Shown here piece by piece: positions 1-64,000 of a stretch of DNA of 64,000 nucleotides (position 1 is the stretch's first letter; every line of letters begins with the position of its first letter). Both the position numbers and the translations under genes were made by a program. The stretch spans positions 18,928 to 82,927 of the IMG/VR virus record IMGVR_UViG_3300010052_000153; one strand, written 5' to 3'. The notes under the pieces were generated by a model that worked only from the letters and a program-made list of their open reading frames with translations, ran no database searches and was not told where the DNA came from. Source of the stretch: a virus (Duplodnaviria > Caudoviricetes).

Positions 1-1562
1 CCGACCGGCTCGAACTCGACGTTCAGGAAGACCTTCCCGTCCGCATTCAGGATCGGGGTGTTCAGGTCGGACAGCCAGACTCTGCCACCAAGGATGTCGT
101 CGTTGTTCTTGAAGACGCGAAGGGCGGCATTGCCGTCCTCGACTATCATCTTCAAATTGCCCTTGGTAAACTTGCGGTCGACGTAGACGAAATAGAGGTC
201 CTCAAGGGCCTCGTTGATCATGTCCGCCGTGGCTCGAACGCTGTCGAACGACCAAATGAGGTCGTCCGTGGCTAGCCGCGAACCCCACGTACGGAAGCCG
301 CCACGCTCATTGATGATCGTGTTGACGTGCCGTTCGTTGAGGTAATTGCTATCGACCGGATAGTGGATAGTGCGGGCTACGCCGTCGATCGTGCGAATGA
401 TCTTGTTCGAGACCGAACCCGAGACACCTTCACTGGACGCGACGACGCGCGCCCGCACACCCGCCCACACTGGTGCAGATGGTTTCTGCACCGGCACGTT
501 GTTGACGTTTTTCAACGTCTTCGGATCGATAGGCAGGATACGGTTGCTGTTGATCGTGTTGCGCCAGCGCACCGCCTCTTCGTTCGAAGTGTTTGGACCC
601 TCGACATAAGCTCGAGCGCGAACGCCCGGCGTGTGGACTACGGTCTGCAGCGCAGAGATGAACGCATTTGCAACATCGCCGAGATTGGCCGTGGCTGACG
701 CACCCGTTCCACCGCCACCGGTAAAGGCAACGGTCGGGATGGCATCAAAGCCCTTGCCCGCGTCCGTCACGTTCACAGCGATGACCGGACCGCCGAGAAC
801 AGCAGTCAGCACGGCAAGCGTGCCACCACCACCGGACAACGTCACGGTTGGTGCGCTGGTGTAACCAGAGCCGGGATTGGTGATCGTGATCGCATTGATG
901 GCGCCACCGGATACGGCGCACGTCGCCGTCGCCTGTACGCCGTTCTCACCGCTAGGTGCCGAGATCGAAATGGTTGGCGCCGTCGCATAATCCTGACCAG
1001 CATTGGTGATGGTCAGCGACGCGACTTTGTGCTTGTTGATCACCGCAGTCGCGGCTGCGGTTTCCTCAGGCGTGCCCCCGGCAAACGAGACGGTAGGGGC
1101 GCTAGTGTAGTTGTTGCCACCGTTCGTCAGCGTGACAGAAACAACACCATCCTCGATGTAGGTTCCCGTGTTACCTTCGGTGATGATGACGCGCGGCTTG
1201 ATGCCAAGAAGACCCTTCACACGCAACAGCGCATAGACACCAGTGCGATCCGAAGCATCGCCGATCAGATTGTCTTGCTTCTCATTGGCGTTGGCGCCAG
1301 CCGCGACGCGATTGACGACAGCGTAAGTGCCACCCTCACCAAAATACGTCTCAAGGGACTCTTTCAGCCAGCCAGCGCCAAGTAGCGCCACCTGCGACAG
1401 TGACGTCACCAGTTTCGGGGTATCGATCGGATAGGAAGCAGGGTCTGCATCAGGCGCGGTCCCGTTCAAGAACGTCACACCGAAATTAGACACACGGAGG
1501 ATGGACGGCGTGTTGGCGCTCTCTTCGAGCTTTACGCCATGCCAGTAGGAAAGGTCGGCCAC
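1..1562 (-). CDS. Contractile tail sheath protein (P2 FI-like), 3' end beyond window
   Basis: Manual translation from GTG at 1562: VADLSYWHGVKLEES...GFRTWGSRL...VRATADMINEAL...GGRVW. Absent from the ORF track because it is truncated. Confidence 0.85.
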   Translation of the reverse strand, partial: MADLSYWHGVKLEESANTPSILRVSNFGVTFLNGTAPDADPASYPIDTPKLVTSLSQVALLGAGWLKESLETYFGEGGTYAVVNRVAAGANANEKQDNLIGDASDRTGVYALLRVKGLLGIKPRVIITEGNTGTYIEDGVVSVTLTNGGNNYTSAPTVSFAGGTPEETAAATAVINKHKVASLTITNAGQDYATAPTISISAPSGENGVQATATCAVSGGAINAITITNPGSGYTSAPTVTLSGGGGTLAVLTAVLGGPVIAVNVTDAGKGFDAIPTVAFTGGGGTGASATANLGDVANAFISALQTVVHTPGVRARAYVEGPNTSNEEAVRWRNTINSNRILPIDPKTLKNVNNVPVQKPSAPVWAGVRARVVASSEGVSGSVSNKIIRTIDGVARTIHYPVDSNYLNERHVNTIINERGGFRTWGSRLATDDLIWSFDSVRATADMINEALEDLYFVYVDRKFTKGNLKMIVEDGNAALRVFKNNDDILGGRVWLSDLNTPILNADGKVFLNVEFEPV

Positions 1563-1579
1563 GCGGGGCGCTCCTTGGA

Positions 1580-1612
1580 AAAGAAAAAGCCCGCCGGGTG
1601 AGGGCAGGCTTT
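1580..1612 (-). terminator. Rho-independent terminator upstream of sheath gene
   Basis: Minus strand AAAGCCTGCCCTCACCCGGCGGGC followed by TTTTTCTTTT. Confidence 0.5.
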
Positions 1613-1643
1613 GGGATGGACAGAAATTGGCGGCTTCGGCGGA

Positions 1644-2129
1644 CTAGGTCGGCCAGCCTTGGGTGATGTCGATCGCGTCGAGGTCTTCTTCGTCTTCGGC
1701 AGCGAGCACGAGATCCTTCAGGTCTCGGCCCTGCTGCCGGATCTGCGCGTACCGGTCGCCAACCATCGCGGCCAAACCGAGCGCTTCCTGCGGGGTCGCC
1801 AGGGGGATGCGAACATTCTCCTTGGTGATCCAGCCTTGCTGGTAGCTCTCGGGCCAGGGGATGGCCGAGGACGCGGCGGCGAGAGCCGTCGTGCCCATAG
1901 CCGTCAGGTCAGCGCGTGAGCCGTCGTCGAGCGCGACGTGCAGAACGACCTCAGGCGCGACTTCGACAGGCGCGCCGGCGTCGAGTTCGACGGCCACGCG
2001 GTCATTAACGGCCGCGAGCTTGGCCGCCTGAAGTTCGCTGAAAGTCGGCGGTGGCAGCGTCGGAAACACGTCCTCGACCGGAAGCAGAATCTCGACGCCA
2101 TCGCGGTAGACGCTGACTGTTTCCGTCAT
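1644..2129 (-). CDS. Tail fibre assembly/chaperone-like protein (DUF4376-like)
   Basis: C-terminal LKDLVLAAEDEEDLDAIDITQGWP typical of these proteins; ATGA overlap with the upstream gene places the start at 2129. Confidence 0.6.
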   Translation of the reverse strand: MTETVSVYRDGVEILLPVEDVFPTLPPPTFSELQAAKLAAVNDRVAVELDAGAPVEVAPEVVLHVALDDGSRADLTAMGTTALAAASSAIPWPESYQQGWITKENVRIPLATPQEALGLAAMVGDRYAQIRQQGRDLKDLVLAAEDEEDLDAIDITQGWPT

Positions 2130-2767
2130 GCCGGCCTCCGCAGCGAGTAGAGTGTCGCGATGCACGACGCGATATTGCCGGCATTGAACTTGAGCCGAAG
2201 ACCGTTGATCGCGGTCGTACCGGCCAAGCGTCCGGCGCCGGCAACACGAGCGATGTCACCGTTCGCGTTGACATAGGTGCCGTCAAACAGACACTGGAAA
2301 TGCTGGGTTGCAGACGGTCGGAACACTTTCACAAGGCCCGACCATCCGACTTCGTTGGCAGCATTGCCGATGCTGTTGCCGCCGGTGATGTCGATGAAGT
2401 TGCCCGCGCCTCCGAAAGATGGCGGAGGACTCGGCGGATTGGCTGAGCTCTGCGTGTAGCCGATTGACGTGTATCCCGACGACAAAAACGTCGATCCGCC
2501 GTCCGTCGACACCACGAACTGCAGTCCAGAGCCATCAGACGACGGAATCGCGTTGTGGATCGCCAGCCAGAATTCATCGGAGGACGAATTGACGCCCGAC
2601 ACAAAGTCGAGCGCCGCCACCGGCGAGCTTACGACCTGGCGCGAGACGACCACCAGGCCGATCTTCGCGTCGGTCGCAAGGCGGTCGGTTTCAAGCGCGG
2701 CATCAAGCAGCCGGTTGACGTGCTCTGGCCCCATGGAGCCGGCGCGGAGACGTGTCGCAATCGTCAT
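2126..2767 (-). CDS. Tail-associated hypothetical protein
   Basis: 213 aa ORF, translationally coupled within the tail fibre cluster; ends GNIASCIATLYSL. Confidence 0.6.
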   Translation of the reverse strand: MTIATRLRAGSMGPEHVNRLLDAALETDRLATDAKIGLVVVSRQVVSSPVAALDFVSGVNSSSDEFWLAIHNAIPSSDGSGLQFVVSTDGGSTFLSSGYTSIGYTQSSANPPSPPPSFGGAGNFIDITGGNSIGNAANEVGWSGLVKVFRPSATQHFQCLFDGTYVNANGDIARVAGAGRLAGTTAINGLRLKFNAGNIASCIATLYSLRRPA

Positions 2768-4575
2768 AGCGCGGACATCTCCTGCAGCTTGGAATTTGTG
2801 GCCAGGCCCGGCGAGTACGCGAAACGTCGGATCGTGCCGGAAAGCACATTGAGACCGGACTGAGTGGCGCCGAGGCGGAGCTGGTTCATCGCGCGTGAGG
2901 GATTGCCGCCGGTTGCAGTTACGGCCGCGCCACCGTTGAGAGACCCGGCAAGGTCACCGTCTTTCCAACGAAGCGCCACGTTGCATACGGCGAAGTCGCT
3001 GGCGACACCGAGGTTGATGCTCATGACAGCGACACCGCCGACATCGACCCTCGCCACGAGCGTCCTGTCCGACGATTGGCGAAAAAGCACGACGCGATTG
3101 TTAGCCGAGCCGTCCGAAAAATAAGCCAACGCCTGATTGCTGTTCACTATCGGGCCGAACATCCCCCGCACAAACACGGTGCCGGCCTCAGGCCGCACCT
3201 GCTGTGAGAAGTCCGTGCCGTTGATCAGCAGGACATCTGTCGCGCGCGATGCCGCGCTCCCGTTGGACCGCATGTACGAGGACGCCGAGAGCTTCGCCGG
3301 CTCGACCTGAAGACCCCATACGTACGGCTGATTTCCGCCTACACCTTCAATGTCGAGTCGCGCCGTCGAATGGAAAAAGCCGGAGCCGACGGGGCGAGCC
3401 AGAAGCTGCGCACTGAAATGATACCATCCGTTGGGAAGCGCGGTGCGAACGACGTTCTTTAGGTACGTCTGATCCGGGTTCGCGGCATCGAAATTGAAGT
3501 CGAAACTGCCGACGTCGAAGATGTTCCCGCCGTTGATCTCCTGCCACGGTTGCAGCCGGATGAAATTTTCCGAGCCCGTCCGTTTTGCGGCGAAGAACGA
3601 TAGCGCAACCGAAGTCGCGCTCGCGCCATTGAACGTCATCACGGTCTCGCCAAGGGCGGGATAGTACGCACCCAAATCGCCACGCGGGTTGATTTTGGCG
3701 GCATCAAACACTGCGACTGCGGCGCTCCAGCCTTGGGCCGCCGTGATAGTTTCCGACTGAGTCAGCGCGTTGCTTGATGCTTCTTCAACCAGGGCGCCCC
3801 GCGCCACGCCATCGCGGTGCGCGATGCGCAAACCATAGCTGGTTGCGATCAAGCCTCTGGCGTCTTCGAACGCTCCGAGCGTACCGCCGCGCGCGAAACT
3901 GTTGTAAAGCAGCCCTTCCGGCGCTGATAAATCGAGATCGATCGTCGGAGTCAGGCCCGACTTCAGGATCGGGTCCAGCGCCAACGCCGAAGCGGCCGCG
4001 GCAGCCGCGCTGGCAGCCGCCGCATTTTTATCCGTTGCCACGGTGGCCTTGTCGGCCGCCACAGTAGCTTTGTCAGCAGCCACAAGGGCCTTGTCAGCAG
4101 CGACGGTTGCCTTGTCTGCGGCCACGGTGGCCTTATCGGCCGCCACAGTCGTCTTGTCGGCCGTGACGATCGCGCGGTCGGCAGCAGTCTGGCCAGCGGC
4201 CGTGACTGCTGCTGCGGCGTCAACTGTAACCTGCGCGCCGACTGAAACGACAGTGTCGCGAGCGGCGAGAACTGCATTGCGGATCGTTGCCAGGGGCGAC
4301 AGCAGGTCGACCCATGCGCCCCATGAACCATCAGGGTTGCGTAGCCGGAAGAGCGTACCGTCCCATTCATGTTCGGGCACGTTGGCGCCGATCACGGCCT
4401 CGATGGCCGCCTGGCGGGCGATGATCGCCTGCTCGATCGCCTCGATTCGGTCCTCGACCGCGGTGTTGCGGCCTTCGGAATCCTGCACGCGCCGAAGTGC
4501 AAGCTGCACGGCGTCACGCGCCTGCTCGACCAAGGCGATCTGCGCCTCGGTCCACCAGATCTTGTCTTCGGCCAC
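2764..4575 (-). CDS. Tail fibre / receptor-binding protein with heptad-repeat stalk and C-terminal lectin-like (LamG/ConA-like) beta domain
   Basis: 603 aa; ADKATVA repeats; motifs VEEASSNAL, WGLQVE...SSYMRS...RATDVL, GTIRRFAY. Confidence 0.7.
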   Translation of the reverse strand: MAEDKIWWTEAQIALVEQARDAVQLALRRVQDSEGRNTAVEDRIEAIEQAIIARQAAIEAVIGANVPEHEWDGTLFRLRNPDGSWGAWVDLLSPLATIRNAVLAARDTVVSVGAQVTVDAAAAVTAAGQTAADRAIVTADKTTVAADKATVAADKATVAADKALVAADKATVAADKATVATDKNAAAASAAAAAASALALDPILKSGLTPTIDLDLSAPEGLLYNSFARGGTLGAFEDARGLIATSYGLRIAHRDGVARGALVEEASSNALTQSETITAAQGWSAAVAVFDAAKINPRGDLGAYYPALGETVMTFNGASATSVALSFFAAKRTGSENFIRLQPWQEINGGNIFDVGSFDFNFDAANPDQTYLKNVVRTALPNGWYHFSAQLLARPVGSGFFHSTARLDIEGVGGNQPYVWGLQVEPAKLSASSYMRSNGSAASRATDVLLINGTDFSQQVRPEAGTVFVRGMFGPIVNSNQALAYFSDGSANNRVVLFRQSSDRTLVARVDVGGVAVMSINLGVASDFAVCNVALRWKDGDLAGSLNGGAAVTATGGNPSRAMNQLRLGATQSGLNVLSGTIRRFAYSPGLATNSKLQEMSAL

Positions 4576-4590
4576 CGGGGTGTCCTTGCG

Positions 4591-5328
4591 TTAGTAGTAG
4601 AGGATGACGAGACCGCCGCCGCCTGGACCGTCGTTGTTCCAGCCGCCTCGGCCGCCGCCGCCAAACGTTGGCCCCGGCGTTCCGGTGTTGTGCGCGCCGC
4701 CTCCTATGCCGACGAAATCGGCGAAAAGCGTGCTGTCAATGAAGTCGTCGATATCCCAGAACTTCGGCATACGCCAAAGTATGCCGGTCCCGTCGACTAT
4801 TCCGGGCGCGCCATCGCCCCAAGGCGAACCCGCCGATCCGCCGCACAACATCTGGGCGTTACTGACCGTGGAAAAACGGTCTCCGCCCTTGGTGTTGATG
4901 TCGCCGCCCGACCCTTGGCCGCCAACGGCGTTACCGCCGCCCGTCGCCTGCCAGGAAACGCTCCCGACACTCATTGACGAAGTGCCGCCAGCACGATTGC
5001 TCGGGCTGGTGTTGGAGCGGGGGCCAGCGGCGCCGACAACCACCGATATCGTGCTGCCGCGCGGAATCCAAAGCTCCTTGCGAGAAAAGCCGCCGCCGGT
5101 GCCGCTGCCGTTAATGGCGGAAGCATCATTCGCGCTGGAACCGCCGCTACCCGCGCCAAGAACGTCACCGCGGACCCGCACGAGCCCTCTGCGGTCCATC
5201 GGGATGTCTGTCGGGAGCGTGAAAGAAAAGCTGCCCGCGACAGGGAAAATCTTTCGACGCAGGAAGCCGTTTCCGCGACCGGCTGAGACGCCCTCGCCGT
5301 GCGCGATCAAATTGGGGTATCGGCTCAT
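4591..5328 (-). CDS. Glycine-rich tail protein
   Basis: GAGSGGS...GGGFSRK...VVVGAAG...GGGGLVILYY glycine-rich pattern of phage tail proteins. Confidence 0.65.
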   Translation of the reverse strand: MSRYPNLIAHGEGVSAGRGNGFLRRKIFPVAGSFSFTLPTDIPMDRRGLVRVRGDVLGAGSGGSSANDASAINGSGTGGGFSRKELWIPRGSTISVVVGAAGPRSNTSPSNRAGGTSSMSVGSVSWQATGGGNAVGGQGSGGDINTKGGDRFSTVSNAQMLCGGSAGSPWGDGAPGIVDGTGILWRMPKFWDIDDFIDSTLFADFVGIGGGAHNTGTPGPTFGGGGRGGWNNDGPGGGGLVILYY

Positions 5329-5332
5329 GATT

Positions 5333-5659
5333 TTAGCTCACCAACGGGTAGTCGTATTCGCCCCAGGCGACGACGTTGCAGTCCGCGCCTTCGACACGCG
5401 CGTAAGCCTTCTGGTTTGGGAGAAGAACAATCGGCCAATTCCGGATCGGCTCACCGGGCAAAAGGTAGGCGTCGTATTCGATGTAGTCTGCCGCGCTGGG
5501 GGTTGCCGAAGTGCCGATGAACAATCGGAGCTTCGTCGCGGCCACCCCCTTGTTGAGCACGTTGATGTGGCAACGCAGGGCAAGTTCGGCAGTCGCTTCC
5601 GCCACGGCGGCGTAGGTGTTCGCCGCCAGCGCAGTGCGCTTGTTGTATGGGGTTCCCAT
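5333..5659 (-). CDS. Small virion-associated hypothetical protein
   Basis: 108 aa ORF in the tail operon with tight spacing. Confidence 0.55.
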   Translation of the reverse strand: MGTPYNKRTALAANTYAAVAEATAELALRCHINVLNKGVAATKLRLFIGTSATPSAADYIEYDAYLLPGEPIRNWPIVLLPNQKAYARVEGADCNVVAWGEYDYPLVS

Positions 5660-5663
5660 CCGA

Positions 5664-6161
5664 TCACCAGTTCAGGTTGTACCAATTGACCATCTGACTG
5701 ATGACGTTCTTGACGTAAGAGCGCGTCGCGTAGAGCACGCTGCCGCCGTCAATGATCGTCACCTCAGACGCGTTCGTGACCTCCATGATGAGTTTCATGG
5801 ACAGGTCTTCCCCGAAGCCTTCGCCAGGCGTCGGCTTGTACTGCTCGGGGTATTTGCCGATTGCGAGCATCGTTCCGTCGTCAGCGTAGATGCCGACTTC
5901 GCGAATGGTGAACCCGCCCGCCTCCGCCGGCACGATCGTGTCGACGAAGATCCAATTGGCATGATCGGAGTGAATGCCGGCATCCGTGACCGGATGACGG
6001 TTCAACTCGTTGTAGAGTTCGGTTTCGTCGCCCGTCGGCGCAATCTCAGCGCCGTTTCCGTCGCCTATCGCGACCTCGGAGATCACGACCGGCGTCGAGT
6101 TGACCAACGCGTTCGCGAAGGCCGCCAGACCAGCGGCCGTCACCTTTACGTAAAAAGCCAT
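5664..6161 (-). CDS. Tail fibre baseplate-attachment domain protein (P2 gpH N-terminus / DUF3751-like), stand-alone
   Basis: VKVTAAGLAA...AIGDGNG...GGFTIREVGIYADDG...KYPEQYKP motifs. Confidence 0.8.
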   Translation of the reverse strand: MAFYVKVTAAGLAAFANALVNSTPVVISEVAIGDGNGAEIAPTGDETELYNELNRHPVTDAGIHSDHANWIFVDTIVPAEAGGFTIREVGIYADDGTMLAIGKYPEQYKPTPGEGFGEDLSMKLIMEVTNASEVTIIDGGSVLYATRSYVKNVISQMVNWYNLNW

Positions 6162-6164
6162 TGG

Positions 6165-6716
6165 CTACGCCGCCTCGGGGTAAAGCGTCACGGTTCGCGT
6201 ACGGCGCGCGCCCCACGCCGCGATGAACGGGGCTGGCGACCGCTGAGTGACGGATGTTTCGATGGCGTCCAACATTGAGCGGACGTTTTTTGCGGAGTTG
6301 ATGAGGCGCTTCAGCGCCCGCATCTCTTCCCTATTCAGGGTGCTATTGCCCTGCTTTACGATTTTGACCCGGAACTTATACGGGTCACCGCCATACTGAA
6401 ACCACTCGGTGATGTCGGTATCATAGTCGAGGTTTGCCAACGATCTTTTCAGGGCGTACGGAGTCCCCTTAGAACGATGGTAATCGAAGGAACCGGCGAT
6501 GACGGCGCGCTTGTTCGCCTCGGGCCAACTCTCCAAATACTCGTCTACTGATCGATCCCAAGCGAGCCACGGCAGCAGGTCAGCTGGCGACATGTTGGCC
6601 AACACCGACCGACGAATGACGTCCATATCGACGTCAAGAAGTCGCGATTGGGCGCCAGAAAGCGCCTTCATCATACCCGTCGCGCTGGACGGGAGTAGAT
6701 CGTCAGTATCCGCCAT
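6165..6716 (-). CDS. Baseplate protein (P2 gpI-like)
   Basis: LLPWLAWDRSVDE...HRSKGTPYALKR...EWFQYGGDPYKF; TGATG overlap with gpJ gives start 6716. Confidence 0.85.
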   Translation of the reverse strand: MADTDDLLPSSATGMMKALSGAQSRLLDVDMDVIRRSVLANMSPADLLPWLAWDRSVDEYLESWPEANKRAVIAGSFDYHRSKGTPYALKRSLANLDYDTDITEWFQYGGDPYKFRVKIVKQGNSTLNREEMRALKRLINSAKNVRSMLDAIETSVTQRSPAPFIAAWGARRTRTVTLYPEAA

Positions 6717-7678
6717 CAAGCTACCTCGGCCGTGACGGTGATCCCGGAGCACTTAGGCGCGGACCTAGCGCCTGTGACGACGTCAACCGCGGGTGACGTG
6801 ATAATGACGTCGACCACCGGTGAGCGGCCCAGGTCATCGCTCACGTAGAGGGCGGCGGCCAATCGAGAGCGACGGATAGATTCGCCAATCGCATACTGAT
6901 CTTCGACGTATGCGTGGACGGCGGCTTCAGCAGCCTGACGCACGACCTCGGCGCTCGAGCCAGGACGCACTTTGATGGTCGCCACTACCTCGTATTCACT
7001 GATCGTGGCACTCTCCACAATCACGCTATCGGTAAGCGGACGACGGATATCGGCACTTAGATACTCGGAGGCGACTTCCAACAATTCGGGGGACGCCGTA
7101 CCGCCTTCCTCGCGCGACAAGATTGTGACGCGAACCTCACCGGGATCCACATCCTCACCGCTCTCAGGGCCGAATATCGCAGCATCCAACACGTCTTCGT
7201 GCGCGGTCAGCGCGTGATATAGGTAGGCGCCAGCAGGGCCGGCCGTTGACAGCGCCTCCCAGGCCAACTGTGCTCTAACCCGGAATTCGTCGTCGGACTC
7301 ATAAACCGGTGCAATTGGCGGTGTTGTGTTGGGGTCGCCGACGTCAAGCAGTTTGCGAGCAACACCAAGCTCTGCCGCCTTGTTGTCGAGGTCCGTGCCC
7401 GTCGCGTATGCAAGAGTTGCCGCTTTGTACTTGTCATTGCCGACCTGCCGCACGATCATTTCGCGGTAGGCGCAGACCTGAAACACGATATTTATGACAT
7501 CGGTTTCGAGGTCCAACGTGTTGATGATTGGGAGCGACGGCTGACGCACGCGCAAAGCGTTGTAGATTTCCAGAAAGGCCGCCTTACTTTCCGATAGGAT
7601 CCGTTCGAACTCGACCTTCTCGATCGCGTTTGGCGCGGGAAGCAGGCTCAAGTTTATTGCGGAGAAGCGCGTCGACAT
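6716..7678 (-). CDS. Baseplate J-like protein
   Basis: ATGTDLD...ESDDEFRVRAQLAWEALSTAGPAGAY...RPLTDSV motifs. Confidence 0.9.
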   Translation of the reverse strand: MSTRFSAINLSLLPAPNAIEKVEFERILSESKAAFLEIYNALRVRQPSLPIINTLDLETDVINIVFQVCAYREMIVRQVGNDKYKAATLAYATGTDLDNKAAELGVARKLLDVGDPNTTPPIAPVYESDDEFRVRAQLAWEALSTAGPAGAYLYHALTAHEDVLDAAIFGPESGEDVDPGEVRVTILSREEGGTASPELLEVASEYLSADIRRPLTDSVIVESATISEYEVVATIKVRPGSSAEVVRQAAEAAVHAYVEDQYAIGESIRRSRLAAALYVSDDLGRSPVVDVIITSPAVDVVTGARSAPKCSGITVTAEVA

Positions 7679-8058
7679 CAGAGTGTTGCTCCCACAACGA
7701 CGCGCAGGGATGCATCCTCGGCGACCGAGTAGTCGCCAAGGTGGCCGCGCGGAAAATAGAGGCCGAAAATCTCGATGGCCGTGACGCCAGTCGGCTCAAG
7801 CTTGGTGACCGAACCGCGCGCCATGCGAAAGCGCGGCTCCCATCGATGGATCGCTTCAGCCGCTGCAACGTAAATCAGAAGCACATTTCGCGGAGTCATC
7901 TTGCGGTCGACAATGTTCGGAATGTCCGAACCAAAATCGCGCCGCATGACGCGCGTGCCCTTGCGGGTGGTCAGAATGATTGTCAGGGATTGGGCAACGT
8001 GGTCCCAATCGGAAAGGGTGCCGATCTTCTCGGCGCCCATGCCCGTCGAGTCTGCCAA
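7678..8058 (-). CDS. Baseplate wedge protein (gpW/gp25-like)
   Basis: DHVAQSLTIILTTRKGTRVMRRDFGS...WEPR; TTG start with GGAG RBS at 8058. Confidence 0.85.
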   Translation of the reverse strand: MADSTGMGAEKIGTLSDWDHVAQSLTIILTTRKGTRVMRRDFGSDIPNIVDRKMTPRNVLLIYVAAAEAIHRWEPRFRMARGSVTKLEPTGVTAIEIFGLYFPRGHLGDYSVAEDASLRVVVGATL

Positions 8059-8080
8059 AAATTGGACTCCTGGAAGGAGA

Positions 8081-8515
8081 TTAAGGAGTCGCGCCGGGAA
8101 ACATCGTCTGCCAAATCGCGAAGTAATGGTTCTTCGCGTCGGCGCCATCGACTGAATAGCGTGTGCCGCCGGTGTCGGGATGCTCGGGCGGTGCGATCAA
8201 ATAGCCGGTTGCGTATTTGGGGTAGTAGGCAGTCCACTCAAGCGGAGTGAATGTGTAACCGCTACCGCCGGCGTCGATACGCGTGACGCTGTCTGCGTGA
8301 ATCTCCACGCGGGTTCCGCCATCTAACCGCACCAACGGCGCCGTCGTCGTGACGCTGTTCGCTTCGATACGAACGCGGTCACCGCCATTGTCAATGACGA
8401 TGCCGGTTACGCCCGAGTCCGCCTTGATGACGAAGTCATCGCCTTCGAATTCCATGCGCACAACCCGGCCCGCGCCATCATCCAGAAGGATGGCGTTGCC
8501 TGTTAAAGTGGCCAT
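8081..8515 (-). CDS. Spike/baseplate-associated beta-rich protein
   Basis: 144 aa of alternating beta-strand pattern directly after gpV. Confidence 0.5.
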   Translation of the reverse strand: MATLTGNAILLDDGAGRVVRMEFEGDDFVIKADSGVTGIVIDNGGDRVRIEANSVTTTAPLVRLDGGTRVEIHADSVTRIDAGGSGYTFTPLEWTAYYPKYATGYLIAPPEHPDTGGTRYSVDGADAKNHYFAIWQTMFPGATP

Positions 8516-8518
8516 AGA

Positions 8519-9067
8519 TTAGCTCGCTACCGGCGGTGTGTAGACAGCAGATGGCGGCCAAATGCCGACCTCGCTGAAGATGCCGCCCGTGTCGTGAATT
8601 CCTTGGACGGCGTGCACGCGGCCAAGCACCTTTAGATTTCCGTCGACAACGACCAATGGCGAAACGATATCGGTGCGATTGTCCGCGATCGTGATGCGCA
8701 CATCACCCTTTGTGATAACCGCTTCGGGGCCGTCATGGGGACGCGGATTGGCGTTCGAGGGCGTTGACATGTCGATGACTGCATCGGTCAAGTCACCGTT
8801 CTCCGACACCACATCGACCTGCTCACCGACTGTGGGCGGGATATGCGATTTAATGCCGCCGGCTGCGATCTCTTGCCAGGGAATCCAGCCCGTCAAGAAT
8901 GGCTTGTCGTTCTGTCGAGACAGTTCAACGCGCGCCAGTCCTTTGGCGTGATCGACCTCAGCAATCTTGCCTGTTCGCCGCCGATTACGTGCTCGCCGCT
9001 TAAGTTCTTCCAGTTGGTGGAAAATCTCCACGATCTGATCGCGAAGCCTGCTGGAATTCATGGTCAC
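8519..9067 (-). CDS. Baseplate assembly / spike protein V
   Basis: GKIAEVD...ARV...TGWIPW...PPTVGEQV OB-fold motif. Confidence 0.85.
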   Translation of the reverse strand: MTMNSSRLRDQIVEIFHQLEELKRRARNRRRTGKIAEVDHAKGLARVELSRQNDKPFLTGWIPWQEIAAGGIKSHIPPTVGEQVDVVSENGDLTDAVIDMSTPSNANPRPHDGPEAVITKGDVRITIADNRTDIVSPLVVVDGNLKVLGRVHAVQGIHDTGGIFSEVGIWPPSAVYTPPVAS

Positions 9068-9861
9068 GGTGACACCGGTGTCGCTGGCGCTGAATTGACC
9101 TCGACAAACTCGATATCAGCCTCGGCACCCTCCTGCGGCGTGATCAGCATAGCGTCGGCCTCACCCTTTGTGAGTCCGTATCGACGCAGCGCCAACTGCC
9201 AGGCGTGAGGGTCAGCATCCAAAAGGCCGCGAAGCAGCGCAACGCACTTGATCAGAGTCTCACCGCCCTGCGCTTCAGCCTTGGCGAAGAAAAGTGAAAG
9301 CGGATGCGTAGGCGCCAGAGCTACACCGCGCACAGGGTCTGTCCTCAGTGAGGCCACTACTTTCATCTGGTGAGCGGCAAGGCGCACGCCATTGTTATCG
9401 CCGGACGTCCGCAGCCTGTCGACTGATTCAAATCGATCCACAAACTTGCGAAAAATCTCAGCCCACTCGTTGGTGGGGTCCGTCAAGGCGTCTGAAACTT
9501 GTCGAAGGACCGCATCGAGATAGAGCTCAAAGACGTCATCGGTGCCCGGAATATCAACAGGCGCCAATACGGAGTTGCCGTCATCGTCTACGACGGTCTG
9601 CGTTGTGGCGACGCCAGCTTCAAACAGAAACTCTGTCACGCCGTTTGGCACGAGCCCGCGCTGCACCAAGTCCTCGCCCTTGACCTGCCCAGCATCTGTG
9701 TAAACGACGATGAAAAGCTTCTCTTCTTCGGTGCGCAATGCACCATCAGAAGTGACGTCGAACGCACCGATGCGGCTATCCAAGACATTGTTGCCTACCA
9801 TTGTGCGCCCCTTAAGGGCCTCCACGGCGGCAATGCGGGCAGCGATGCGATGGACCGACAT
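9064..9861 (-). CDS. Putative tail completion / neck protein
   Basis: 265 aa ORF positioned between head-tail joining gene and gpV. Confidence 0.5.
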   Translation of the reverse strand: MSVHRIAARIAAVEALKGRTMVGNNVLDSRIGAFDVTSDGALRTEEEKLFIVVYTDAGQVKGEDLVQRGLVPNGVTEFLFEAGVATTQTVVDDDGNSVLAPVDIPGTDDVFELYLDAVLRQVSDALTDPTNEWAEIFRKFVDRFESVDRLRTSGDNNGVRLAAHQMKVVASLRTDPVRGVALAPTHPLSLFFAKAEAQGGETLIKCVALLRGLLDADPHAWQLALRRYGLTKGEADAMLITPQEGAEADIEFVEVNSAPATPVSP

Positions 9862-9864
9862 AGC

Positions 9865-10242
9865 CTATGCCTCGGACAGATGAACGATGATTCTGGTGTG
9901 CGTCCGGTCATCGACATAGACGACCTCAAACCAAGGCTGTCCCCGGCGCGACAAGGCACGAACCTTGTCTTTTTTCCGGATCACCGGACCGTCATAGGTC
10001 GCAGCATCGATGTGTAGCGTTGCCGGACTGGCGGCAACCGAGCCTTCCCACTCACTCGCGCGTCCCAACGGACTAACTTTCGAAGTGGTGCGCAGCGGCG
10101 CCTCCAGTTCGATATCCGTGCGATCAGGGTCGTTCTTCCCATCCTTCTTGAAGGCAATCCGGACGAGTTCGGCGAAGGCCGTGTCGACGGCCCTCACTGT
10201 TTTGTCACGCAACGAATGAAAACGCGCGGGAGCAATAGGCAT
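9865..10242 (-). CDS. Head-tail joining (head closure) protein
   Basis: Position after the major capsid gene; beta-rich 125 aa. Confidence 0.55.
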   Translation of the reverse strand: MPIAPARFHSLRDKTVRAVDTAFAELVRIAFKKDGKNDPDRTDIELEAPLRTTSKVSPLGRASEWEGSVAASPATLHIDAATYDGPVIRKKDKVRALSRRGQPWFEVVYVDDRTHTRIIVHLSEA

Positions 10243-10267
10243 CTGCGTTACTCCCGCGGTTTATCCG

Positions 10268-11299
10268 TTAGGTGTTCTTGGCGCGCAATAGCGAACCGGG
10301 ACGCGTGCAGATGTGCAGTGTGTTCGTCTGCGTCTCGCCGTTGACGCCCTTGCCGTTGGCCATCGGCCACTGCTTGGCGTATCGAGCCTTACCGAGCGTA
10401 TTGACGGTCTCGACGTAATCGGCGGGGCCGTAATAGGTGCGGAAGAGGCCCGGTACGCCCATCGGGACGAACTTCGCTTCGCCCGTGGCGATGCCGAGCA
10501 GTGCACCGTCGCCGGTGTCCTCAATCGCGCCGTAGTTCTCCCACACGATGCCGCCGAACTCGAACATCGGATTGTCGCCGCGGTTGCGACCGATGTACGA
10601 CTCGCGAAGGATGCGCGCCTCACCCCAGCCGTGGTAGGTATCGCGAACTTCCTTGTGCGACAGAAGCTGGTCGAAGAACGTGTCGCCAACAAATGCGTGG
10701 AGGTAGTTGAAACCGATCCCGCGCAGCGACTTCTTTGCCTCACGAATCTTGGCGACGCATGCCTTTCGCAGAACACCTTCAGTTGGCGCGGCGTTGTCGA
10801 GATCGAAGTCCGTTTCAGCCGGCTGCGCAACACCGAACTCGGTAAACAAGTTGAGCGTGTCGCCGCCCTTGTAGGTAACAATGCCCTTGATGGCGCCAAT
10901 GCGGCTATACTCATCCGTGAGGTCGAGGTCCTGCACGTTCAGAGCCAGCTTCTGGCCAACCACCTGCTGCACCGTCTGAAGCTGCGACTCGGAGCCATAG
11001 GCGCGGACGCCCTGAACCTCGTCAGCAATCACCGACCAGTCGCGCTGAAAATGCGGGATGGTGAGATTCTTCATCGTGCGCTTCGGCGTATCGCGCTGAT
11101 CGCCGGGGCCACCACGAGGCGTCGGTGCAACAAGCTGAATGGTGTCGCCAACGCGCTCGATTGCGATAGTCAGCGTAGCGACGGAAGAAGTGGAGAAGAG
11201 ACCGAGTTCGCCAAGGCGACCGGGACGATGCGCGACTTCGTTGACGGCATCAGTCAGCGCGACGACGCCGAAGGCGTCATCGTTAAAAATATCAAGCAT
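10268..11299 (-). CDS. Major capsid protein (lambda gpE family)
   Basis: MLDIFNDDAF...LGLF...TPRGGP...ADEVQGVRAYG...TQTNTLHICTRP. Confidence 0.92.
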   Translation of the reverse strand: MLDIFNDDAFGVVALTDAVNEVAHRPGRLGELGLFSTSSVATLTIAIERVGDTIQLVAPTPRGGPGDQRDTPKRTMKNLTIPHFQRDWSVIADEVQGVRAYGSESQLQTVQQVVGQKLALNVQDLDLTDEYSRIGAIKGIVTYKGGDTLNLFTEFGVAQPAETDFDLDNAAPTEGVLRKACVAKIREAKKSLRGIGFNYLHAFVGDTFFDQLLSHKEVRDTYHGWGEARILRESYIGRNRGDNPMFEFGGIVWENYGAIEDTGDGALLGIATGEAKFVPMGVPGLFRTYYGPADYVETVNTLGKARYAKQWPMANGKGVNGETQTNTLHICTRPGSLLRAKNT

Positions 11300-11374
11300 G
11301 GAGGTTCCAAAAAGAAAAACCCCCGAACGCCATAGCGTCGAGGGCTCAAAAGGAATGGAAGGTGACTGCGCGCT

Positions 11375-11746
11375 TTAGCGCGAGATGATACCGACCGCGG
11401 CAAGCTGCGTGCGCTTGGCCGCCTTCTTAGTGTCGTCGTTCACAGTGGCGTCATAAGACAGCGCAAAGGTCTTGACCTCTGAGTCCCGCGTAATGGCCGA
11501 GACCTTCACATCAGCGGACGTCGCATCAACTTTGTATAGGTTGATCGCGACTGCAGTCTCGCCGCCATCGGAGCCGGTCGCCGTCGACGGCTTGTACTTG
11601 CCGCTGGCGGTGATCTTGGCCAGGACAGTGCCGGGCTCGATGACCCCAGCACCGGATACGATGGTGATCACGTCGCGGCTGCGGTGGCCGCTGGCCTCGG
11701 AAAAAAGAAACTCAGCCGCGTGACGGCCTTCGGTAAAAGTGGGCAT
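11375..11746 (-). CDS. Head decoration protein (lambda gpD-like)
   Basis: SRDVITI...GTVLAKITASGKY...DGGETAVAI...LAAVGII. Confidence 0.88.
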   Translation of the reverse strand: MPTFTEGRHAAEFLFSEASGHRSRDVITIVSGAGVIEPGTVLAKITASGKYKPSTATGSDGGETAVAINLYKVDATSADVKVSAITRDSEVKTFALSYDATVNDDTKKAAKRTQLAAVGIISR

Positions 11747-11761
11747 ATCGGTCGATCCAGA

Positions 11762-12892
11762 TTACTTCGTGCCGTTGTTCAGCTTGGCCATCACATTGCC
11801 CCAACCATAGTTGGTGGCCTTGGCCGAGGCGGTGTGGGCGGGTGCAAGGTGCGCACCGGCAAGGCGGTTGGCCTCATATTCGGCGGCCGGGTCCGGCGCC
11901 GTGGCCACGGCAGGCGCAAGAGGTGTGGTCGCCGCAGGCGCTGTGGCCGTAGGCGATTCAGCGCCAGCAGGCGCTGCGGCAAGAACGTCCTTAATCTCGT
12001 CGACGGTCATCTTCGACAGATACAGCTTCTCGGCCAGCGCCTCGCGATTCTTGGCTTCCGGCAACGCGAGAATAGCGGCGCGACGCGCTCGGTCGTTCTT
12101 GACTGCGTCATCGGCAGCCGTCGCAGTTGCGGCAAGGTCGGCTTCAAGCTTCGCCTTGTCAGCCTTCAGGGTTGCCACTTCCGCGGCGAGGTTTTCATTC
12201 GGCATCAGGTCGATGTCCTCATGGGTAGGAGCGGCCGAAGCCGATTTGGTCTGATGGGTGGAAAGCTGCTCGGCCATCGACCAACCGTTGGCCTTCGACA
12301 GCGCGGCCAAGCGGCGCGGCGCGTTTGAATAGGCACGGTAGTCGAAGGCGGCTGCCTTGGCCGATGACTTAGTGGCGGTCTTTTTGCCCGCATGGTCTGC
12401 GAAGCCTGCGGCGACCGCCGCCTCTCCGTCGTACCAAGTTTCGGCCTTCATGATTTCGCGTGCTTCGGCGGGCGTCTTGCCGCTTCTGGACGCATAAATC
12501 CGCGCGTAGGCGACCGCATAAGCTTCAAGCTCTTCGATCGTCTTTGCGTGATCGGCGGAATTGCCGATGGTGATGTTAAGCGGGTCATGGATCATGAGCA
12601 CCGCGCCATCGGCCATCGTGATGGTATCGCCCGCCATCGCAATCAGCGATGCCGCGCTAGCCGCAATGCCTTCGACAACGATGGCGACATCACCCTCGTA
12701 CGAAACCAGAGCAGCATGGATGGCGGCACCTTCGGCAGCGATTCCGCCGCCGCTGTTGAGCCGAACCGTGATATCGCCATCCATTCTCGCCAGCGCAGCG
12801 ACAAGCTGCGCGTGGGTAAAGCCGTCGTCGAACCAATCGGCGCCGACCGTACCGAGGAGGTGGACCTCCTGGCCATTGACTTGAATTGTCAT
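11762..12892 (-). CDS. ClpP-like prohead protease with scaffold C-terminus
   Basis: RLNSGGG...GIAASAASLIAMAGD...MIHDP...ETWY; start at MTIQVNG. Confidence 0.9.
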   Translation of the reverse strand: MTIQVNGQEVHLLGTVGADWFDDGFTHAQLVAALARMDGDITVRLNSGGGIAAEGAAIHAALVSYEGDVAIVVEGIAASAASLIAMAGDTITMADGAVLMIHDPLNITIGNSADHAKTIEELEAYAVAYARIYASRSGKTPAEAREIMKAETWYDGEAAVAAGFADHAGKKTATKSSAKAAAFDYRAYSNAPRRLAALSKANGWSMAEQLSTHQTKSASAAPTHEDIDLMPNENLAAEVATLKADKAKLEADLAATATAADDAVKNDRARRAAILALPEAKNREALAEKLYLSKMTVDEIKDVLAAAPAGAESPTATAPAATTPLAPAVATAPDPAAEYEANRLAGAHLAPAHTASAKATNYGWGNVMAKLNNGTK

Positions 12893-12903
12893 GGATCGTT
12901 TCG

Positions 12904-13125
12904 CTAGTAGGGGCGACTGAAGCGCGCCCGGATGGCGTACCGTCGACGTCGTCCGGAGCACTGGCCCGAGTGGTAATCGATGAGCCGCTGCAACGCAGCC
13001 GTATCGGCCTTGTGATAGCGGATTTCGTCTTCGCCAAAGCGGACGACCTGCACACTGTCGCCAGTGATGATCGCAGTCAAAATGCCGGTTAGGCGCTCTG
13101 CCTCAGCGCAATGATCCACCATCAA
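12904..13125 (-). CDS. Head-tail adaptor (lambda gpW-like)
   Basis: 73 aa, VRFGEDEIRY, located between portal and protease. Confidence 0.7.
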   Translation of the reverse strand: MMVDHCAEAERLTGILTAIITGDSVQVVRFGEDEIRYHKADTAALQRLIDYHSGQCSGRRRRYAIRARFSRPY

Positions 13126-14729
13126 GCCGCCCTCCGACTAGAATTGTCGTTCGCCGGCTGCATGGCCGCGCCGTCAGGACCACCCCCGCCGGTCGATCGG
13201 CCGAAGGGAACTGGAATGCCTCGCTTCGTGAGGTCCGCGATTTCCGCTTCCTGCTTCTCGCGGAGCGCGGCGGCATCCTTGCCCATCAGCATCGCTTCGT
13301 CCTCAAGCGTTGATAGCCCGGTTTCGATGCGAACTTTCGCCGCCATTGCCGATTTATAGTCATCGGCTGTCGGCTGGGCCGGCCCTGCCCACTCTGCGTT
13401 GCAGACCTTCTCGCGGTTGGCCGCAAACGCCTCGTAGCCACCCTTGAACGGGATCCTACCAGCGCCAATCATCTCGTCTAGCCACGGGTCGTATGCGCCC
13501 TGGCAGAACGGCGCAACAATGCGCGTCCGCCTCCGCATCACTAGCGGCCAAATAGACGAGATCGCCATCCGCACCGAGGAGTAGTTTGCGTTGGAATGAT
13601 CCATCGCAAATGACTCGAAGGTCACACCCAACCGCCTCGCCATTTCGCGTTGCAGGTTTTGGCTGAACGGAATGTAGTTGCTGCCTGGCATCGACGTGGT
13701 GTGGAGTTCCAGCTCCTCACCCGGCCCAAGATGATTGATGCGGCCGTGGTCCGATAACGTGACGCCGTGGTCCTTCAGCGATGCAAGCCGCTGCTCCCAC
13801 ACTGCGAAGAGGTCATCGGCGAGCTCTGGCTCGTCGTCGGCCAATTCTCGAATGGCATCGAACGCTGCATCTGACGGCTCGGGCGACTTGATGGTTGCTG
13901 CGAACGCCGTCTGCAGGAGTGCCGTTGTCAACGTGGCGTCGGCGAGTTGGTCGTATTGGGCGGCCACCTTCAAGATGGGCGCCAAGACCGAGATGCCGCG
14001 CGGGCTGTCAGGGTTTTCACCGCGGTCAAACACGTGAATGACACGACGAAGCGGACCAGCCCATGCCGGGAGGTCAAAGTCGTAGTCCATTCCGCGCTGA
14101 CGGCCGACGAACCGATACTGGTACGGCCGACCGTTGTCGTCGTGGAAGATGCCTTGGTCGAGACCGAGGTACTCGTTGGTTTCCCGCTTCAAACGATGCG
14201 GTGCCACAAGCGAAACCTTGGTGCCGGTCTTTCCGCCGTAGCGACGACGCTGGCGTGCCGACATGTAGTCGACCACGCCGACCGCCTCACCGCCGGCCAG
14301 GTAATAGCGCATCACGCCGTCTAGGTGATCGGCCAGCGTGGAGACCCCGCGAAAATCATACTCGCGAGGATTCCAGACATGGAGGTTCCACTCTTGCTCG
14401 ACCAACTTGACCCATTCAGCGCGCTCCTTGTCATCGAAGCCCAGCGCCGACAGAACTGGCCGGGCCGACAACTTGATCTCATCGCCGATGGTGTCGGTAA
14501 TGATCTGGTCAGCGGCGCCAGCAAGCCATCCACTGTTCTGAATGATGTCCCATGCCAAGGCCGAGGCCCGCTCAGCGGCATTGCGGACGTTGTCCGAGCC
14601 GTCGCGCGTCACAGCGCGGCGCATCGACAAAATGCCACTGCCGTTCTCACGCAAATACTGCGACCGCGCCGGACGCCGCGTTGCCGCACCATGCGACGGA
14701 CGCCCCATGAGCCAATCAATGAACTTCAT
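13122..14729 (-). CDS. Portal protein (lambda family)
   Basis: RGISVLAPIL...DYSNANYSSVR-like motif; follows terminase; ends PANDNSSRRAA. Confidence 0.92.
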   Translation of the reverse strand: MKFIDWLMGRPSHGAATRRPARSQYLRENGSGILSMRRAVTRDGSDNVRNAAERASALAWDIIQNSGWLAGAADQIITDTIGDEIKLSARPVLSALGFDDKERAEWVKLVEQEWNLHVWNPREYDFRGVSTLADHLDGVMRYYLAGGEAVGVVDYMSARQRRRYGGKTGTKVSLVAPHRLKRETNEYLGLDQGIFHDDNGRPYQYRFVGRQRGMDYDFDLPAWAGPLRRVIHVFDRGENPDSPRGISVLAPILKVAAQYDQLADATLTTALLQTAFAATIKSPEPSDAAFDAIRELADDEPELADDLFAVWEQRLASLKDHGVTLSDHGRINHLGPGEELELHTTSMPGSNYIPFSQNLQREMARRLGVTFESFAMDHSNANYSSVRMAISSIWPLVMRRRTRIVAPFCQGAYDPWLDEMIGAGRIPFKGGYEAFAANREKVCNAEWAGPAQPTADDYKSAMAAKVRIETGLSTLEDEAMLMGKDAAALREKQEAEIADLTKRGIPVPFGRSTGGGGPDGAAMQPANDNSSRRAA

Positions 14730-16717
14730 CGGTAGGCTCCCCACCGTTCCCGTTTGCGCAGCCGCTTGCGTTGCGGCAGCAAAACTTCGGCCGCGTCATC
14801 GTCGACGGGTGGCACGTTGTCGTTTACGGGCACGTTCTCAGCCGCAGGCGCGACTTCTGGCGACGTTTCAGTTGTGTCGCCGTCTTCGGCTATCGCCCGC
14901 TGCATCTCGGCCCGTGAAGGTGGCGCTTTGTCCAACTTGATCGGCAGAGACATGCGTGCCGCCAGCGCCAACACCAAGCAGTCCCAGGCCTCGTTGCGGG
15001 CTCCGGTGGTCTTCTTCTGCCACGACCGTATCGGCTTGTTCTTGACGTACTTGACGACGGCATGCTCGGATGTGAGCTGCTCGAAATAGTCCGCGCTGAG
15101 GCCTATCGCCGGAAAGTGCACAGCGCGTGCGGTCGGCGCGTTCATGTCCGGAACGATCGCAAGCCTGGACGAGATGTCGTCCTTGGCCGTGTCCACGCCG
15201 ACAGTATAGATTTTGTCGCCCGTGTTCTTGGATCGCCCGGCCGTCTTCGGCCAGATCATGCGAGGCGCTTGCGGATTAGGATTTCCGCGACCGATGGTCG
15301 GATAGATCTTTCGCCGCTTTCGATCACGGCAGAATTTGTGCACCATCTCAGATCGGTGGCCCGCACTGTCGACACAGCCAGCCTTAGCGAAAAGCTTCCG
15401 CCCCTCGTCCGTCTCGCATGGTTCGGCAATCAGGCGATCAAAGCGTTCCCAAACCGGAGGCTTGGACGTGTCACCATGTAGCACTTCATGTCGGGCAACC
15501 CATGACTCGCTGTTCGCACCCCATCCGACGAACGTCACCTCAATGCGGTCGTCCTGAGTGTCCGCCCCGAAAGTCAGAAGGCGCACATCAGACGGCAACG
15601 TCTCGTGATTGTACGGTTCGCAGCGCGCCTTCAGAAGTTCAGGGTCGGTAACTTCGACCGCCTCCTCATAAGGAAGGCCGAGCACCAGGTTGATGAACGT
15701 CTGTTTGCGCTTCGGATCCTTGTAGACCTCGATCCATTCGGCAGCGAGGTGACGCCAAGCAGCATTCGGGAAAAGACTATAGGCTGACCAGATGTGAAAG
15801 CCCGCGTGCCCCTTCGACGGCTTCGAAGCCACCCACTCGCCAGCGTTAATCATCGCAAGCTTGTGATGCTCTTCAATCCGGCATCCGTCGCTTTCGCAAC
15901 GAAAGTATGCCGTCTCCGTTAGGTGTTCACCGGTCTCAGATTTGTCCCACTTCAGATTTTCCCACTTGAGGGTCTGCCTATGCCCGCAGTGCGGGCAAGG
16001 AACGTGGTAGTGCCTCTGGTCGCTAAGCTCCCATGATTTCTCAATGCGGCTGACGCCTTTTATGGTCGGCGTCGACCCCAACAGAATCTTCCTGTTCCAA
16101 AAGCTCTCGGTGCGCTTCGTGCCGAGCGCGATCTGGTCGCCCTCATCACCAGCGCCCTGCGCCGGATAGCCATCGACCTCGTCGAATGCGACGATGCGGG
16201 CTGTGATGCGACGGAAACCGCCTGGCGCGTTTGCACCGACGAACGCCACGGATGCGCCATTGCGAAACAGGCGCTTCTCGACGCGTTGCGATGCATCCTT
16301 AGACTTCAGATCACCGGCAATGGCCGCCAGCACCGGGGTGTCGCGCAGCATGGGCGCGACTTCCGTGCGGCTGTAGTCCTCGGCATCTTCGACGCGAGGC
16401 TGCACCACAAGAATTGGCGCCGGGTCTTGATGAATGAAGTAGCCGACAACGTGATCGAGGATCTTCGTGTAGCCAACGCGGGCTGACTTCTTTACCGTGA
16501 TCTTCTGCACGGACGGGTCGGTGACCGCGTCCATGATGCCGTCCTGATAGCGGAACGACTTGAACTTGCCCGCGTCGGCGCTCGTCTCAACGGAGAGGTA
16601 GGCGTACCTGTCCGCCCACTGGCTGACAGACAACTTCGGAGGAGGCTTTAAGGCCTCGTTGCCAGAACGGCGAAGCCTATCAAGGAGCCGGCTTGAACCG
16701 ACCTTGTATCGACTCAC
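14726..16717 (-). CDS. Terminase large subunit (lambda GpA family)
   Basis: KSARVGYTK, FDEVDGYP, STPT, CPHCG, NEAWDC motifs; probable GTG start at 16717. Confidence 0.95.
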   Translation of the reverse strand: MSRYKVGSSRLLDRLRRSGNEALKPPPKLSVSQWADRYAYLSVETSADAGKFKSFRYQDGIMDAVTDPSVQKITVKKSARVGYTKILDHVVGYFIHQDPAPILVVQPRVEDAEDYSRTEVAPMLRDTPVLAAIAGDLKSKDASQRVEKRLFRNGASVAFVGANAPGGFRRITARIVAFDEVDGYPAQGAGDEGDQIALGTKRTESFWNRKILLGSTPTIKGVSRIEKSWELSDQRHYHVPCPHCGHRQTLKWENLKWDKSETGEHLTETAYFRCESDGCRIEEHHKLAMINAGEWVASKPSKGHAGFHIWSAYSLFPNAAWRHLAAEWIEVYKDPKRKQTFINLVLGLPYEEAVEVTDPELLKARCEPYNHETLPSDVRLLTFGADTQDDRIEVTFVGWGANSESWVARHEVLHGDTSKPPVWERFDRLIAEPCETDEGRKLFAKAGCVDSAGHRSEMVHKFCRDRKRRKIYPTIGRGNPNPQAPRMIWPKTAGRSKNTGDKIYTVGVDTAKDDISSRLAIVPDMNAPTARAVHFPAIGLSADYFEQLTSEHAVVKYVKNKPIRSWQKKTTGARNEAWDCLVLALAARMSLPIKLDKAPPSRAEMQRAIAEDGDTTETSPEVAPAAENVPVNDNVPPVDDDAAEVLLPQRKRLRKRERWGAYR

Positions 16718-17255
16718 GGAGTACCCCGTAGTCGTCTTCCCGAGGTGCATCGATCGTCAACTCGTTCAAGGCGGCGATCACTTCCTCGTCAATCATCTCC
16801 TTGATTTCCTCGGCTGAACGCAGCGCCACGAGGCGCGGAGCAACCTTCGACCCGATGTTCAGGAGACGATTGCGCACCAGCGCCAATTCACTAGCGACCG
16901 CCACCACAACATCATCGATCTCCGCGACGGAGCCGGCTTGGCGGTCATACTCAAGCTGTTTCAGCAGGGCGGCATAGTTCTCTTTGACGCGTTCGGCGTC
17001 GGCCTTTGACAGCAGCGCCTGGCCGTTGGCGACCATGCGTGCGAAAGCTTCTTCGACACCTGTGTCATCATCGCCATCTGTTACCTCCGGTAACAGAATG
17101 CCCTGCTTGCGAAGAGCTTTGTCGGAAGCATCGAAGTCAACTTCGTCGTCTTCCGTGAAAACCAACAGACCGCGCTGTTTCCAACCGGTCACGGTCTTTC
17201 GCGAGACCTCTCGGTGCGCCGCATAGGCGGCTTGATTGCCGGTCTCGCCGTTCAA
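16680..17255 (-). CDS. Terminase small subunit (Nu1-like)
   Basis: N-terminal wHTH (QAAYAAHREVSRKTVTGWKQRG) plus coiled coil; overlaps TerL. Confidence 0.85.
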   Translation of the reverse strand: MNGETGNQAAYAAHREVSRKTVTGWKQRGLLVFTEDDEVDFDASDKALRKQGILLPEVTDGDDDTGVEEAFARMVANGQALLSKADAERVKENYAALLKQLEYDRQAGSVAEIDDVVVAVASELALVRNRLLNIGSKVAPRLVALRSAEEIKEMIDEEVIAALNELTIDAPREDDYGVLRESIQGRFKPAP

Positions 17256-17295
17256 GCTGTTACCCCCTTTTTGGGGTCTAAACCTACAGACATTT

Positions 17296-17340
17296 CGGGG
17301 CTCCGCGTCCGTAGGGGGTCAAAAGAAAGAAAAGGGTTCC
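17296..17340 (-). other. Candidate cos site (cosQ/cosN-like)
   Basis: Minus strand GAACCCT-23 nt-GACGCGGAGCCC flanked by TACG and CG, the same geometry as lambda GGGTCCT-23 nt-GGGCGGCGACCT; just upstream of the small terminase. Confidence 0.5.
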
Positions 17341-17379
17341 TAACCGGAGGGGGGTCCCCTCCCTGTAGTGCTGTGTGTC

Positions 17380-17958
17380 CTAAGACACCACCCCCTTGGT
17401 GATCTGCCTGATGATGTGCTCCGCGCGCGGCTGCACTTCGGCTGCCTTGGACTGAAAGGCTTCAGCGATGCTGCCCTTCAGAACTTCCTCCGGGATGTAC
17501 AATCCAGAGTCAGCTACCTTGATAGGCCATCGGCCCGCGCCGACACGTTCCATCACGTGGCCATTCCAGTTCGGCTTGTTCACGCGATTTGGCCACCAGC
17601 CTGCTCGCATGAATTTGCCTTTGAACACCTGCCTTTTGTTCCAAGGTGCAGCGGATGTACCTTTGCGGACTTCGCGCGCCTTGAAATACTTCAGGGCGAC
17701 GTCACCGCCCCGCGTGTGTATGGTGTATGACAGCGTGCCCGGTGTGGAGCGTGTGCGCTTCGCAACGGCGCGTCGACCAGTGGCGGAAGACAATCCAGTT
17801 TGGCCAGGAATGGCACGACCTGTAGCGGTAGCTGCCTTGGCGCCTACGTCGTTGATAGCAAGGCTATAAGCGCGTTTGGCGCGGTTTTCCCCAAGGGTCC
17901 GCGCCGCACGCTCAAGCTTTTTGTGGCCATCGCCGACAAGGGTGACTTTGATAGTCAC
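17380..17958 (-). CDS. Lambda gpZ-like tail/neck completion protein
   Basis: RAYSLAINDVGAKAATATGRAI...PIKV...GLYIPEEV pattern. Confidence 0.55.
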   Translation of the reverse strand: MTIKVTLVGDGHKKLERAARTLGENRAKRAYSLAINDVGAKAATATGRAIPGQTGLSSATGRRAVAKRTRSTPGTLSYTIHTRGGDVALKYFKAREVRKGTSAAPWNKRQVFKGKFMRAGWWPNRVNKPNWNGHVMERVGAGRWPIKVADSGLYIPEEVLKGSIAEAFQSKAAEVQPRAEHIIRQITKGVVS

Positions 17959-18170
17959 GCTTGCTCCAGTGCTTCATCCGGAAAGGTGGTCTCGTTCAGC
18001 TTGTCGCCGTCGAACCACGCGACATCGACATCGCCGCAATCGCAGGTGTCGAGAACGGTCATTTCGGGGCCGCCTGATACAAGGCGAACGACGTCTCCGA
18101 CCTGGAGGGTATAGACATCATCAGTAGGTGGCGAAAGCCAGACCCTACCGCCTAGGATATTGTGCATCAC
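17955..18170 (-). CDS. YodC/DUF2158 family small protein
   Basis: GDVVRLVSGGPEMTV...VAWFDG...FPDEAL. Confidence 0.8.
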   Translation of the reverse strand: MMHNILGGRVWLSPPTDDVYTLQVGDVVRLVSGGPEMTVLDTCDCGDVDVAWFDGDKLNETTFPDEALEQA

Positions 18171-18191
18171 TGTCTCCGTCAGTGCGAATTT

Positions 18192-18266
18192 TGGTCAAGG
18201 TGGTGGGACTAGAACCCACGTTCCGAGCTTCCAAAGCTCAGCGATTAGCCGCCATCTTCCACCCTG
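18192..18266 (-). tRNA. tRNA-Pro(TGG)
   Basis: CAGGGTG/CACCTTG acceptor stem, loop TTTGGAA, GGTTCTAGTCC T-arm, encoded CCA. Confidence 0.8.
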
Positions 18267-18541
18267 CAAGGGTGGGTCGCGGTCGGTCTTCGGCGCTCAT
18301 TTGAAGATGCTCCCGAGAGAAGGCTGTACGGCGTTCCGTAGGGCGAGCCAGTATATTCGGGCCATCCCTTTGACTGCCGTGCATGACAGTACGGCGTCGC
18401 ACTGGCGCAGAAGCGCGAGGGTGTCGTTTATGGTAATCTCCGCTTTGAAAGGAGACCGATTGTCGTGCAAATTTGCGCACTCGGTCCAACATGCGCGATG
18501 ACTGGCAGGTCGCCTTATCGATGCGGTGCCAGCCGGAGGGT

Positions 18542-18618
18542 TGGTTGCGGGGGTCGGATTTGAACCGACGACCTCCAGCTTATGAGGCTGGCGAGCTACC
18601 GGGCTGCTCTACCCCGCA
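18542..18618 (-). tRNA. tRNA-Met(CAT) with initiator-like body
   Basis: TGCGGGGTAGAGCAGCCCGGTAGCTCGCCAGCCTCATAAGCTGGAGGTCGTCGGTTCAAATCCGACCCCCGCAACCA. Confidence 0.9.
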
Positions 18619-18627
18619 TCATGCAAT

Positions 18628-18717
18628 TGGTGGGCTTCCAAGGATTCGAACCTCACGGCACCGACCCGGCTTATATCTAGCCATCCGGGTTACAGCCGGA
18701 CGCCGGGAAAGAAGCCC
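18628..18717 (-). tRNA. Atypical tRNA-Tyr(GTA)-like RNA lacking a normal D arm
   Basis: GGGCTTC/GAAGCCC-A-CCA acceptor, TCCGG-CTGTAAC-CCGGA anticodon arm, GGTTCGAATCC T-loop; only 10 nt where the D arm should be. Confidence 0.6.
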
Positions 18718-19100
18718 ATAGCGCCGCCTTTGCAACCGCCGATGAATTGTTAGGGCCTTGCACCCCTATGTTCGGACGTCCTATCGCTTCACGTCTAAGC
18801 TTGGCCTGTCGGCCAAAAGGTGCCCGGCCATCAACCTTTCGGGAAGCCGGGCAAAGCACCCGTCAGCGCGTCGGAGAACCACGCGACAGGTGTGGACCGC
18901 GCCGGGCGCGGGACAATAGCGCCGGCAGTCGCTTGCCTATTATCCGCTCGCCGGGCGGGGCTATTTAGTTACCCCGCGCTGGGCGGGGTCGGTCGTCTTG
19001 AATGGCAGCGACGCACCGAACTGTGAAAGGGGTTGGCTGTCTTTTGGACATTGTCCGTGCCCTTCCCAAAGTTCGAAGCAAACTGGTTATACCCACCCTG

Positions 19101-19838
19101 TTAAGCCGCTAAGTCATTCCGCGTGACTTCGCCGATAGTGTCGCGCACCGTCACCAGCGCCATATGGATGATGGCCCGACCTGCGCCCATCGCACCCGCC
19201 CTGTTGTTGATGCCGGCGGCATTGCCCACTTCCTGAAGCGTCGCGCCGTCGATGCACGCCATTTCGAAAGGTTCGCACAGATGACCTAACTTGGCCTGCA
19301 CGCGCGCAAGCTTCGCCTTGGCATCAATCATGTCGTTGACCGGCTTGTCTCCGTCCCATGCTTTCGGAACACGCACCGAGTTACGATTGGTGTCGGTTGC
19401 GTCATCAACAAAGGGCGGAACCTTCACTGTCGGTGGGATATTGACACCCGCAGCCGTCGACTGCCTCGCGTGCTTGTAGACGATGCGGCCATCTGGCTTG
19501 ACGTAGGTGTGGCGGTCGACGGCCATTCCATCGCCCAGGCTGACACCTTTGCCACCAAGCAGCGCCTCGGACTTTGCCTGCTCATATACCCGTCGATACG
19601 CCATCGCATACTTGAGCAGTTCGGTGTTGCCTTCGGCGAGCAGAGCTTTCGCCAGTGGCCAATCGATATTGTCGTTCGCTGCAGATCCGTTCCACTCGGC
19701 GCCGAACGACGCACGAGCGCCGAGACGCTTGCGCTGAGCCGCGCAGGCTGCCCGTTCGTGTCTCTGGTAGTCTTCGCGCGACATCCTGGCCACGGCCATC
19801 CGGCCGTTGTCATTGGCAGCCTGCATAGGTCTAGGCAT
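19101..19838 (-). CDS. Putative late transcription regulator (Q-like position)
   Basis: C-terminal HTH-like segment (CIDGATLQEVGNAAG); located between replication and late operons. Confidence 0.45.
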   Translation of the reverse strand: MPRPMQAANDNGRMAVARMSREDYQRHERAACAAQRKRLGARASFGAEWNGSAANDNIDWPLAKALLAEGNTELLKYAMAYRRVYEQAKSEALLGGKGVSLGDGMAVDRHTYVKPDGRIVYKHARQSTAAGVNIPPTVKVPPFVDDATDTNRNSVRVPKAWDGDKPVNDMIDAKAKLARVQAKLGHLCEPFEMACIDGATLQEVGNAAGINNRAGAMGAGRAIIHMALVTVRDTIGEVTRNDLAA

Positions 19839-19876
19839 TCCTGTTTCGATGATGGTGATGCATGAATTGTCGCCAT

Positions 19877-20386
19877 TCAGGCGACGGACGTCGAGGGCGA
19901 TGATGAATTATCGTTGGATGTTATCCACGTGCGCACGAGCCGTTCCGCTTGATCGGCGGCATCAGAACGGTTGATGGCGCGAACAACGGCGACAGTGTGA
20001 CCCAAGGATTTTAGTGCACGATGGCGAGTGACCTGGCTCGGCAGAAGGGCGGCTTCGCCTACCTTGTTCTCAATGAAGGCCACACGGGCGCCCAGCAGAT
20101 AGACACGGACGTCGGGCTCACCCGCGGTCATTCCGGCAGCTATCGCTTGCGACCTCGCCTTGGGTCCACGACGTGCCGCATTCTGATCACCGGCGAGGAG
20201 GAACGTCTTGCCGTGTTCCGGCATCGCACGCAGCCGCTTGATCTGCTCGGCCTGCAACTCCCATTCCTCTGGCAGCGCCGGCTTAGTGGTGACCTTGCCG
20301 TTGGGGTTGGTTGTGATGGTGGTACGAACGCCGTTGACGCGGACGGTCTGCTGCGTGCGTCGGGTCGACGATTTGCGGTAGGGCAT
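19877..20386 (-). CDS. VRR-NUC domain nuclease
   Basis: AGEPDVRV...FIENKV...SQVTRHRALKSLGHTVAVV. Confidence 0.8.
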   Translation of the reverse strand: MPYRKSSTRRTQQTVRVNGVRTTITTNPNGKVTTKPALPEEWELQAEQIKRLRAMPEHGKTFLLAGDQNAARRGPKARSQAIAAGMTAGEPDVRVYLLGARVAFIENKVGEAALLPSQVTRHRALKSLGHTVAVVRAINRSDAADQAERLVRTWITSNDNSSSPSTSVA

Positions 20387-20426
20387 TGGGTGTCTTTCCG
20401 AATGCGATTTATAAGGTGGGCTTTCG

Positions 20427-20711
20427 GAAAGTCTGAAAGTCTGGATCGACATTCGTTCCGGAAAGTCTGAAAGGCGAAACCGGCATCCTTTCCAGAAAGT
20501 CGACTTTCTGATTTTTTAGCAGGAGAAAGTGTCGGAAAATCCTATAGGGGAATTTCCGACTTTCTACCTTTCGAGACTTTCCGACTTTCGCGAGATTTTC
20601 CGGGAGACTTTCGAAAGTCGACTTTCCGACTTTCCGGAGACTTTCGGGGAGACTTTCGAAAGTCTCTAAGCGAGACTTTCCGACTTTCCGGAGACTTTCT
20701 TAGAGACTTTC
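20427..20711. repeat. GACTTTC iteron-like cluster, candidate replication origin
   Basis: 13 copies of GACTTTC and 6 of its complement GAAAGTC in 285 bp, including AAAGTCGACTTT palindromes. Confidence 0.7.
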
Positions 20712-20882
20712 CGGGGCAGGATGGGTGAGGCAGGCGGGTGATTGGTGCCGATACTCGGGGACTAAAAAAGCGTACCCCGAAGGTAACGACTGCATCTGGA
20801 TATATAGGAAAATCGAACGCTCAAATCAAAGCTCGACAATAGCGGCGGGTAGCGGTGCGCTATGGCGGCACGCTGGGATCGG

Positions 20883-21167
20883 CTAAGACTTCGGCTCTTG
20901 CTGTGACGCTATCTCGGCGTCTCTGGATTGCTTACTCCCGCCCCTCGAGGCGCGCACCAATCGCGACCTGTCGAGATGTGCCCACTGCTCCCCCGACTTG
21001 ACGGCGGACACAGTTCTAATCGACACGCCGTAATCTGCAGCGATCATTCTGTAGGGTCGTGGATCTTCAATGATCGCGATTGCTTGTTTCTCGGAAAGGC
21101 GAGCGCCGGGGTGCAATTCCCCACCGCCAGAACGCTTCGGAGGCACGTTCTGCACCACGGTACGCAA
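20883..21167 (-). CDS. Small HTH protein resembling the DNA-binding C-terminus of HNH homing endonucleases
   Basis: GELHPGARLSE...YGVSIRTVSAVKSGEQWAHL; no HNH catalytic motif. Confidence 0.55.
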   Translation of the reverse strand: MRTVVQNVPPKRSGGGELHPGARLSEKQAIAIIEDPRPYRMIAADYGVSIRTVSAVKSGEQWAHLDRSRLVRASRGGSKQSRDAEIASQQEPKS

Positions 21168-21240
21168 AGCTGATACCTCATTTTTTTGTGAAGCACGTCA
21201 TGCGGCGCGCCTTGCCTTAGCATACGAGTCTCTGGGCATC

Positions 21241-21278
21241 AAAAAAGAAAAGAGCCGCCCCCTTTTCGGGGGCGGCTC
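21241..21278 (-). terminator. Rho-independent terminator of the S-layer-like gene
   Basis: GAGCCGCCCCC-GAAAA-GGGGCGGCTC then TTTTCTTTTTT on minus strand. Confidence 0.85.
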
Positions 21279-21299
21279 GTAGTCGTGTGGATGTACCGA

Positions 21300-24200
21300 T
21301 TAGATAAAGTCGGTAGCGTCGATCGTACCGGAGAAGCCGGTGATCTCAACCAAGCCTTCACCGGCGTCCAGCGTGCCGTCACCGTCCACGTCCTGGATGA
21401 TCCAGGAGCGACCGAAGAGATCGCCAGCATTCGCGGTGATGATCTGCACGTCGTTGGCCGCAGCTGTAGCGAGCAGAGCGTCGATATCCGCAGTGAACGA
21501 CGCCGCGCTGATGCCGCCCTGAGCCTCAGCAATGACCGCACCAATAGCGTTGGCGAAGTCAATGGTATCATCGTCGAAGTTCATGTCGGTGATGGTGTCG
21601 GTCGCTGCCGTCTGGGTAGCCAGAGTAGCACCGCCGCCAGCGAGCGAACCCGTCACATTGAACGTGTCGTCGCCTGCACCGCCAGTCAGAACGTCCGCAC
21701 CAGCCCCACCGTTGATGGTGTCGTCGCCGCCACCGCCGATGATGGTATCGATGCCGCCGCCGCCCGTGATGTTCAGGCGGAGGAACGGATTGGTCACCTG
21801 GCTGGCATCGACTTCGAGCTGAGTCGTAGCCGCAGGAACGATCTCGTTGTCACGAGCTTCGATCGTCAGGGTCTCCTCAAGGCCAGCCGAAGCCGTCTGC
21901 GAGGTGTTTACCAGACGCTCAACCGTTGCATCATCGAGCTGCAGGACGGAAGTCTGGATCGCTGCAGTGTCGTTGGTGAACAGCAGCTTTCCGACGTTCG
22001 AGATGTTGGCAAGGTCGCCGACAGTCACGACAGCCGAATTGCGGACTTCGATGATGTCGAGGTTCGCAAGGTTCGACGGAGCGTTGCCTGCACCAAGGAA
22101 CATGCCGCCATCAATCACGGCCATGCCATTGATGTTGGCGTCGGCCAGGATGAAGCGATCCGACTCGATCGTAGCACCTTCAGCACCATCGAAGGTGAAG
22201 CTGTGCTGTGCGTCGAGGCCGCGGGCGTCGATCGTGATACCGTTATTGGCGAAGCCAAGGCCAGTACCCGTATCGTTGACACCGTCAGACAGGTCGTTGT
22301 CGTTGATGATGTTGACCACTCGGCCACCAGCGACATCAACGCCATTGCGGTTGATCATGTCGTTCGTGAGCAGAATGTTCTGAGCATTCTCGCCGTACTC
22401 GGTGTTGTCACCATCAGCGTCCTTGTCGTTGGCAGCAACGCCCACGCCAGCGAAACGGATGTACTCGAAGCCGGACACGTTGGTCCACTCCGACGCACCA
22501 AGGATCAGCTGCTTGCCATCGCCATCAAACAGGATGGTGTCAGTGCCTTCGCCAGCGGTGACAGTGTCGCTGATCGTCAGACCGGCGGTGCTGTCATTAC
22601 GCAGATCGAAGATGACCGTGTCGTTACCCTTGCCGAACAGCAGCGACTGTCCACCGCCAGGCTGCGCAGCGCCATCGGCGTTGCGGAGAGTGTCGACGCG
22701 CAGAACGATGTCCCCGAGATAGGTAGAGCCATCGAACTTGGCGCCGCTGAAGCGGTCCATGTTCGGGCCGCTGGTTAGCACGTTCGCCGTATGACCAACG
22801 CCGCCGGCAGCATCGAACGGGCTCTGCGCGCTAGGATCATTGGCAAGGCCAGACTGATCCAGGTCGTAGGTGCCGCCGAAACCGCCGAAGCCGCCCGAGT
22901 CACGCGTATCGAAGTTCATGTAGGTGCCAGCAACACCACCGGTCAGCGTCAGCGTGCCGGTGATATCCGTCAAGCCACCGCCCTTGGCGTCGGTTGCGAT
23001 TGCACCAGCGCCGAGCCGAACGGAGTTGGATTCCGAGTCGGTGTCGTTGATGGTGATGTTCTCAACGCCAGAAGTCTGGAGCTGAACGTTGAAGCGCGGG
23101 TCAGTGTTGATGCCCCGGTCTTCGTCATCAGCCTGATCAGTGATGTTCAGCTTGACAGTGTCGCTAGCCGTGTTGGTAGCCAACTGAGCAACGATGATGT
23201 TGCTGTCGATGCCATTGCTGCCAGTCGTGGAGTGCTGGACGGTGATCGCCTGAGCAAGCTCAGCCGACAGCTTCGTCAGGTGGGTGGTCAACTGCTCCGT
23301 CGCCGAAGTCCACGGACCGACGAAGTCCTGACCTTCGTTGCGGATCGTCACATCCTTGAGACCAGTGAAGAGCGACGTGTCAACCTTGATCAGGTCCGCA
23401 GCCGTGCCGAAGTCTTGGCCGCCACGAATGTCAAGATGCTCCAAGTTGGAGAAGCTGCCCTTGGTGACGCCAGCATAAACCTGCAGCGTATCCTCACCGC
23501 CGCCGCCGTCAACGACGTCACCGGCGCTATCTGCAACCGCCTGAAGACGGATGATGTCGTCCTGTGCTGTACCCGTAACCTTGAGGTCAACAGGGGCACC
23601 CGACGTGCCGTCCTTGGAGGCGCTGATTTCGTCGCCGATCGTAATATCGAGCGAGCCGGTGAGCGCAGAGGCATTGATCTCGCTCAGCGAGCCAGCAACG
23701 TTGTCCAGACCGGCGCCGTGACGAATAGCCTCGAGCTGGCCCGACGGACGAACGACATCGTCAGTGGTTCCGAGGGCGAGGTCCTGGTCACCCGAAATAT
23801 TGACAGTCCGAATGTCCTCGCCAGAAATGTAACCGACGGCGTTGGCCGAACCAGTCGACTTCAGGTTGAGGGTCTCGAAGCCCTGCGAACCGTTGCCGTC
23901 CACGAAGATGTCTTCGAGGGTGACGTTGTTCACAGTCAGGTTGGCAATATCGGTCTCGCCCTGAAGGGCCTTGTCCACGAAGAAGAAGTGAACGTGGCTA
24001 TTCTCGTCGTTGGAGTCGGTAACCGACAGATTGATGCCAGAGGCAGGCGCCTCCTGAATGTTGTAGGCTTCGAACAGGTTACCATCAACGCCACTAACGT
24101 TGATGTTCTTAACGCCCGTGGAATCCTGGAAATCCAGATAGCCGTCGAAGTTCAGGCGAACATCGACGTTAACCGTCTCGACGCCCTTAAGGGTCGGGTT

Positions 24201-25001
24201 GATGTCGTTGTCGCCGGTGTCAGCGTCGTTGACGAAGGTGAAGTTCAGGGTCGGGTTGGTGCCCGTGCCGGTGAGAACGTCATCGTCGTTCAGCGTGTTG
24301 ACCTGGTCGGTGCCGCCCGGGGTGAAGCCGCGCGCTGCGGTGAACACGTTGCCCGAAACGATGTCGGTGCCTTCGGTCAGACGGATGCCGGTATCCGGAT
24401 CGTCCTGGTCGAAGTGCGTGCCATCAGCCGTCTCGATCGGCGTGAACACAGCGCCGTTGGTCGGCAGCTGGGCCGAACCGTCGTCGATGGCAGCGCGGAG
24501 ATCGTTCACCGCATCGCCGAGACCAGCGTCTTCCGTGACGAGGATCTTGAGCAGCGAGGCGAGACCGACGATGGCAGCGCCATCCGGGCCAGCAACGCCG
24601 CGCTCGGCGGCAACGCGGGCATAAAAGTCCTGCGCTTCAGCGCGGGTGAAGAAGGCACGGCCTTCGGCAGTCTGATTTGCCGACGGAACGTAGGCGTCAT
24701 AGATAGCGCCCAGCTTGTCCGACAGCGTCGCGGCGCCGGCCGTGATCGCCTGGAACTTGGCGAGAGCAGCCGGGTTGCCCTGAACCAACGCGTTGGTCAG
24801 GTTGATGAAGATGTTTTCCTGGTTGAACGTGATGCTCGGGTTGTTCGAGCCGAAGTTCGTCGACTTCGCGTTGTTGATCAGGAAGACGAAGCCGTCGATG
24901 GAGGGGACGCCTCCAAGCAGGACCTCATAAGCAGCAGCGATGCCCGAAAAGGCATCTTGGTTCGCGTCTACAAGCGCGTCCAATTCAGCTAGGGTTGCCA
25001 T
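21300..25001 (-). CDS. S-layer / RTX-like beta-strand surface protein (1233 aa)
   Basis: No signal peptide; helical N-terminus; T/D/G/N-rich beta repeats; GGxGxD Ca-binding repeats near the C-terminus (GGGGIDTI, GGGGDDTI, GGAGADVL, GGAGDDTF); strong codon bias. Confidence 0.75.
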   Translation of the reverse strand: MATLAELDALVDANQDAFSGIAAAYEVLLGGVPSIDGFVFLINNAKSTNFGSNNPSITFNQENIFINLTNALVQGNPAALAKFQAITAGAATLSDKLGAIYDAYVPSANQTAEGRAFFTRAEAQDFYARVAAERGVAGPDGAAIVGLASLLKILVTEDAGLGDAVNDLRAAIDDGSAQLPTNGAVFTPIETADGTHFDQDDPDTGIRLTEGTDIVSGNVFTAARGFTPGGTDQVNTLNDDDVLTGTGTNPTLNFTFVNDADTGDNDINPTLKGVETVNVDVRLNFDGYLDFQDSTGVKNINVSGVDGNLFEAYNIQEAPASGINLSVTDSNDENSHVHFFFVDKALQGETDIANLTVNNVTLEDIFVDGNGSQGFETLNLKSTGSANAVGYISGEDIRTVNISGDQDLALGTTDDVVRPSGQLEAIRHGAGLDNVAGSLSEINASALTGSLDITIGDEISASKDGTSGAPVDLKVTGTAQDDIIRLQAVADSAGDVVDGGGGEDTLQVYAGVTKGSFSNLEHLDIRGGQDFGTAADLIKVDTSLFTGLKDVTIRNEGQDFVGPWTSATEQLTTHLTKLSAELAQAITVQHSTTGSNGIDSNIIVAQLATNTASDTVKLNITDQADDEDRGINTDPRFNVQLQTSGVENITINDTDSESNSVRLGAGAIATDAKGGGLTDITGTLTLTGGVAGTYMNFDTRDSGGFGGFGGTYDLDQSGLANDPSAQSPFDAAGGVGHTANVLTSGPNMDRFSGAKFDGSTYLGDIVLRVDTLRNADGAAQPGGGQSLLFGKGNDTVIFDLRNDSTAGLTISDTVTAGEGTDTILFDGDGKQLILGASEWTNVSGFEYIRFAGVGVAANDKDADGDNTEYGENAQNILLTNDMINRNGVDVAGGRVVNIINDNDLSDGVNDTGTGLGFANNGITIDARGLDAQHSFTFDGAEGATIESDRFILADANINGMAVIDGGMFLGAGNAPSNLANLDIIEVRNSAVVTVGDLANISNVGKLLFTNDTAAIQTSVLQLDDATVERLVNTSQTASAGLEETLTIEARDNEIVPAATTQLEVDASQVTNPFLRLNITGGGGIDTIIGGGGDDTINGGAGADVLTGGAGDDTFNVTGSLAGGGATLATQTAATDTITDMNFDDDTIDFANAIGAVIAEAQGGISAASFTADIDALLATAAANDVQIITANAGDLFGRSWIIQDVDGDGTLDAGEGLVEITGFSGTIDATDFI

Positions 25002-25170
25002 ATTTTCTCCTCGAGGAATGGAATCCTGCCGGTAACGACTCTGTCATTACCGACTGGTGCTTGTTTAGACGCTCCGAAAGTGACGTGTCAATCGCTCTTG
25101 ACAGAAAAAAGTGCTGCTCTTAGGTTTGCTGTACACACCGCCTGCAGCGGGCGGCGAGAGAGCAACCAAT

Positions 25171-25500
25171 ATGGCAATCTATCAACAAAAACGTGATGAC
25201 CCCGAGTCTGCGCAGTTGCGTAGGGATGGTGGCGCTTGGCTGAAGACAATGCGCGAGAAGGCTGGCCACACGCAACGATCGTTTGCTGCCGTCGTCGGCG
25301 CCGACTATTACACCTTCATCTCCCAGATTGAGAACGGTCGCGGGCGCGTCCCACCGGAGCGTTACGGAGTTTGGGCCGATGCGCTTGGCATGGATCGCCG
25401 GGAATTTATGAGGCGGTTGATGCGCTTCTACGATCCCCACGCATATGAGATGTTGTTCGCACCTGTGGTTGCGAACTCGGGATCGACGAAGGCTGAATAG
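25171..25500 (+). CDS. XRE-family HTH regulator divergent from the S-layer-like gene
   Basis: WLKTMREKAGHTQRSFAAVVG...FISQIENGRGRVP. Confidence 0.8.
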   Translation: MAIYQQKRDDPESAQLRRDGGAWLKTMREKAGHTQRSFAAVVGADYYTFISQIENGRGRVPPERYGVWADALGMDRREFMRRLMRFYDPHAYEMLFAPVVANSGSTKAE

Positions 25501-25634
25501 CCGCAATTCATTGGGTTGAAGCAGGCTGCGCGTTCCAGAATGCGAGCCGTCCGCAGCTCGCTCCGCATTACGTCGGCTTGGCGGAAGCCCTGCATCGAAG
25601 GCTCCGCAGTCATGCGCTAGATGCCTGCCGGGGT

Positions 25635-25913
25635 TTATTCCGCCGTCATCAAATTACGCGACCAGAGAACCATACCAGTTTGCTCTGACAGCGTGGCGCG
25701 ATTTGCCCGGTCTCTGCCCGGCGTGCCGGCAATTTCAGCCTTAGCACGCTCCAAAGCCTGCTGGAACGTCGCAACGACGAACTCATTTGACCTAGCTACG
25801 GTCACAAGCGGCTCACCATTCTCGCCACCAGCCCCGATCCTGAATATGTATGTGGGCATGGTAACCTCTCTAGATCCATCGACCATATAGGTGTGGCAGT
25901 CGGACAACGACAA
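25635..25913 (-). CDS. Hypothetical protein
   Basis: 92 aa ORF; plausible internal start MPTYIFRI. Confidence 0.4.
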   Translation of the reverse strand: MSLSDCHTYMVDGSREVTMPTYIFRIGAGGENGEPLVTVARSNEFVVATFQQALERAKAEIAGTPGRDRANRATLSEQTGMVLWSRNLMTAE

Positions 25914-26030
25914 GCCAGACGTAGCATTTTCAAACCGACAAAAGTGCCTCGATTACATATTGAAGGCCAATGCCTCCATTTCGCCCCGTGTTGGCGATAG
26001 CCCGGATCGGCCATTCAACAGGAGGATGAG

Positions 26031-26399
26031 ATGCTCAGGTCGCTTCGTGCGCTAATGGTTTTCACCGTTCTTGCTTCGCCTGCCTTGGGCGCAGAACTAG
26101 ATGATCACTATCAGCTAGAGGGAGCGAATCCTGGAGGGACCGGAAAATACCGCGGAAGCGTCCAGATCAGGGAAACTGGTGAGACCTACCAGGTGGCATG
26201 GACGATAGGGAATCAACAGTACGCCGGAACGGGCGTGCTCCAGGGTGATACTTTCTCCATAGTCTTTCAGCCGCGGAAGGGATCTGCCGGCATCGCCGTC
26301 TACAAGCTTAAGGGTGATGGCACGCTCGAGGGATCGTGGGCAAATCTCGCCGGCACTAAACTCGGTGCCGAGATATGGCGGCCAGACCAAGGGTTGTAG
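26031..26399 (+). CDS. Secreted small beta-barrel protein
   Basis: Signal peptide (ALMVFTVLASPALG-A), GGAGGATG RBS, GANPGG..Y.G.V...W.IG motif. Confidence 0.65.
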   Translation: MLRSLRALMVFTVLASPALGAELDDHYQLEGANPGGTGKYRGSVQIRETGETYQVAWTIGNQQYAGTGVLQGDTFSIVFQPRKGSAGIAVYKLKGDGTLEGSWANLAGTKLGAEIWRPDQGL

Positions 26400-26448
26400 G
26401 ACGACTATTTCAGGCGCTCGTGCAACGTAAGTCTTTCTTCTAACGGCC

Positions 26449-26709
26449 TTAGTCCATGTCCGGAACAGAGCCCGCCTGAAACAGCACGATGGGCTCGCCG
26501 TATTCCCCGATCTTCGGGTTGGCCTCACGCGACCACGCAATGACGCCGGCGTGCTTGCTGGCCAGCCCCTGCGCCGTGCGAATGGCGCGGTCCTCAGTCT
26601 GCTGCTCGGCCGGCCCGAATGCGGCCTGTAACTCGCCGTCTTCGTCCCTGTCGAACGCAGTCACGACGATCAGCTTCGGCATTTTCGGGGTGGGGAGAAT
26701 GCTCGCCAT
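26449..26709 (-). CDS. Hypothetical protein of SRAP-associated cassette
   Basis: PKLIVVTAFDRDEDGEL...GVIAWSREANP; GAAGGAG RBS. Confidence 0.6.
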   Translation of the reverse strand: MASILPTPKMPKLIVVTAFDRDEDGELQAAFGPAEQQTEDRAIRTAQGLASKHAGVIAWSREANPKIGEYGEPIVLFQAGSVPDMD

Positions 26710-26729
26710 GGTACGCGCTCCTTCTTGCG

Positions 26730-26912
26730 TCACTCGGGCTTGTGTTCGGTGCAAAACCAGATCGTGTCTTTGACGCTGTGACGGGGGAAGCCCCATGCTC
26801 CCCATCTGCCACAGCCAGGATGCTCGCAGTCGTGGAGGTACAGCCCGGTGGGTACGCGCCGCAGTTCTACCGTCTCACCTTCAGCCAGTGGCCGCGGCGC
26901 CTCATCACTCAA
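26730..26912 (-). CDS. Small Cys/His-containing hypothetical protein
   Basis: CEHPGC...FCTEH; ATGA-coupled to the upstream gene. Confidence 0.45.
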   Translation of the reverse strand: MSDEAPRPLAEGETVELRRVPTGLYLHDCEHPGCGRWGAWGFPRHSVKDTIWFCTEHKPE

Positions 26913-27283
26913 TTCAGCCGCCCCGTGTCCTCATTGCTAACCCGGGCTAGGGCGCGCTCCAGCAGCCACGGCAGTTCGAACGGACTGGCGACATAAACGA
27001 ACTCCTCGCCATCCAGGATGGCGAGGAGGAACTCGCTTTCGACATTCGGGCCATCCGCCGCCGGAAGCGGCGCGAACCAGACCGGCGCGGTCACGTCCTT
27101 GTCTTTCCATCCTATCTGCTCGAAGAGGTCGGATGCCTCCGTCAAACGGTCGGCGATATCGGAGCGGATGCTCTCCAGATACTCCTCCCCATTGTCGATC
27201 TCGAAATAGCTTTCGAGAAGCGTTTTGGCATCGAGCCAGCCGTTCAGGAAGAAATGCCGGACCTTGTATGCGTAGAGGGTCAT
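26909..27283 (-). CDS. Hypothetical protein
   Basis: MTLYAYKVRH start coupled (ATGA) to the SRAP stop. Confidence 0.55.
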   Translation of the reverse strand: MTLYAYKVRHFFLNGWLDAKTLLESYFEIDNGEEYLESIRSDIADRLTEASDLFEQIGWKDKDVTAPVWFAPLPAADGPNVESEFLLAILDGEEFVYVASPFELPWLLERALARVSNEDTGRLN

Positions 27284-28023
27284 GCTGCGATCACCTCTGG
27301 CGCCGGCACGATCTGCAGCAGATCGTCCGGAAGCGGCCGCTGGAGGGCCCTCGCCTGCTCCCAAGGCGCCGTGAGCCACAGCTCGACCTCTTCGCGGGTC
27401 GTGAGGATCACGGGCATTGCCTTTTCGTGGATCGGGCCGACGACGCCGTTGGGCTCCGTTGTGAGGAAGGCATAGAGGTCGGCTTTGATTAGGCCTTCGC
27501 GGACCTTCCGCACGCTTTCCCATTGCGGCAACCAGAGCCCGGCGAAGAAGAATAGCGGTCGGTCCCCATTGAGGGCGAACCAGGCGTTGGGCATGCGCTC
27601 ACCCTCGACTTTGCTCTTCGGGTCCGGCTCGGCGAAGCTGGTGACGGGCACAACGGCGCGGTTCTCTATGCCCAGCCAGCGTTGCCAGTGCTTGCTGCTC
27701 GTGTTCCTTATGTTGGTCGTACCGCCATCGGGCTCCATCCGCAGGAGATCGTTGAAGGCGTCCCTGTCGATGGCGCGACCCTTCGCCCGCAGCTTGTCGG
27801 CGCGCTTCGACGTCGCGTCCATAAGCGCCTTGGATGACGAGGGCATGCCCCATCGCGTAAGGGCGAGCTCGCGGACGCCGTCGGTACCGTTCCGCACGAT
27901 TGGCGCCGAATAGTCCGGGTAGACGTCCTGGGACGGCACCAGGTTGCCAACCATGTCCCGGAAGTAGCCGGAAAGCGCGCGGATCGCCTCCTGGTTGGTG
28001 GAGTGGTTGTAAAGGTTGCACAT
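27280..28023 (-). CDS. SOS response-associated peptidase (SRAP/YedK/HMCES family)
   Basis: MCNLY N-terminal Cys, RWGMP, VPVTSFAEP, FFAGLW, IHEKAMPVIL. Confidence 0.9.
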   Translation of the reverse strand: MCNLYNHSTNQEAIRALSGYFRDMVGNLVPSQDVYPDYSAPIVRNGTDGVRELALTRWGMPSSSKALMDATSKRADKLRAKGRAIDRDAFNDLLRMEPDGGTTNIRNTSSKHWQRWLGIENRAVVPVTSFAEPDPKSKVEGERMPNAWFALNGDRPLFFFAGLWLPQWESVRKVREGLIKADLYAFLTTEPNGVVGPIHEKAMPVILTTREEVELWLTAPWEQARALQRPLPDDLLQIVPAPEVIAA

Positions 28024-28086
28024 GCCGTGGTGGCCCTTGTTGGGAAGAGAGTCATAGACTCGGCAGTTGACTCCTACAAGGAATTT

Positions 28087-28101
28087 GTTCTCTCTCCGTT
28101 C
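28087..28101. promoter_or_regulatory. Alphaproteobacterial LexA (SOS) box
   Basis: GTTC-TCTCTCC-GTTC (GTTC-N7-GTTC) between the divergent SRAP gene and 28104 gene. Confidence 0.75.
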
Positions 28102-28103
28102 CC

Positions 28104-28442
28104 ATGCCCGAACCATATTGGCCGAAGCGGAAAGTCTCCTTCACGTTGATGGATGCGCACAAGGCGGGCGTCCTGCTGCGCGCGTTTTGCCGATATGACA
28201 AACAGGAGCGCTTCTTCCTGCCGGTCGACCTCGCGAAACTGTACGGCGACGTTGAGGTCGACGACGTCATGTATCTGATGAAATGCCGATGTGGACGCAG
28301 TTTGGATGTGGGAGGCGCCTATCTCACGGCCGAGCAGAAGCAGACGGTCAAGGTGCGTAGACTGCTCAAGGTCTATTACCAGCGACGATCGGTGTGGGAG
28401 GACGTGCCATACGTCAGCATAAAGATTCGCGATGAAGGCTAG
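28104..28442 (+). CDS. Zn-ribbon-like hypothetical protein
   Basis: RAFCRYDK...MKCRCG; divergent from SRAP. Confidence 0.6.
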   Translation: MPEPYWPKRKVSFTLMDAHKAGVLLRAFCRYDKQERFFLPVDLAKLYGDVEVDDVMYLMKCRCGRSLDVGGAYLTAEQKQTVKVRRLLKVYYQRRSVWEDVPYVSIKIRDEG

Positions 28443-28625
28443 TCAAAAGCGTGCTTTTGTATTTGATTTCTCGCGGCACGTGATTATTTTAACGCTGTCG
28501 CAGCTTGCCGAGATAGCCCATACAGTGATCGAATCATTTAATTTTCAGATATAGAAAAAGCGGGCGTTTGCAAACTTAACGCGACAGCAAACGCCAATCT
28601 TGGCCCAATTCCAATGGAGGTTTCC

Positions 28626-28724
28626 ATGGATGTCGGGCTTATGGCCTCGATGATTAGCATAGCAGCCAGCATGGTGGGGATCATTGCTTCCCTGCTGGTA
28701 ATACGCCGAGAAACACGGCGTTAA
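28626..28724 (+). CDS. 32-aa hydrophobic peptide (not in ORF track)
   Basis: GGAGG RBS; MDVGLMASMISIAASMVGIIASLLVIRRETRR; followed by a terminator. Confidence 0.55.
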   Translation: MDVGLMASMISIAASMVGIIASLLVIRRETRR

Positions 28725-28730
28725 AACGTG

Positions 28731-28762
28731 AAAGGCCCGCCCCTCGAAATGGCGGGCCTTTT
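28731..28762. terminator. Bidirectional terminator
   Basis: AAAGGCCCGCC...GGCGGGCCTTTT between convergent genes. Confidence 0.75.
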
Positions 28763-28799
28763 GCGCGCTAGACTGATAAATGTCTCGTTTCCCTGTCGG

Positions 28800-31121
28800 C
28801 TACGCCGCTGCCGGCAGCACCACCTTCGCCGGCTTACCGGTCCGGGTTGGCACGTAATCGTCAACCAATACGCCTTGATCGATGAGCGTTTTCAGCATTC
28901 GTGTCATGCGCTTCTTTTCGCCTTTGTCTTCAGCATCCACGCCAAGCACCCGTGCGATTGCGGCCCCAGCCCACGGTTTGCCCTGCGGCGCCGACTTCCA
29001 TTCTTCACCGTTGCGAAGGACGTTCTTCAAGTCGGCGAGGTTCTGGTCGGTTAAACCCTCCATGATCTTGTCCGCGCCGGGCCAAGGGAACTCGTCGACC
29101 ACACCTGCCGTGTCCGACACACCGCCGCCAAGGTTTCCAGTGCCACCCTTCCCCGGTCTAACCCCGCCATTCCCCAAGCTCACGGTCTCCAGTTTCCGCC
29201 ACTTCAAGCCGCCCGACATTTTGGTCAGATTCGACTTGCCTTGGGTGATGCTGAAGTAGCTGAAGCGCTCGTCGGTGCGCACCATGGCTTCGACCGCTTG
29301 TTCTTCCGTCATACGGTTCAACACGCGCACGGAACGGGCAGCCCCGATAAGCGACACAGCGCCGCGCGCATCTTCGACGGTTGCTTCTCGGTCGGCGACC
29401 TTTCGAAGGTGATGCACGACATCGATGGAGCAGTTGGTGTAGTCAGCGATCTGTGCCCAAAGCTTGGCGACCTTGTCGATGGCGCCATTGTCATTTTCGT
29501 TGACGCCGTGGGTCGACACAAAAGGATCGATGATCATGACATCGATGCCATTCCGCTCGATTAGTTCGACAATGGCTTCAACCACAGGGACAACGATTTT
29601 CACGCCCTCTCGCTTGTCCTCTTTGGCGACGACCAGTTCCTGCTCGCGACCGGTGTCGAGAAACAGACGGCCTTCGAAGTCTGCGGGTTTCAGCTTGTAA
29701 TGCAGGCACGCCGCCATGATGCGACGTTCCATTTCGTCACGTGGATCCTCCGCGTTAAACAGCCACACCTTGCGCTGTGGCGCCGCATCCATTCGCAGAA
29801 TGCGCTTGCCGGATGTCATCGATAGCGCCTCGGCGATGCTGTTGCTGGTTTTGCCAAGGCCACCTGGCGACACCGTCACCGACACGTATTTGCGGATGTA
29901 GTGCGTGCCAAAAACGAAGTCGCGCCGCGGCAATGTGGCGGGATCGATCCATTTAAAGGGCGTGATGAAGATGGGCTGAGCAGACGAGGTGGTGCTTTCT
30001 TCCAACACTTCCGGTTGGACAGCGGGTAAAGTGTTGGAAGTCGTGTCCACGTCCGAAGTTTGTGTGGATTCTTCGGACATGGACGGTGTCGCAGTGATGA
30101 TGCGAACACCATCGCTTTCGCCGCGCTTGGCGCGCGCCTTCGCCAGACCGCGTTCGATCATCTCGCTAATGTCGACAAGGCGCGTATTGTCGTTTGCGGC
30201 GAACTGCGACTCAGGAATGTGGCGTGGCTGCCGCTGTCCGGCGTCAAGCCCGCGCTTAATCTTCGCTCGCGTTTCGCGCTCGCCGTCTGTCTGCGCCACA
30301 CCGCAGGCGATCGCGGCTTCATAGAGCTGATGTTCGGCAGTCCCTCGCTCCAGCACACCAGCGCCGACCAACTGGCCTAGATTGAAGGCGCTGCGGTTCA
30401 GCTGGTAGCCACGCCCGCCCTGCCCTGTCGTTGCAAGGTCATTTAGCTCCGCTTCGACGGCGCGTTCGACGTATGGCGTGTTTCTTCCGGGAGTATGCGT
30501 GTAGGCGCTCGTCGGCGCGGGCGTACGTTCTCGTGGGAGCACTAAGTCGAGTAGCCATTGTGGGGCATCCGCTATAGGCGTGCTGTCCATATGGTGACCG
30601 TCCAGCCAAGCATATTGACGGCCATCGGCCACGCGGCTGCCTGGTGCAATGATGTACCCGCCATCGCCACGCACGTCCACCGCGATGCCAAGTCCGCCGC
30701 GATTGCGAACCCCATCGACATGCCGAAAGAAGACATGCGTACCGCCCCCCATGGTTTTTGCACGGGCCGTCGTCGGGAGCGCACCATGCTTCGCTTCCAT
30801 GTCGGCAAGCCAGTCATGGCCATCCCCGATGCCCGGCTTGATGTCCAGATCGAGAACCCATGCACCGATAGGAGCGCCGGTGGGCACTGCGGTCATCGCG
30901 TCGGGTTGGCGTTTCCACCATTCGCGAATTATGCGCTCGGTCTTGCTCGCGCCTCGAAAACCGTTCGGCGTGTATGGCGTCTTCGGCGCAAGGAATTCGC
31001 CCGTGTTGGGGTCCATCTCCTCTTTCGCGCGGGCCGGAAAGACCGGCCAACCACGCGCGATGTAGGAAAGTGCGAGGCACAATGGGGATTCCGTGTCGGC
31101 AACTTTTTCCACTTTTTCCAT
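28800..31121 (-). CDS. Bifunctional primase-polymerase fused to AAA_25/RepA-like helicase
   Basis: GWPVFP...WVLDLD...GGTHVFF...DVRGDGGYIIAPGS; Walker A SPGGLGKT; IIDPFVSTH. Confidence 0.9.
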   Translation of the reverse strand: MEKVEKVADTESPLCLALSYIARGWPVFPARAKEEMDPNTGEFLAPKTPYTPNGFRGASKTERIIREWWKRQPDAMTAVPTGAPIGAWVLDLDIKPGIGDGHDWLADMEAKHGALPTTARAKTMGGGTHVFFRHVDGVRNRGGLGIAVDVRGDGGYIIAPGSRVADGRQYAWLDGHHMDSTPIADAPQWLLDLVLPRERTPAPTSAYTHTPGRNTPYVERAVEAELNDLATTGQGGRGYQLNRSAFNLGQLVGAGVLERGTAEHQLYEAAIACGVAQTDGERETRAKIKRGLDAGQRQPRHIPESQFAANDNTRLVDISEMIERGLAKARAKRGESDGVRIITATPSMSEESTQTSDVDTTSNTLPAVQPEVLEESTTSSAQPIFITPFKWIDPATLPRRDFVFGTHYIRKYVSVTVSPGGLGKTSNSIAEALSMTSGKRILRMDAAPQRKVWLFNAEDPRDEMERRIMAACLHYKLKPADFEGRLFLDTGREQELVVAKEDKREGVKIVVPVVEAIVELIERNGIDVMIIDPFVSTHGVNENDNGAIDKVAKLWAQIADYTNCSIDVVHHLRKVADREATVEDARGAVSLIGAARSVRVLNRMTEEQAVEAMVRTDERFSYFSITQGKSNLTKMSGGLKWRKLETVSLGNGGVRPGKGGTGNLGGGVSDTAGVVDEFPWPGADKIMEGLTDQNLADLKNVLRNGEEWKSAPQGKPWAGAAIARVLGVDAEDKGEKKRMTRMLKTLIDQGVLVDDYVPTRTGKPAKVVLPAAA

Positions 31122-31133
31122 TCTAGAGCCCTT

Positions 31134-31149
31134 TACACACGCGTGTGTA
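31134..31149. promoter_or_regulatory. Perfect 16-bp palindrome, candidate HicB operator
   Basis: TACACACGCGTGTGTA upstream of hicA. Confidence 0.55.
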
Positions 31150-31185
31150 TTGTGTATATGTGTGTAGTCAATTAGGATGAATTCG

Positions 31186-31395
31186 ATGCCTAGACCAAAA
31201 CACCCATTGAAGCCCCGCGAACTGGTGAAGATGCTCAAGGCTGACGGATGGGTGTGGAAGCGCAATGGCCCCGGCGACCATGTCCAGTATGTTCACCCAA
31301 CGAAACCGGGGCGGGCATCGGTTGACATGGGTGCGCGGGAGATACCACTTGGCACCCTTCGGCAAATCTACAGAAGCATTGGATGGGATTGGTAA
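31186..31395 (+). CDS. hicA: HicA mRNA interferase toxin
   Basis: LKADGW...GDHVQYVHPTKPG...IPLGTLRQI. Confidence 0.88.
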   Translation: MPRPKHPLKPRELVKMLKADGWVWKRNGPGDHVQYVHPTKPGRASVDMGAREIPLGTLRQIYRSIGWDW

Positions 31396-31405
31396 GGAGA
31401 CGAGA

Positions 31406-31810
31406 ATGCCCTACGCATATGCACTCATCCACGAAGAGAACGGGTCATTCGGGATTTCTTTTCCCGATTTCCCCGGAGCGGTTACAGCCGGCGACAGCGA
31501 AGAAGACGTCATCCGCCGCGGAACGACTTTGCTGACTTTCCACGTTTCGGGAATGGTTGAAGATGGTGATGCCCTTCCCATGTTGCGGTCGCTGTCCGAA
31601 TTGAAGGCCGATCCGACCTTTGTTGAAGGCAGTTCCGGAGCGGTCGTGGCCCTTGTGCCTTTTGAACTGCCAACGCGGGCTGTGCGCATCAACATTTCCA
31701 TAGACGAGAACCTGTTAGCGTCGGTGGACAGAACGGCAGAGGCGAAAGGTCAGAGCCGTTCTGCATTTTTGGCAGATGCTGCCCGCGCGCGGTTACGCGA
31801 AGCAGTCTAG
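31406..31810 (+). CDS. hicB: HicB antitoxin with RHH C-terminus
   Basis: FGISFPDFPGAVTAGD...RINISIDENLL...SRSAFL. Confidence 0.9.
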   Translation: MPYAYALIHEENGSFGISFPDFPGAVTAGDSEEDVIRRGTTLLTFHVSGMVEDGDALPMLRSLSELKADPTFVEGSSGAVVALVPFELPTRAVRINISIDENLLASVDRTAEAKGQSRSAFLADAARARLREAV

Positions 31811-31854
31811 GCGGAGGAAGCGCAGAGGAATATTGTCGTTGTCAGCGTGCGGAA

Positions 31855-32199
31855 TCAAAAAGGCGCACCTCCACTGCGAATGATTTGGCGCAAGCGGTCT
31901 GCGCATCCTTGCCATGCCGCCTTCACCAGCATGCGTTGCTCGTGCTCGTCGAACTCTGACAGCTCGGTCTTGCCACCGAGACTTTCGATGTAGTCGCCGA
32001 CAGCATCCACGCCGCCATCGATCGCCTGCAGTTCGTATGGGTCGAACCTTCGAATCTCTTTGATGCGATCCACCAAAAGCGCGCACTCCTGGCACAGCCA
32101 CTGAGGTTTCTGTCCACGGCGATCGATTCCGATGCCGATCGCGTGACGACCGCAGATGCATGCTGCCGGGTCATTATCGTAGTTCGGTTGTCCCGTCAT
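31855..32199 (-). CDS. Conserved phage hypothetical protein (Cys motifs)
   Basis: CICGR...LCQEC; coupled to the methylase gene. Confidence 0.55.
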   Translation of the reverse strand: MTGQPNYDNDPAACICGRHAIGIGIDRRGQKPQWLCQECALLVDRIKEIRRFDPYELQAIDGGVDAVGDYIESLGGKTELSEFDEHEQRMLVKAAWQGCADRLRQIIRSGGAPF

Positions 32200-32996
32200 T
32201 CCGCTACCAGGTGTTTGTTGTCATTCGCGGCGACGCACGCTGCCGCGGCCTTCTTGCCGTCGCCCTTCACGAAGACGAGGAGATTTTGGTGGGTCTTTCC
32301 AAGCTTCCGGCTCGCTCGGAATTGCTTACCGGTGCGCACGGGCAATGAGCCGGCCGGCGTGACCAGCACTGCTTCGTTGTAGAGGTAAAGCCCGCACTGC
32401 TTGAACAGGTCGATGGTGTCCCACGGAAAGCCGTAGTAGTTGCCGTCCTTGCCGCGGACGTCACCGACCACGAAGACCGCGAAGCGATTGTCTTTCAGCA
32501 TCGCCGTCGAGCGTTGGATGATGTGGCCGTAAGCCCGTAAGAACTCTGGATATGGTAACGTCGATAGGTCCGCCGGGTCGTCGCTGTAGACTTCCAAGTC
32601 CGCGTATGGCGGACATGAGAAGATCATGTCGTATTCGCCGGGTGCGATAGTTGGAATGTTTCGGCTGTCGCCTTGCAACCAAGTTGGAGCGGGACCAGTA
32701 GCGATGTTCGCTTGCGCCCGATTTGCGGTCACCTGTTCTGTGCGCAGTTCGACGCCGGTGTACCTGAAACCGAGGCATGACGCGACAATGCCACGCACGC
32801 TGCCGCCGGCGAACGGGTCAAGAATTGAGCCGCCGGGCGGACAAAACCACCGGTAGGCCAGTTCGCACAGCACCGGGTCAAAGATCGATGTGCCGGTCTG
32901 TGACGCATCGCCCTCAACCTCTGACGTGCCCACCACATGCTCGCCACGCATGAGGTCCTGGCCGAAAGTGCGCGCGAAGTTTTTCGCTGCCGCCAT
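32196..32996 (-). CDS. DNA methyltransferase, C-terminal catalytic part
   Basis: SIFDPVLCE...LDPFAGGSVRG...FSCPPY. Confidence 0.8.
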   Translation of the reverse strand: MAAAKNFARTFGQDLMRGEHVVGTSEVEGDASQTGTSIFDPVLCELAYRWFCPPGGSILDPFAGGSVRGIVASCLGFRYTGVELRTEQVTANRAQANIATGPAPTWLQGDSRNIPTIAPGEYDMIFSCPPYADLEVYSDDPADLSTLPYPEFLRAYGHIIQRSTAMLKDNRFAVFVVGDVRGKDGNYYGFPWDTIDLFKQCGLYLYNEAVLVTPAGSLPVRTGKQFRASRKLGKTHQNLLVFVKGDGKKAAAACVAANDNKHLVAE

Positions 32997-33072
32997 GAGA
33001 TTTTTTTCCTCTCTGGAGTTGCTCGCTTAGCGAGAATCTACTATCTCTAATTCAATCTTAGGGAGAAACGAA

Positions 33073-33855
33073 TTGCGCTACGGATCAACCGAAATTGACG
33101 CGCCACTGCTGGCAGAAATCTCGGCGACCACCCGCTTCGTGACGACGATCTTTTTAGGGCGGGGGCAGTACGCGAAGCACGAATGCGGCGACCTCAGCGA
33201 AGCGCGCGCGATGGGTGTTCAGATGGCTGCCCATTATCGAAATGGACGCATCGCGATGGTCTACGCGCTGCTGTCCGACGACCGACAGGTCTTTGTTCCA
33301 GACAATTTTCAGCAAGGAGACGCACCGATGACCAACAAGCCACATGCTAAGCGGTTCAATGCCCAGCGCGCTGCCCGTTCGGCACTCGGGCAAGATGCAC
33401 AGGAAGGCAAGGAGTTCACGACCGTGAAAAACGAAGACGGACTGTGGGAGTGGATTCGCGCAGGCATGCCAGAAGAGTCCGCAACAGCGCACGAGGTTGA
33501 CGTGGTGGCAGAAGTCGCCAAGGTTGCGGCCATGACACCCGAGGAAGTTGCCGCTGCCACCAAGGCAAACAAAGCCAAGGTTCGTGCCGCGCGGAAGACG
33601 AACGCACCGAAAGCGGAAACAGCGACCGCAGATCTGCTCAACGGCGCAGCAGTGCCCAAGGCCGGCACAAAGCGTCGCATTGTGTTCGATATGATGCGAC
33701 GCAAGGAGGGAGCCACGCAAAAGGAGATTGTGTTGGCCGGCGGCATTGACGAGTCCATGAATAGCTATATCGACGAGTGGTCGAAAAAGTACGGCCTGAA
33801 GGGCTCGAAGGCGAAGGTGGACGGCGCCACCCGCTACTACCTGGCCGACGCCTGA
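33073..33855 (+). CDS. Inserted gene; C-terminal DUF3489-like wHTH, internal start at 33328
   Basis: KAGTKRRIVFDMMRRKEGATQKEI; AAGGAG RBS before internal ATG 33328; orientation opposite to neighbours. Confidence 0.6.
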   Translation: MRYGSTEIDAPLLAEISATTRFVTTIFLGRGQYAKHECGDLSEARAMGVQMAAHYRNGRIAMVYALLSDDRQVFVPDNFQQGDAPMTNKPHAKRFNAQRAARSALGQDAQEGKEFTTVKNEDGLWEWIRAGMPEESATAHEVDVVAEVAKVAAMTPEEVAAATKANKAKVRAARKTNAPKAETATADLLNGAAVPKAGTKRRIVFDMMRRKEGATQKEIVLAGGIDESMNSYIDEWSKKYGLKGSKAKVDGATRYYLADA

Positions 33856-33924
33856 TCAGCCTGCTTCATTTGGGGCCGAATGGCAGGTTGCGAGGGGCGG
33901 CACATTGTGTCGCCCCTTTGCGTT

Positions 33925-34119
33925 TCAGCTACCCTTAGCCTCACCCCGCCCAAGCTCCGATTGGATGCCCAGCCCCAGCCAGGCACGCTTGCGCTCTTGC
34001 CACCATCCCTCGCGCGCCGACAGCACGCTGAACGGTGGGATGAGAAACTCGTCGCCGAGTTTTGAGGTATGCTTCTTCTCGACCGGGTCGCCGAAAAGGT
34101 CGGTGCCGTGGAGATTCAT
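33925..34119 (-). CDS. Detached N-terminal part of the 32196 methyltransferase
   Basis: PPFSVLSAREGWWQERKRAWLGLGIQSELGR, recalled as the N-terminus of this phage MTase family. Confidence 0.6.
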   Translation of the reverse strand: MNLHGTDLFGDPVEKKHTSKLGDEFLIPPFSVLSAREGWWQERKRAWLGLGIQSELGRGEAKGS

Positions 34120-35061
34120 GCGGCGACCCTTTCTGGCGCGTTGTCGTTCGCAGGCTCATGGTCCGCTTCACATGCGCCCCATTGGTTGCAAGGCATACCG
34201 AACTCGATTGATGGGTCGAGCAGCAAGTTGAACTGCTTTCCACCCCTACTGGTGCGGGACCACTCGACGCGCTGGCGAATGCCGTGCGTCGTGTAGTGAA
34301 TCTCGGCAGGATCTGCGTGGGGATCTGTGTCAGCGACAGCGAAGAATGTGCTGGATCCCCTCTTAGATACATCGCTGACGATACGCTCCCATTCCTGAAT
34401 TCGGTCGACGTGATCAGGGAACCGCACCGCTATAGCCCGCAGTTCATCCTTCCGGGCCATAATACATGGCATGCATCCAACACGCCCCATCCCCAAGTCA
34501 TAAAGGGGGTTCGGTTCGATGCCGTGTCGGCGATGGTATGCGAACACATCAGTGCGCGACCACTGGAGAAGCGGGCGGTAGGCAAACAGCCAGCCAGCAG
34601 ATGACATTCGTTGGAACATCGGTAGCATTGATCGCGCCAAACTCTCATCTGCCCGCACGCCTTGCCAACTGACGACGCCCCTGTCTGCGGCAAAAATTGG
34701 AGCGTAAATCCCGTTCTCTATCGGGTAAATCTTCAGCTCTTCTGTGCAGAATCGAACGCGCGAGGAAGGGAAGCGCCCCTTAAGCATACATAGATCGAGA
34801 AACGGGTTCCCTGAAGGCACTAATTGTAGCCCGCTTCTTTGTGAAGCGTCGAGCGAAGTCAGCCTTTACCCATTGAATGGCGGGGCCACCCGTTTTCTCA
34901 GGTAGCCTGGTGACGTATTCGTATGTCGCCTCGTGTTCATTCCCTGTATCTGCAAATACCGCTCGAAACGGCTTTCCACGCTCGATCGCGTTTAGGTACA
35001 GGGCCGTCGAGTCTTTTCCACCAGAAACCGACACGACATGCTCGATATGTTTGGGGATCAT
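34116..35061 (-). pseudogene. PAPS-reductase-family protein split by a frameshift near 34820
   Basis: N-part VSVSGGKDSTA...FADTG.E; C-part PSGNPFLDLC...RFCTEELK...GVRADES..R...RVGCMPC in another frame. Confidence 0.7.
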
Positions 35062-36389
35062 CCCATTGCTCCAAACAATGGCAGGTTGTCGTTGGCTGCC
35101 TGCTTTGACGCAAGTGGTGCGACACGCCACTCTGTTTCGATCCGCCTGCGGGCCATTGCGGCATATTCATGGTTGAGCTCGATGAGGGCAGCACGCCGCC
35201 CGTGACGGAGAGCAACCAGGGCAGTCGTCCCCGCCCCGCCGAATGGGTCAAGGATTACGCCGCCCTTCGGGGAACCGGCGAGAATGCACCTCTCGGCCAG
35301 TTCTGGCGGGAACGTTGCGAAGTGGGCACCTGAGAAAGGCTGTGTCGCCATTGGCCAGACAGTCAGCGGCGCCGGCTCGTAGTTCCGCAGATATCGCCCG
35401 GATCCTCTGCCGAGTTCGTCGAGACCCGTGTGATTGATATGTCCTTGATGCCGAGGCGTTACCTCGATGATCTTGCCATGCTCGCGTCCACGGCGATGAC
35501 GCGAGCCATGTCCGCCAGAACTGGTGTCCCATCCGTCAGGCATCTTAACGCGGCGATTTCCGGTTGCAGTGCGCTTTCCGGGTTCACCACCCACATACGA
35601 GCCACCTCGGTACGTCACCGCATCCTCGTCTGAGGTGCGGCCCTGGCGCACTTCTTCAGCATCGTAATAGGCGCCAATACGGAGCCAACGGGCGCCGTGC
35701 CGAGCAGGATCAGTAACCAAAGGGCAGGTCTCGTTAAGGTCAGGAAAGAAGCTCACTTCGCCTGTGTCTCTGGCGCGCCAGACTGCGCCGTCATCCGACT
35801 TCGTCAGAAGGAAGATCTTTTCGTGTGAGGTCGCCGGCCTTTGCGCGCCGGAGCTGTCCGGCATCGGATTGGTTTTGCCCCAGATGATTTCTGATCGAAC
35901 CCACCAACCGGCGTCCTGCAGCGCAATCGCGAGGCGGTTCGGGATCATGCAGAGGTCTTTGGGCTTAAGGACGCCACCGCGACGGTCGAAGTGTTGACCC
36001 TCGCCACCATTGCTGCGGGCCTGAATTGGACTGATGGTCGAAAAAGGCTTATCTCGAAATGTGCGGTCGTCTTTGCCCGTTGACTTGATTTCAGACGCTG
36101 AACGTCCGTTCGGGCTTGTGGCATAACAGTCGCCGTAGTTGACCCACAGTGTCCCTGTCGGCTTGAGAACGCGCTTCACCGACTCGAATACTCGGACCAT
36201 CATTTCCAGGTGTTCGCCCAGCGTTGGCTCAAGGCCAATTTGGCCGACTACTCCATAGTCGCGCAATCCCCAATACGGAGGCGAGGTGACAACGCAGTCG
36301 ATACTATCTTCGGGCATGCTTTCGAGCACATCGATGCAATCACCGACATGCATCGCGACCTTGCCATCAAGGATCGTTTGTGCGCTCAT
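35058..36389 (-). CDS. N6/N4 DNA methyltransferase with internal insertion
   Basis: VVTSPPYW, EIIWGK, HFATFPPEL, LDPFGGAGTT. Confidence 0.9.
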   Translation of the reverse strand: MSAQTILDGKVAMHVGDCIDVLESMPEDSIDCVVTSPPYWGLRDYGVVGQIGLEPTLGEHLEMMVRVFESVKRVLKPTGTLWVNYGDCYATSPNGRSASEIKSTGKDDRTFRDKPFSTISPIQARSNGGEGQHFDRRGGVLKPKDLCMIPNRLAIALQDAGWWVRSEIIWGKTNPMPDSSGAQRPATSHEKIFLLTKSDDGAVWRARDTGEVSFFPDLNETCPLVTDPARHGARWLRIGAYYDAEEVRQGRTSDEDAVTYRGGSYVGGEPGKRTATGNRRVKMPDGWDTSSGGHGSRHRRGREHGKIIEVTPRHQGHINHTGLDELGRGSGRYLRNYEPAPLTVWPMATQPFSGAHFATFPPELAERCILAGSPKGGVILDPFGGAGTTALVALRHGRRAALIELNHEYAAMARRRIETEWRVAPLASKQAANDNLPLFGAMG

Positions 36390-36589
36390 TTTCGCCCGTC
36401 CGGATTGATGCCGGCTTCGACGCACAGACGCGTTGCGTAGGTGCTACCAAGGCCGAAGACTTCCATGGCCAAGACCCAATTCGGCTTGGCGCGCATGTGT
36501 AGGGAGGCGATTCGCCGAACGTTCCGCAGAACCAGGGCAGGCTTGACGCGAGACACCACGGTCTCGCGGAAGTGATCGTCTTCGTTCAT
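36386..36589 (-). CDS. Hypothetical protein
   Basis: 67 aa coupled ORF. Confidence 0.45.
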   Translation of the reverse strand: MNEDDHFRETVVSRVKPALVLRNVRRIASLHMRAKPNWVLAMEVFGLGSTYATRLCVEAGINPDGRK

Positions 36590-36594
36590 TTGCG

Positions 36595-37113
36595 TCAGGC
36601 CGCCTTCACAGCGATCGTTTCACCCGGCTCGCCCATGCGAGCGCCCCGCACCTTTTTGCCGGCCATCAGCGCTTCCTTAATGGCCGCCTTGTCCGGCTCG
36701 ATCCTCTCGCGCCGGTATGCCTTCGGCAGTTGGCGTTCATTCAGTATCTCAACCTTTGCCGGGGTCGCCCGAACCGACAAGGTGGCCTCAACAAGTGGCG
36801 CTTTCGGAATGCCGCCGGCCTTCATCAAGCGGTGCATTAGACTGCGCATAGCTGCCTGCCGACGTTCATAACGCCACTTCCGAGACTGCAGATTAGAGAT
36901 GCGCGAGGCAGTCGCGCTGACCATGGTTTCGGCGTCGCGCTCAACAGCCAACAAGCGTGACAGAACGTCGTAAGCAGAAGTGCTGCCCTCGATCATATCC
37001 GCCCGCAACGCTTCATCATCAGCAAGTTCGGGGTATTGAGCGAACAGGGACTCTATCTCAGCCTCGAGGTTGGCTACGTCGGCCTGAAGGAACGTTTCGT
37101 TGTTGCGCTTCAT
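36595..37113 (-). CDS. Siphovirus Gp157-like protein
   Basis: Coiled coil then LPKAYRRERIEPDKAAIKEALMAG. Confidence 0.75.
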   Translation of the reverse strand: MKRNNETFLQADVANLEAEIESLFAQYPELADDEALRADMIEGSTSAYDVLSRLLAVERDAETMVSATASRISNLQSRKWRYERRQAAMRSLMHRLMKAGGIPKAPLVEATLSVRATPAKVEILNERQLPKAYRRERIEPDKAAIKEALMAGKKVRGARMGEPGETIAVKAA

Positions 37114-37349
37114 GGGGCAATCTTTCTGAACTCGTCTTTGTCGTGGTCTTCCGCGCGCGCATGAGCCTGCGCCAGGCGGATCGCGTCGTGGCGGACGATT
37201 ATCCATCCGCTGGCGCGCAGATGAGCGATGATCGCATCGGCCTGTTCGCTGGCTGCGTCGGTCAATGGATAGACGAGGCGCATGGCGCGTCGCTGGTATT
37301 CAATGAGCGCTTCCGCAATGCGCGCTCTTGGCTCAGAACGGGATGTCAT
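37110..37349 (-). CDS. Hypothetical protein
   Basis: 79 aa coupled ORF. Confidence 0.45.
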   Translation of the reverse strand: MTSRSEPRARIAEALIEYQRRAMRLVYPLTDAASEQADAIIAHLRASGWIIVRHDAIRLAQAHARAEDHDKDEFRKIAP

Positions 37350-40152
37350 CCATTGCCCTCAAGTCGTCTTCGGAAAGATGGCTCAGCCCGCCGCGCCAAT
37401 TGTCGTTGTCGGCAGACATGTCGTTGTCGTTATCTGCCACCTGCTTTTGATCTCCTGTGCGGTGGTCTAGAACATTCCAAAATCGGCCATTGGGCTCGAC
37501 CTCGATTTCCGATGTCACGAAAAGTTCCGTCTGGCGTTCAAGCCACTCAAGCGCGGACTTAGGGAAAGGGAGCTTTCCGCCGTGACGACGCCAATACCGG
37601 TCCGCGTTCGCCTTCGCTCGCCCCCGGTGCGCCGGGCAACACCACTCATTGATAGCGTTCGGGCCACACATGTAGGCAACCTTGACGCTGTCGGGCTTTC
37701 CTCCTTTCCCTTCGTGATACCGAAAGGCTCGTGACTTTACTTCGCGCCAACGTGCATCGCCCGTCGACAAGATCGGCGCGTCGCTTGCTTGGTCATTCAG
37801 CTTCGGCTCTGGTGCCGGGAATTGATGGCCGCATTTCCAGCAGACCTGCACCGATGCGTGCAGCTCCTCAATGCACGACGGACAGACCTTGATTGGCGCG
37901 TCGCCGTCGCCCTTCCCTGGCTTCTTCGGCTCGATCATATCTACCGGACCGTGCCGACGCAGGTTGCCGGCGAAGTCCATGTAACGACAATCGCGCTTCG
38001 GCCCGGCTGCTATGGCCGCACGGCGCCCCGCGGCGTCCGTAGCGTCGGGGTCAAACCCGAGCGGGTATATCACCCGCGTGCCACGGCCAACGCGCTGTAC
38101 GTACCGCGAGGCGGACGCTGTGGGCGCCTGGTCGACGATTAGGTCTATGCCCGGTACATTGGTGCCCGTGGACATGACATTGTCGTTTGTTAGTGACCAG
38201 ATTTCTCCAGCCTTCAGTGCGGCAATAAGGTTGCGTCGCAAGGTCGGGTCAGTGCCGCCATGGATCACTTCGCAGGACTTGCCGGCATCTAGGACAAGGT
38301 CACGCATGTGGGTCGCGTGCGCGACGCCAGCGCAAAAGAAAAGCGCACTGCGACGATGCCCTTCGACGTCTAAAACCTCCTGAAGAATGCGACGGTTTAG
38401 TTCATCCTTGTCGACGGCCGCCTGGAGTGCCGACTTCTTGAAGTCCCCTCCCAATTTTCCGACGCCGGACACGTCTTGGCGTACCGAGGTCGGGGTCGAG
38501 GTGATCGGCGACAAATAGCCATCATCGATGCCCGCCCGGATGCCGTAGGTGTAGACCACCTTGTCGAACAGCCGATCATCGCCTTCATCCAATCGCCCGC
38601 TGTCCAGGCGATACGGCGTTGCCGTAAACCCGCATATCTTCATGTCCGGGTTGATGGCGAGTAGCGCATCGATGAAAGTGCGATACATCGTGTTCTGCCT
38701 CGCCGGCACGAGGTGAACCTCGTCGATCAACAGCACGTCGACGTGACCGATTTCCGCAGCCTTGTTGTAGACGGTCTGGAGTTGGGCAAAGAGGATCTGC
38801 GCCGATGCGCGCCGTTGGTTTAGCGATGCCGCATAAATGCCGGCCGGGGCGAATGGATAGATACCGAGGAGCTCAAGGTAGTTGCCCTCGATTAGCTCGA
38901 CGACATGCGTCACGCAGGCGACTCGTATGTCGGGATAATCGCGAAGCATCTCTTTCGAGAGCGTGGCCATCGTCATCGACTTTCCAGTGTTGTGATGCAC
39001 CGTAAAGTCGCCGGTCAGATACAGATGGTCGCCGTCAAGCGCGAAGCCGTAGTAGTCTCCAACTCCGATCGGCTCGACAGTGAAGCTTGTCACAAGCGGG
39101 GACTTCTTCTGCAGTCGCGGCAGGGCCTGCTTGCGCTTTATCCTAGTAGGAATGGAATGAGTGTCACCAGAGATAGACACTCGCCAATACGATCCACCGC
39201 GTCCGTTCTGGTCGCGCTTTTGGCATACCTTCGCATAGGCCGCGAAACCTAGACTTCGCGAGATAAAAGCGACGTCTTCCGCAAGTTGCTTCGATTTGGA
39301 AATAAAGTCGAACGAGTTAGGTCCGGCTAGGCTCCCATCTGTGTCGATGATTCCGGCGAGCAATTCCAAGCGGTCATCACGACTTGAAGTCTTGTAGGCG
39401 TGTGGAACGCACTTTTCCTCACATCGCAGGCCATATACCCCAGCCGATTGCAGCTTGATCACCAATTTGTTGCGGCGAGTGTTCCTGGCATTGTCATCGG
39501 AAGCGTGCACAGAAACGGCGATGTTATCTGGCTTCTGTCTAACGCGGCACCGAAGACCAATTGCCTCGACATATTCTTGAAACTCATTGATGACTGCGTC
39601 GTCGGCATTCGTGATCGAAACGCCGTTTGTCATACTGCCGTCGCCGAGAAGAATTCCTATTATCCAGGCGGGGACAGGGAGCGGATTGTCGTTGGCTGGA
39701 AACTCAACCCCTGTCCGCCAGAGCTTGTGCAGGTGCTTCCAATTCGCAGACTTAACGAGATAATCCGATAGACGAACGTTCTTGACCTCGCCACCTGACG
39801 TTTTGCAGGCGGGATAGCGCACCGCTACGGCGCCTTGGTTTGTGGTTTTCAAGGACAGAATATGTCCTTCATTCACAACAAACGGATCCCCCTTCGTTGG
39901 GGTTACTCGATACATCATCTCACGACCACGCGCCAAGGAAAGCACGCGCCGAGGGCGGCTATCCGGCCCCATGACGTTATCGTTTGCAGCGACGAGTTCG
40001 ACAGGCTTGGTTGTGCCGTCGTGCATGAGAATTTGGGTGCCGGCTGCATGGCATCCAGTGGCCATGTCGATAAGCGGATGGCCGGGGGTCTCTGCCCAAT
40101 AGGCAAAGACGGAGTCCACGGCCTCCCGCTGGTAGTAGCGAAGTGGCATCAA
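37333..40152 (-). CDS. DEAD/DEAH superfamily 2 helicase containing an intein
   Basis: LRYYQREAV, ATG[intein]TGKS, IDEVH, TATPYR, QRVGRGTR, Zn finger CPSC...CWKC. Confidence 0.92.
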   Translation of the reverse strand: MMPLRYYQREAVDSVFAYWAETPGHPLIDMATGCHAAGTQILMHDGTTKPVELVAANDNVMGPDSRPRRVLSLARGREMMYRVTPTKGDPFVVNEGHILSLKTTNQGAVAVRYPACKTSGGEVKNVRLSDYLVKSANWKHLHKLWRTGVEFPANDNPLPVPAWIIGILLGDGSMTNGVSITNADDAVINEFQEYVEAIGLRCRVRQKPDNIAVSVHASDDNARNTRRNKLVIKLQSAGVYGLRCEEKCVPHAYKTSSRDDRLELLAGIIDTDGSLAGPNSFDFISKSKQLAEDVAFISRSLGFAAYAKVCQKRDQNGRGGSYWRVSISGDTHSIPTRIKRKQALPRLQKKSPLVTSFTVEPIGVGDYYGFALDGDHLYLTGDFTVHHNTGKSMTMATLSKEMLRDYPDIRVACVTHVVELIEGNYLELLGIYPFAPAGIYAASLNQRRASAQILFAQLQTVYNKAAEIGHVDVLLIDEVHLVPARQNTMYRTFIDALLAINPDMKICGFTATPYRLDSGRLDEGDDRLFDKVVYTYGIRAGIDDGYLSPITSTPTSVRQDVSGVGKLGGDFKKSALQAAVDKDELNRRILQEVLDVEGHRRSALFFCAGVAHATHMRDLVLDAGKSCEVIHGGTDPTLRRNLIAALKAGEIWSLTNDNVMSTGTNVPGIDLIVDQAPTASASRYVQRVGRGTRVIYPLGFDPDATDAAGRRAAIAAGPKRDCRYMDFAGNLRRHGPVDMIEPKKPGKGDGDAPIKVCPSCIEELHASVQVCWKCGHQFPAPEPKLNDQASDAPILSTGDARWREVKSRAFRYHEGKGGKPDSVKVAYMCGPNAINEWCCPAHRGRAKANADRYWRRHGGKLPFPKSALEWLERQTELFVTSEIEVEPNGRFWNVLDHRTGDQKQVADNDNDMSADNDNWRGGLSHLSEDDLRAMDDIPF
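38989..40053 (-). mobile_element. Intein (Hint + LAGLIDADG), 355 aa, inserted in Walker A
   Basis: Starts CHAAGT, ends TVHHN before Thr; GILLGDGS and LAGIIDTDG motifs. Confidence 0.92.
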
Positions 40153-40162
40153 AAACCTAGAA

Positions 40163-40657
40163 TCAGGCTGCGAATTTGGCGATCGAACTGCGCGCCCGCA
40201 CGGTCAACTGGCGCACCCGTTCCTTCGAAAGACCTTCGGTTTCTCCGATCTCGTGAAGCATTTCCCCTTGCGCAAGGCGCAGCAACATCTTGCCGCCGCG
40301 AGTTTCCGACAACACCGAGACAAGTTTGGCCAGATCAGCACTGTCATCTTGTGTTGGCGCGACTGACAACCCGCGGACTTGCGGGCTGTTGTCGTTTGCA
40401 ACGGTTAGTCCGCGCAAACGGTCCCTCCTCCGTCGATCTTTGGTCGCGTTCAACAGTCGGAACATGAGCCATCGATGGAAGCTGCCTTCGGGACGGAACT
40501 TCTGCCAGTTCGCGAGCGCATCAGCAAAAACATCCTGCAGAACTTCATCACGCTCATTCGGGTGGCAATAGCGAGCAATAAGCGCCCTGAGCATCGGCAG
40601 ATGCGCCATCAAACGCGCATCGAACTCGCGCGGACGATTGTCGTTTGCGGGGGTCAT
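40163..40657 (-). CDS. ECF/sigma70-like factor
   Basis: DEVLQDVF...FHRWL...GLSKERVRQL regions 2 and 4. Confidence 0.75.
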   Translation of the reverse strand: MTPANDNRPREFDARLMAHLPMLRALIARYCHPNERDEVLQDVFADALANWQKFRPEGSFHRWLMFRLLNATKDRRRRDRLRGLTVANDNSPQVRGLSVAPTQDDSADLAKLVSVLSETRGGKMLLRLAQGEMLHEIGETEGLSKERVRQLTVRARSSIAKFAA

Positions 40658-41610
40658 GCTGCGGCCTCCATTTCCCGCGCGTTGTCGTTTGCCGCGCCGT
40701 CGATCCAAGTTTTTCCGTTTCGCAGGCGATAAGTAACCGTTTCGGCTTCATCGTCGCTGTCGATCAATTCGCCGGGTACCAGCGCCGGGATATGCAGATG
40801 CGCGGGACACCCCGCCTTCTGTTCGTCCACGGACAAAGGCTTCGACCACCTGGCGCACGACCAATGGGCATCACCGCCCATCTCAGGCGTGCTGTGGAGG
40901 CACGACCGGCATGTCACACGTGGCCACGCACCATCGTGGCAAACCGACTTGTGGCGGCAGAACATGCAGCCAAAGAAGGCCGGGTCTTCACTGATGCGCG
41001 AGGGCGGCTCCGGGGAGTTGATGATGCGTTCGCATCGCGCCAACTGCCGCATGCAATAGTCGGCATCGTAGTGGATGCGCTCGACGTAAATGGTGTCGGT
41101 GTTCTTGCACGACGCCATGTACAGCGCGCGCGTCAACCCGAACGCATGGCAGCCAATCTGACATTGCCCGTAATGCAACGGCTTCGCCTTCTTGCATCCT
41201 TCCTTTTCCAGTTTCTTGATGCCGTCTTCGTTCGAAGATTTGAACTCGCAGAGGTGCTCGGTCTTCGGCGCTTCGGGAATGCCGATCGCCGTGCCGTCGC
41301 GTTTGCCGCGAACATGTCCGCCCACCAGGCGAATACGATCCTGCTCGCCCCAAACTTCGACACCGATACGCTGCAGGTCGGCAATCAGCCGACCTTCTTC
41401 CAAGTTGCCGGTTTCAAACAGCCGCAGCTTGCGTCCGTTTAGGACTTCGGGCTTGCTGACCCAATGCAGGCCGAACCAAAGCGCGCGATCGCATTCTTGG
41501 CCGATGTCGCCAACACTTATGCCTAAGCTATCGTAGTGGCGGTTAGCGGCTTCGTAGGCGGCGTAAATTGCGCGGACGGTTGACGACTGCGGCTTCGGTA
41601 TCGGCGCCAC
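40654..41610 (-). CDS. PD-(D/E)xK Cas4-like exonuclease
   Basis: CDRALW, GKRDG, EFKS, HYGQCQ, CMFCRH...C. Confidence 0.8.
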   Translation of the reverse strand: MAPIPKPQSSTVRAIYAAYEAANRHYDSLGISVGDIGQECDRALWFGLHWVSKPEVLNGRKLRLFETGNLEEGRLIADLQRIGVEVWGEQDRIRLVGGHVRGKRDGTAIGIPEAPKTEHLCEFKSSNEDGIKKLEKEGCKKAKPLHYGQCQIGCHAFGLTRALYMASCKNTDTIYVERIHYDADYCMRQLARCERIINSPEPPSRISEDPAFFGCMFCRHKSVCHDGAWPRVTCRSCLHSTPEMGGDAHWSCARWSKPLSVDEQKAGCPAHLHIPALVPGELIDSDDEAETVTYRLRNGKTWIDGAANDNAREMEAAA

Positions 41611-41674
41611 TAAGCAGCCACCGCTATTTTACGGATTGGATCGAGAACATCGCGCCATAGGGGTGGTGCGTTCT

Positions 41675-41851
41675 TCATGAAGCCTTCCTTGAGCGGAGCC
41701 ATTGTTCGCTGGTCATTGGCTTACCTGCGACACGAAGGCAGTCTTCAGCCACACGGTAGAGATCCTCTGCGGGCTCCTTGCCGCGGAGAGCCAACGCACC
41801 CTCAAACAGCCATTGCGCGGCCACTTCGAGTTGGATTGATGGTGCGGTCAT
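41675..41851 (-). CDS. Hypothetical protein
   Basis: ATGA-coupled start MTAPSIQ. Confidence 0.35.
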   Translation of the reverse strand: MTAPSIQLEVAAQWLFEGALALRGKEPAEDLYRVAEDCLRVAGKPMTSEQWLRSRKAS

Positions 41852-42039
41852 GGTGCGACGGCCTCTCTGTAGGCATCTTCGCACTCGGACTTCGACATCC
41901 ACTTGGGCATAAAGGCTCTCTCTAGGGTGGTTATCGCGTCGTCGTATGCTCCGCGCCGAATATCATTGATCGCGTCGACCGCTGCTTCGCGCGCGGCCCA
42001 CTCATCATCGTCGTCCAAGTCGTCCCTCAACACCATCAC
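41848..42039 (-). CDS. Hypothetical protein
   Basis: 63 aa coupled ORF. Confidence 0.4.
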   Translation of the reverse strand: MMVLRDDLDDDDEWAAREAAVDAINDIRRGAYDDAITTLERAFMPKWMSKSECEDAYREAVAP

Positions 42040-43082
42040 ACCCTCATCGGCATGCCGACGACCCGCAAATTGGCGTTGGACGGACTGCTAAACAGGAGGG
42101 GGCTCCCGCTATCAAAGATGGCAATCTGGATAATCCCGTCTGGCAGGGCAGCCAGGATGTCGGACAGATATTGCGCATTGATGCCGACCTCGACCGGATC
42201 ACCATCGTAGTTGCACTCGACAACGTCGGTTGCCTCACCGGACCCGCGCGCCAAAAGCGATATCTGGCCGCCAGCTACTGACAAGCGCACCCCGCGACCG
42301 CGATCTGACGAAACCACGATGACGCGCGCCGCAGCCGCGCGAAGCTCGGCCGCATCCACCTGAATTAGCTTGTCATTGCTCTTAGGAATGACGCGCTCAT
42401 AATCGGGAAACGTGCCATCGATCAGCTTCGATGTGATGACGACGTTCGGCGCGGTGAAGCGCACCTTTGAATCCGATAGCTCCACCTTAAGCGTACCTTC
42501 CGGCAAAAGACCCACGGTCTTGCGCGGTATGATTGCTGGCACGAAACGACCCACGCCTTCAGTCGTCTGCGTCGACAGGCGGTGGCCGTCCGTTGCGCAC
42601 GCAACAAGCAGTCCATCCTGCTCGTGTAGGTAGACCCCGTTGAGATAGAATCGCGTCTGCTCTGTGGACATGGCGAACGACACAGGCGCCAGAAACGATG
42701 ATAGGTCAGCTTCGAATTCGATCTCGAACGCCCCTGCATTCATGTCAGGGAAGTCGGAGGTGGGCAGAACTTCCAGCTTGTACTTCGAACGCCCGGATCG
42801 AAGTGTGGCGCCGTGTCCGTCCTCCTCAAGAAGAAGGTCGTCGCCCGTGACCCGGCTTACAATGCTGGCCAAAAGTTTGGCATCGATGCACGCAGCGAAG
42901 TCTCCATCTTCGGCCGAAATGCTGCCTGATACTTCGATGTCCAAATCAGTAGCAGACACAGTCAGTGTACCCGCCTCTGCGACGAGCCGAACCGTCGACA
43001 GAATAGGAATGGTGTTGCGGCCTTCGACAACTTTGACGGTGTCGGTCAACAGGCGTGCGAAATTTTGGCGCGAAACGCGCAT
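42036..43082 (-). CDS. dnaN: DNA polymerase III beta sliding clamp (phage copy)
   Basis: TIPILSTV...ATDLD...TRFYLNGV...ATDGHRL...LIDGTFPDY...MPMRV. Confidence 0.93.
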   Translation of the reverse strand: MRVSRQNFARLLTDTVKVVEGRNTIPILSTVRLVAEAGTLTVSATDLDIEVSGSISAEDGDFAACIDAKLLASIVSRVTGDDLLLEEDGHGATLRSGRSKYKLEVLPTSDFPDMNAGAFEIEFEADLSSFLAPVSFAMSTEQTRFYLNGVYLHEQDGLLVACATDGHRLSTQTTEGVGRFVPAIIPRKTVGLLPEGTLKVELSDSKVRFTAPNVVITSKLIDGTFPDYERVIPKSNDKLIQVDAAELRAAAARVIVVSSDRGRGVRLSVAGGQISLLARGSGEATDVVECNYDGDPVEVGINAQYLSDILAALPDGIIQIAIFDSGSPLLFSSPSNANLRVVGMPMRV

Positions 43083-43143
43083 GGGGAAGTCTCCGAAGGG
43101 GGGTGGTGGGCGGCGCGTACGCCGCCCCATGACAGCAAGAACT

Positions 43144-43383
43144 CTAAGCGATGAGTTCGCCGACCTTGCCGCGCACGCGACTAGCGCGTGCCTTGATTGC
43201 CTCAAGGTCTTCCGCCCGCGCATTTGCGTTCACGGCAGCCTGACGCTCGCGTGCAGCCTCGGCAGCCTTGTCCGCTTCGAACTTCTCAAGCGCGGCGTCG
43301 ATCTTCGTGAGTGCACGAAGGATGCCGTCCAGCGATTGGCCACCAAAGCCGAATGCCGCAAGCAACTTGATGAAGATGTTCAT
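43144..43383 (-). CDS. Coiled-coil hypothetical protein
   Basis: MNIFIKLL start after RBS. Confidence 0.5.
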   Translation of the reverse strand: MNIFIKLLAAFGFGGQSLDGILRALTKIDAALEKFEADKAAEAARERQAAVNANARAEDLEAIKARASRVRGKVGELIA

Positions 43384-43394
43384 ATCCCGTTCCC

Positions 43395-44009
43395 CTATTT
43401 CTTTGCGCCCCACGGGAGGCGGCGACCGGTGGCCGCCGACGTCCCCGATGCGGTCTGCGTCTGCGACGCCTGGCGATTGTCGTTGGCCGACTGACGTCCG
43501 TTGTCGTTCGCGGGTGCAGCCGGTCGATTCGGCTGAACAGCGTCTAGGGCGGGTTCAGGCACGTTGCCTTCGTCGGGGAAGAAGTATCGCTTCACCTCCA
43601 TCCGAGCCGGGTACTTCGGAGTGCCGTCAGCGTTCTTTTCTTTAGACGGTTTACCGAGCCCCAAACGGACAGTGTAACTGATGAAGTGGAGCTGCTCAGA
43701 GTCTTCAATTTCCTCGATCTGGCAGGCCCGACGAAGGCAGGCAAACTCACGCTGCCCGATCTCCGCCGCCTGGCTGTTTTTGTGTTCGAGGTTGATGAAC
43801 CCGAAATACTTCCGCCCTTTGATCTCCTCCGGCGCCAGCACGTTGGCCGTGTACTTTAGGCCGTTGCCGACACGCGCATTCTCGGGACCGGTTTCGATGA
43901 TCTCTGTTGTCTCAATTTCGAACTGCACGATACCCGCCGGCAGATCCTCGAAATCGCGCTGCGTGGTATCGACGTCACCCGCGGTATATGTTTTGCCAAA
44001 ACTGGCCAT
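43395..44009 (-). CDS. DUF669 (SSB-like) protein
   Basis: FEDLPAGI...AEIGQREFACL...low-complexity tail ending LPWGAKK; downstream of Sak4-like ATPase. Confidence 0.7.
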   Translation of the reverse strand: MASFGKTYTAGDVDTTQRDFEDLPAGIVQFEIETTEIIETGPENARVGNGLKYTANVLAPEEIKGRKYFGFINLEHKNSQAAEIGQREFACLRRACQIEEIEDSEQLHFISYTVRLGLGKPSKEKNADGTPKYPARMEVKRYFFPDEGNVPEPALDAVQPNRPAAPANDNGRQSANDNRQASQTQTASGTSAATGRRLPWGAKK

Positions 44010-44217
44010 TCTCAAACGTCTCCAGGTGCGGAGGGTATAAGGCCGATAGTGCTGTGACGAGTTCGGCCAGGTTTTGCAGGGGCACGGCGACTAGGTCGCT
44101 GTCCTGCTCGATGCTCACGGAGTCACCCCCGTATCCGAGCTTCACCCTGATATCGCTCCAGCGATAGTCAGGGCCACACCGCACCACAGTGGGCGCGGCG
44201 TCCGTGTGCGGGGTCAC
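43975..44217 (-). CDS. Hypothetical protein
   Basis: 80 aa coupled ORF. Confidence 0.4.
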   Translation of the reverse strand: MTPHTDAAPTVVRCGPDYRWSDIRVKLGYGGDSVSIEQDSDLVAVPLQNLAELVTALSALYPPHLETFENGQFWQNIYRG

Positions 44218-45005
44218 GCGGCCGCCTTTTTCTCGCCGCCATTGTCGTTCGCCGGCAACCAGAATTTGCTTACGTCTGCGTAGCCGTTGCCCTTCACATA
44301 CTTGATCGTGTCGGGCATGCTGTAGCGGTTCTTAGCAACATATCCTGCGCCTTCGGCGAGATGAATCTGCCGTTCCTTGCCGCCTTCAGCATGGGCCACG
44401 GTCTTTTTTGGACCAACCTCTTTCTCCTTCAGGGAGACGCGATAGTTCATGAACGCGACGATATCGGCCTGTTCCCGCACCAGTGCATTGCCGCGCTTGT
44501 GCAGCTTCGGCGTATAGCGGCTGTAGGGGTCTGTCGTCGGGCTGTCGAACCGGATGATTTCCGGGTGGGCAAGCATCACGACATGCATGCCTGAGGCCGC
44601 CAATGCAGAAACGCCGCTAAGGAAGTCGCGCCACTCGTTGTCGGCTTCAACATAGCCCTTGCCGAAGCCAGGCTCCTCGATGCTACTAACGCCAAGACGT
44701 GCTGCGGTTGCAGCCCAAATGAGTGGCTCCAACCCGTCCAGGCTGTCGATGATGACCGTCTTGAGGTCGTGCCCGCCTTCAAGCAATTCGCCGATGACAT
44801 TGATGATGTCGTTGAAAGACTCGATCGTGCCCGGCGTCGGGATATCTACGCCCTTCGGCGCGCGTTCACCCTCTGTCGGCAGGTAGATCGGCGACGGAAA
44901 CTCTGCCGCGAAACTGGTCTTTCCGATGCCATCGACGCCGTAGACCAGCATGATGGGCGGGTTGATCGACGTGCTCGATTTCAAGCTCTTGATGGAAATT
45001 GCCAC
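44214..45005 (-). CDS. AAA_24 / Sak4-like ATPase
   Basis: YGVDGIGKT, VIIDSLD, LAH, AKNRY. Confidence 0.85.
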   Translation of the reverse strand: MAISIKSLKSSTSINPPIMLVYGVDGIGKTSFAAEFPSPIYLPTEGERAPKGVDIPTPGTIESFNDIINVIGELLEGGHDLKTVIIDSLDGLEPLIWAATAARLGVSSIEEPGFGKGYVEADNEWRDFLSGVSALAASGMHVVMLAHPEIIRFDSPTTDPYSRYTPKLHKRGNALVREQADIVAFMNYRVSLKEKEVGPKKTVAHAEGGKERQIHLAEGAGYVAKNRYSMPDTIKYVKGNGYADVSKFWLPANDNGGEKKAAA

Positions 45006-45012
45006 TCTGGCT

Positions 45013-45102
45013 TTACCCCAAGTATTTGAGTGCGACGATGAACGTGACGAAACCGATCGACGCCCAAAAGGCCAGTCGCGAAGGGTCGTTGAAGATCATC
45101 AT
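45013..45102 (-). CDS. 29-aa membrane peptide (not in ORF track)
   Basis: MMIFNDPSRLAFWASIGFVTFIVALKYLG; ATGA overlap with the upstream gene. Confidence 0.45.
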   Translation of the reverse strand: MMIFNDPSRLAFWASIGFVTFIVALKYLG

Positions 45103-45275
45103 TGGTTGGCCATCAACGCTGTGATGGCCCCGGCCGCGAACGACAAACTCATCCACGGGCTCCAGTAGATGGCGAAGCTAGCGATTAGCCATGCGCCACC
45201 GAAAATCACCGCGTACTTCAGCGGATGCGGTCGCTTGAACGGCTTATCCTCCTCGTCGGTGAGAAAATCCTCCAT
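45099..45275 (-). CDS. Small two-TM membrane protein
   Basis: YAVIFGGAWLIASFAIYW...LSFAAGAITAL. Confidence 0.5.
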   Translation of the reverse strand: MEDFLTDEEDKPFKRPHPLKYAVIFGGAWLIASFAIYWSPWMSLSFAAGAITALMANQ

Positions 45276-45276
45276 T

Positions 45277-45660
45277 CTAGGCAGCCTTGAGAAGGCCGAA
45301 GGCGCGCGCACGGGCTGCCCGTTTACGGTCTCCGCGTGTCATGCCTTGGGCATCCTTCGCGGGTGTCTTTGCGGCCACGGTGAAGCCGCGTCCTCCTGTC
45401 ATCGACGACATGACGTCCCGCCGACGAAGCGAATGAGCTTCGCTGAGTGCTGGCATGCCTAGACGGGTATCGTCCGCGTGCTCAGCGGCCAGGACCTTCG
45501 CGAAGATCGACTCGCCAAATGTGCGTGTAGAGATCGCTGGGCGAACCGTCTGACGCCGACCCACTGCGGGGGCCGAACTGCCCTTCGCTTGCGGATACCC
45601 CTTTGCCCCTTCTTTGGTCGCGCGTCGCGCTTCAGCGCGACGAACCTGTCTGCTGGTCAT
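45277..45660 (-). CDS. Basic hypothetical protein
   Basis: GGAGG RBS; 127 aa. Confidence 0.5.
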   Translation of the reverse strand: MTSRQVRRAEARRATKEGAKGYPQAKGSSAPAVGRRQTVRPAISTRTFGESIFAKVLAAEHADDTRLGMPALSEAHSLRRRDVMSSMTGGRGFTVAAKTPAKDAQGMTRGDRKRAARARAFGLLKAA

Positions 45661-45726
45661 GAAACCTCCGACCGTTGCGACATCGCAACGGGCTAGCGTG
45701 TTAGTGGGTGGATGGGACGCGAAGAT

Positions 45727-46458
45727 TTAGTTGCGGAGGAGCCAGTCTTCGACAGCGTCCTTCGCCGACTTCAGGCAGATGTCGGCGGCCTGCCGCAGAA
45801 GCTTGATGGCTTCGATCCGCTGGCCCTCCTTCGCCTTGCGCTGCCATTCATGTTTGTAGGCCGGCGGCGTCTGCGTGTGGGTCGCAATCAATTCGTAGAC
45901 GCCGAACTGCTTCCCGACATGCAACTTGGACAGGCGTTCGGCTTCCGTCTTGGCGCCGGCCGTCGTTCGATGGACATGGGGTGAAGCAGAAGGCTTCGGC
46001 TGTCCGTCTTCGATCAATGCGACAATCGCTACCGGCTTGGGAGCAACCAGCTTGATGTGCTCGCTGTCCACGGTACCTTCGTTACCGAGGTTGCCTGCAC
46101 GTACCGTGTATTCACGTCCAAAGGCGCCGCCGATGCCAATAATGCTGCCCGTCTTTACAGTGGTGTGCGGCCCGAACCACCATACCTTGGGGCAGGCGTC
46201 CGTGAATTCGACGGTGTCCCCGATCCTGAAAGTAGCCGATGGCGCGGGACGCGGGACGTCGAAAAGTCTTTCCAAGAAGCTCCCATCGCAACTTGATGGA
46301 TTCTTTTTCCCCTTCAGAAATACCCAATGGTAATGTCGAGACGAGTCAATGCCCGTGACGTGGTAGCGGTCACCCTTGAGCAGGCCGTTGATCGTATAGC
46401 GCGCGACGACCACGTCGCCGACCTTGAATTTGCGATCCGTAAATGGGCGCATGTCCAT
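45727..46458 (-). CDS. Hypothetical protein with C-terminal L7/L12-CTD-like motif
   Basis: RIEAIKLLRQAADICLKSAKDAVE. Confidence 0.5.
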   Translation of the reverse strand: MDMRPFTDRKFKVGDVVVARYTINGLLKGDRYHVTGIDSSRHYHWVFLKGKKNPSSCDGSFLERLFDVPRPAPSATFRIGDTVEFTDACPKVWWFGPHTTVKTGSIIGIGGAFGREYTVRAGNLGNEGTVDSEHIKLVAPKPVAIVALIEDGQPKPSASPHVHRTTAGAKTEAERLSKLHVGKQFGVYELIATHTQTPPAYKHEWQRKAKEGQRIEAIKLLRQAADICLKSAKDAVEDWLLRN

Positions 46459-46518
46459 CGTAAATTCCTCCGTGGCGCCACAGCGGGCGCGGTCATTTCT
46501 GCTTTTGGGCGGGGTGCT

Positions 46519-46908
46519 TCAGGTGGGGAATGTGTTCATCAGGACGGTCGCCTGGCGACGCGCCTTCATTTCGAACACCGCGAATTCCTGGTCCGGAAAC
46601 AGCCTGGCCAGCCGCTCCGCTTCCGTTGTCGCCCGGTCGACATCAGGGTGCACCTTCGGAGCCGCGTTTGGCTTCGGCACGCCGTTCTTGATCAGGCATA
46701 CTATCGCGGGGCCACTTGGCGGCTCTGCGCGCTGCACCAGCTCGAATTCGCAGGCATTCGCCTTGCGACCCGCAATGATCTCGATGGTGCCACGACCCGT
46801 AGCCAAGACGCGGTAAATCTGACCCTTCACGCCAAAGAACTCGGGCGTCCAACTGTCAGTCGTCCGCCGCACTAGGTCGCCGGTCTGAAAGCTGCACCCG
46901 TTCTTCAT
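46519..46908 (-). CDS. Hypothetical protein sharing a domain with the 45727 gene
   Basis: AIVCLIKNGVPKP...ATTEAERLA vs AIVALIEDGQPKP...AKTEAERLS. Confidence 0.55.
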   Translation of the reverse strand: MKNGCSFQTGDLVRRTTDSWTPEFFGVKGQIYRVLATGRGTIEIIAGRKANACEFELVQRAEPPSGPAIVCLIKNGVPKPNAAPKVHPDVDRATTEAERLARLFPDQEFAVFEMKARRQATVLMNTFPT

Positions 46909-47195
46909 GCCGACCCCGCAGTTTTCATCTTGCGGAGGCCGCCGGAGGCCGCCTTGAAATCAATGACTTGGGCGCCAGCAATGGGCAATGGCTCCCTGGC
47001 GCCGTCATCAGGCACCTCATCGGAATCATCCATCTGCGTCAACACGGCGCGATGAAGCGGAATGATGCGGTGATCAGGACAAAGCTGCACCTGGTAGACG
47101 ATGCCATGCAGGTCGCTACCGACCACGATGCCGAAAACGTCGCTATTGAGTTTGGACTGAACCCAATCGCCGTAGGAAAACGAGTCGTCGCTCAT
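46905..47195 (-). CDS. Hypothetical protein
   Basis: GGAGG RBS, MSDDSF, ATGA overlap. Confidence 0.5.
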   Translation of the reverse strand: MSDDSFSYGDWVQSKLNSDVFGIVVGSDLHGIVYQVQLCPDHRIIPLHRAVLTQMDDSDEVPDDGAREPLPIAGAQVIDFKAASGGLRKMKTAGSA

Positions 47196-54886: not shown

Positions 54887-55836
54887 AAGTCATCTTCGAT
54901 CTTGACGGCACCATCGCCAACATCGACCATCGGACGCACCACGTCCGCGACGGCCGGAACAATTGGGACTATTTCTTCGCCGAATGCGTCAACGATCGTG
55001 GCGTCAAGCACGTCATCGAAACTTTTCACGCACATGTCAGCGCTGGCCACAAAGTCCGCATCTGGTCGGCACGAAGCGACATCGTCCGCAAGCAGACGGA
55101 AGACTGGCTTTCGGACATGGGTATTGACCCATTCTATCTGCAGCACATGCGTGCCGCGGGAGACAATACGCCCGATGCCACGTTGAAGCGTTACTGGCTC
55201 AGCCAGGAGCAGACGCCACCTGACCTTGTGTACGACGACCGCCAGCGTGTCGTAGACATGTGGCGCGCGGAGGGCATTCCGTGTTTTCAGGTCGTCGCAA
55301 ATTGGGAAGGCGACCAAGGCAAAATCCTGCCACCCGTCTGTAGCCCGCTGCTGACGATTTTGATCGGCCCTGCGGGCGCCGGGAAGACGTCTTGGGTCGA
55401 CGACAACAACCTTCACACGCAGGTCGTTTCGTCGGATGCACTGCGATGGCTTTACACTGGAAATCGCGCCGACCAGTCACGCAACACTGACGTCTTTCTG
55501 GCGGCGCATCGTCTGACGAAGGCACGCCTCGACAGCGGGTTGCCTGTGACCTTCGACGCCACAAACTTGCGCCGTCGTGATCGCTTGGCCCTCGTCGCAT
55601 TGGCGCCAGCGGGCGCGGCGATACGGTACGTCGTGATAGACCGCCCGTTGGCCGAAAAGATGCGCGATGCCGGGTGGCGCCGCGATGTGAAGGTTGGCGA
55701 ACTTTCGCTAATCGAAGCTCACCACCGACGCATGCAATCCGTCCTCAAGGACGTTCTGCGCGGCGATGGCATCCCCAACGTTTCCGTTTTGGATCTGCGG
55801 AAGCAGGAAGCATCTGCGACGGACTTAGCTGCGTGA
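54883..55836 (+). CDS. Polynucleotide phosphatase-kinase (HAD + P-loop; PseT-like, reversed order)
   Basis: IFDLDGT...YDDR; GPAGAGKT...SSDALR...FDATN. Confidence 0.85.
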   Translation: MKVIFDLDGTIANIDHRTHHVRDGRNNWDYFFAECVNDRGVKHVIETFHAHVSAGHKVRIWSARSDIVRKQTEDWLSDMGIDPFYLQHMRAAGDNTPDATLKRYWLSQEQTPPDLVYDDRQRVVDMWRAEGIPCFQVVANWEGDQGKILPPVCSPLLTILIGPAGAGKTSWVDDNNLHTQVVSSDALRWLYTGNRADQSRNTDVFLAAHRLTKARLDSGLPVTFDATNLRRRDRLALVALAPAGAAIRYVVIDRPLAEKMRDAGWRRDVKVGELSLIEAHHRRMQSVLKDVLRGDGIPNVSVLDLRKQEASATDLAA

Positions 55837-56105
55837 GACACGGGTCAATCCGGGCAACGCTTAGGCGCAGTCAAGATGGCAAGTGCTGCTATTGCCGGAA
55901 GGCAATCAAGCTGTACCGCGGAACCATGCCGCCTGGTGGTTGGCCGCCCGATGCTGAAAGTCTTGAGCACCTAGTCCGCCGCACCGATGGCGGCAAGACG
56001 ACGTCGGATAACGTCCCGCTGGCTTGCAACCCCTGCAATTCAGACCGGGGCGCCATGGATTGGTTCACCTACGCATCCTACGTTCGAGGAGAGTTGTTCG
56101 AATGA
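55833..56105 (+). CDS. Small HNH endonuclease
   Basis: CCYC...EHLV...GG...N..LAC..CN. Confidence 0.75.
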   Translation: MRHGSIRATLRRSQDGKCCYCRKAIKLYRGTMPPGGWPPDAESLEHLVRRTDGGKTTSDNVPLACNPCNSDRGAMDWFTYASYVRGELFE

Positions 56106-57217
56106 CGCACTTCGTCATCAACAGCATCAATGACGTTCTGCCGCACATCGAAGGTCGCAGCGACTTCATCGTCGCGGACAAAGGAGCCTACAAGGTCGTC
56201 GACTATGTCTACGTCCTTCCTGATAGCTTCGCCCATCCGGCGCGCATCGAGTGTCGCGGCCTGAAGTTCGACTGTAGCGGCAGGCTGATAGCGCGACCGT
56301 TGCATAAGTTCCGCAACGTCGGTGAGACGCCGGAACTGCAACCGGACAGGCTCGATTTTACGCAACCTCACGTCGTGATGGATAAGTTGGATGGATCGAT
56401 GATCCATCCCGCGATCGTTGATGGTCGCGTGCGCTTCATGACGCGGATGGGTTGCACCGACGTCGCAGCGAAGGCCGAGCGGCACCTGTCGGGGGATGTA
56501 GAGGAGCATTGCCGTACGGCTCTACAACAAGGCTGCACGCCCATCTTCGAATGGACCGCACCGGACAACCGTATCGTTGTATCATATCCCGAGAGCAGCC
56601 TAACGCTTCTCGCGGCTCGTTGGAATTATACCGGCGAATATCTGGATCACGTCTGGCTTTCCGAATTTGCGGCCAGCATGCACGTTCCGTTCGTAACGTT
56701 GCACCCGTCGACGCACGCAACGGCAGCAGAATTCCTTTCATTCGCCCGCGCGATCAAAGGCGCGGAAGGCTTCGTCGTCAGGTTCGAGAACGGCATTTGG
56801 GTGAAGGCCAAGGCTGACGATTACGTCCTGAAGCACAGGGCAAAGGATTCGATCTTTCAAGAGAAGAACGTCCTGGCGCTGGTGCTGTCAGGCGGCCTTG
56901 ATGATGTCCTGCCGCTGCTTGACGACCCCGACGCTAAGGCAGCCCGCGAATACGCGGCGGAAGTCGAGGCCGGCCTGGCGGCACAGGGCGCCAGGCTGGC
57001 TGCCTTCGTGGCCGCTAACGACAGACTGACGCCGAAGGACTTCGCCACGCAGGCGGTGCCCACGCTTCCCTCCTACCTGCGCACGGCAGCCTTCTTGGCG
57101 CGGCGGGGAAGCGATCCTGTCGCAGTGCTTCGCGCGCACGTCGCCGCGAACACCAACTCCCAATCAAAAGTCGATGAATGCCGTGCAATCCACGGCGCAA
57201 CATGGAGACTGGCATGA
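56102..57217 (+). CDS. T4 Rnl1-like RNA ligase
   Basis: ECRGLKF...RPLHKFRN, motif I KLDGS, EGFVV, WVKAK. Confidence 0.85.
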   Translation: MTHFVINSINDVLPHIEGRSDFIVADKGAYKVVDYVYVLPDSFAHPARIECRGLKFDCSGRLIARPLHKFRNVGETPELQPDRLDFTQPHVVMDKLDGSMIHPAIVDGRVRFMTRMGCTDVAAKAERHLSGDVEEHCRTALQQGCTPIFEWTAPDNRIVVSYPESSLTLLAARWNYTGEYLDHVWLSEFAASMHVPFVTLHPSTHATAAEFLSFARAIKGAEGFVVRFENGIWVKAKADDYVLKHRAKDSIFQEKNVLALVLSGGLDDVLPLLDDPDAKAAREYAAEVEAGLAAQGARLAAFVAANDRLTPKDFATQAVPTLPSYLRTAAFLARRGSDPVAVLRAHVAANTNSQSKVDECRAIHGATWRLA

Positions 57218-57507
57218 CTGTTCATATCGTATCCGCGAAGCAGGCCGTGGCTGACGGCGTATCCGCGTCCGCGCTGTTTAGCATCGCCCGCCTCCAAGAA
57301 GGATTAGGCAACGGCGCCTTGGCAGCCGCAGCGAGAGTGGTGGGTCGCGAGGTGGCGGTATTGACTGGCGTTAGCCTTGATTGCGTCCGCACTCGACGGG
57401 CTGCGGCCCGCAACAGCAATCGACCGGTTCGGCCGCGCGACAATGGGAAGCGTGCGGAACCCGCGCGCTCTTACGGCAAGCCGCGGTCCGATCGGAGGGC
57501 CGCGTAG
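57214..57507 (+). CDS. Hypothetical protein
   Basis: ATGA-coupled, MTVHIVSAK. Confidence 0.45.
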   Translation: MTVHIVSAKQAVADGVSASALFSIARLQEGLGNGALAAAARVVGREVAVLTGVSLDCVRTRRAAARNSNRPVRPRDNGKRAEPARSYGKPRSDRRAA

Positions 57508-57902
57508 TGGCCATCAAGATCGAGGAAGGCAAGAGCTACGTCGACCGTAACGGCGACGTGTGGGGCGGGGCGCGTTCAATCAGCACTACTTCCCGCCTTT
57601 GGACGCTAGTCCGGCGGAAAGATCACCGGAGCGGGGCCTTTGCTGAGTCCGGTCGATTTTTAACGGGTGAGACATCGGGCTGCGACCTCATCTTTGAACT
57701 TCCTGAAACGGATGTCGTCACGCCGGGCGAGCAAGACATCGCCGAGCGTGCTCGCGCCATTCGCAACCGGCCAGGATCGGAAATCGGAGCTTTGGCGGCT
57801 AGGCGCATCGCCACGCGCGAGTGGCTCGTCGACGCGATAGGCGCCGCGAGGTCGGTCGATGACCTGAAGCCGGTGCTCCTGAAAATGTTGGAAAAGGACT
57901 GA
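57507..57902 (+). CDS. Hypothetical protein (IKIEEGKSYV family, copy 1)
   Basis: GTG start; N-terminus shared with the next gene. Confidence 0.55.
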   Translation: MAIKIEEGKSYVDRNGDVWGGARSISTTSRLWTLVRRKDHRSGAFAESGRFLTGETSGCDLIFELPETDVVTPGEQDIAERARAIRNRPGSEIGALAARRIATREWLVDAIGAARSVDDLKPVLLKMLEKD

Positions 57903-57906
57903 AGCG

Positions 57907-58290
57907 ATGTCGATCAAGATCGAGGAAGGCAAGAGCTACGTCGCGATAGATGGGGAGGTCTGGCGGAACGCCCGGTGGAGCCGGGAAGCGGGCTACTTCA
58001 CCCTTTGCGACAGTTGCGGCACCGAGTATTATTTCGACCAATTCGGCCGTTTCCGTAACGATGATCGAGCGTGTCGGCACGACCTCGTCGCCGAATATTC
58101 CGAGCCAGCCGGCCCGCACATCATCGTCGGCGCGTCCGACGCGGGGCTGGTCACGCACCCTGGCCCGTTCACTCACGACGAGGCAGTGGCCAAGGCCAAG
58201 GAGTTGGCCGAGGGCGCGCCTGGCTCCGAATTCCACATCTACCAGCGCGTCGGCGGGTTCGTCGGCAAGACGACCGTGGAGGCGCTGTGA
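57907..58290 (+). CDS. Hypothetical protein (IKIEEGKSYV family, copy 2)
   Basis: Paralogous N-terminus. Confidence 0.55.
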   Translation: MSIKIEEGKSYVAIDGEVWRNARWSREAGYFTLCDSCGTEYYFDQFGRFRNDDRACRHDLVAEYSEPAGPHIIVGASDAGLVTHPGPFTHDEAVAKAKELAEGAPGSEFHIYQRVGGFVGKTTVEAL

Positions 58291-58514
58291 TGTGGAAGCT
58301 ACCCGCCCTGGCGCTTTGCCTCGCAACTGCCGGCTGCGCTTGCGACCAGAAGTTCGCACCCGGTGACATCGTCCGGACGCGGCTGGGCGAGCAGATCTTG
58401 CTCGTCCTGCAGTCCTCAGAGGTCGAGAACTTTGAAGGCTACTGCCTCGTCACGGTCCGTGCCGAGGATGGCAGCCTGCACAATCGTGCGGTCGAAGAAT
58501 TGGAGGCGCTGTGA
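58290..58514 (+). CDS. Small putative lipoprotein
   Basis: MWKLPALALCLATAG-C lipobox-like. Confidence 0.45.
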   Translation: MWKLPALALCLATAGCACDQKFAPGDIVRTRLGEQILLVLQSSEVENFEGYCLVTVRAEDGSLHNRAVEELEAL

Positions 58515-59173
58515 TGGCCGGCATATCCCATGAAGCAATCCCTCCGAAGCTCGACAGCATAGAGCCGGAGGCGGGCGGGCTTCTGCCGTGTCCGTTCTGT
58601 GGTGGCGAGGCTAAGTATCGCGCCGATCACACAACTGAGCGCGTCGATACGGTCTCCTGCTTCCGATGCGACTTTCACATCTCCGACGATGGCGATGTCG
58701 GATCGTGCGTCGCCGCATGGAACCGCCGCGCCTCTCCCGCCCCGGTGGTAGCGCCTGCCGGCTACAGGCTGGTGCCGGATGCCGCAAGGCACGCAAAGAG
58801 CCTGCGCGAGGTCGCTGCGGTTTTGTCGACAGAGCGCATCCAAGGTTGGGCGAACCCGTTGGTCACACTCTTGACGGACGCGGCGGAGGCTATCGCGCCG
58901 CAACCCCTTCCTGCGAACGCTGGTCAATGGGTGCTCTCCGCCTCTCCCGCCCCGGTGGCAGTGCCTGCCGGGTGGAGGCTGGTGCCGGAAGAGCCGACGC
59001 TCGCCATGCGGCTCACCTACGATGAATTGAACAACGAGTTGGAGATATCGCACTTCGCCAATCTCAATCTAGTTTGGCCGAAGTTGCTCTCCGCCTCTCC
59101 CGTCCCATCCACTGCCACGCAGGCAGGGGCGGTGACGCGCGCGGGCAATGAGACGGACGGGGGCTCGGAATGA
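58514..59173 (+). CDS. Lar-like (restriction alleviation) domain protein, mosaic
   Basis: LLPCPFCGG...C..C...AAWNRR, then repeated ASPAPV..PAG.RLVP modules. Confidence 0.65.
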   Translation: MAGISHEAIPPKLDSIEPEAGGLLPCPFCGGEAKYRADHTTERVDTVSCFRCDFHISDDGDVGSCVAAWNRRASPAPVVAPAGYRLVPDAARHAKSLREVAAVLSTERIQGWANPLVTLLTDAAEAIAPQPLPANAGQWVLSASPAPVAVPAGWRLVPEEPTLAMRLTYDELNNELEISHFANLNLVWPKLLSASPVPSTATQAGAVTRAGNETDGGSE

Positions 59174-59694
59174 CAATGCGTTTCAGCCGTTGTTTCGCGA
59201 TGCCAAACAAGGCAACTTTCAGCATTAGGCCAATCGGCGATTTCGTCCGTGCGTACTTGGCATGCGGCGCCGTCAGCATCGATCCGTTCGCCCGCAACCG
59301 AAACTGGGCGACTTACACAAACGATATTGATCCTAACACCTCCGCAAAATCTCATGTCGATGCGGAAGTGTTTCTGAAAAAATTGGCAAACGACGGTGTC
59401 ATGGCGAACATTGGTCTGTTCGATCCGCCGTACTCTCCACGCCAGATTGCTGAGCATTACCGGGCCTCAGGCGTGGTGGCCTCATCAAAAGATACGCAAA
59501 ATGCCCGTTTGTACCGACGAGTCCGCGATGCGTTGGATTTGGTCATCCAGCCGGGCGGAGTGGTCCTGTCGTTCGGCTGGCAGTCGGTCGGAATGGGGCG
59601 CGGCTATGAACTGATCGAAACAATGCTCGTCGCTCATGGCGGCGGGCACAACGATACAATCTGTATTGCTGAGAAAAAGGTAAAGTCGAAATGA
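59170..59694 (+). CDS. Small adenine-methyltransferase-like protein
   Basis: IDPFA...FDPPYS...GGHNDTI. Confidence 0.7.
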   Translation: MTMRFSRCFAMPNKATFSIRPIGDFVRAYLACGAVSIDPFARNRNWATYTNDIDPNTSAKSHVDAEVFLKKLANDGVMANIGLFDPPYSPRQIAEHYRASGVVASSKDTQNARLYRRVRDALDLVIQPGGVVLSFGWQSVGMGRGYELIETMLVAHGGGHNDTICIAEKKVKSK

Positions 59695-60197
59695 CTCTCT
59701 GCCCAACCTGCGGCAACGCCCTCGCCTCATCCCCCGAACCCGCCCGCGACCGTGCAGAGCGTCGCGTTGCCGAACTGCAAGCCGCCGGCCTCCACACGCT
59801 TAGCGATATCGAACGAGCGCAGTCGAGCGGCGAGCGGGCGGGCAAGCCAAAAACCATCGGCGTCATCGCTCACATCGACCACAGCGAACATGCGCTGACG
59901 GCCGCCATTGCCGCCCTCTCCCGCCCACAGGCGGATGACGGGTGGCGGCCGACGCACCGGCACGTGAAGCGTGGCAGCGAATACATGCTGCTCGGCATCG
60001 GCAAGATGCAGACCCAAGGATGGTTGCAGGAGTTAGTTCTCAACGGTCACGTTGAGGCGCGGACATCTGTCGACATGCGCGAAGTCGCCATCTATCGAGG
60101 CTCGGACGGCTCGCTGTGGGCTCGGCCCATCGAAGACTTCAACGATGGCCGGTTCGAAGCCCTCCCCTCGGCTCCAGCAACGGGAGGCGGGGAATGA
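59691..60197 (+). CDS. DUF1653-like domain protein
   Basis: HRHVKRGSEY...IYRG..G.LWARP..DF.DGRF. Confidence 0.6.
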   Translation: MTLCPTCGNALASSPEPARDRAERRVAELQAAGLHTLSDIERAQSSGERAGKPKTIGVIAHIDHSEHALTAAIAALSRPQADDGWRPTHRHVKRGSEYMLLGIGKMQTQGWLQELVLNGHVEARTSVDMREVAIYRGSDGSLWARPIEDFNDGRFEALPSAPATGGGE

Positions 60198-60562
60198 GCG
60201 GCGCCGCCACCGTGGACCGGCTCGCGATTGCGTTGATCGCCCTGGCCAAACACAACATCCCGCCAGACGTGCAAGAACTCCTCGTCAGCGGCGATCCTTC
60301 ACGAGGTATTGCGCCCGGCGCTCTGGCGGGAGCTCTCCCGCCGAGGCTTGGCGATCCTAGCAAGGTCAACGCCAGTGACCGCTTCTACGGCGATCCTATC
60401 GTAAGGTTTCGAGCTATGGCTCAGGCGACCTATCCGTCTGAAACGATAGACGGCGCGCATTTTCGCATGTGGTGCGCCATCGCTGCAGACGAGATTGAGG
60501 CCGCGCGCCGCGCCTCCCTCACGAAGACCCGCCTTCGCGCCCTCCAGGACAAGGAGGGCTGA
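60194..60562 (+). CDS. Hypothetical protein
   Basis: ATGA-coupled 122 aa ORF. Confidence 0.4.
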   Translation: MSGAATVDRLAIALIALAKHNIPPDVQELLVSGDPSRGIAPGALAGALPPRLGDPSKVNASDRFYGDPIVRFRAMAQATYPSETIDGAHFRMWCAIAADEIEAARRASLTKTRLRALQDKEG

Positions 60563-60565
60563 GCG

Positions 60566-60679
60566 ATGGCTATGGGCGCCTATTACAACGAAATCGACCC
60601 AGCAGCCGCGCACATCCTGCGCGCGCAAATCGCCGCCGGCGTGATCGCGCCCGGAGACGTCGACACCCGTTCAATCAAG
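60566..60679 (+). pseudogene. Orphaned N-terminus of the cytosine methyltransferase
   Basis: AYYNEIDP.A...L..I..G.I..G.VD.RSIK, matching residues ~5-38 of the 61258 gene. Confidence 0.7.
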
Positions 60680-61223
60680 GCTTCAAGCCGAGTTCTGCTG
60701 GCGTGTAATTCATCCGGTCATGCAGCGCGTGGCACGTCGGACAGAGTATCCATACATCTTCCGGCCATCGGGAATTCTGCAAAGTTCGGCGAGCACCATT
60801 CCGCCGGGCGTCTGGCTTGTGGGCTACGTCGAGAACGCGGCTTTCACCGCAAGCCTCGCAGGCACGAGGTGCGTTTGGATTGGCTCGGTAGAGCCGGACG
60901 AATCCATTGTCAGGATATCGTTTTTCCTTGGTGCGGGCTCGATAGATCGCCTCTTGCTGAGGCCGGCGGCTGTGAAATTCACGAACTGATTTCGCGCTGC
61001 TCGCCTTGCGACACTCATCGGAACAGAGCCACTTGTTGTACTGGCCCGGCCCAATGGGGAACCACTCTCCGCACATTCGGCAATTGTGGCCGTTGTCTGC
61101 TTTACCAAATCCGATTGTCCGCTGATATCGGCCTTTGCAGCGCCGTGAACAGTACTTCCGATGTGAAGGGCTTCCGGGCAGTTCGATGCCACAAACAACG
61201 CACTTTGGCTGTAGGTTTTCCAT
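60675..61223 (-). CDS. HNH endonuclease with Zn-finger repeats (inverted insertion)
   Basis: CVVC, YCSRRC, CRMC, LCSDEC, CEACG...DVAHK...LCPTCHALHD. Confidence 0.8.
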   Translation of the reverse strand: MENLQPKCVVCGIELPGSPSHRKYCSRRCKGRYQRTIGFGKADNGHNCRMCGEWFPIGPGQYNKWLCSDECRKASSAKSVREFHSRRPQQEAIYRARTKEKRYPDNGFVRLYRANPNAPRACEACGESRVLDVAHKPDARRNGARRTLQNSRWPEDVWILCPTCHALHDRMNYTPAELGLKP

Positions 61224-61257
61224 GCCGAGAGTCTAATTATTCTCGGGAGAATAATCT

Positions 61258-62187
61258 ATGAAAAAGTGGGCGTACTACAATGACGTTGACCCGGCGGCGT
61301 GCGCCGTCACACGCGAACTAATCAAGCGCGGCGTCATCTGTGACGGTGAAGTCGATCAACGATCAATCAAAGAGGTTCAGCCCGAAGATGTCGCTCCATT
61401 TACCCAAGCTCACTTCTTCTGCGGAGGAAGTCTCTGGTCCGTCGCAGCCCGACTTGCCGGATGGCCAGATGACCGACCTCTTTGGACAGGAAGCTGCCCT
61501 TGCCAGCCGTTCAGCCAAGCCGGCAAGAGGCTCGGAGCCGATGATCCAAGGCATCTGTGGCCGGACTTTTATCGGCTCATCCGTGCCTCCCGGCCCCCTA
61601 TCGTCATGGGAGAGCAGGTTGCGGGAAAGGCTGGCCGCGCTTGGTTCAACGGAGTCCGCTCTAATATGGCGGGAAGCGGCTATGCCTCAAGGGCCGTCGA
61701 TATCCCGGCTTGCGCCGTCGACAGTCCACAGCAACGGAACCGCATCTATTGGCTCGCGCTGGCCAACAGCGCAGGCCAGAGACCATATGCCCCCGCACAC
61801 CCCGGAATACATTGCCGCGAAGAAAGCCCAGGGCCATGGGATGGCGAACTTGAACGACTATATGGCGCTGACAGCCAGATGGCCGACAGCGACAGTGGCG
61901 GACGTGACAGGCGGGAGGAAACATCGAAGTGGAGCACGGTCGAACGAACTACTGCTCAACGGCCTAATGGTTCTTGGTGGTCGGACGCAGAATGGACAAA
62001 ATGTCACGACGGCAAGCTCCGCCGCGCCAAACCCGGAATTCCCCTTTTGGTTGATGGGCTTCCCGGACGAGTGGATTTATGGCGCGTTGCAGGCAATGCA
62101 ATCTCTCCAGTACTAGCTTCTGAAGTAATCGCCGCCTTCATGGATGTCTACGGCCTGCCCGAGCTTGATCGGAGGGACGCCGCATGA
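61258..62187 (+). CDS. C5 cytosine DNA methyltransferase
   Basis: WTGSCPCQPFSQAG, GEQV, QRNRIYW, AGNAI. Confidence 0.88.
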   Translation: MKKWAYYNDVDPAACAVTRELIKRGVICDGEVDQRSIKEVQPEDVAPFTQAHFFCGGSLWSVAARLAGWPDDRPLWTGSCPCQPFSQAGKRLGADDPRHLWPDFYRLIRASRPPIVMGEQVAGKAGRAWFNGVRSNMAGSGYASRAVDIPACAVDSPQQRNRIYWLALANSAGQRPYAPAHPGIHCREESPGPWDGELERLYGADSQMADSDSGGRDRREETSKWSTVERTTAQRPNGSWWSDAEWTKCHDGKLRRAKPGIPLLVDGLPGRVDLWRVAGNAISPVLASEVIAAFMDVYGLPELDRRDAA

Positions 62188-62242
62188 CCCCCACCCCCGA
62201 CCGAGACGCACATGGCGAAGAGGCGCGGGAGGCACACAAGCC

Positions 62243-62602
62243 ATGAGGGTCGTCACCGAACCTGAGTTTCAAGCCCGCATGCGCGAGTGCATGGCTTCGG
62301 TTGACCTAACCGAAATCGGCTCCGTTACCGGGCCAGGTCGGTCGGGCGCGGTTGCGGCTGTCTATGCTTCCCACATCTTGGGCGTGCCGTTCGTACCATA
62401 TGGGTCTAAGGCGCCGGCTCTTGGCCGGATGCTGATCGTCGACACGGCGCGTGAAAGCGGACGAACCCTACGCAAGGCGGCACGTCGGTATGCCAACGAC
62501 AACCCGGTGGTGATCGTGGCCTTCGAAGAACCGCCGCGTGTCTCCTTTTGGTACGAGGCGCGAAAGCCTCAGCACTACAGATATGAGAGGATCGCAGCAT
62601 GA
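62243..62602 (+). CDS. Phosphoribosyltransferase-like small protein
   Basis: GPGRSGAVAA...MLIVDTARESGRTL resembles the PRPP-binding loop. Confidence 0.5.
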   Translation: MRVVTEPEFQARMRECMASVDLTEIGSVTGPGRSGAVAAVYASHILGVPFVPYGSKAPALGRMLIVDTARESGRTLRKAARRYANDNPVVIVAFEEPPRVSFWYEARKPQHYRYERIAA

Positions 62603-62630
62603 CCAAGTCTGGTCTCGACAGAGTGCGTCC

Positions 62631-62984
62631 ATGACGCCAGCTAACGACAATAGACCTCTCGACAAGGTCTACACCCTCGCCGAAGCTGCTGAAGCCCTTC
62701 GAATGACCACTCGAGGCATTATCAAAGTGGCCAAGCGACACGGTCTCTGCATGGTGAATGGTCGCCACATCACATTCACAACTTCACAATTGGCCGGAAT
62801 TCAGGAGGCTATGACTTGGGACTCAAGTTGCTCAAGCGCGGAAGGACGTATTACGTCCGCGGGACGGTTAGCAGTACCGGACAGGACGGAAAGCGGAAAA
62901 GCATCCGCGTCTTCAAAACTACGGGCACTGGCGATCGCACGCTCGCAGAGGCGATCCGGATCAAAACTGAAAAGCGCATCCTAG
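62631..62984 (+). CDS. Excisionase / HTH_17-like protein
   Basis: VYTLAEAAEALRMT; overlaps the integrase start. Confidence 0.7.
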   Translation: MTPANDNRPLDKVYTLAEAAEALRMTTRGIIKVAKRHGLCMVNGRHITFTTSQLAGIQEAMTWDSSCSSAEGRITSAGRLAVPDRTESGKASASSKLRALAIARSQRRSGSKLKSAS

Positions 62985-64000
62985 ACGAGGCGGTTTTCGG
63001 CAAAGCGAAAGTCGTCACGTTTAAGCAGGCTGCGGAAGAATACGTCGAAAGCGGTGGCGCGCAGCGCTTTCTATTCGACTGGCGCAAAACGGACGACACC
63101 GAAAAGGGTCTGGTGCCTCATTTTGGCGACCGCCTACTTGCGTCGATCACTCAAGAGGATTTGGACAAAGCTGCGACTGCTCTATACCCGACTTCCACTG
63201 CCGAAACGCGAAATCGGCAGTGCCACACGCCCTTTATCGCAGTATGGAATCACGCCTTTGGAAGCGAGCCGAACATGGCTCGCAAATGGAAACGCCCACG
63301 TAAGCCGAAGGGGACAAACGTGGTGCGCCTTGCCAAGCGCAGGGCGGGTACTTTTCCAGTTGAATATGAACACGCGGCCAAGTTCGTAGCGGCGATGTCG
63401 CCCGGTCCAGCGATGGTGCTGACAACGCTGTTTTTCACTGGCATGCGGCCAATCGAATTGCTCGCGTTAACCGCCGACGAGGTGAATGTTCCGGGGCGGT
63501 GGATTACGTTGAAGCACACGAAGACCGGCGAACCGCGGGGGGTGCCTATGCACGAATTCCTGGCGCCGCTGATCGAGTCACTGCTGAAGCGCAGCAGCCT
63601 AGCCGAAGATGGCCGAATATTCCGGACGCCGCGAGGCGAACCTTACCCGCCCGCCGACGACGGTGGTGGCGGATTGAAGACCGCGATCATCGGCGCACGA
63701 CGTCGTTCGAGCATCACGGATGTTGCGCCCTACACAGCCCGCCATAGTGTGTCGACGCAGTTGGTGGTGAACGGGGTGCATCCACACATCAAGGATCAGA
63801 TCCTCGGTCACGCAGCAGACGACATGTCGCGCCACTATACCAACGTGCCGCAGAAGCCGTTGATCGACGCCATCAACACCTTGGCCGTGCCGTCAGCTTG
63901 GCGGGCGCTGCCTTGGTGGCAGGATCCGCTCGGGTGGTCGGGCAGGTTGGCCGAGGGCACGGGTCGACGGAAGGAACTGGAAAGGAATCGGGCGGGATGA
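62816..64000 (+). CDS. int: Tyrosine integrase
   Basis: TGMRPIEL, KTGEPR, YTARHS, ILGH...MSRHY catalytic residues. Confidence 0.93.
   Translation: MGLKLLKRGRTYYVRGTVSSTGQDGKRKSIRVFKTTGTGDRTLAEAIRIKTEKRILDEAVFGKAKVVTFKQAAEEYVESGGAQRFLFDWRKTDDTEKGLVPHFGDRLLASITQEDLDKAATALYPTSTAETRNRQCHTPFIAVWNHAFGSEPNMARKWKRPRKPKGTNVVRLAKRRAGTFPVEYEHAAKFVAAMSPGPAMVLTTLFFTGMRPIELLALTADEVNVPGRWITLKHTKTGEPRGVPMHEFLAPLIESLLKRSSLAEDGRIFRTPRGEPYPPADDGGGGLKTAIIGARRRSSITDVAPYTARHSVSTQLVVNGVHPHIKDQILGHAADDMSRHYTNVPQKPLIDAINTLAVPSAWRALPWWQDPLGWSGRLAEGTGRRKELERNRAG

Follow-up and report, generated by a model that had tools for sequence, protein, structure and literature searches.

About twenty proteins of this 83-kb temperate phage of a Rhizobium-type bacterium carry the head of the alphaproteobacterial ssrA (tmRNA) tag, Ala-Asn-Asp-Asn, often together with an Ala-Ala end, and judging from their sequences they are probably coupled in this way to the host SspB-ClpXP system. 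Peptide-level mimicry of the ssrA tag, as put forward in the preliminary description of this DNA, is well supported by the locking of the motif to the reading frame, its codon variation, its placement in termini and linkers, its link to the Ala-Ala end, its spacing, its convergent origin and the tags and SspB of the hosts of related prophages. For the fuller reading, in which [A/P]-A-N-D-N (the motif consensus in the phage) is a selected short linear motif of flexible termini and linkers that copies the ssrA head and is linked to SspB/ClpXP, we estimate a probability of roughly 0.55.

Motif-bearing proteins

All the ANDN peptides quoted in the preliminary description were found at the positions it gave within the window, i.e., the whole 64,000-nucleotide stretch that was analysed (Table 1). 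The carriers are replication, recombination and nucleotide-metabolism enzymes, methylases, nucleases, a sigma factor and the Xis-position protein, plus the portal and the terminase, and the motif sits at protein termini and in linkers. The gene names used earlier were checked by Pfam and PHROGs, the labels 'late regulator' and 'Xis' being given by position and weak similarity only. The helicase, previously credited with two copies and one in the intein, actually holds five NDN sites; the primase motif is present as described, but two NDN sites were counted there.

Table 1. Motif copies and associated features in the window (positions are those of the window).
Feature	Gene	Motif position	Strand	Remarks
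Portal (PF05136)	13122-14744	13143..13151	-	C-terminal PANDNSSRRAA, full tag mimic
TerL	14726-16750	14816..14824	-	VNDNVP in C-terminal tail, 29 residues before end
Protein	19101-19838	19806..19814	-	N-terminal MPRPMQAANDN; ends LAA
Same protein, second motif	19101-19838	19668-19676	-	SAANDNIDWPL
VRR-NUC-like endonuclease	19877-20452	19907..19915	-	C-terminal tail SNDNSSSPSTSVA
Prim-Pol/AAA_25 primase	28800-31265	30186..30194	-	FAANDNTR in interdomain linker; ends PAAA
Primase, ENDN	28800-31265	29487	-	Within AAA domain; may be chance
Out-of-frame copy		31832..31840	-	Directly past stop codon of conserved gene 31855-32199; another frame; chance level
DNA methylase	32196-32996	32217..32225	-	C-terminal tail AANDNKHLVAE
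PAPS-reductase-domain protein	34116-34820	34140..34148	-	C-terminal tail PANDNAPERVAA, full tag mimic
DNA methylase	35058-36425	35085..35093	-	C-terminal tail AANDNLPLFGAMG; motif then clamp-binding-like LPLFG
Helicase	37333-40152	37399..37431	-	Tandem ADNDN...ADNDN in C-terminal tail, then terminal DDIPF
Helicase, other NDN copies	37333-40152	39976 and 39685; 38179	-	Intein region; Helicase_C
Sigma-70 family protein	40163-40651	40637..40645	-	N-terminal MTPANDNRP; ends FAA
Same protein, second motif	40163-40651	40388-40396	-	VANDNSP between regions 2 and 4
Cas4-domain exonuclease	40654-41610	40681..40689	-	C-terminal tail AANDNAREMEAAA, full tag mimic
SSB-like protein (PHROG 2300/6015)	43395-44015	43476..43508	-	Tandem PANDNGRQSANDNRQ in C-terminal tail
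Sak4-like AAA_24 protein	44214-45005	44241..44249	-	C-terminal tail PANDNGGEKKAAA, full tag mimic
Copy in repeat-array region		47705..47713	-	Outside longest frame there; probably chance
Protein	62144-62602	62495..62503	+	YANDNP 32 residues before end; ends IAA
Xis-position protein	62631-62984	62643..62651	+	N-terminal MTPANDNRP; overlaps integrase gene
Integrase	62816-64000			Runs off contig end

In the Sak4-like protein, the sole protein modelled, residues 252-263 fall below a pLDDT of 50 and lack secondary structure, so that its motif-bearing tail is predicted to be disordered. Tails with ANDN often also carry a clamp-binding-like QxDLF or an SSB-tip-like DDIPF.

Enrichment of the motif

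Across the whole 82,927-bp provirus genome there are 37 AAYGAYAAY sites, and the 24-kb virion module contains none (p=3e-6). Translation of the window in six frames gave 29 NDN sites, 25 of them on the minus strand. The commonest 8-mer of the window, TTGTCGTT, is the complement of the motif core. ANDN is the most frequent tetrapeptide of the called proteome, occurring 15 times vs. 0.25 expected from shuffling (60-fold), and NDN occurs 25 times vs. 2.1-2.4 expected (12-fold; the highest of 2000 shuffles reached 10), which bears out the recurrence claimed earlier, no shuffle having come close. The same shuffles refute the notion that the motif arises by chance or from the composition of low-complexity tails rich in Ala, Asn and Asp, and the 4- to 20-fold rarity of control tripeptides (DNN, NND, NEN, QDN and others) in the family likewise speaks against it; although a few instances probably are due to chance (INDND of the RTX protein, the ENDN inside the AAA domain, TNDN of Helicase_C) we give this explanation practically no weight.

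Selection at the peptide level

Selection on ANDN works at the peptide level, since the sites are locked to the reading frame, their synonymous codons vary and the MTPANDNRP shared by the N-termini of two unrelated proteins differs synonymously in 5 of 9 codons. Of the 37 AAYGAYAAY sites of the provirus, 31 are both on the sense strand and in the coding frame, and a cruder comparison with the longest ORF placed 28 of 32 minus-strand sites in frame, against one third expected (binomial p=3e-10). The third-position variation from which peptide-level selection had been argued turned out to be only modest in this genome (AAC 27/32, GAC 28/32, third codon AAT 17/32), but it matches background usage across the relatives, where among 473 motif instances AAC encodes the first Asn in 63% (63% background) and the second in 67% (63% background).

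A DNA or RNA signal (protein binding site, antitermination or Chi-like site), with the peptide as its by-product, would fit the strand-specific core AACGACAA, which is the commonest 8-mer, as well as the use of GAC and of the first AAC above background in this genome and the two copies outside the coding frame. It is at odds with the frame-locking just described, the background-rate use of all synonymous codons across the family and the inconstant spacing to neighbouring gene starts, and the out-of-frame or antisense copies of the whole genome (about six, vs. roughly 1-2.5 per strand by chance) fit chance; we therefore rejected such a signal on frame-locking and synonymous codon variation, and consider it very improbable. 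The RNA-level role that had been kept in play by two apparently 'non-coding' copies falls away with them: one (31832) lies past a stop codon and the other (47705) out of the longest frame, and at such chance-level numbers no RNA role is required. A function for either copy was likewise rejected, the out-of-frame and antisense numbers being those of chance.

The Ala-Ala end and its spacing

Among the 81 ORFs of at least 100 aa in this genome 20 end in AA, 11 of which carry NDN (Fisher p=0.002); of the called proteins 15/95 end in AA. In the relatives, 230 of 1111 ORFs end in AA and 119 of these have NDN (odds ratio 4.3, p=1.6e-20, a family p-value that overstates independence because the sequences are related). 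Control phages with only the terminase in common show 3.8% AA ends and 1.9% NDN carriers. The distance between the two elements is also that of the host tag: NDN stands 8-9 residues before the end in native host tags, and of the 81 tails in the family that place NDN 6-10 residues ahead of the terminus, 58 finish in AA, with no case among the family tails of NDN 0-3 residues from the end. Even where NDN lies more than 40 residues away, the AA end is still found in 75/154. Six tails of this genome follow the pattern NDN-x4-7-AA at the very end, and these six proteins carry a complete hard-coded tag with both parts at the native distance. Among orthologues the tails vary in both length and sequence; the sister orthologue of the Sak4-like protein ends in WLPEAA, and relatives of the methylase at 35058-36425 have the C-terminus QxDLFGxAA. 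The AA end is missing in many carriers (TerL, the helicase, the SSB-like protein and one methylase), and some motifs are internal or N-terminal.

These carriers bear on a different use of the same partner, in which ANDN would dock on SspB chiefly to saturate SspB/ClpXP, thereby shielding other proteins or blocking clearance of tmRNA-tagged ones, or in which SspB would be a dimeric hub gathering replication proteins. About half of the motif-bearing proteins are without the AA end, and the tandem ANDN of the SSB-like and helicase tails is followed by RPWG or DDIPF, not AA, an arrangement likewise present in the orthologues of both; these two proteins are probably abundant, and the motif often adjoins other hub-binding motifs (clamp-binding-like QxDLF, SSB-tip-like DDIPF). 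We nevertheless regard saturation or scaffolding as improbable, given how strongly NDN is tied to the AA end, even at long distance, and the presence of complete tags at native spacing.

Relatives and convergence

The provirus has its nearest relatives in Devosia, Aurantimonas and Ahrensia, its best genome matches being 72-75% identical. Eighty related prophage loci (Rhizobiales/Roseobacter) show the pattern as well, as does phage 16-3, whose p107 carries TAANDNIAWPL as the counterpart of SAANDNIDWPL in the protein at 19101-19838. The motif was not seen in 80 TerL-related loci or 43 portal homologues, on which grounds inheritance with the virion module was rejected; the ANDN tail of the portal is not present in its closest lambda-type homologues, nor VNDNVP in homologues of TerL. 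Two unrelated portal families (PF05136 here and PF04860 in phage 16-3) both end in ANDN-x5-7-AA, and the Sak4 tree requires at least eight changes of ANDN-tail state, with the AA end kept in 49/60 orthologues. That the motif arose convergently in unrelated proteins is well supported.

Host tags and SspB

The Caulobacter ssrA tag is AANDNFAEEFAVAA, and native tags finish in LAA or VAA. In the genomes of five hosts of related prophages, the tmRNA tags have the form ANDN...LAA and all five begin with ANDN (tags recovered: ANDNYAEARLAA, ANDNNAKEYALAA, ANDNKAQGYALAA and ANDNNKAPVALAA), and an SspB gene (PF04386 above cut-off) is present in 5/5. The Agrobacterium SspB matches the Caulobacter SspB structures 2QAS/2QAZ with an E of about 1e-31. 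In three of these host genomes the prophage carries the motif at about 50 times the density of the remaining genome. The idea that host proteins share this feature in general was rejected, as in the same three genomes matches to the 12-mer pattern concentrate in prophage regions, 10-13 of 24-37 lying on one stretch of about 60 kb.

Work by Chien and colleagues from 2007 reportedly supports ANDN as the alphaproteobacterial SspB-binding determinant. By this and by the E. coli model we infer that ANDN has that role in the present proteins. In the E. coli tag, the SspB site comprises the first seven residues and the ClpX site the C-terminal ones (PMC9963277).

The ANDN(xP) motif could instead dock on some other partner, a phage protein or a host hub, its likeness to ssrA being coincidental or partial and Ala-Ala an independent ClpX degron. 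Unlike the native tags, which have Ala or Lys there, the phage motif prefers Pro at +2 after NDN (37%), and it also occurs at N-termini, in linkers and ahead of other binding motifs. The four or five residues nonetheless coincide with the head that is invariant in all host tags checked, motif and AA co-occur at the native spacing, no SspB-like gene was found in the phage and no candidate alternative partner was identified, which makes a different partner unlikely.

Proposed mechanism

Under the SspB/ClpXP reading, ANDN would be a copy of the invariant head of the host ssrA tag, the part bound by SspB, and the Ala-Ala end of many of the same proteins would be the part bound by ClpX. Host SspB would dock on ANDN and so tether the protein to ClpXP, which would next engage the Ala-Ala end or another degron. 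Early and packaging proteins would thus be short-lived unless assembled or protected, and the virion proteins would remain stable. As far as the sequences go, timed turnover via SspB/ClpXP or titration of SspB, both suggested earlier, is plausible. More tentatively, the 16-3 group of temperate alphaproteobacterial phages might use SspB as a general handle on the early proteome, where full tags set lifetimes and head-only or tandem copies carried by abundant replication proteins jam clearance of host tags or scaffold on dimeric SspB; we think this possible, with the odds against it.

Comparison with known systems

The phage copies resemble the native alphaproteobacterial tag in the (A)ANDN head, the Ala-Ala end, the head-to-end distance of the complete mimics, the unstructured C-terminus and the SspB orthologue in the hosts of related prophages. 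They differ in being gene-encoded rather than added by trans-translation, in a middle part that is not conserved and often starts with x-Pro, and in a head that is found by itself, in tandem, at N-termini and in linkers as well. In mycobacteriophages with integration-dependent immunity, the integrase and the repressor have hard-coded C-terminal ssrA-like tags (Broussard et al., 2013, via PMC9635641), and the repressor tag is lost on integration, attP lying inside the repressor gene. There too, genes of a temperate phage give its own proteins tag-like C-termini that make them substrates of ClpXP-type proteolysis in the host; that case involves two regulatory proteins with the ClpX-binding end only, whereas here some 20 proteins of many functions carry an adaptor-binding head. 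Lambda O, MuA and Mu repressor variants are phage ClpXP substrates (see also PMC8138137), and as replication or transposition proteins recognised by ClpX via terminal peptide signals they offer a parallel, but each has a single signal specific to that protein, and none is known to copy the tag head that SspB binds. Viral mimicry of host hubs by short linear motifs shares the short, convergent motifs in disordered tails, quickly gained and lost among close relatives; here, in contrast, the motif extends across much of the early proteome and is presumed to target a protease adaptor. Literature searches covering ANDN in phages together with ssrA, phage degrons of the ssrA-like type, mimicry of SspB, and phage 16-3 in connection with ClpX or tmRNA yielded no description of the ANDN pattern.

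Regulated ClpXP proteolysis is central to alphaproteobacterial cell biology, and to our knowledge few natural SspB clients other than tmRNA-tagged proteins have been reported. If the mimicry is functional, this phage group schedules or limits about 20 of its own proteins by borrowing a host quality-control tag, which would account for virion proteins being spared and the portal and terminase not, and dozens of natural tag variants with differing spacers would form a series for studies of the adaptor-protease hand-off. Should the proposal for the 16-3 group hold, a bacterial virus would for the first time be seen to use an adaptor-binding degron module naturally across its proteome, and its proteins would form the first large collection of natural SspB clients other than ssrA-tagged ones. 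Phage 16-3 and Sinorhizobium meliloti are a classic genetic system in which the idea is directly testable, and short-linear-motif mimicry at proteome scale would then be shown in phages of bacteria.

Results

In the called proteome the tripeptide NDN occurs 25 times against ~2 expected, a count that 2000 within-protein shuffles never approached (10 at most), and ANDN, with 15 occurrences against 0.25 expected, is the top-ranking tetrapeptide; the top-ranking 8-mer of the window is the complement of the motif core. The preliminary description had proposed that this recurring peptide, often followed by a C-terminal Ala-Ala (AA end), imitates the alphaproteobacterial tmRNA (ssrA) tag, and all the peptides that it quoted were found in the sequence. 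At the DNA level, the genome holds 37 AAYGAYAAY sites (32 on the minus strand), and 31 of the 37 are in the coding frame of the sense strand. A rougher comparison with the longest ORFs puts 28 of the 32 minus-strand sites in the longest frame, against the one third expected under a DNA signal (p=3e-10).

The window makes up the final 64 kb of one provirus record of 82,927 bp. Its genes run on the minus strand from ~13 to 52 kb and on the plus strand beyond, and they encode a lambda-type portal, a gpA-type terminase, a Prim-Pol/AAA primase, an intein-split helicase, a beta clamp, an SSB-like protein, a Sak4-like AAA_24 protein, a Cas4-type exonuclease, two DNA methylases, a PAPS-reductase-domain protein, a sigma-70 family protein and an integrase. 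Outside the window, the initial 19 kb of the genome contribute a dNMP kinase, an HD phosphatase, a repair exonuclease and an RNA ligase, with virion genes after them. The motif occurs in enzymes that handle DNA and nucleotides, in regulators, and in the portal and terminase; the virion genes (24 kb) contain no AAYGAYAAY site (p=3e-6).

The motif consensus is [A/P]-A-N-D-N-x-P. Of the 37 sites, 17 are no more than 35 codons away from a stop codon and three are N-terminal, and others fall between Pfam domains, in the primase linker and in the stretch separating sigma regions 2 and 4. A structural model of the Sak4-like protein (31 orthologues; mean pLDDT 81) leaves residues 252-263, the PANDNGGEKKAAA tail, at pLDDT below 50 and without secondary structure.

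Several observations point to the peptide, not the nucleic acid, as the target of selection. Among the relatives' 473 distinct in-frame instances, the two Asn codons are at background usage (AAC 63% and 67% vs 63%), all four Ala codons occur, and the only favoured codon is that of Asp, with GAC somewhat preferred (79% vs 59% background). The AAC-GAC bias is stronger in this genome than in the relatives; the third codon is nonetheless AAT in 17 of 32 sites. The sigma factor and the Xis-position protein start with the same peptide, MTPANDNRP, in which five of the nine codons differ synonymously. An RNA-level role had been left open on account of two apparently non-coding copies, and we rejected it as superfluous: one of them lies just past the stop codon of a gene kept in relatives, in a different frame, the other lies outside the longest frame, and the six antisense or out-of-frame copies in total agree with a chance expectation of ~1-2.5 per strand, so that such a role need not be invoked.

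The head (the NDN-containing part) is linked to the AA end. Greedy gene calls give 15 of 95 proteins ending in AA, and the longest-ORF list 20 of 81, of which 11 contain NDN (Fisher p=0.002). Six tails read NDN-x4-7-AA-stop (portal, PAPS-reductase protein, Cas4-type exonuclease, Sak4-like protein, repair exonuclease and RNA ligase). In the relatives' loci recovered with the Sak4-like protein, 21% of ORFs have the AA end and 26% NDN, the two traits being linked with an odds ratio of 4.3 (p=1.6e-20, a value that exaggerates independence, since the sequences are related); the values in ORFs of control loci sharing only the terminase are 3.8% and 1.9%. NDN stands 6-10 residues before the terminus in 81 distinct tails of the relatives, 58 of which have the AA end, no relatives' tail has NDN 0-3 residues from the terminus, and with NDN more than 40 residues away 75 of 154 proteins still end in AA. 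Near-complete tags among the relatives' tails include AANDNFESAAVAA, AANDNFEPGAIAA, VANDNNAEIANAA and SANDNYAAKAAA.

The Sak4-like protein led to 80 loci: prophages of Agrobacterium, Rhizobium, Brucella/Ochrobactrum, Falsochrobactrum, Devosia, Ahrensia, Pseudaminobacter and a Roseobacter MAG, together with many IMG/VR records. Their site density is 0.2-1.4 per kb (mostly 0.4-0.9), with almost every site on the sense strand. The prophages most closely related to this provirus come from Devosia, Aurantimonas, Ahrensia and a Rhizobiales bacterium. The motif is almost absent from 80 loci found through the terminase, and none of 43 distinct lambda-type portal homologues has NDN in its tail, including the closest, which share the preceding GPDGAA stretch. 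Cultured Rhizobium phage 16-3, whose Sak4 is 69% identical, has 22 AAYGAYAAY sites; one lies in a frame of 28 codons, and each of the others in an ORF that shares its stop codon with an annotated gene. Its portal ends ANDNQEDEAEAA, its repair exonuclease AANDNVPASERRVA and its Cas4 exonuclease AANDNEPGSTKA; two methylases carry the motif, the helicase has tandem copies followed by terminal DDEVPF, and Xis begins MRVAANDN. The two portals belong to different families (PF04860 in 16-3, PF05136 here) with no significant similarity, and both end ANDN-x5-7-AA. When 60 Sak4 orthologues were placed on a tree with their tails left out, the NDN-tail state changed at least eight times while the AA end was kept in 49 of the 60. 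The protein of this phage ends WLPANDNGGEKKAAA and its sister WLPEAA; the head therefore seems to be labile, added on to an AA-terminated tail that is more stable.

Other terminal motifs and features of the window are collected in the table. Helicase orthologues of the relatives and of phage 16-3 end D[DE][DE][IV]PF, in every case preceded by one or two ANDN copies, and the relatives' methylase tails, Q[AP][DS]LFG[DV]AA, resemble the beta-clamp-binding motif; phage 16-3 likewise has its own beta clamp. The conserved end of the SSB-like protein may be another terminal motif.

Coordinates of individual features (window positions unless stated otherwise)
Feature	Position	Strand	Observation
Helicase gene	37333-40152	minus	Intein (Hint + LAGLIDADG, residues ~34-320) with two ANDN motifs, residues 57 and 154
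Helicase C-terminus	37333-37350	minus	...DDLRAMDDIPF, look-alike of SSB tip DDDIPF
Methylase C-terminus	35058-35093		Ends ANDNLPLFGAMG
Beta clamp	42036-43223		All three Pfam clamp domains
SSB-like protein	43395-44015		RPWG(K/AKK) end after tandem ANDN, conserved in orthologues
tRNA-Pro(TGG)	18192-18266		Between terminase and early region
tRNA-Met(CAT)	18542-18618		Between terminase and early region
RTX protein and SRAP protein (listed jointly)	21300-25001 and 27280-28116		RTX calcium-binding repeats in 1233-aa protein; SOS response associated peptidase domain protein with Ala-Ala end, without ANDN
Repeat	47590-49984		At least 22 nt (CGGGCACGCATCTGCCGCTGGC), 8 copies
AAYGAYAAY past stop codon	31832		
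AAYGAYAAY off longest frame	47705		
Other antisense/out-of-frame AAYGAYAAY	37983; 59169; genome 7298; genome 7993		

On the host side, ARAGORN predicted the tmRNA tags ANDNYAEARLAA, ANDNNAKEYALAA, ANDNKAQGYALAA (twice) and ANDNNKAPVALAA in the genomes of five hosts of related prophages. Each of the five encodes an SspB-family protein, and in four the gene for it sits no farther than ~1 kb from that of the tmRNA. The SspB-family protein of Agrobacterium is the one whose structure was solved as 2NYS, and it matches 2QAS and 2QAZ, the structures of Caulobacter SspB, with E ~1e-31. Alphaproteobacterial SspB reportedly hands tagged proteins to ClpXP, as Lessner et al. and Chien et al. are said to have described in 2007. 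The Caulobacter ssrA tag is AANDNFAEEFAVAA (PMC9393093). The pattern GCNAAYGAYAAY has 24-37 matches per genome in three of the hosts, 10-13 of them on a single ~60-kb prophage stretch; the tmRNA gene itself is one further match. No SspB-like gene was found in the phage genome.

Discussion

Among phage proteins, lambda O and MuA are textbook substrates of ClpX. Some mycobacteriophages are also known to have hard-coded ssrA-like C-termini, on their integrase and repressor (PMC9635641). Our literature search found no paper on an adaptor-binding head spread across a phage proteome.

The most economical reading of the sequences is that this phage group encodes both modules of the host tag, head and AA end, in its own proteins, whose lifetimes would be set by host SspB and ClpXP. 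Alternatively, the motif might titrate SspB or use it as a scaffold, or it might dock on a wholly different partner; such readings find room in the x-Pro context after NDN, in the numerous carriers that have only the head, and in the tandem copies borne by the SSB-like protein and helicase. Were lifetimes governed by host SspB and ClpXP, the virion proteins would be exempt from this turnover, and the portal and terminase, which should not linger unassembled, would be tagged for it.
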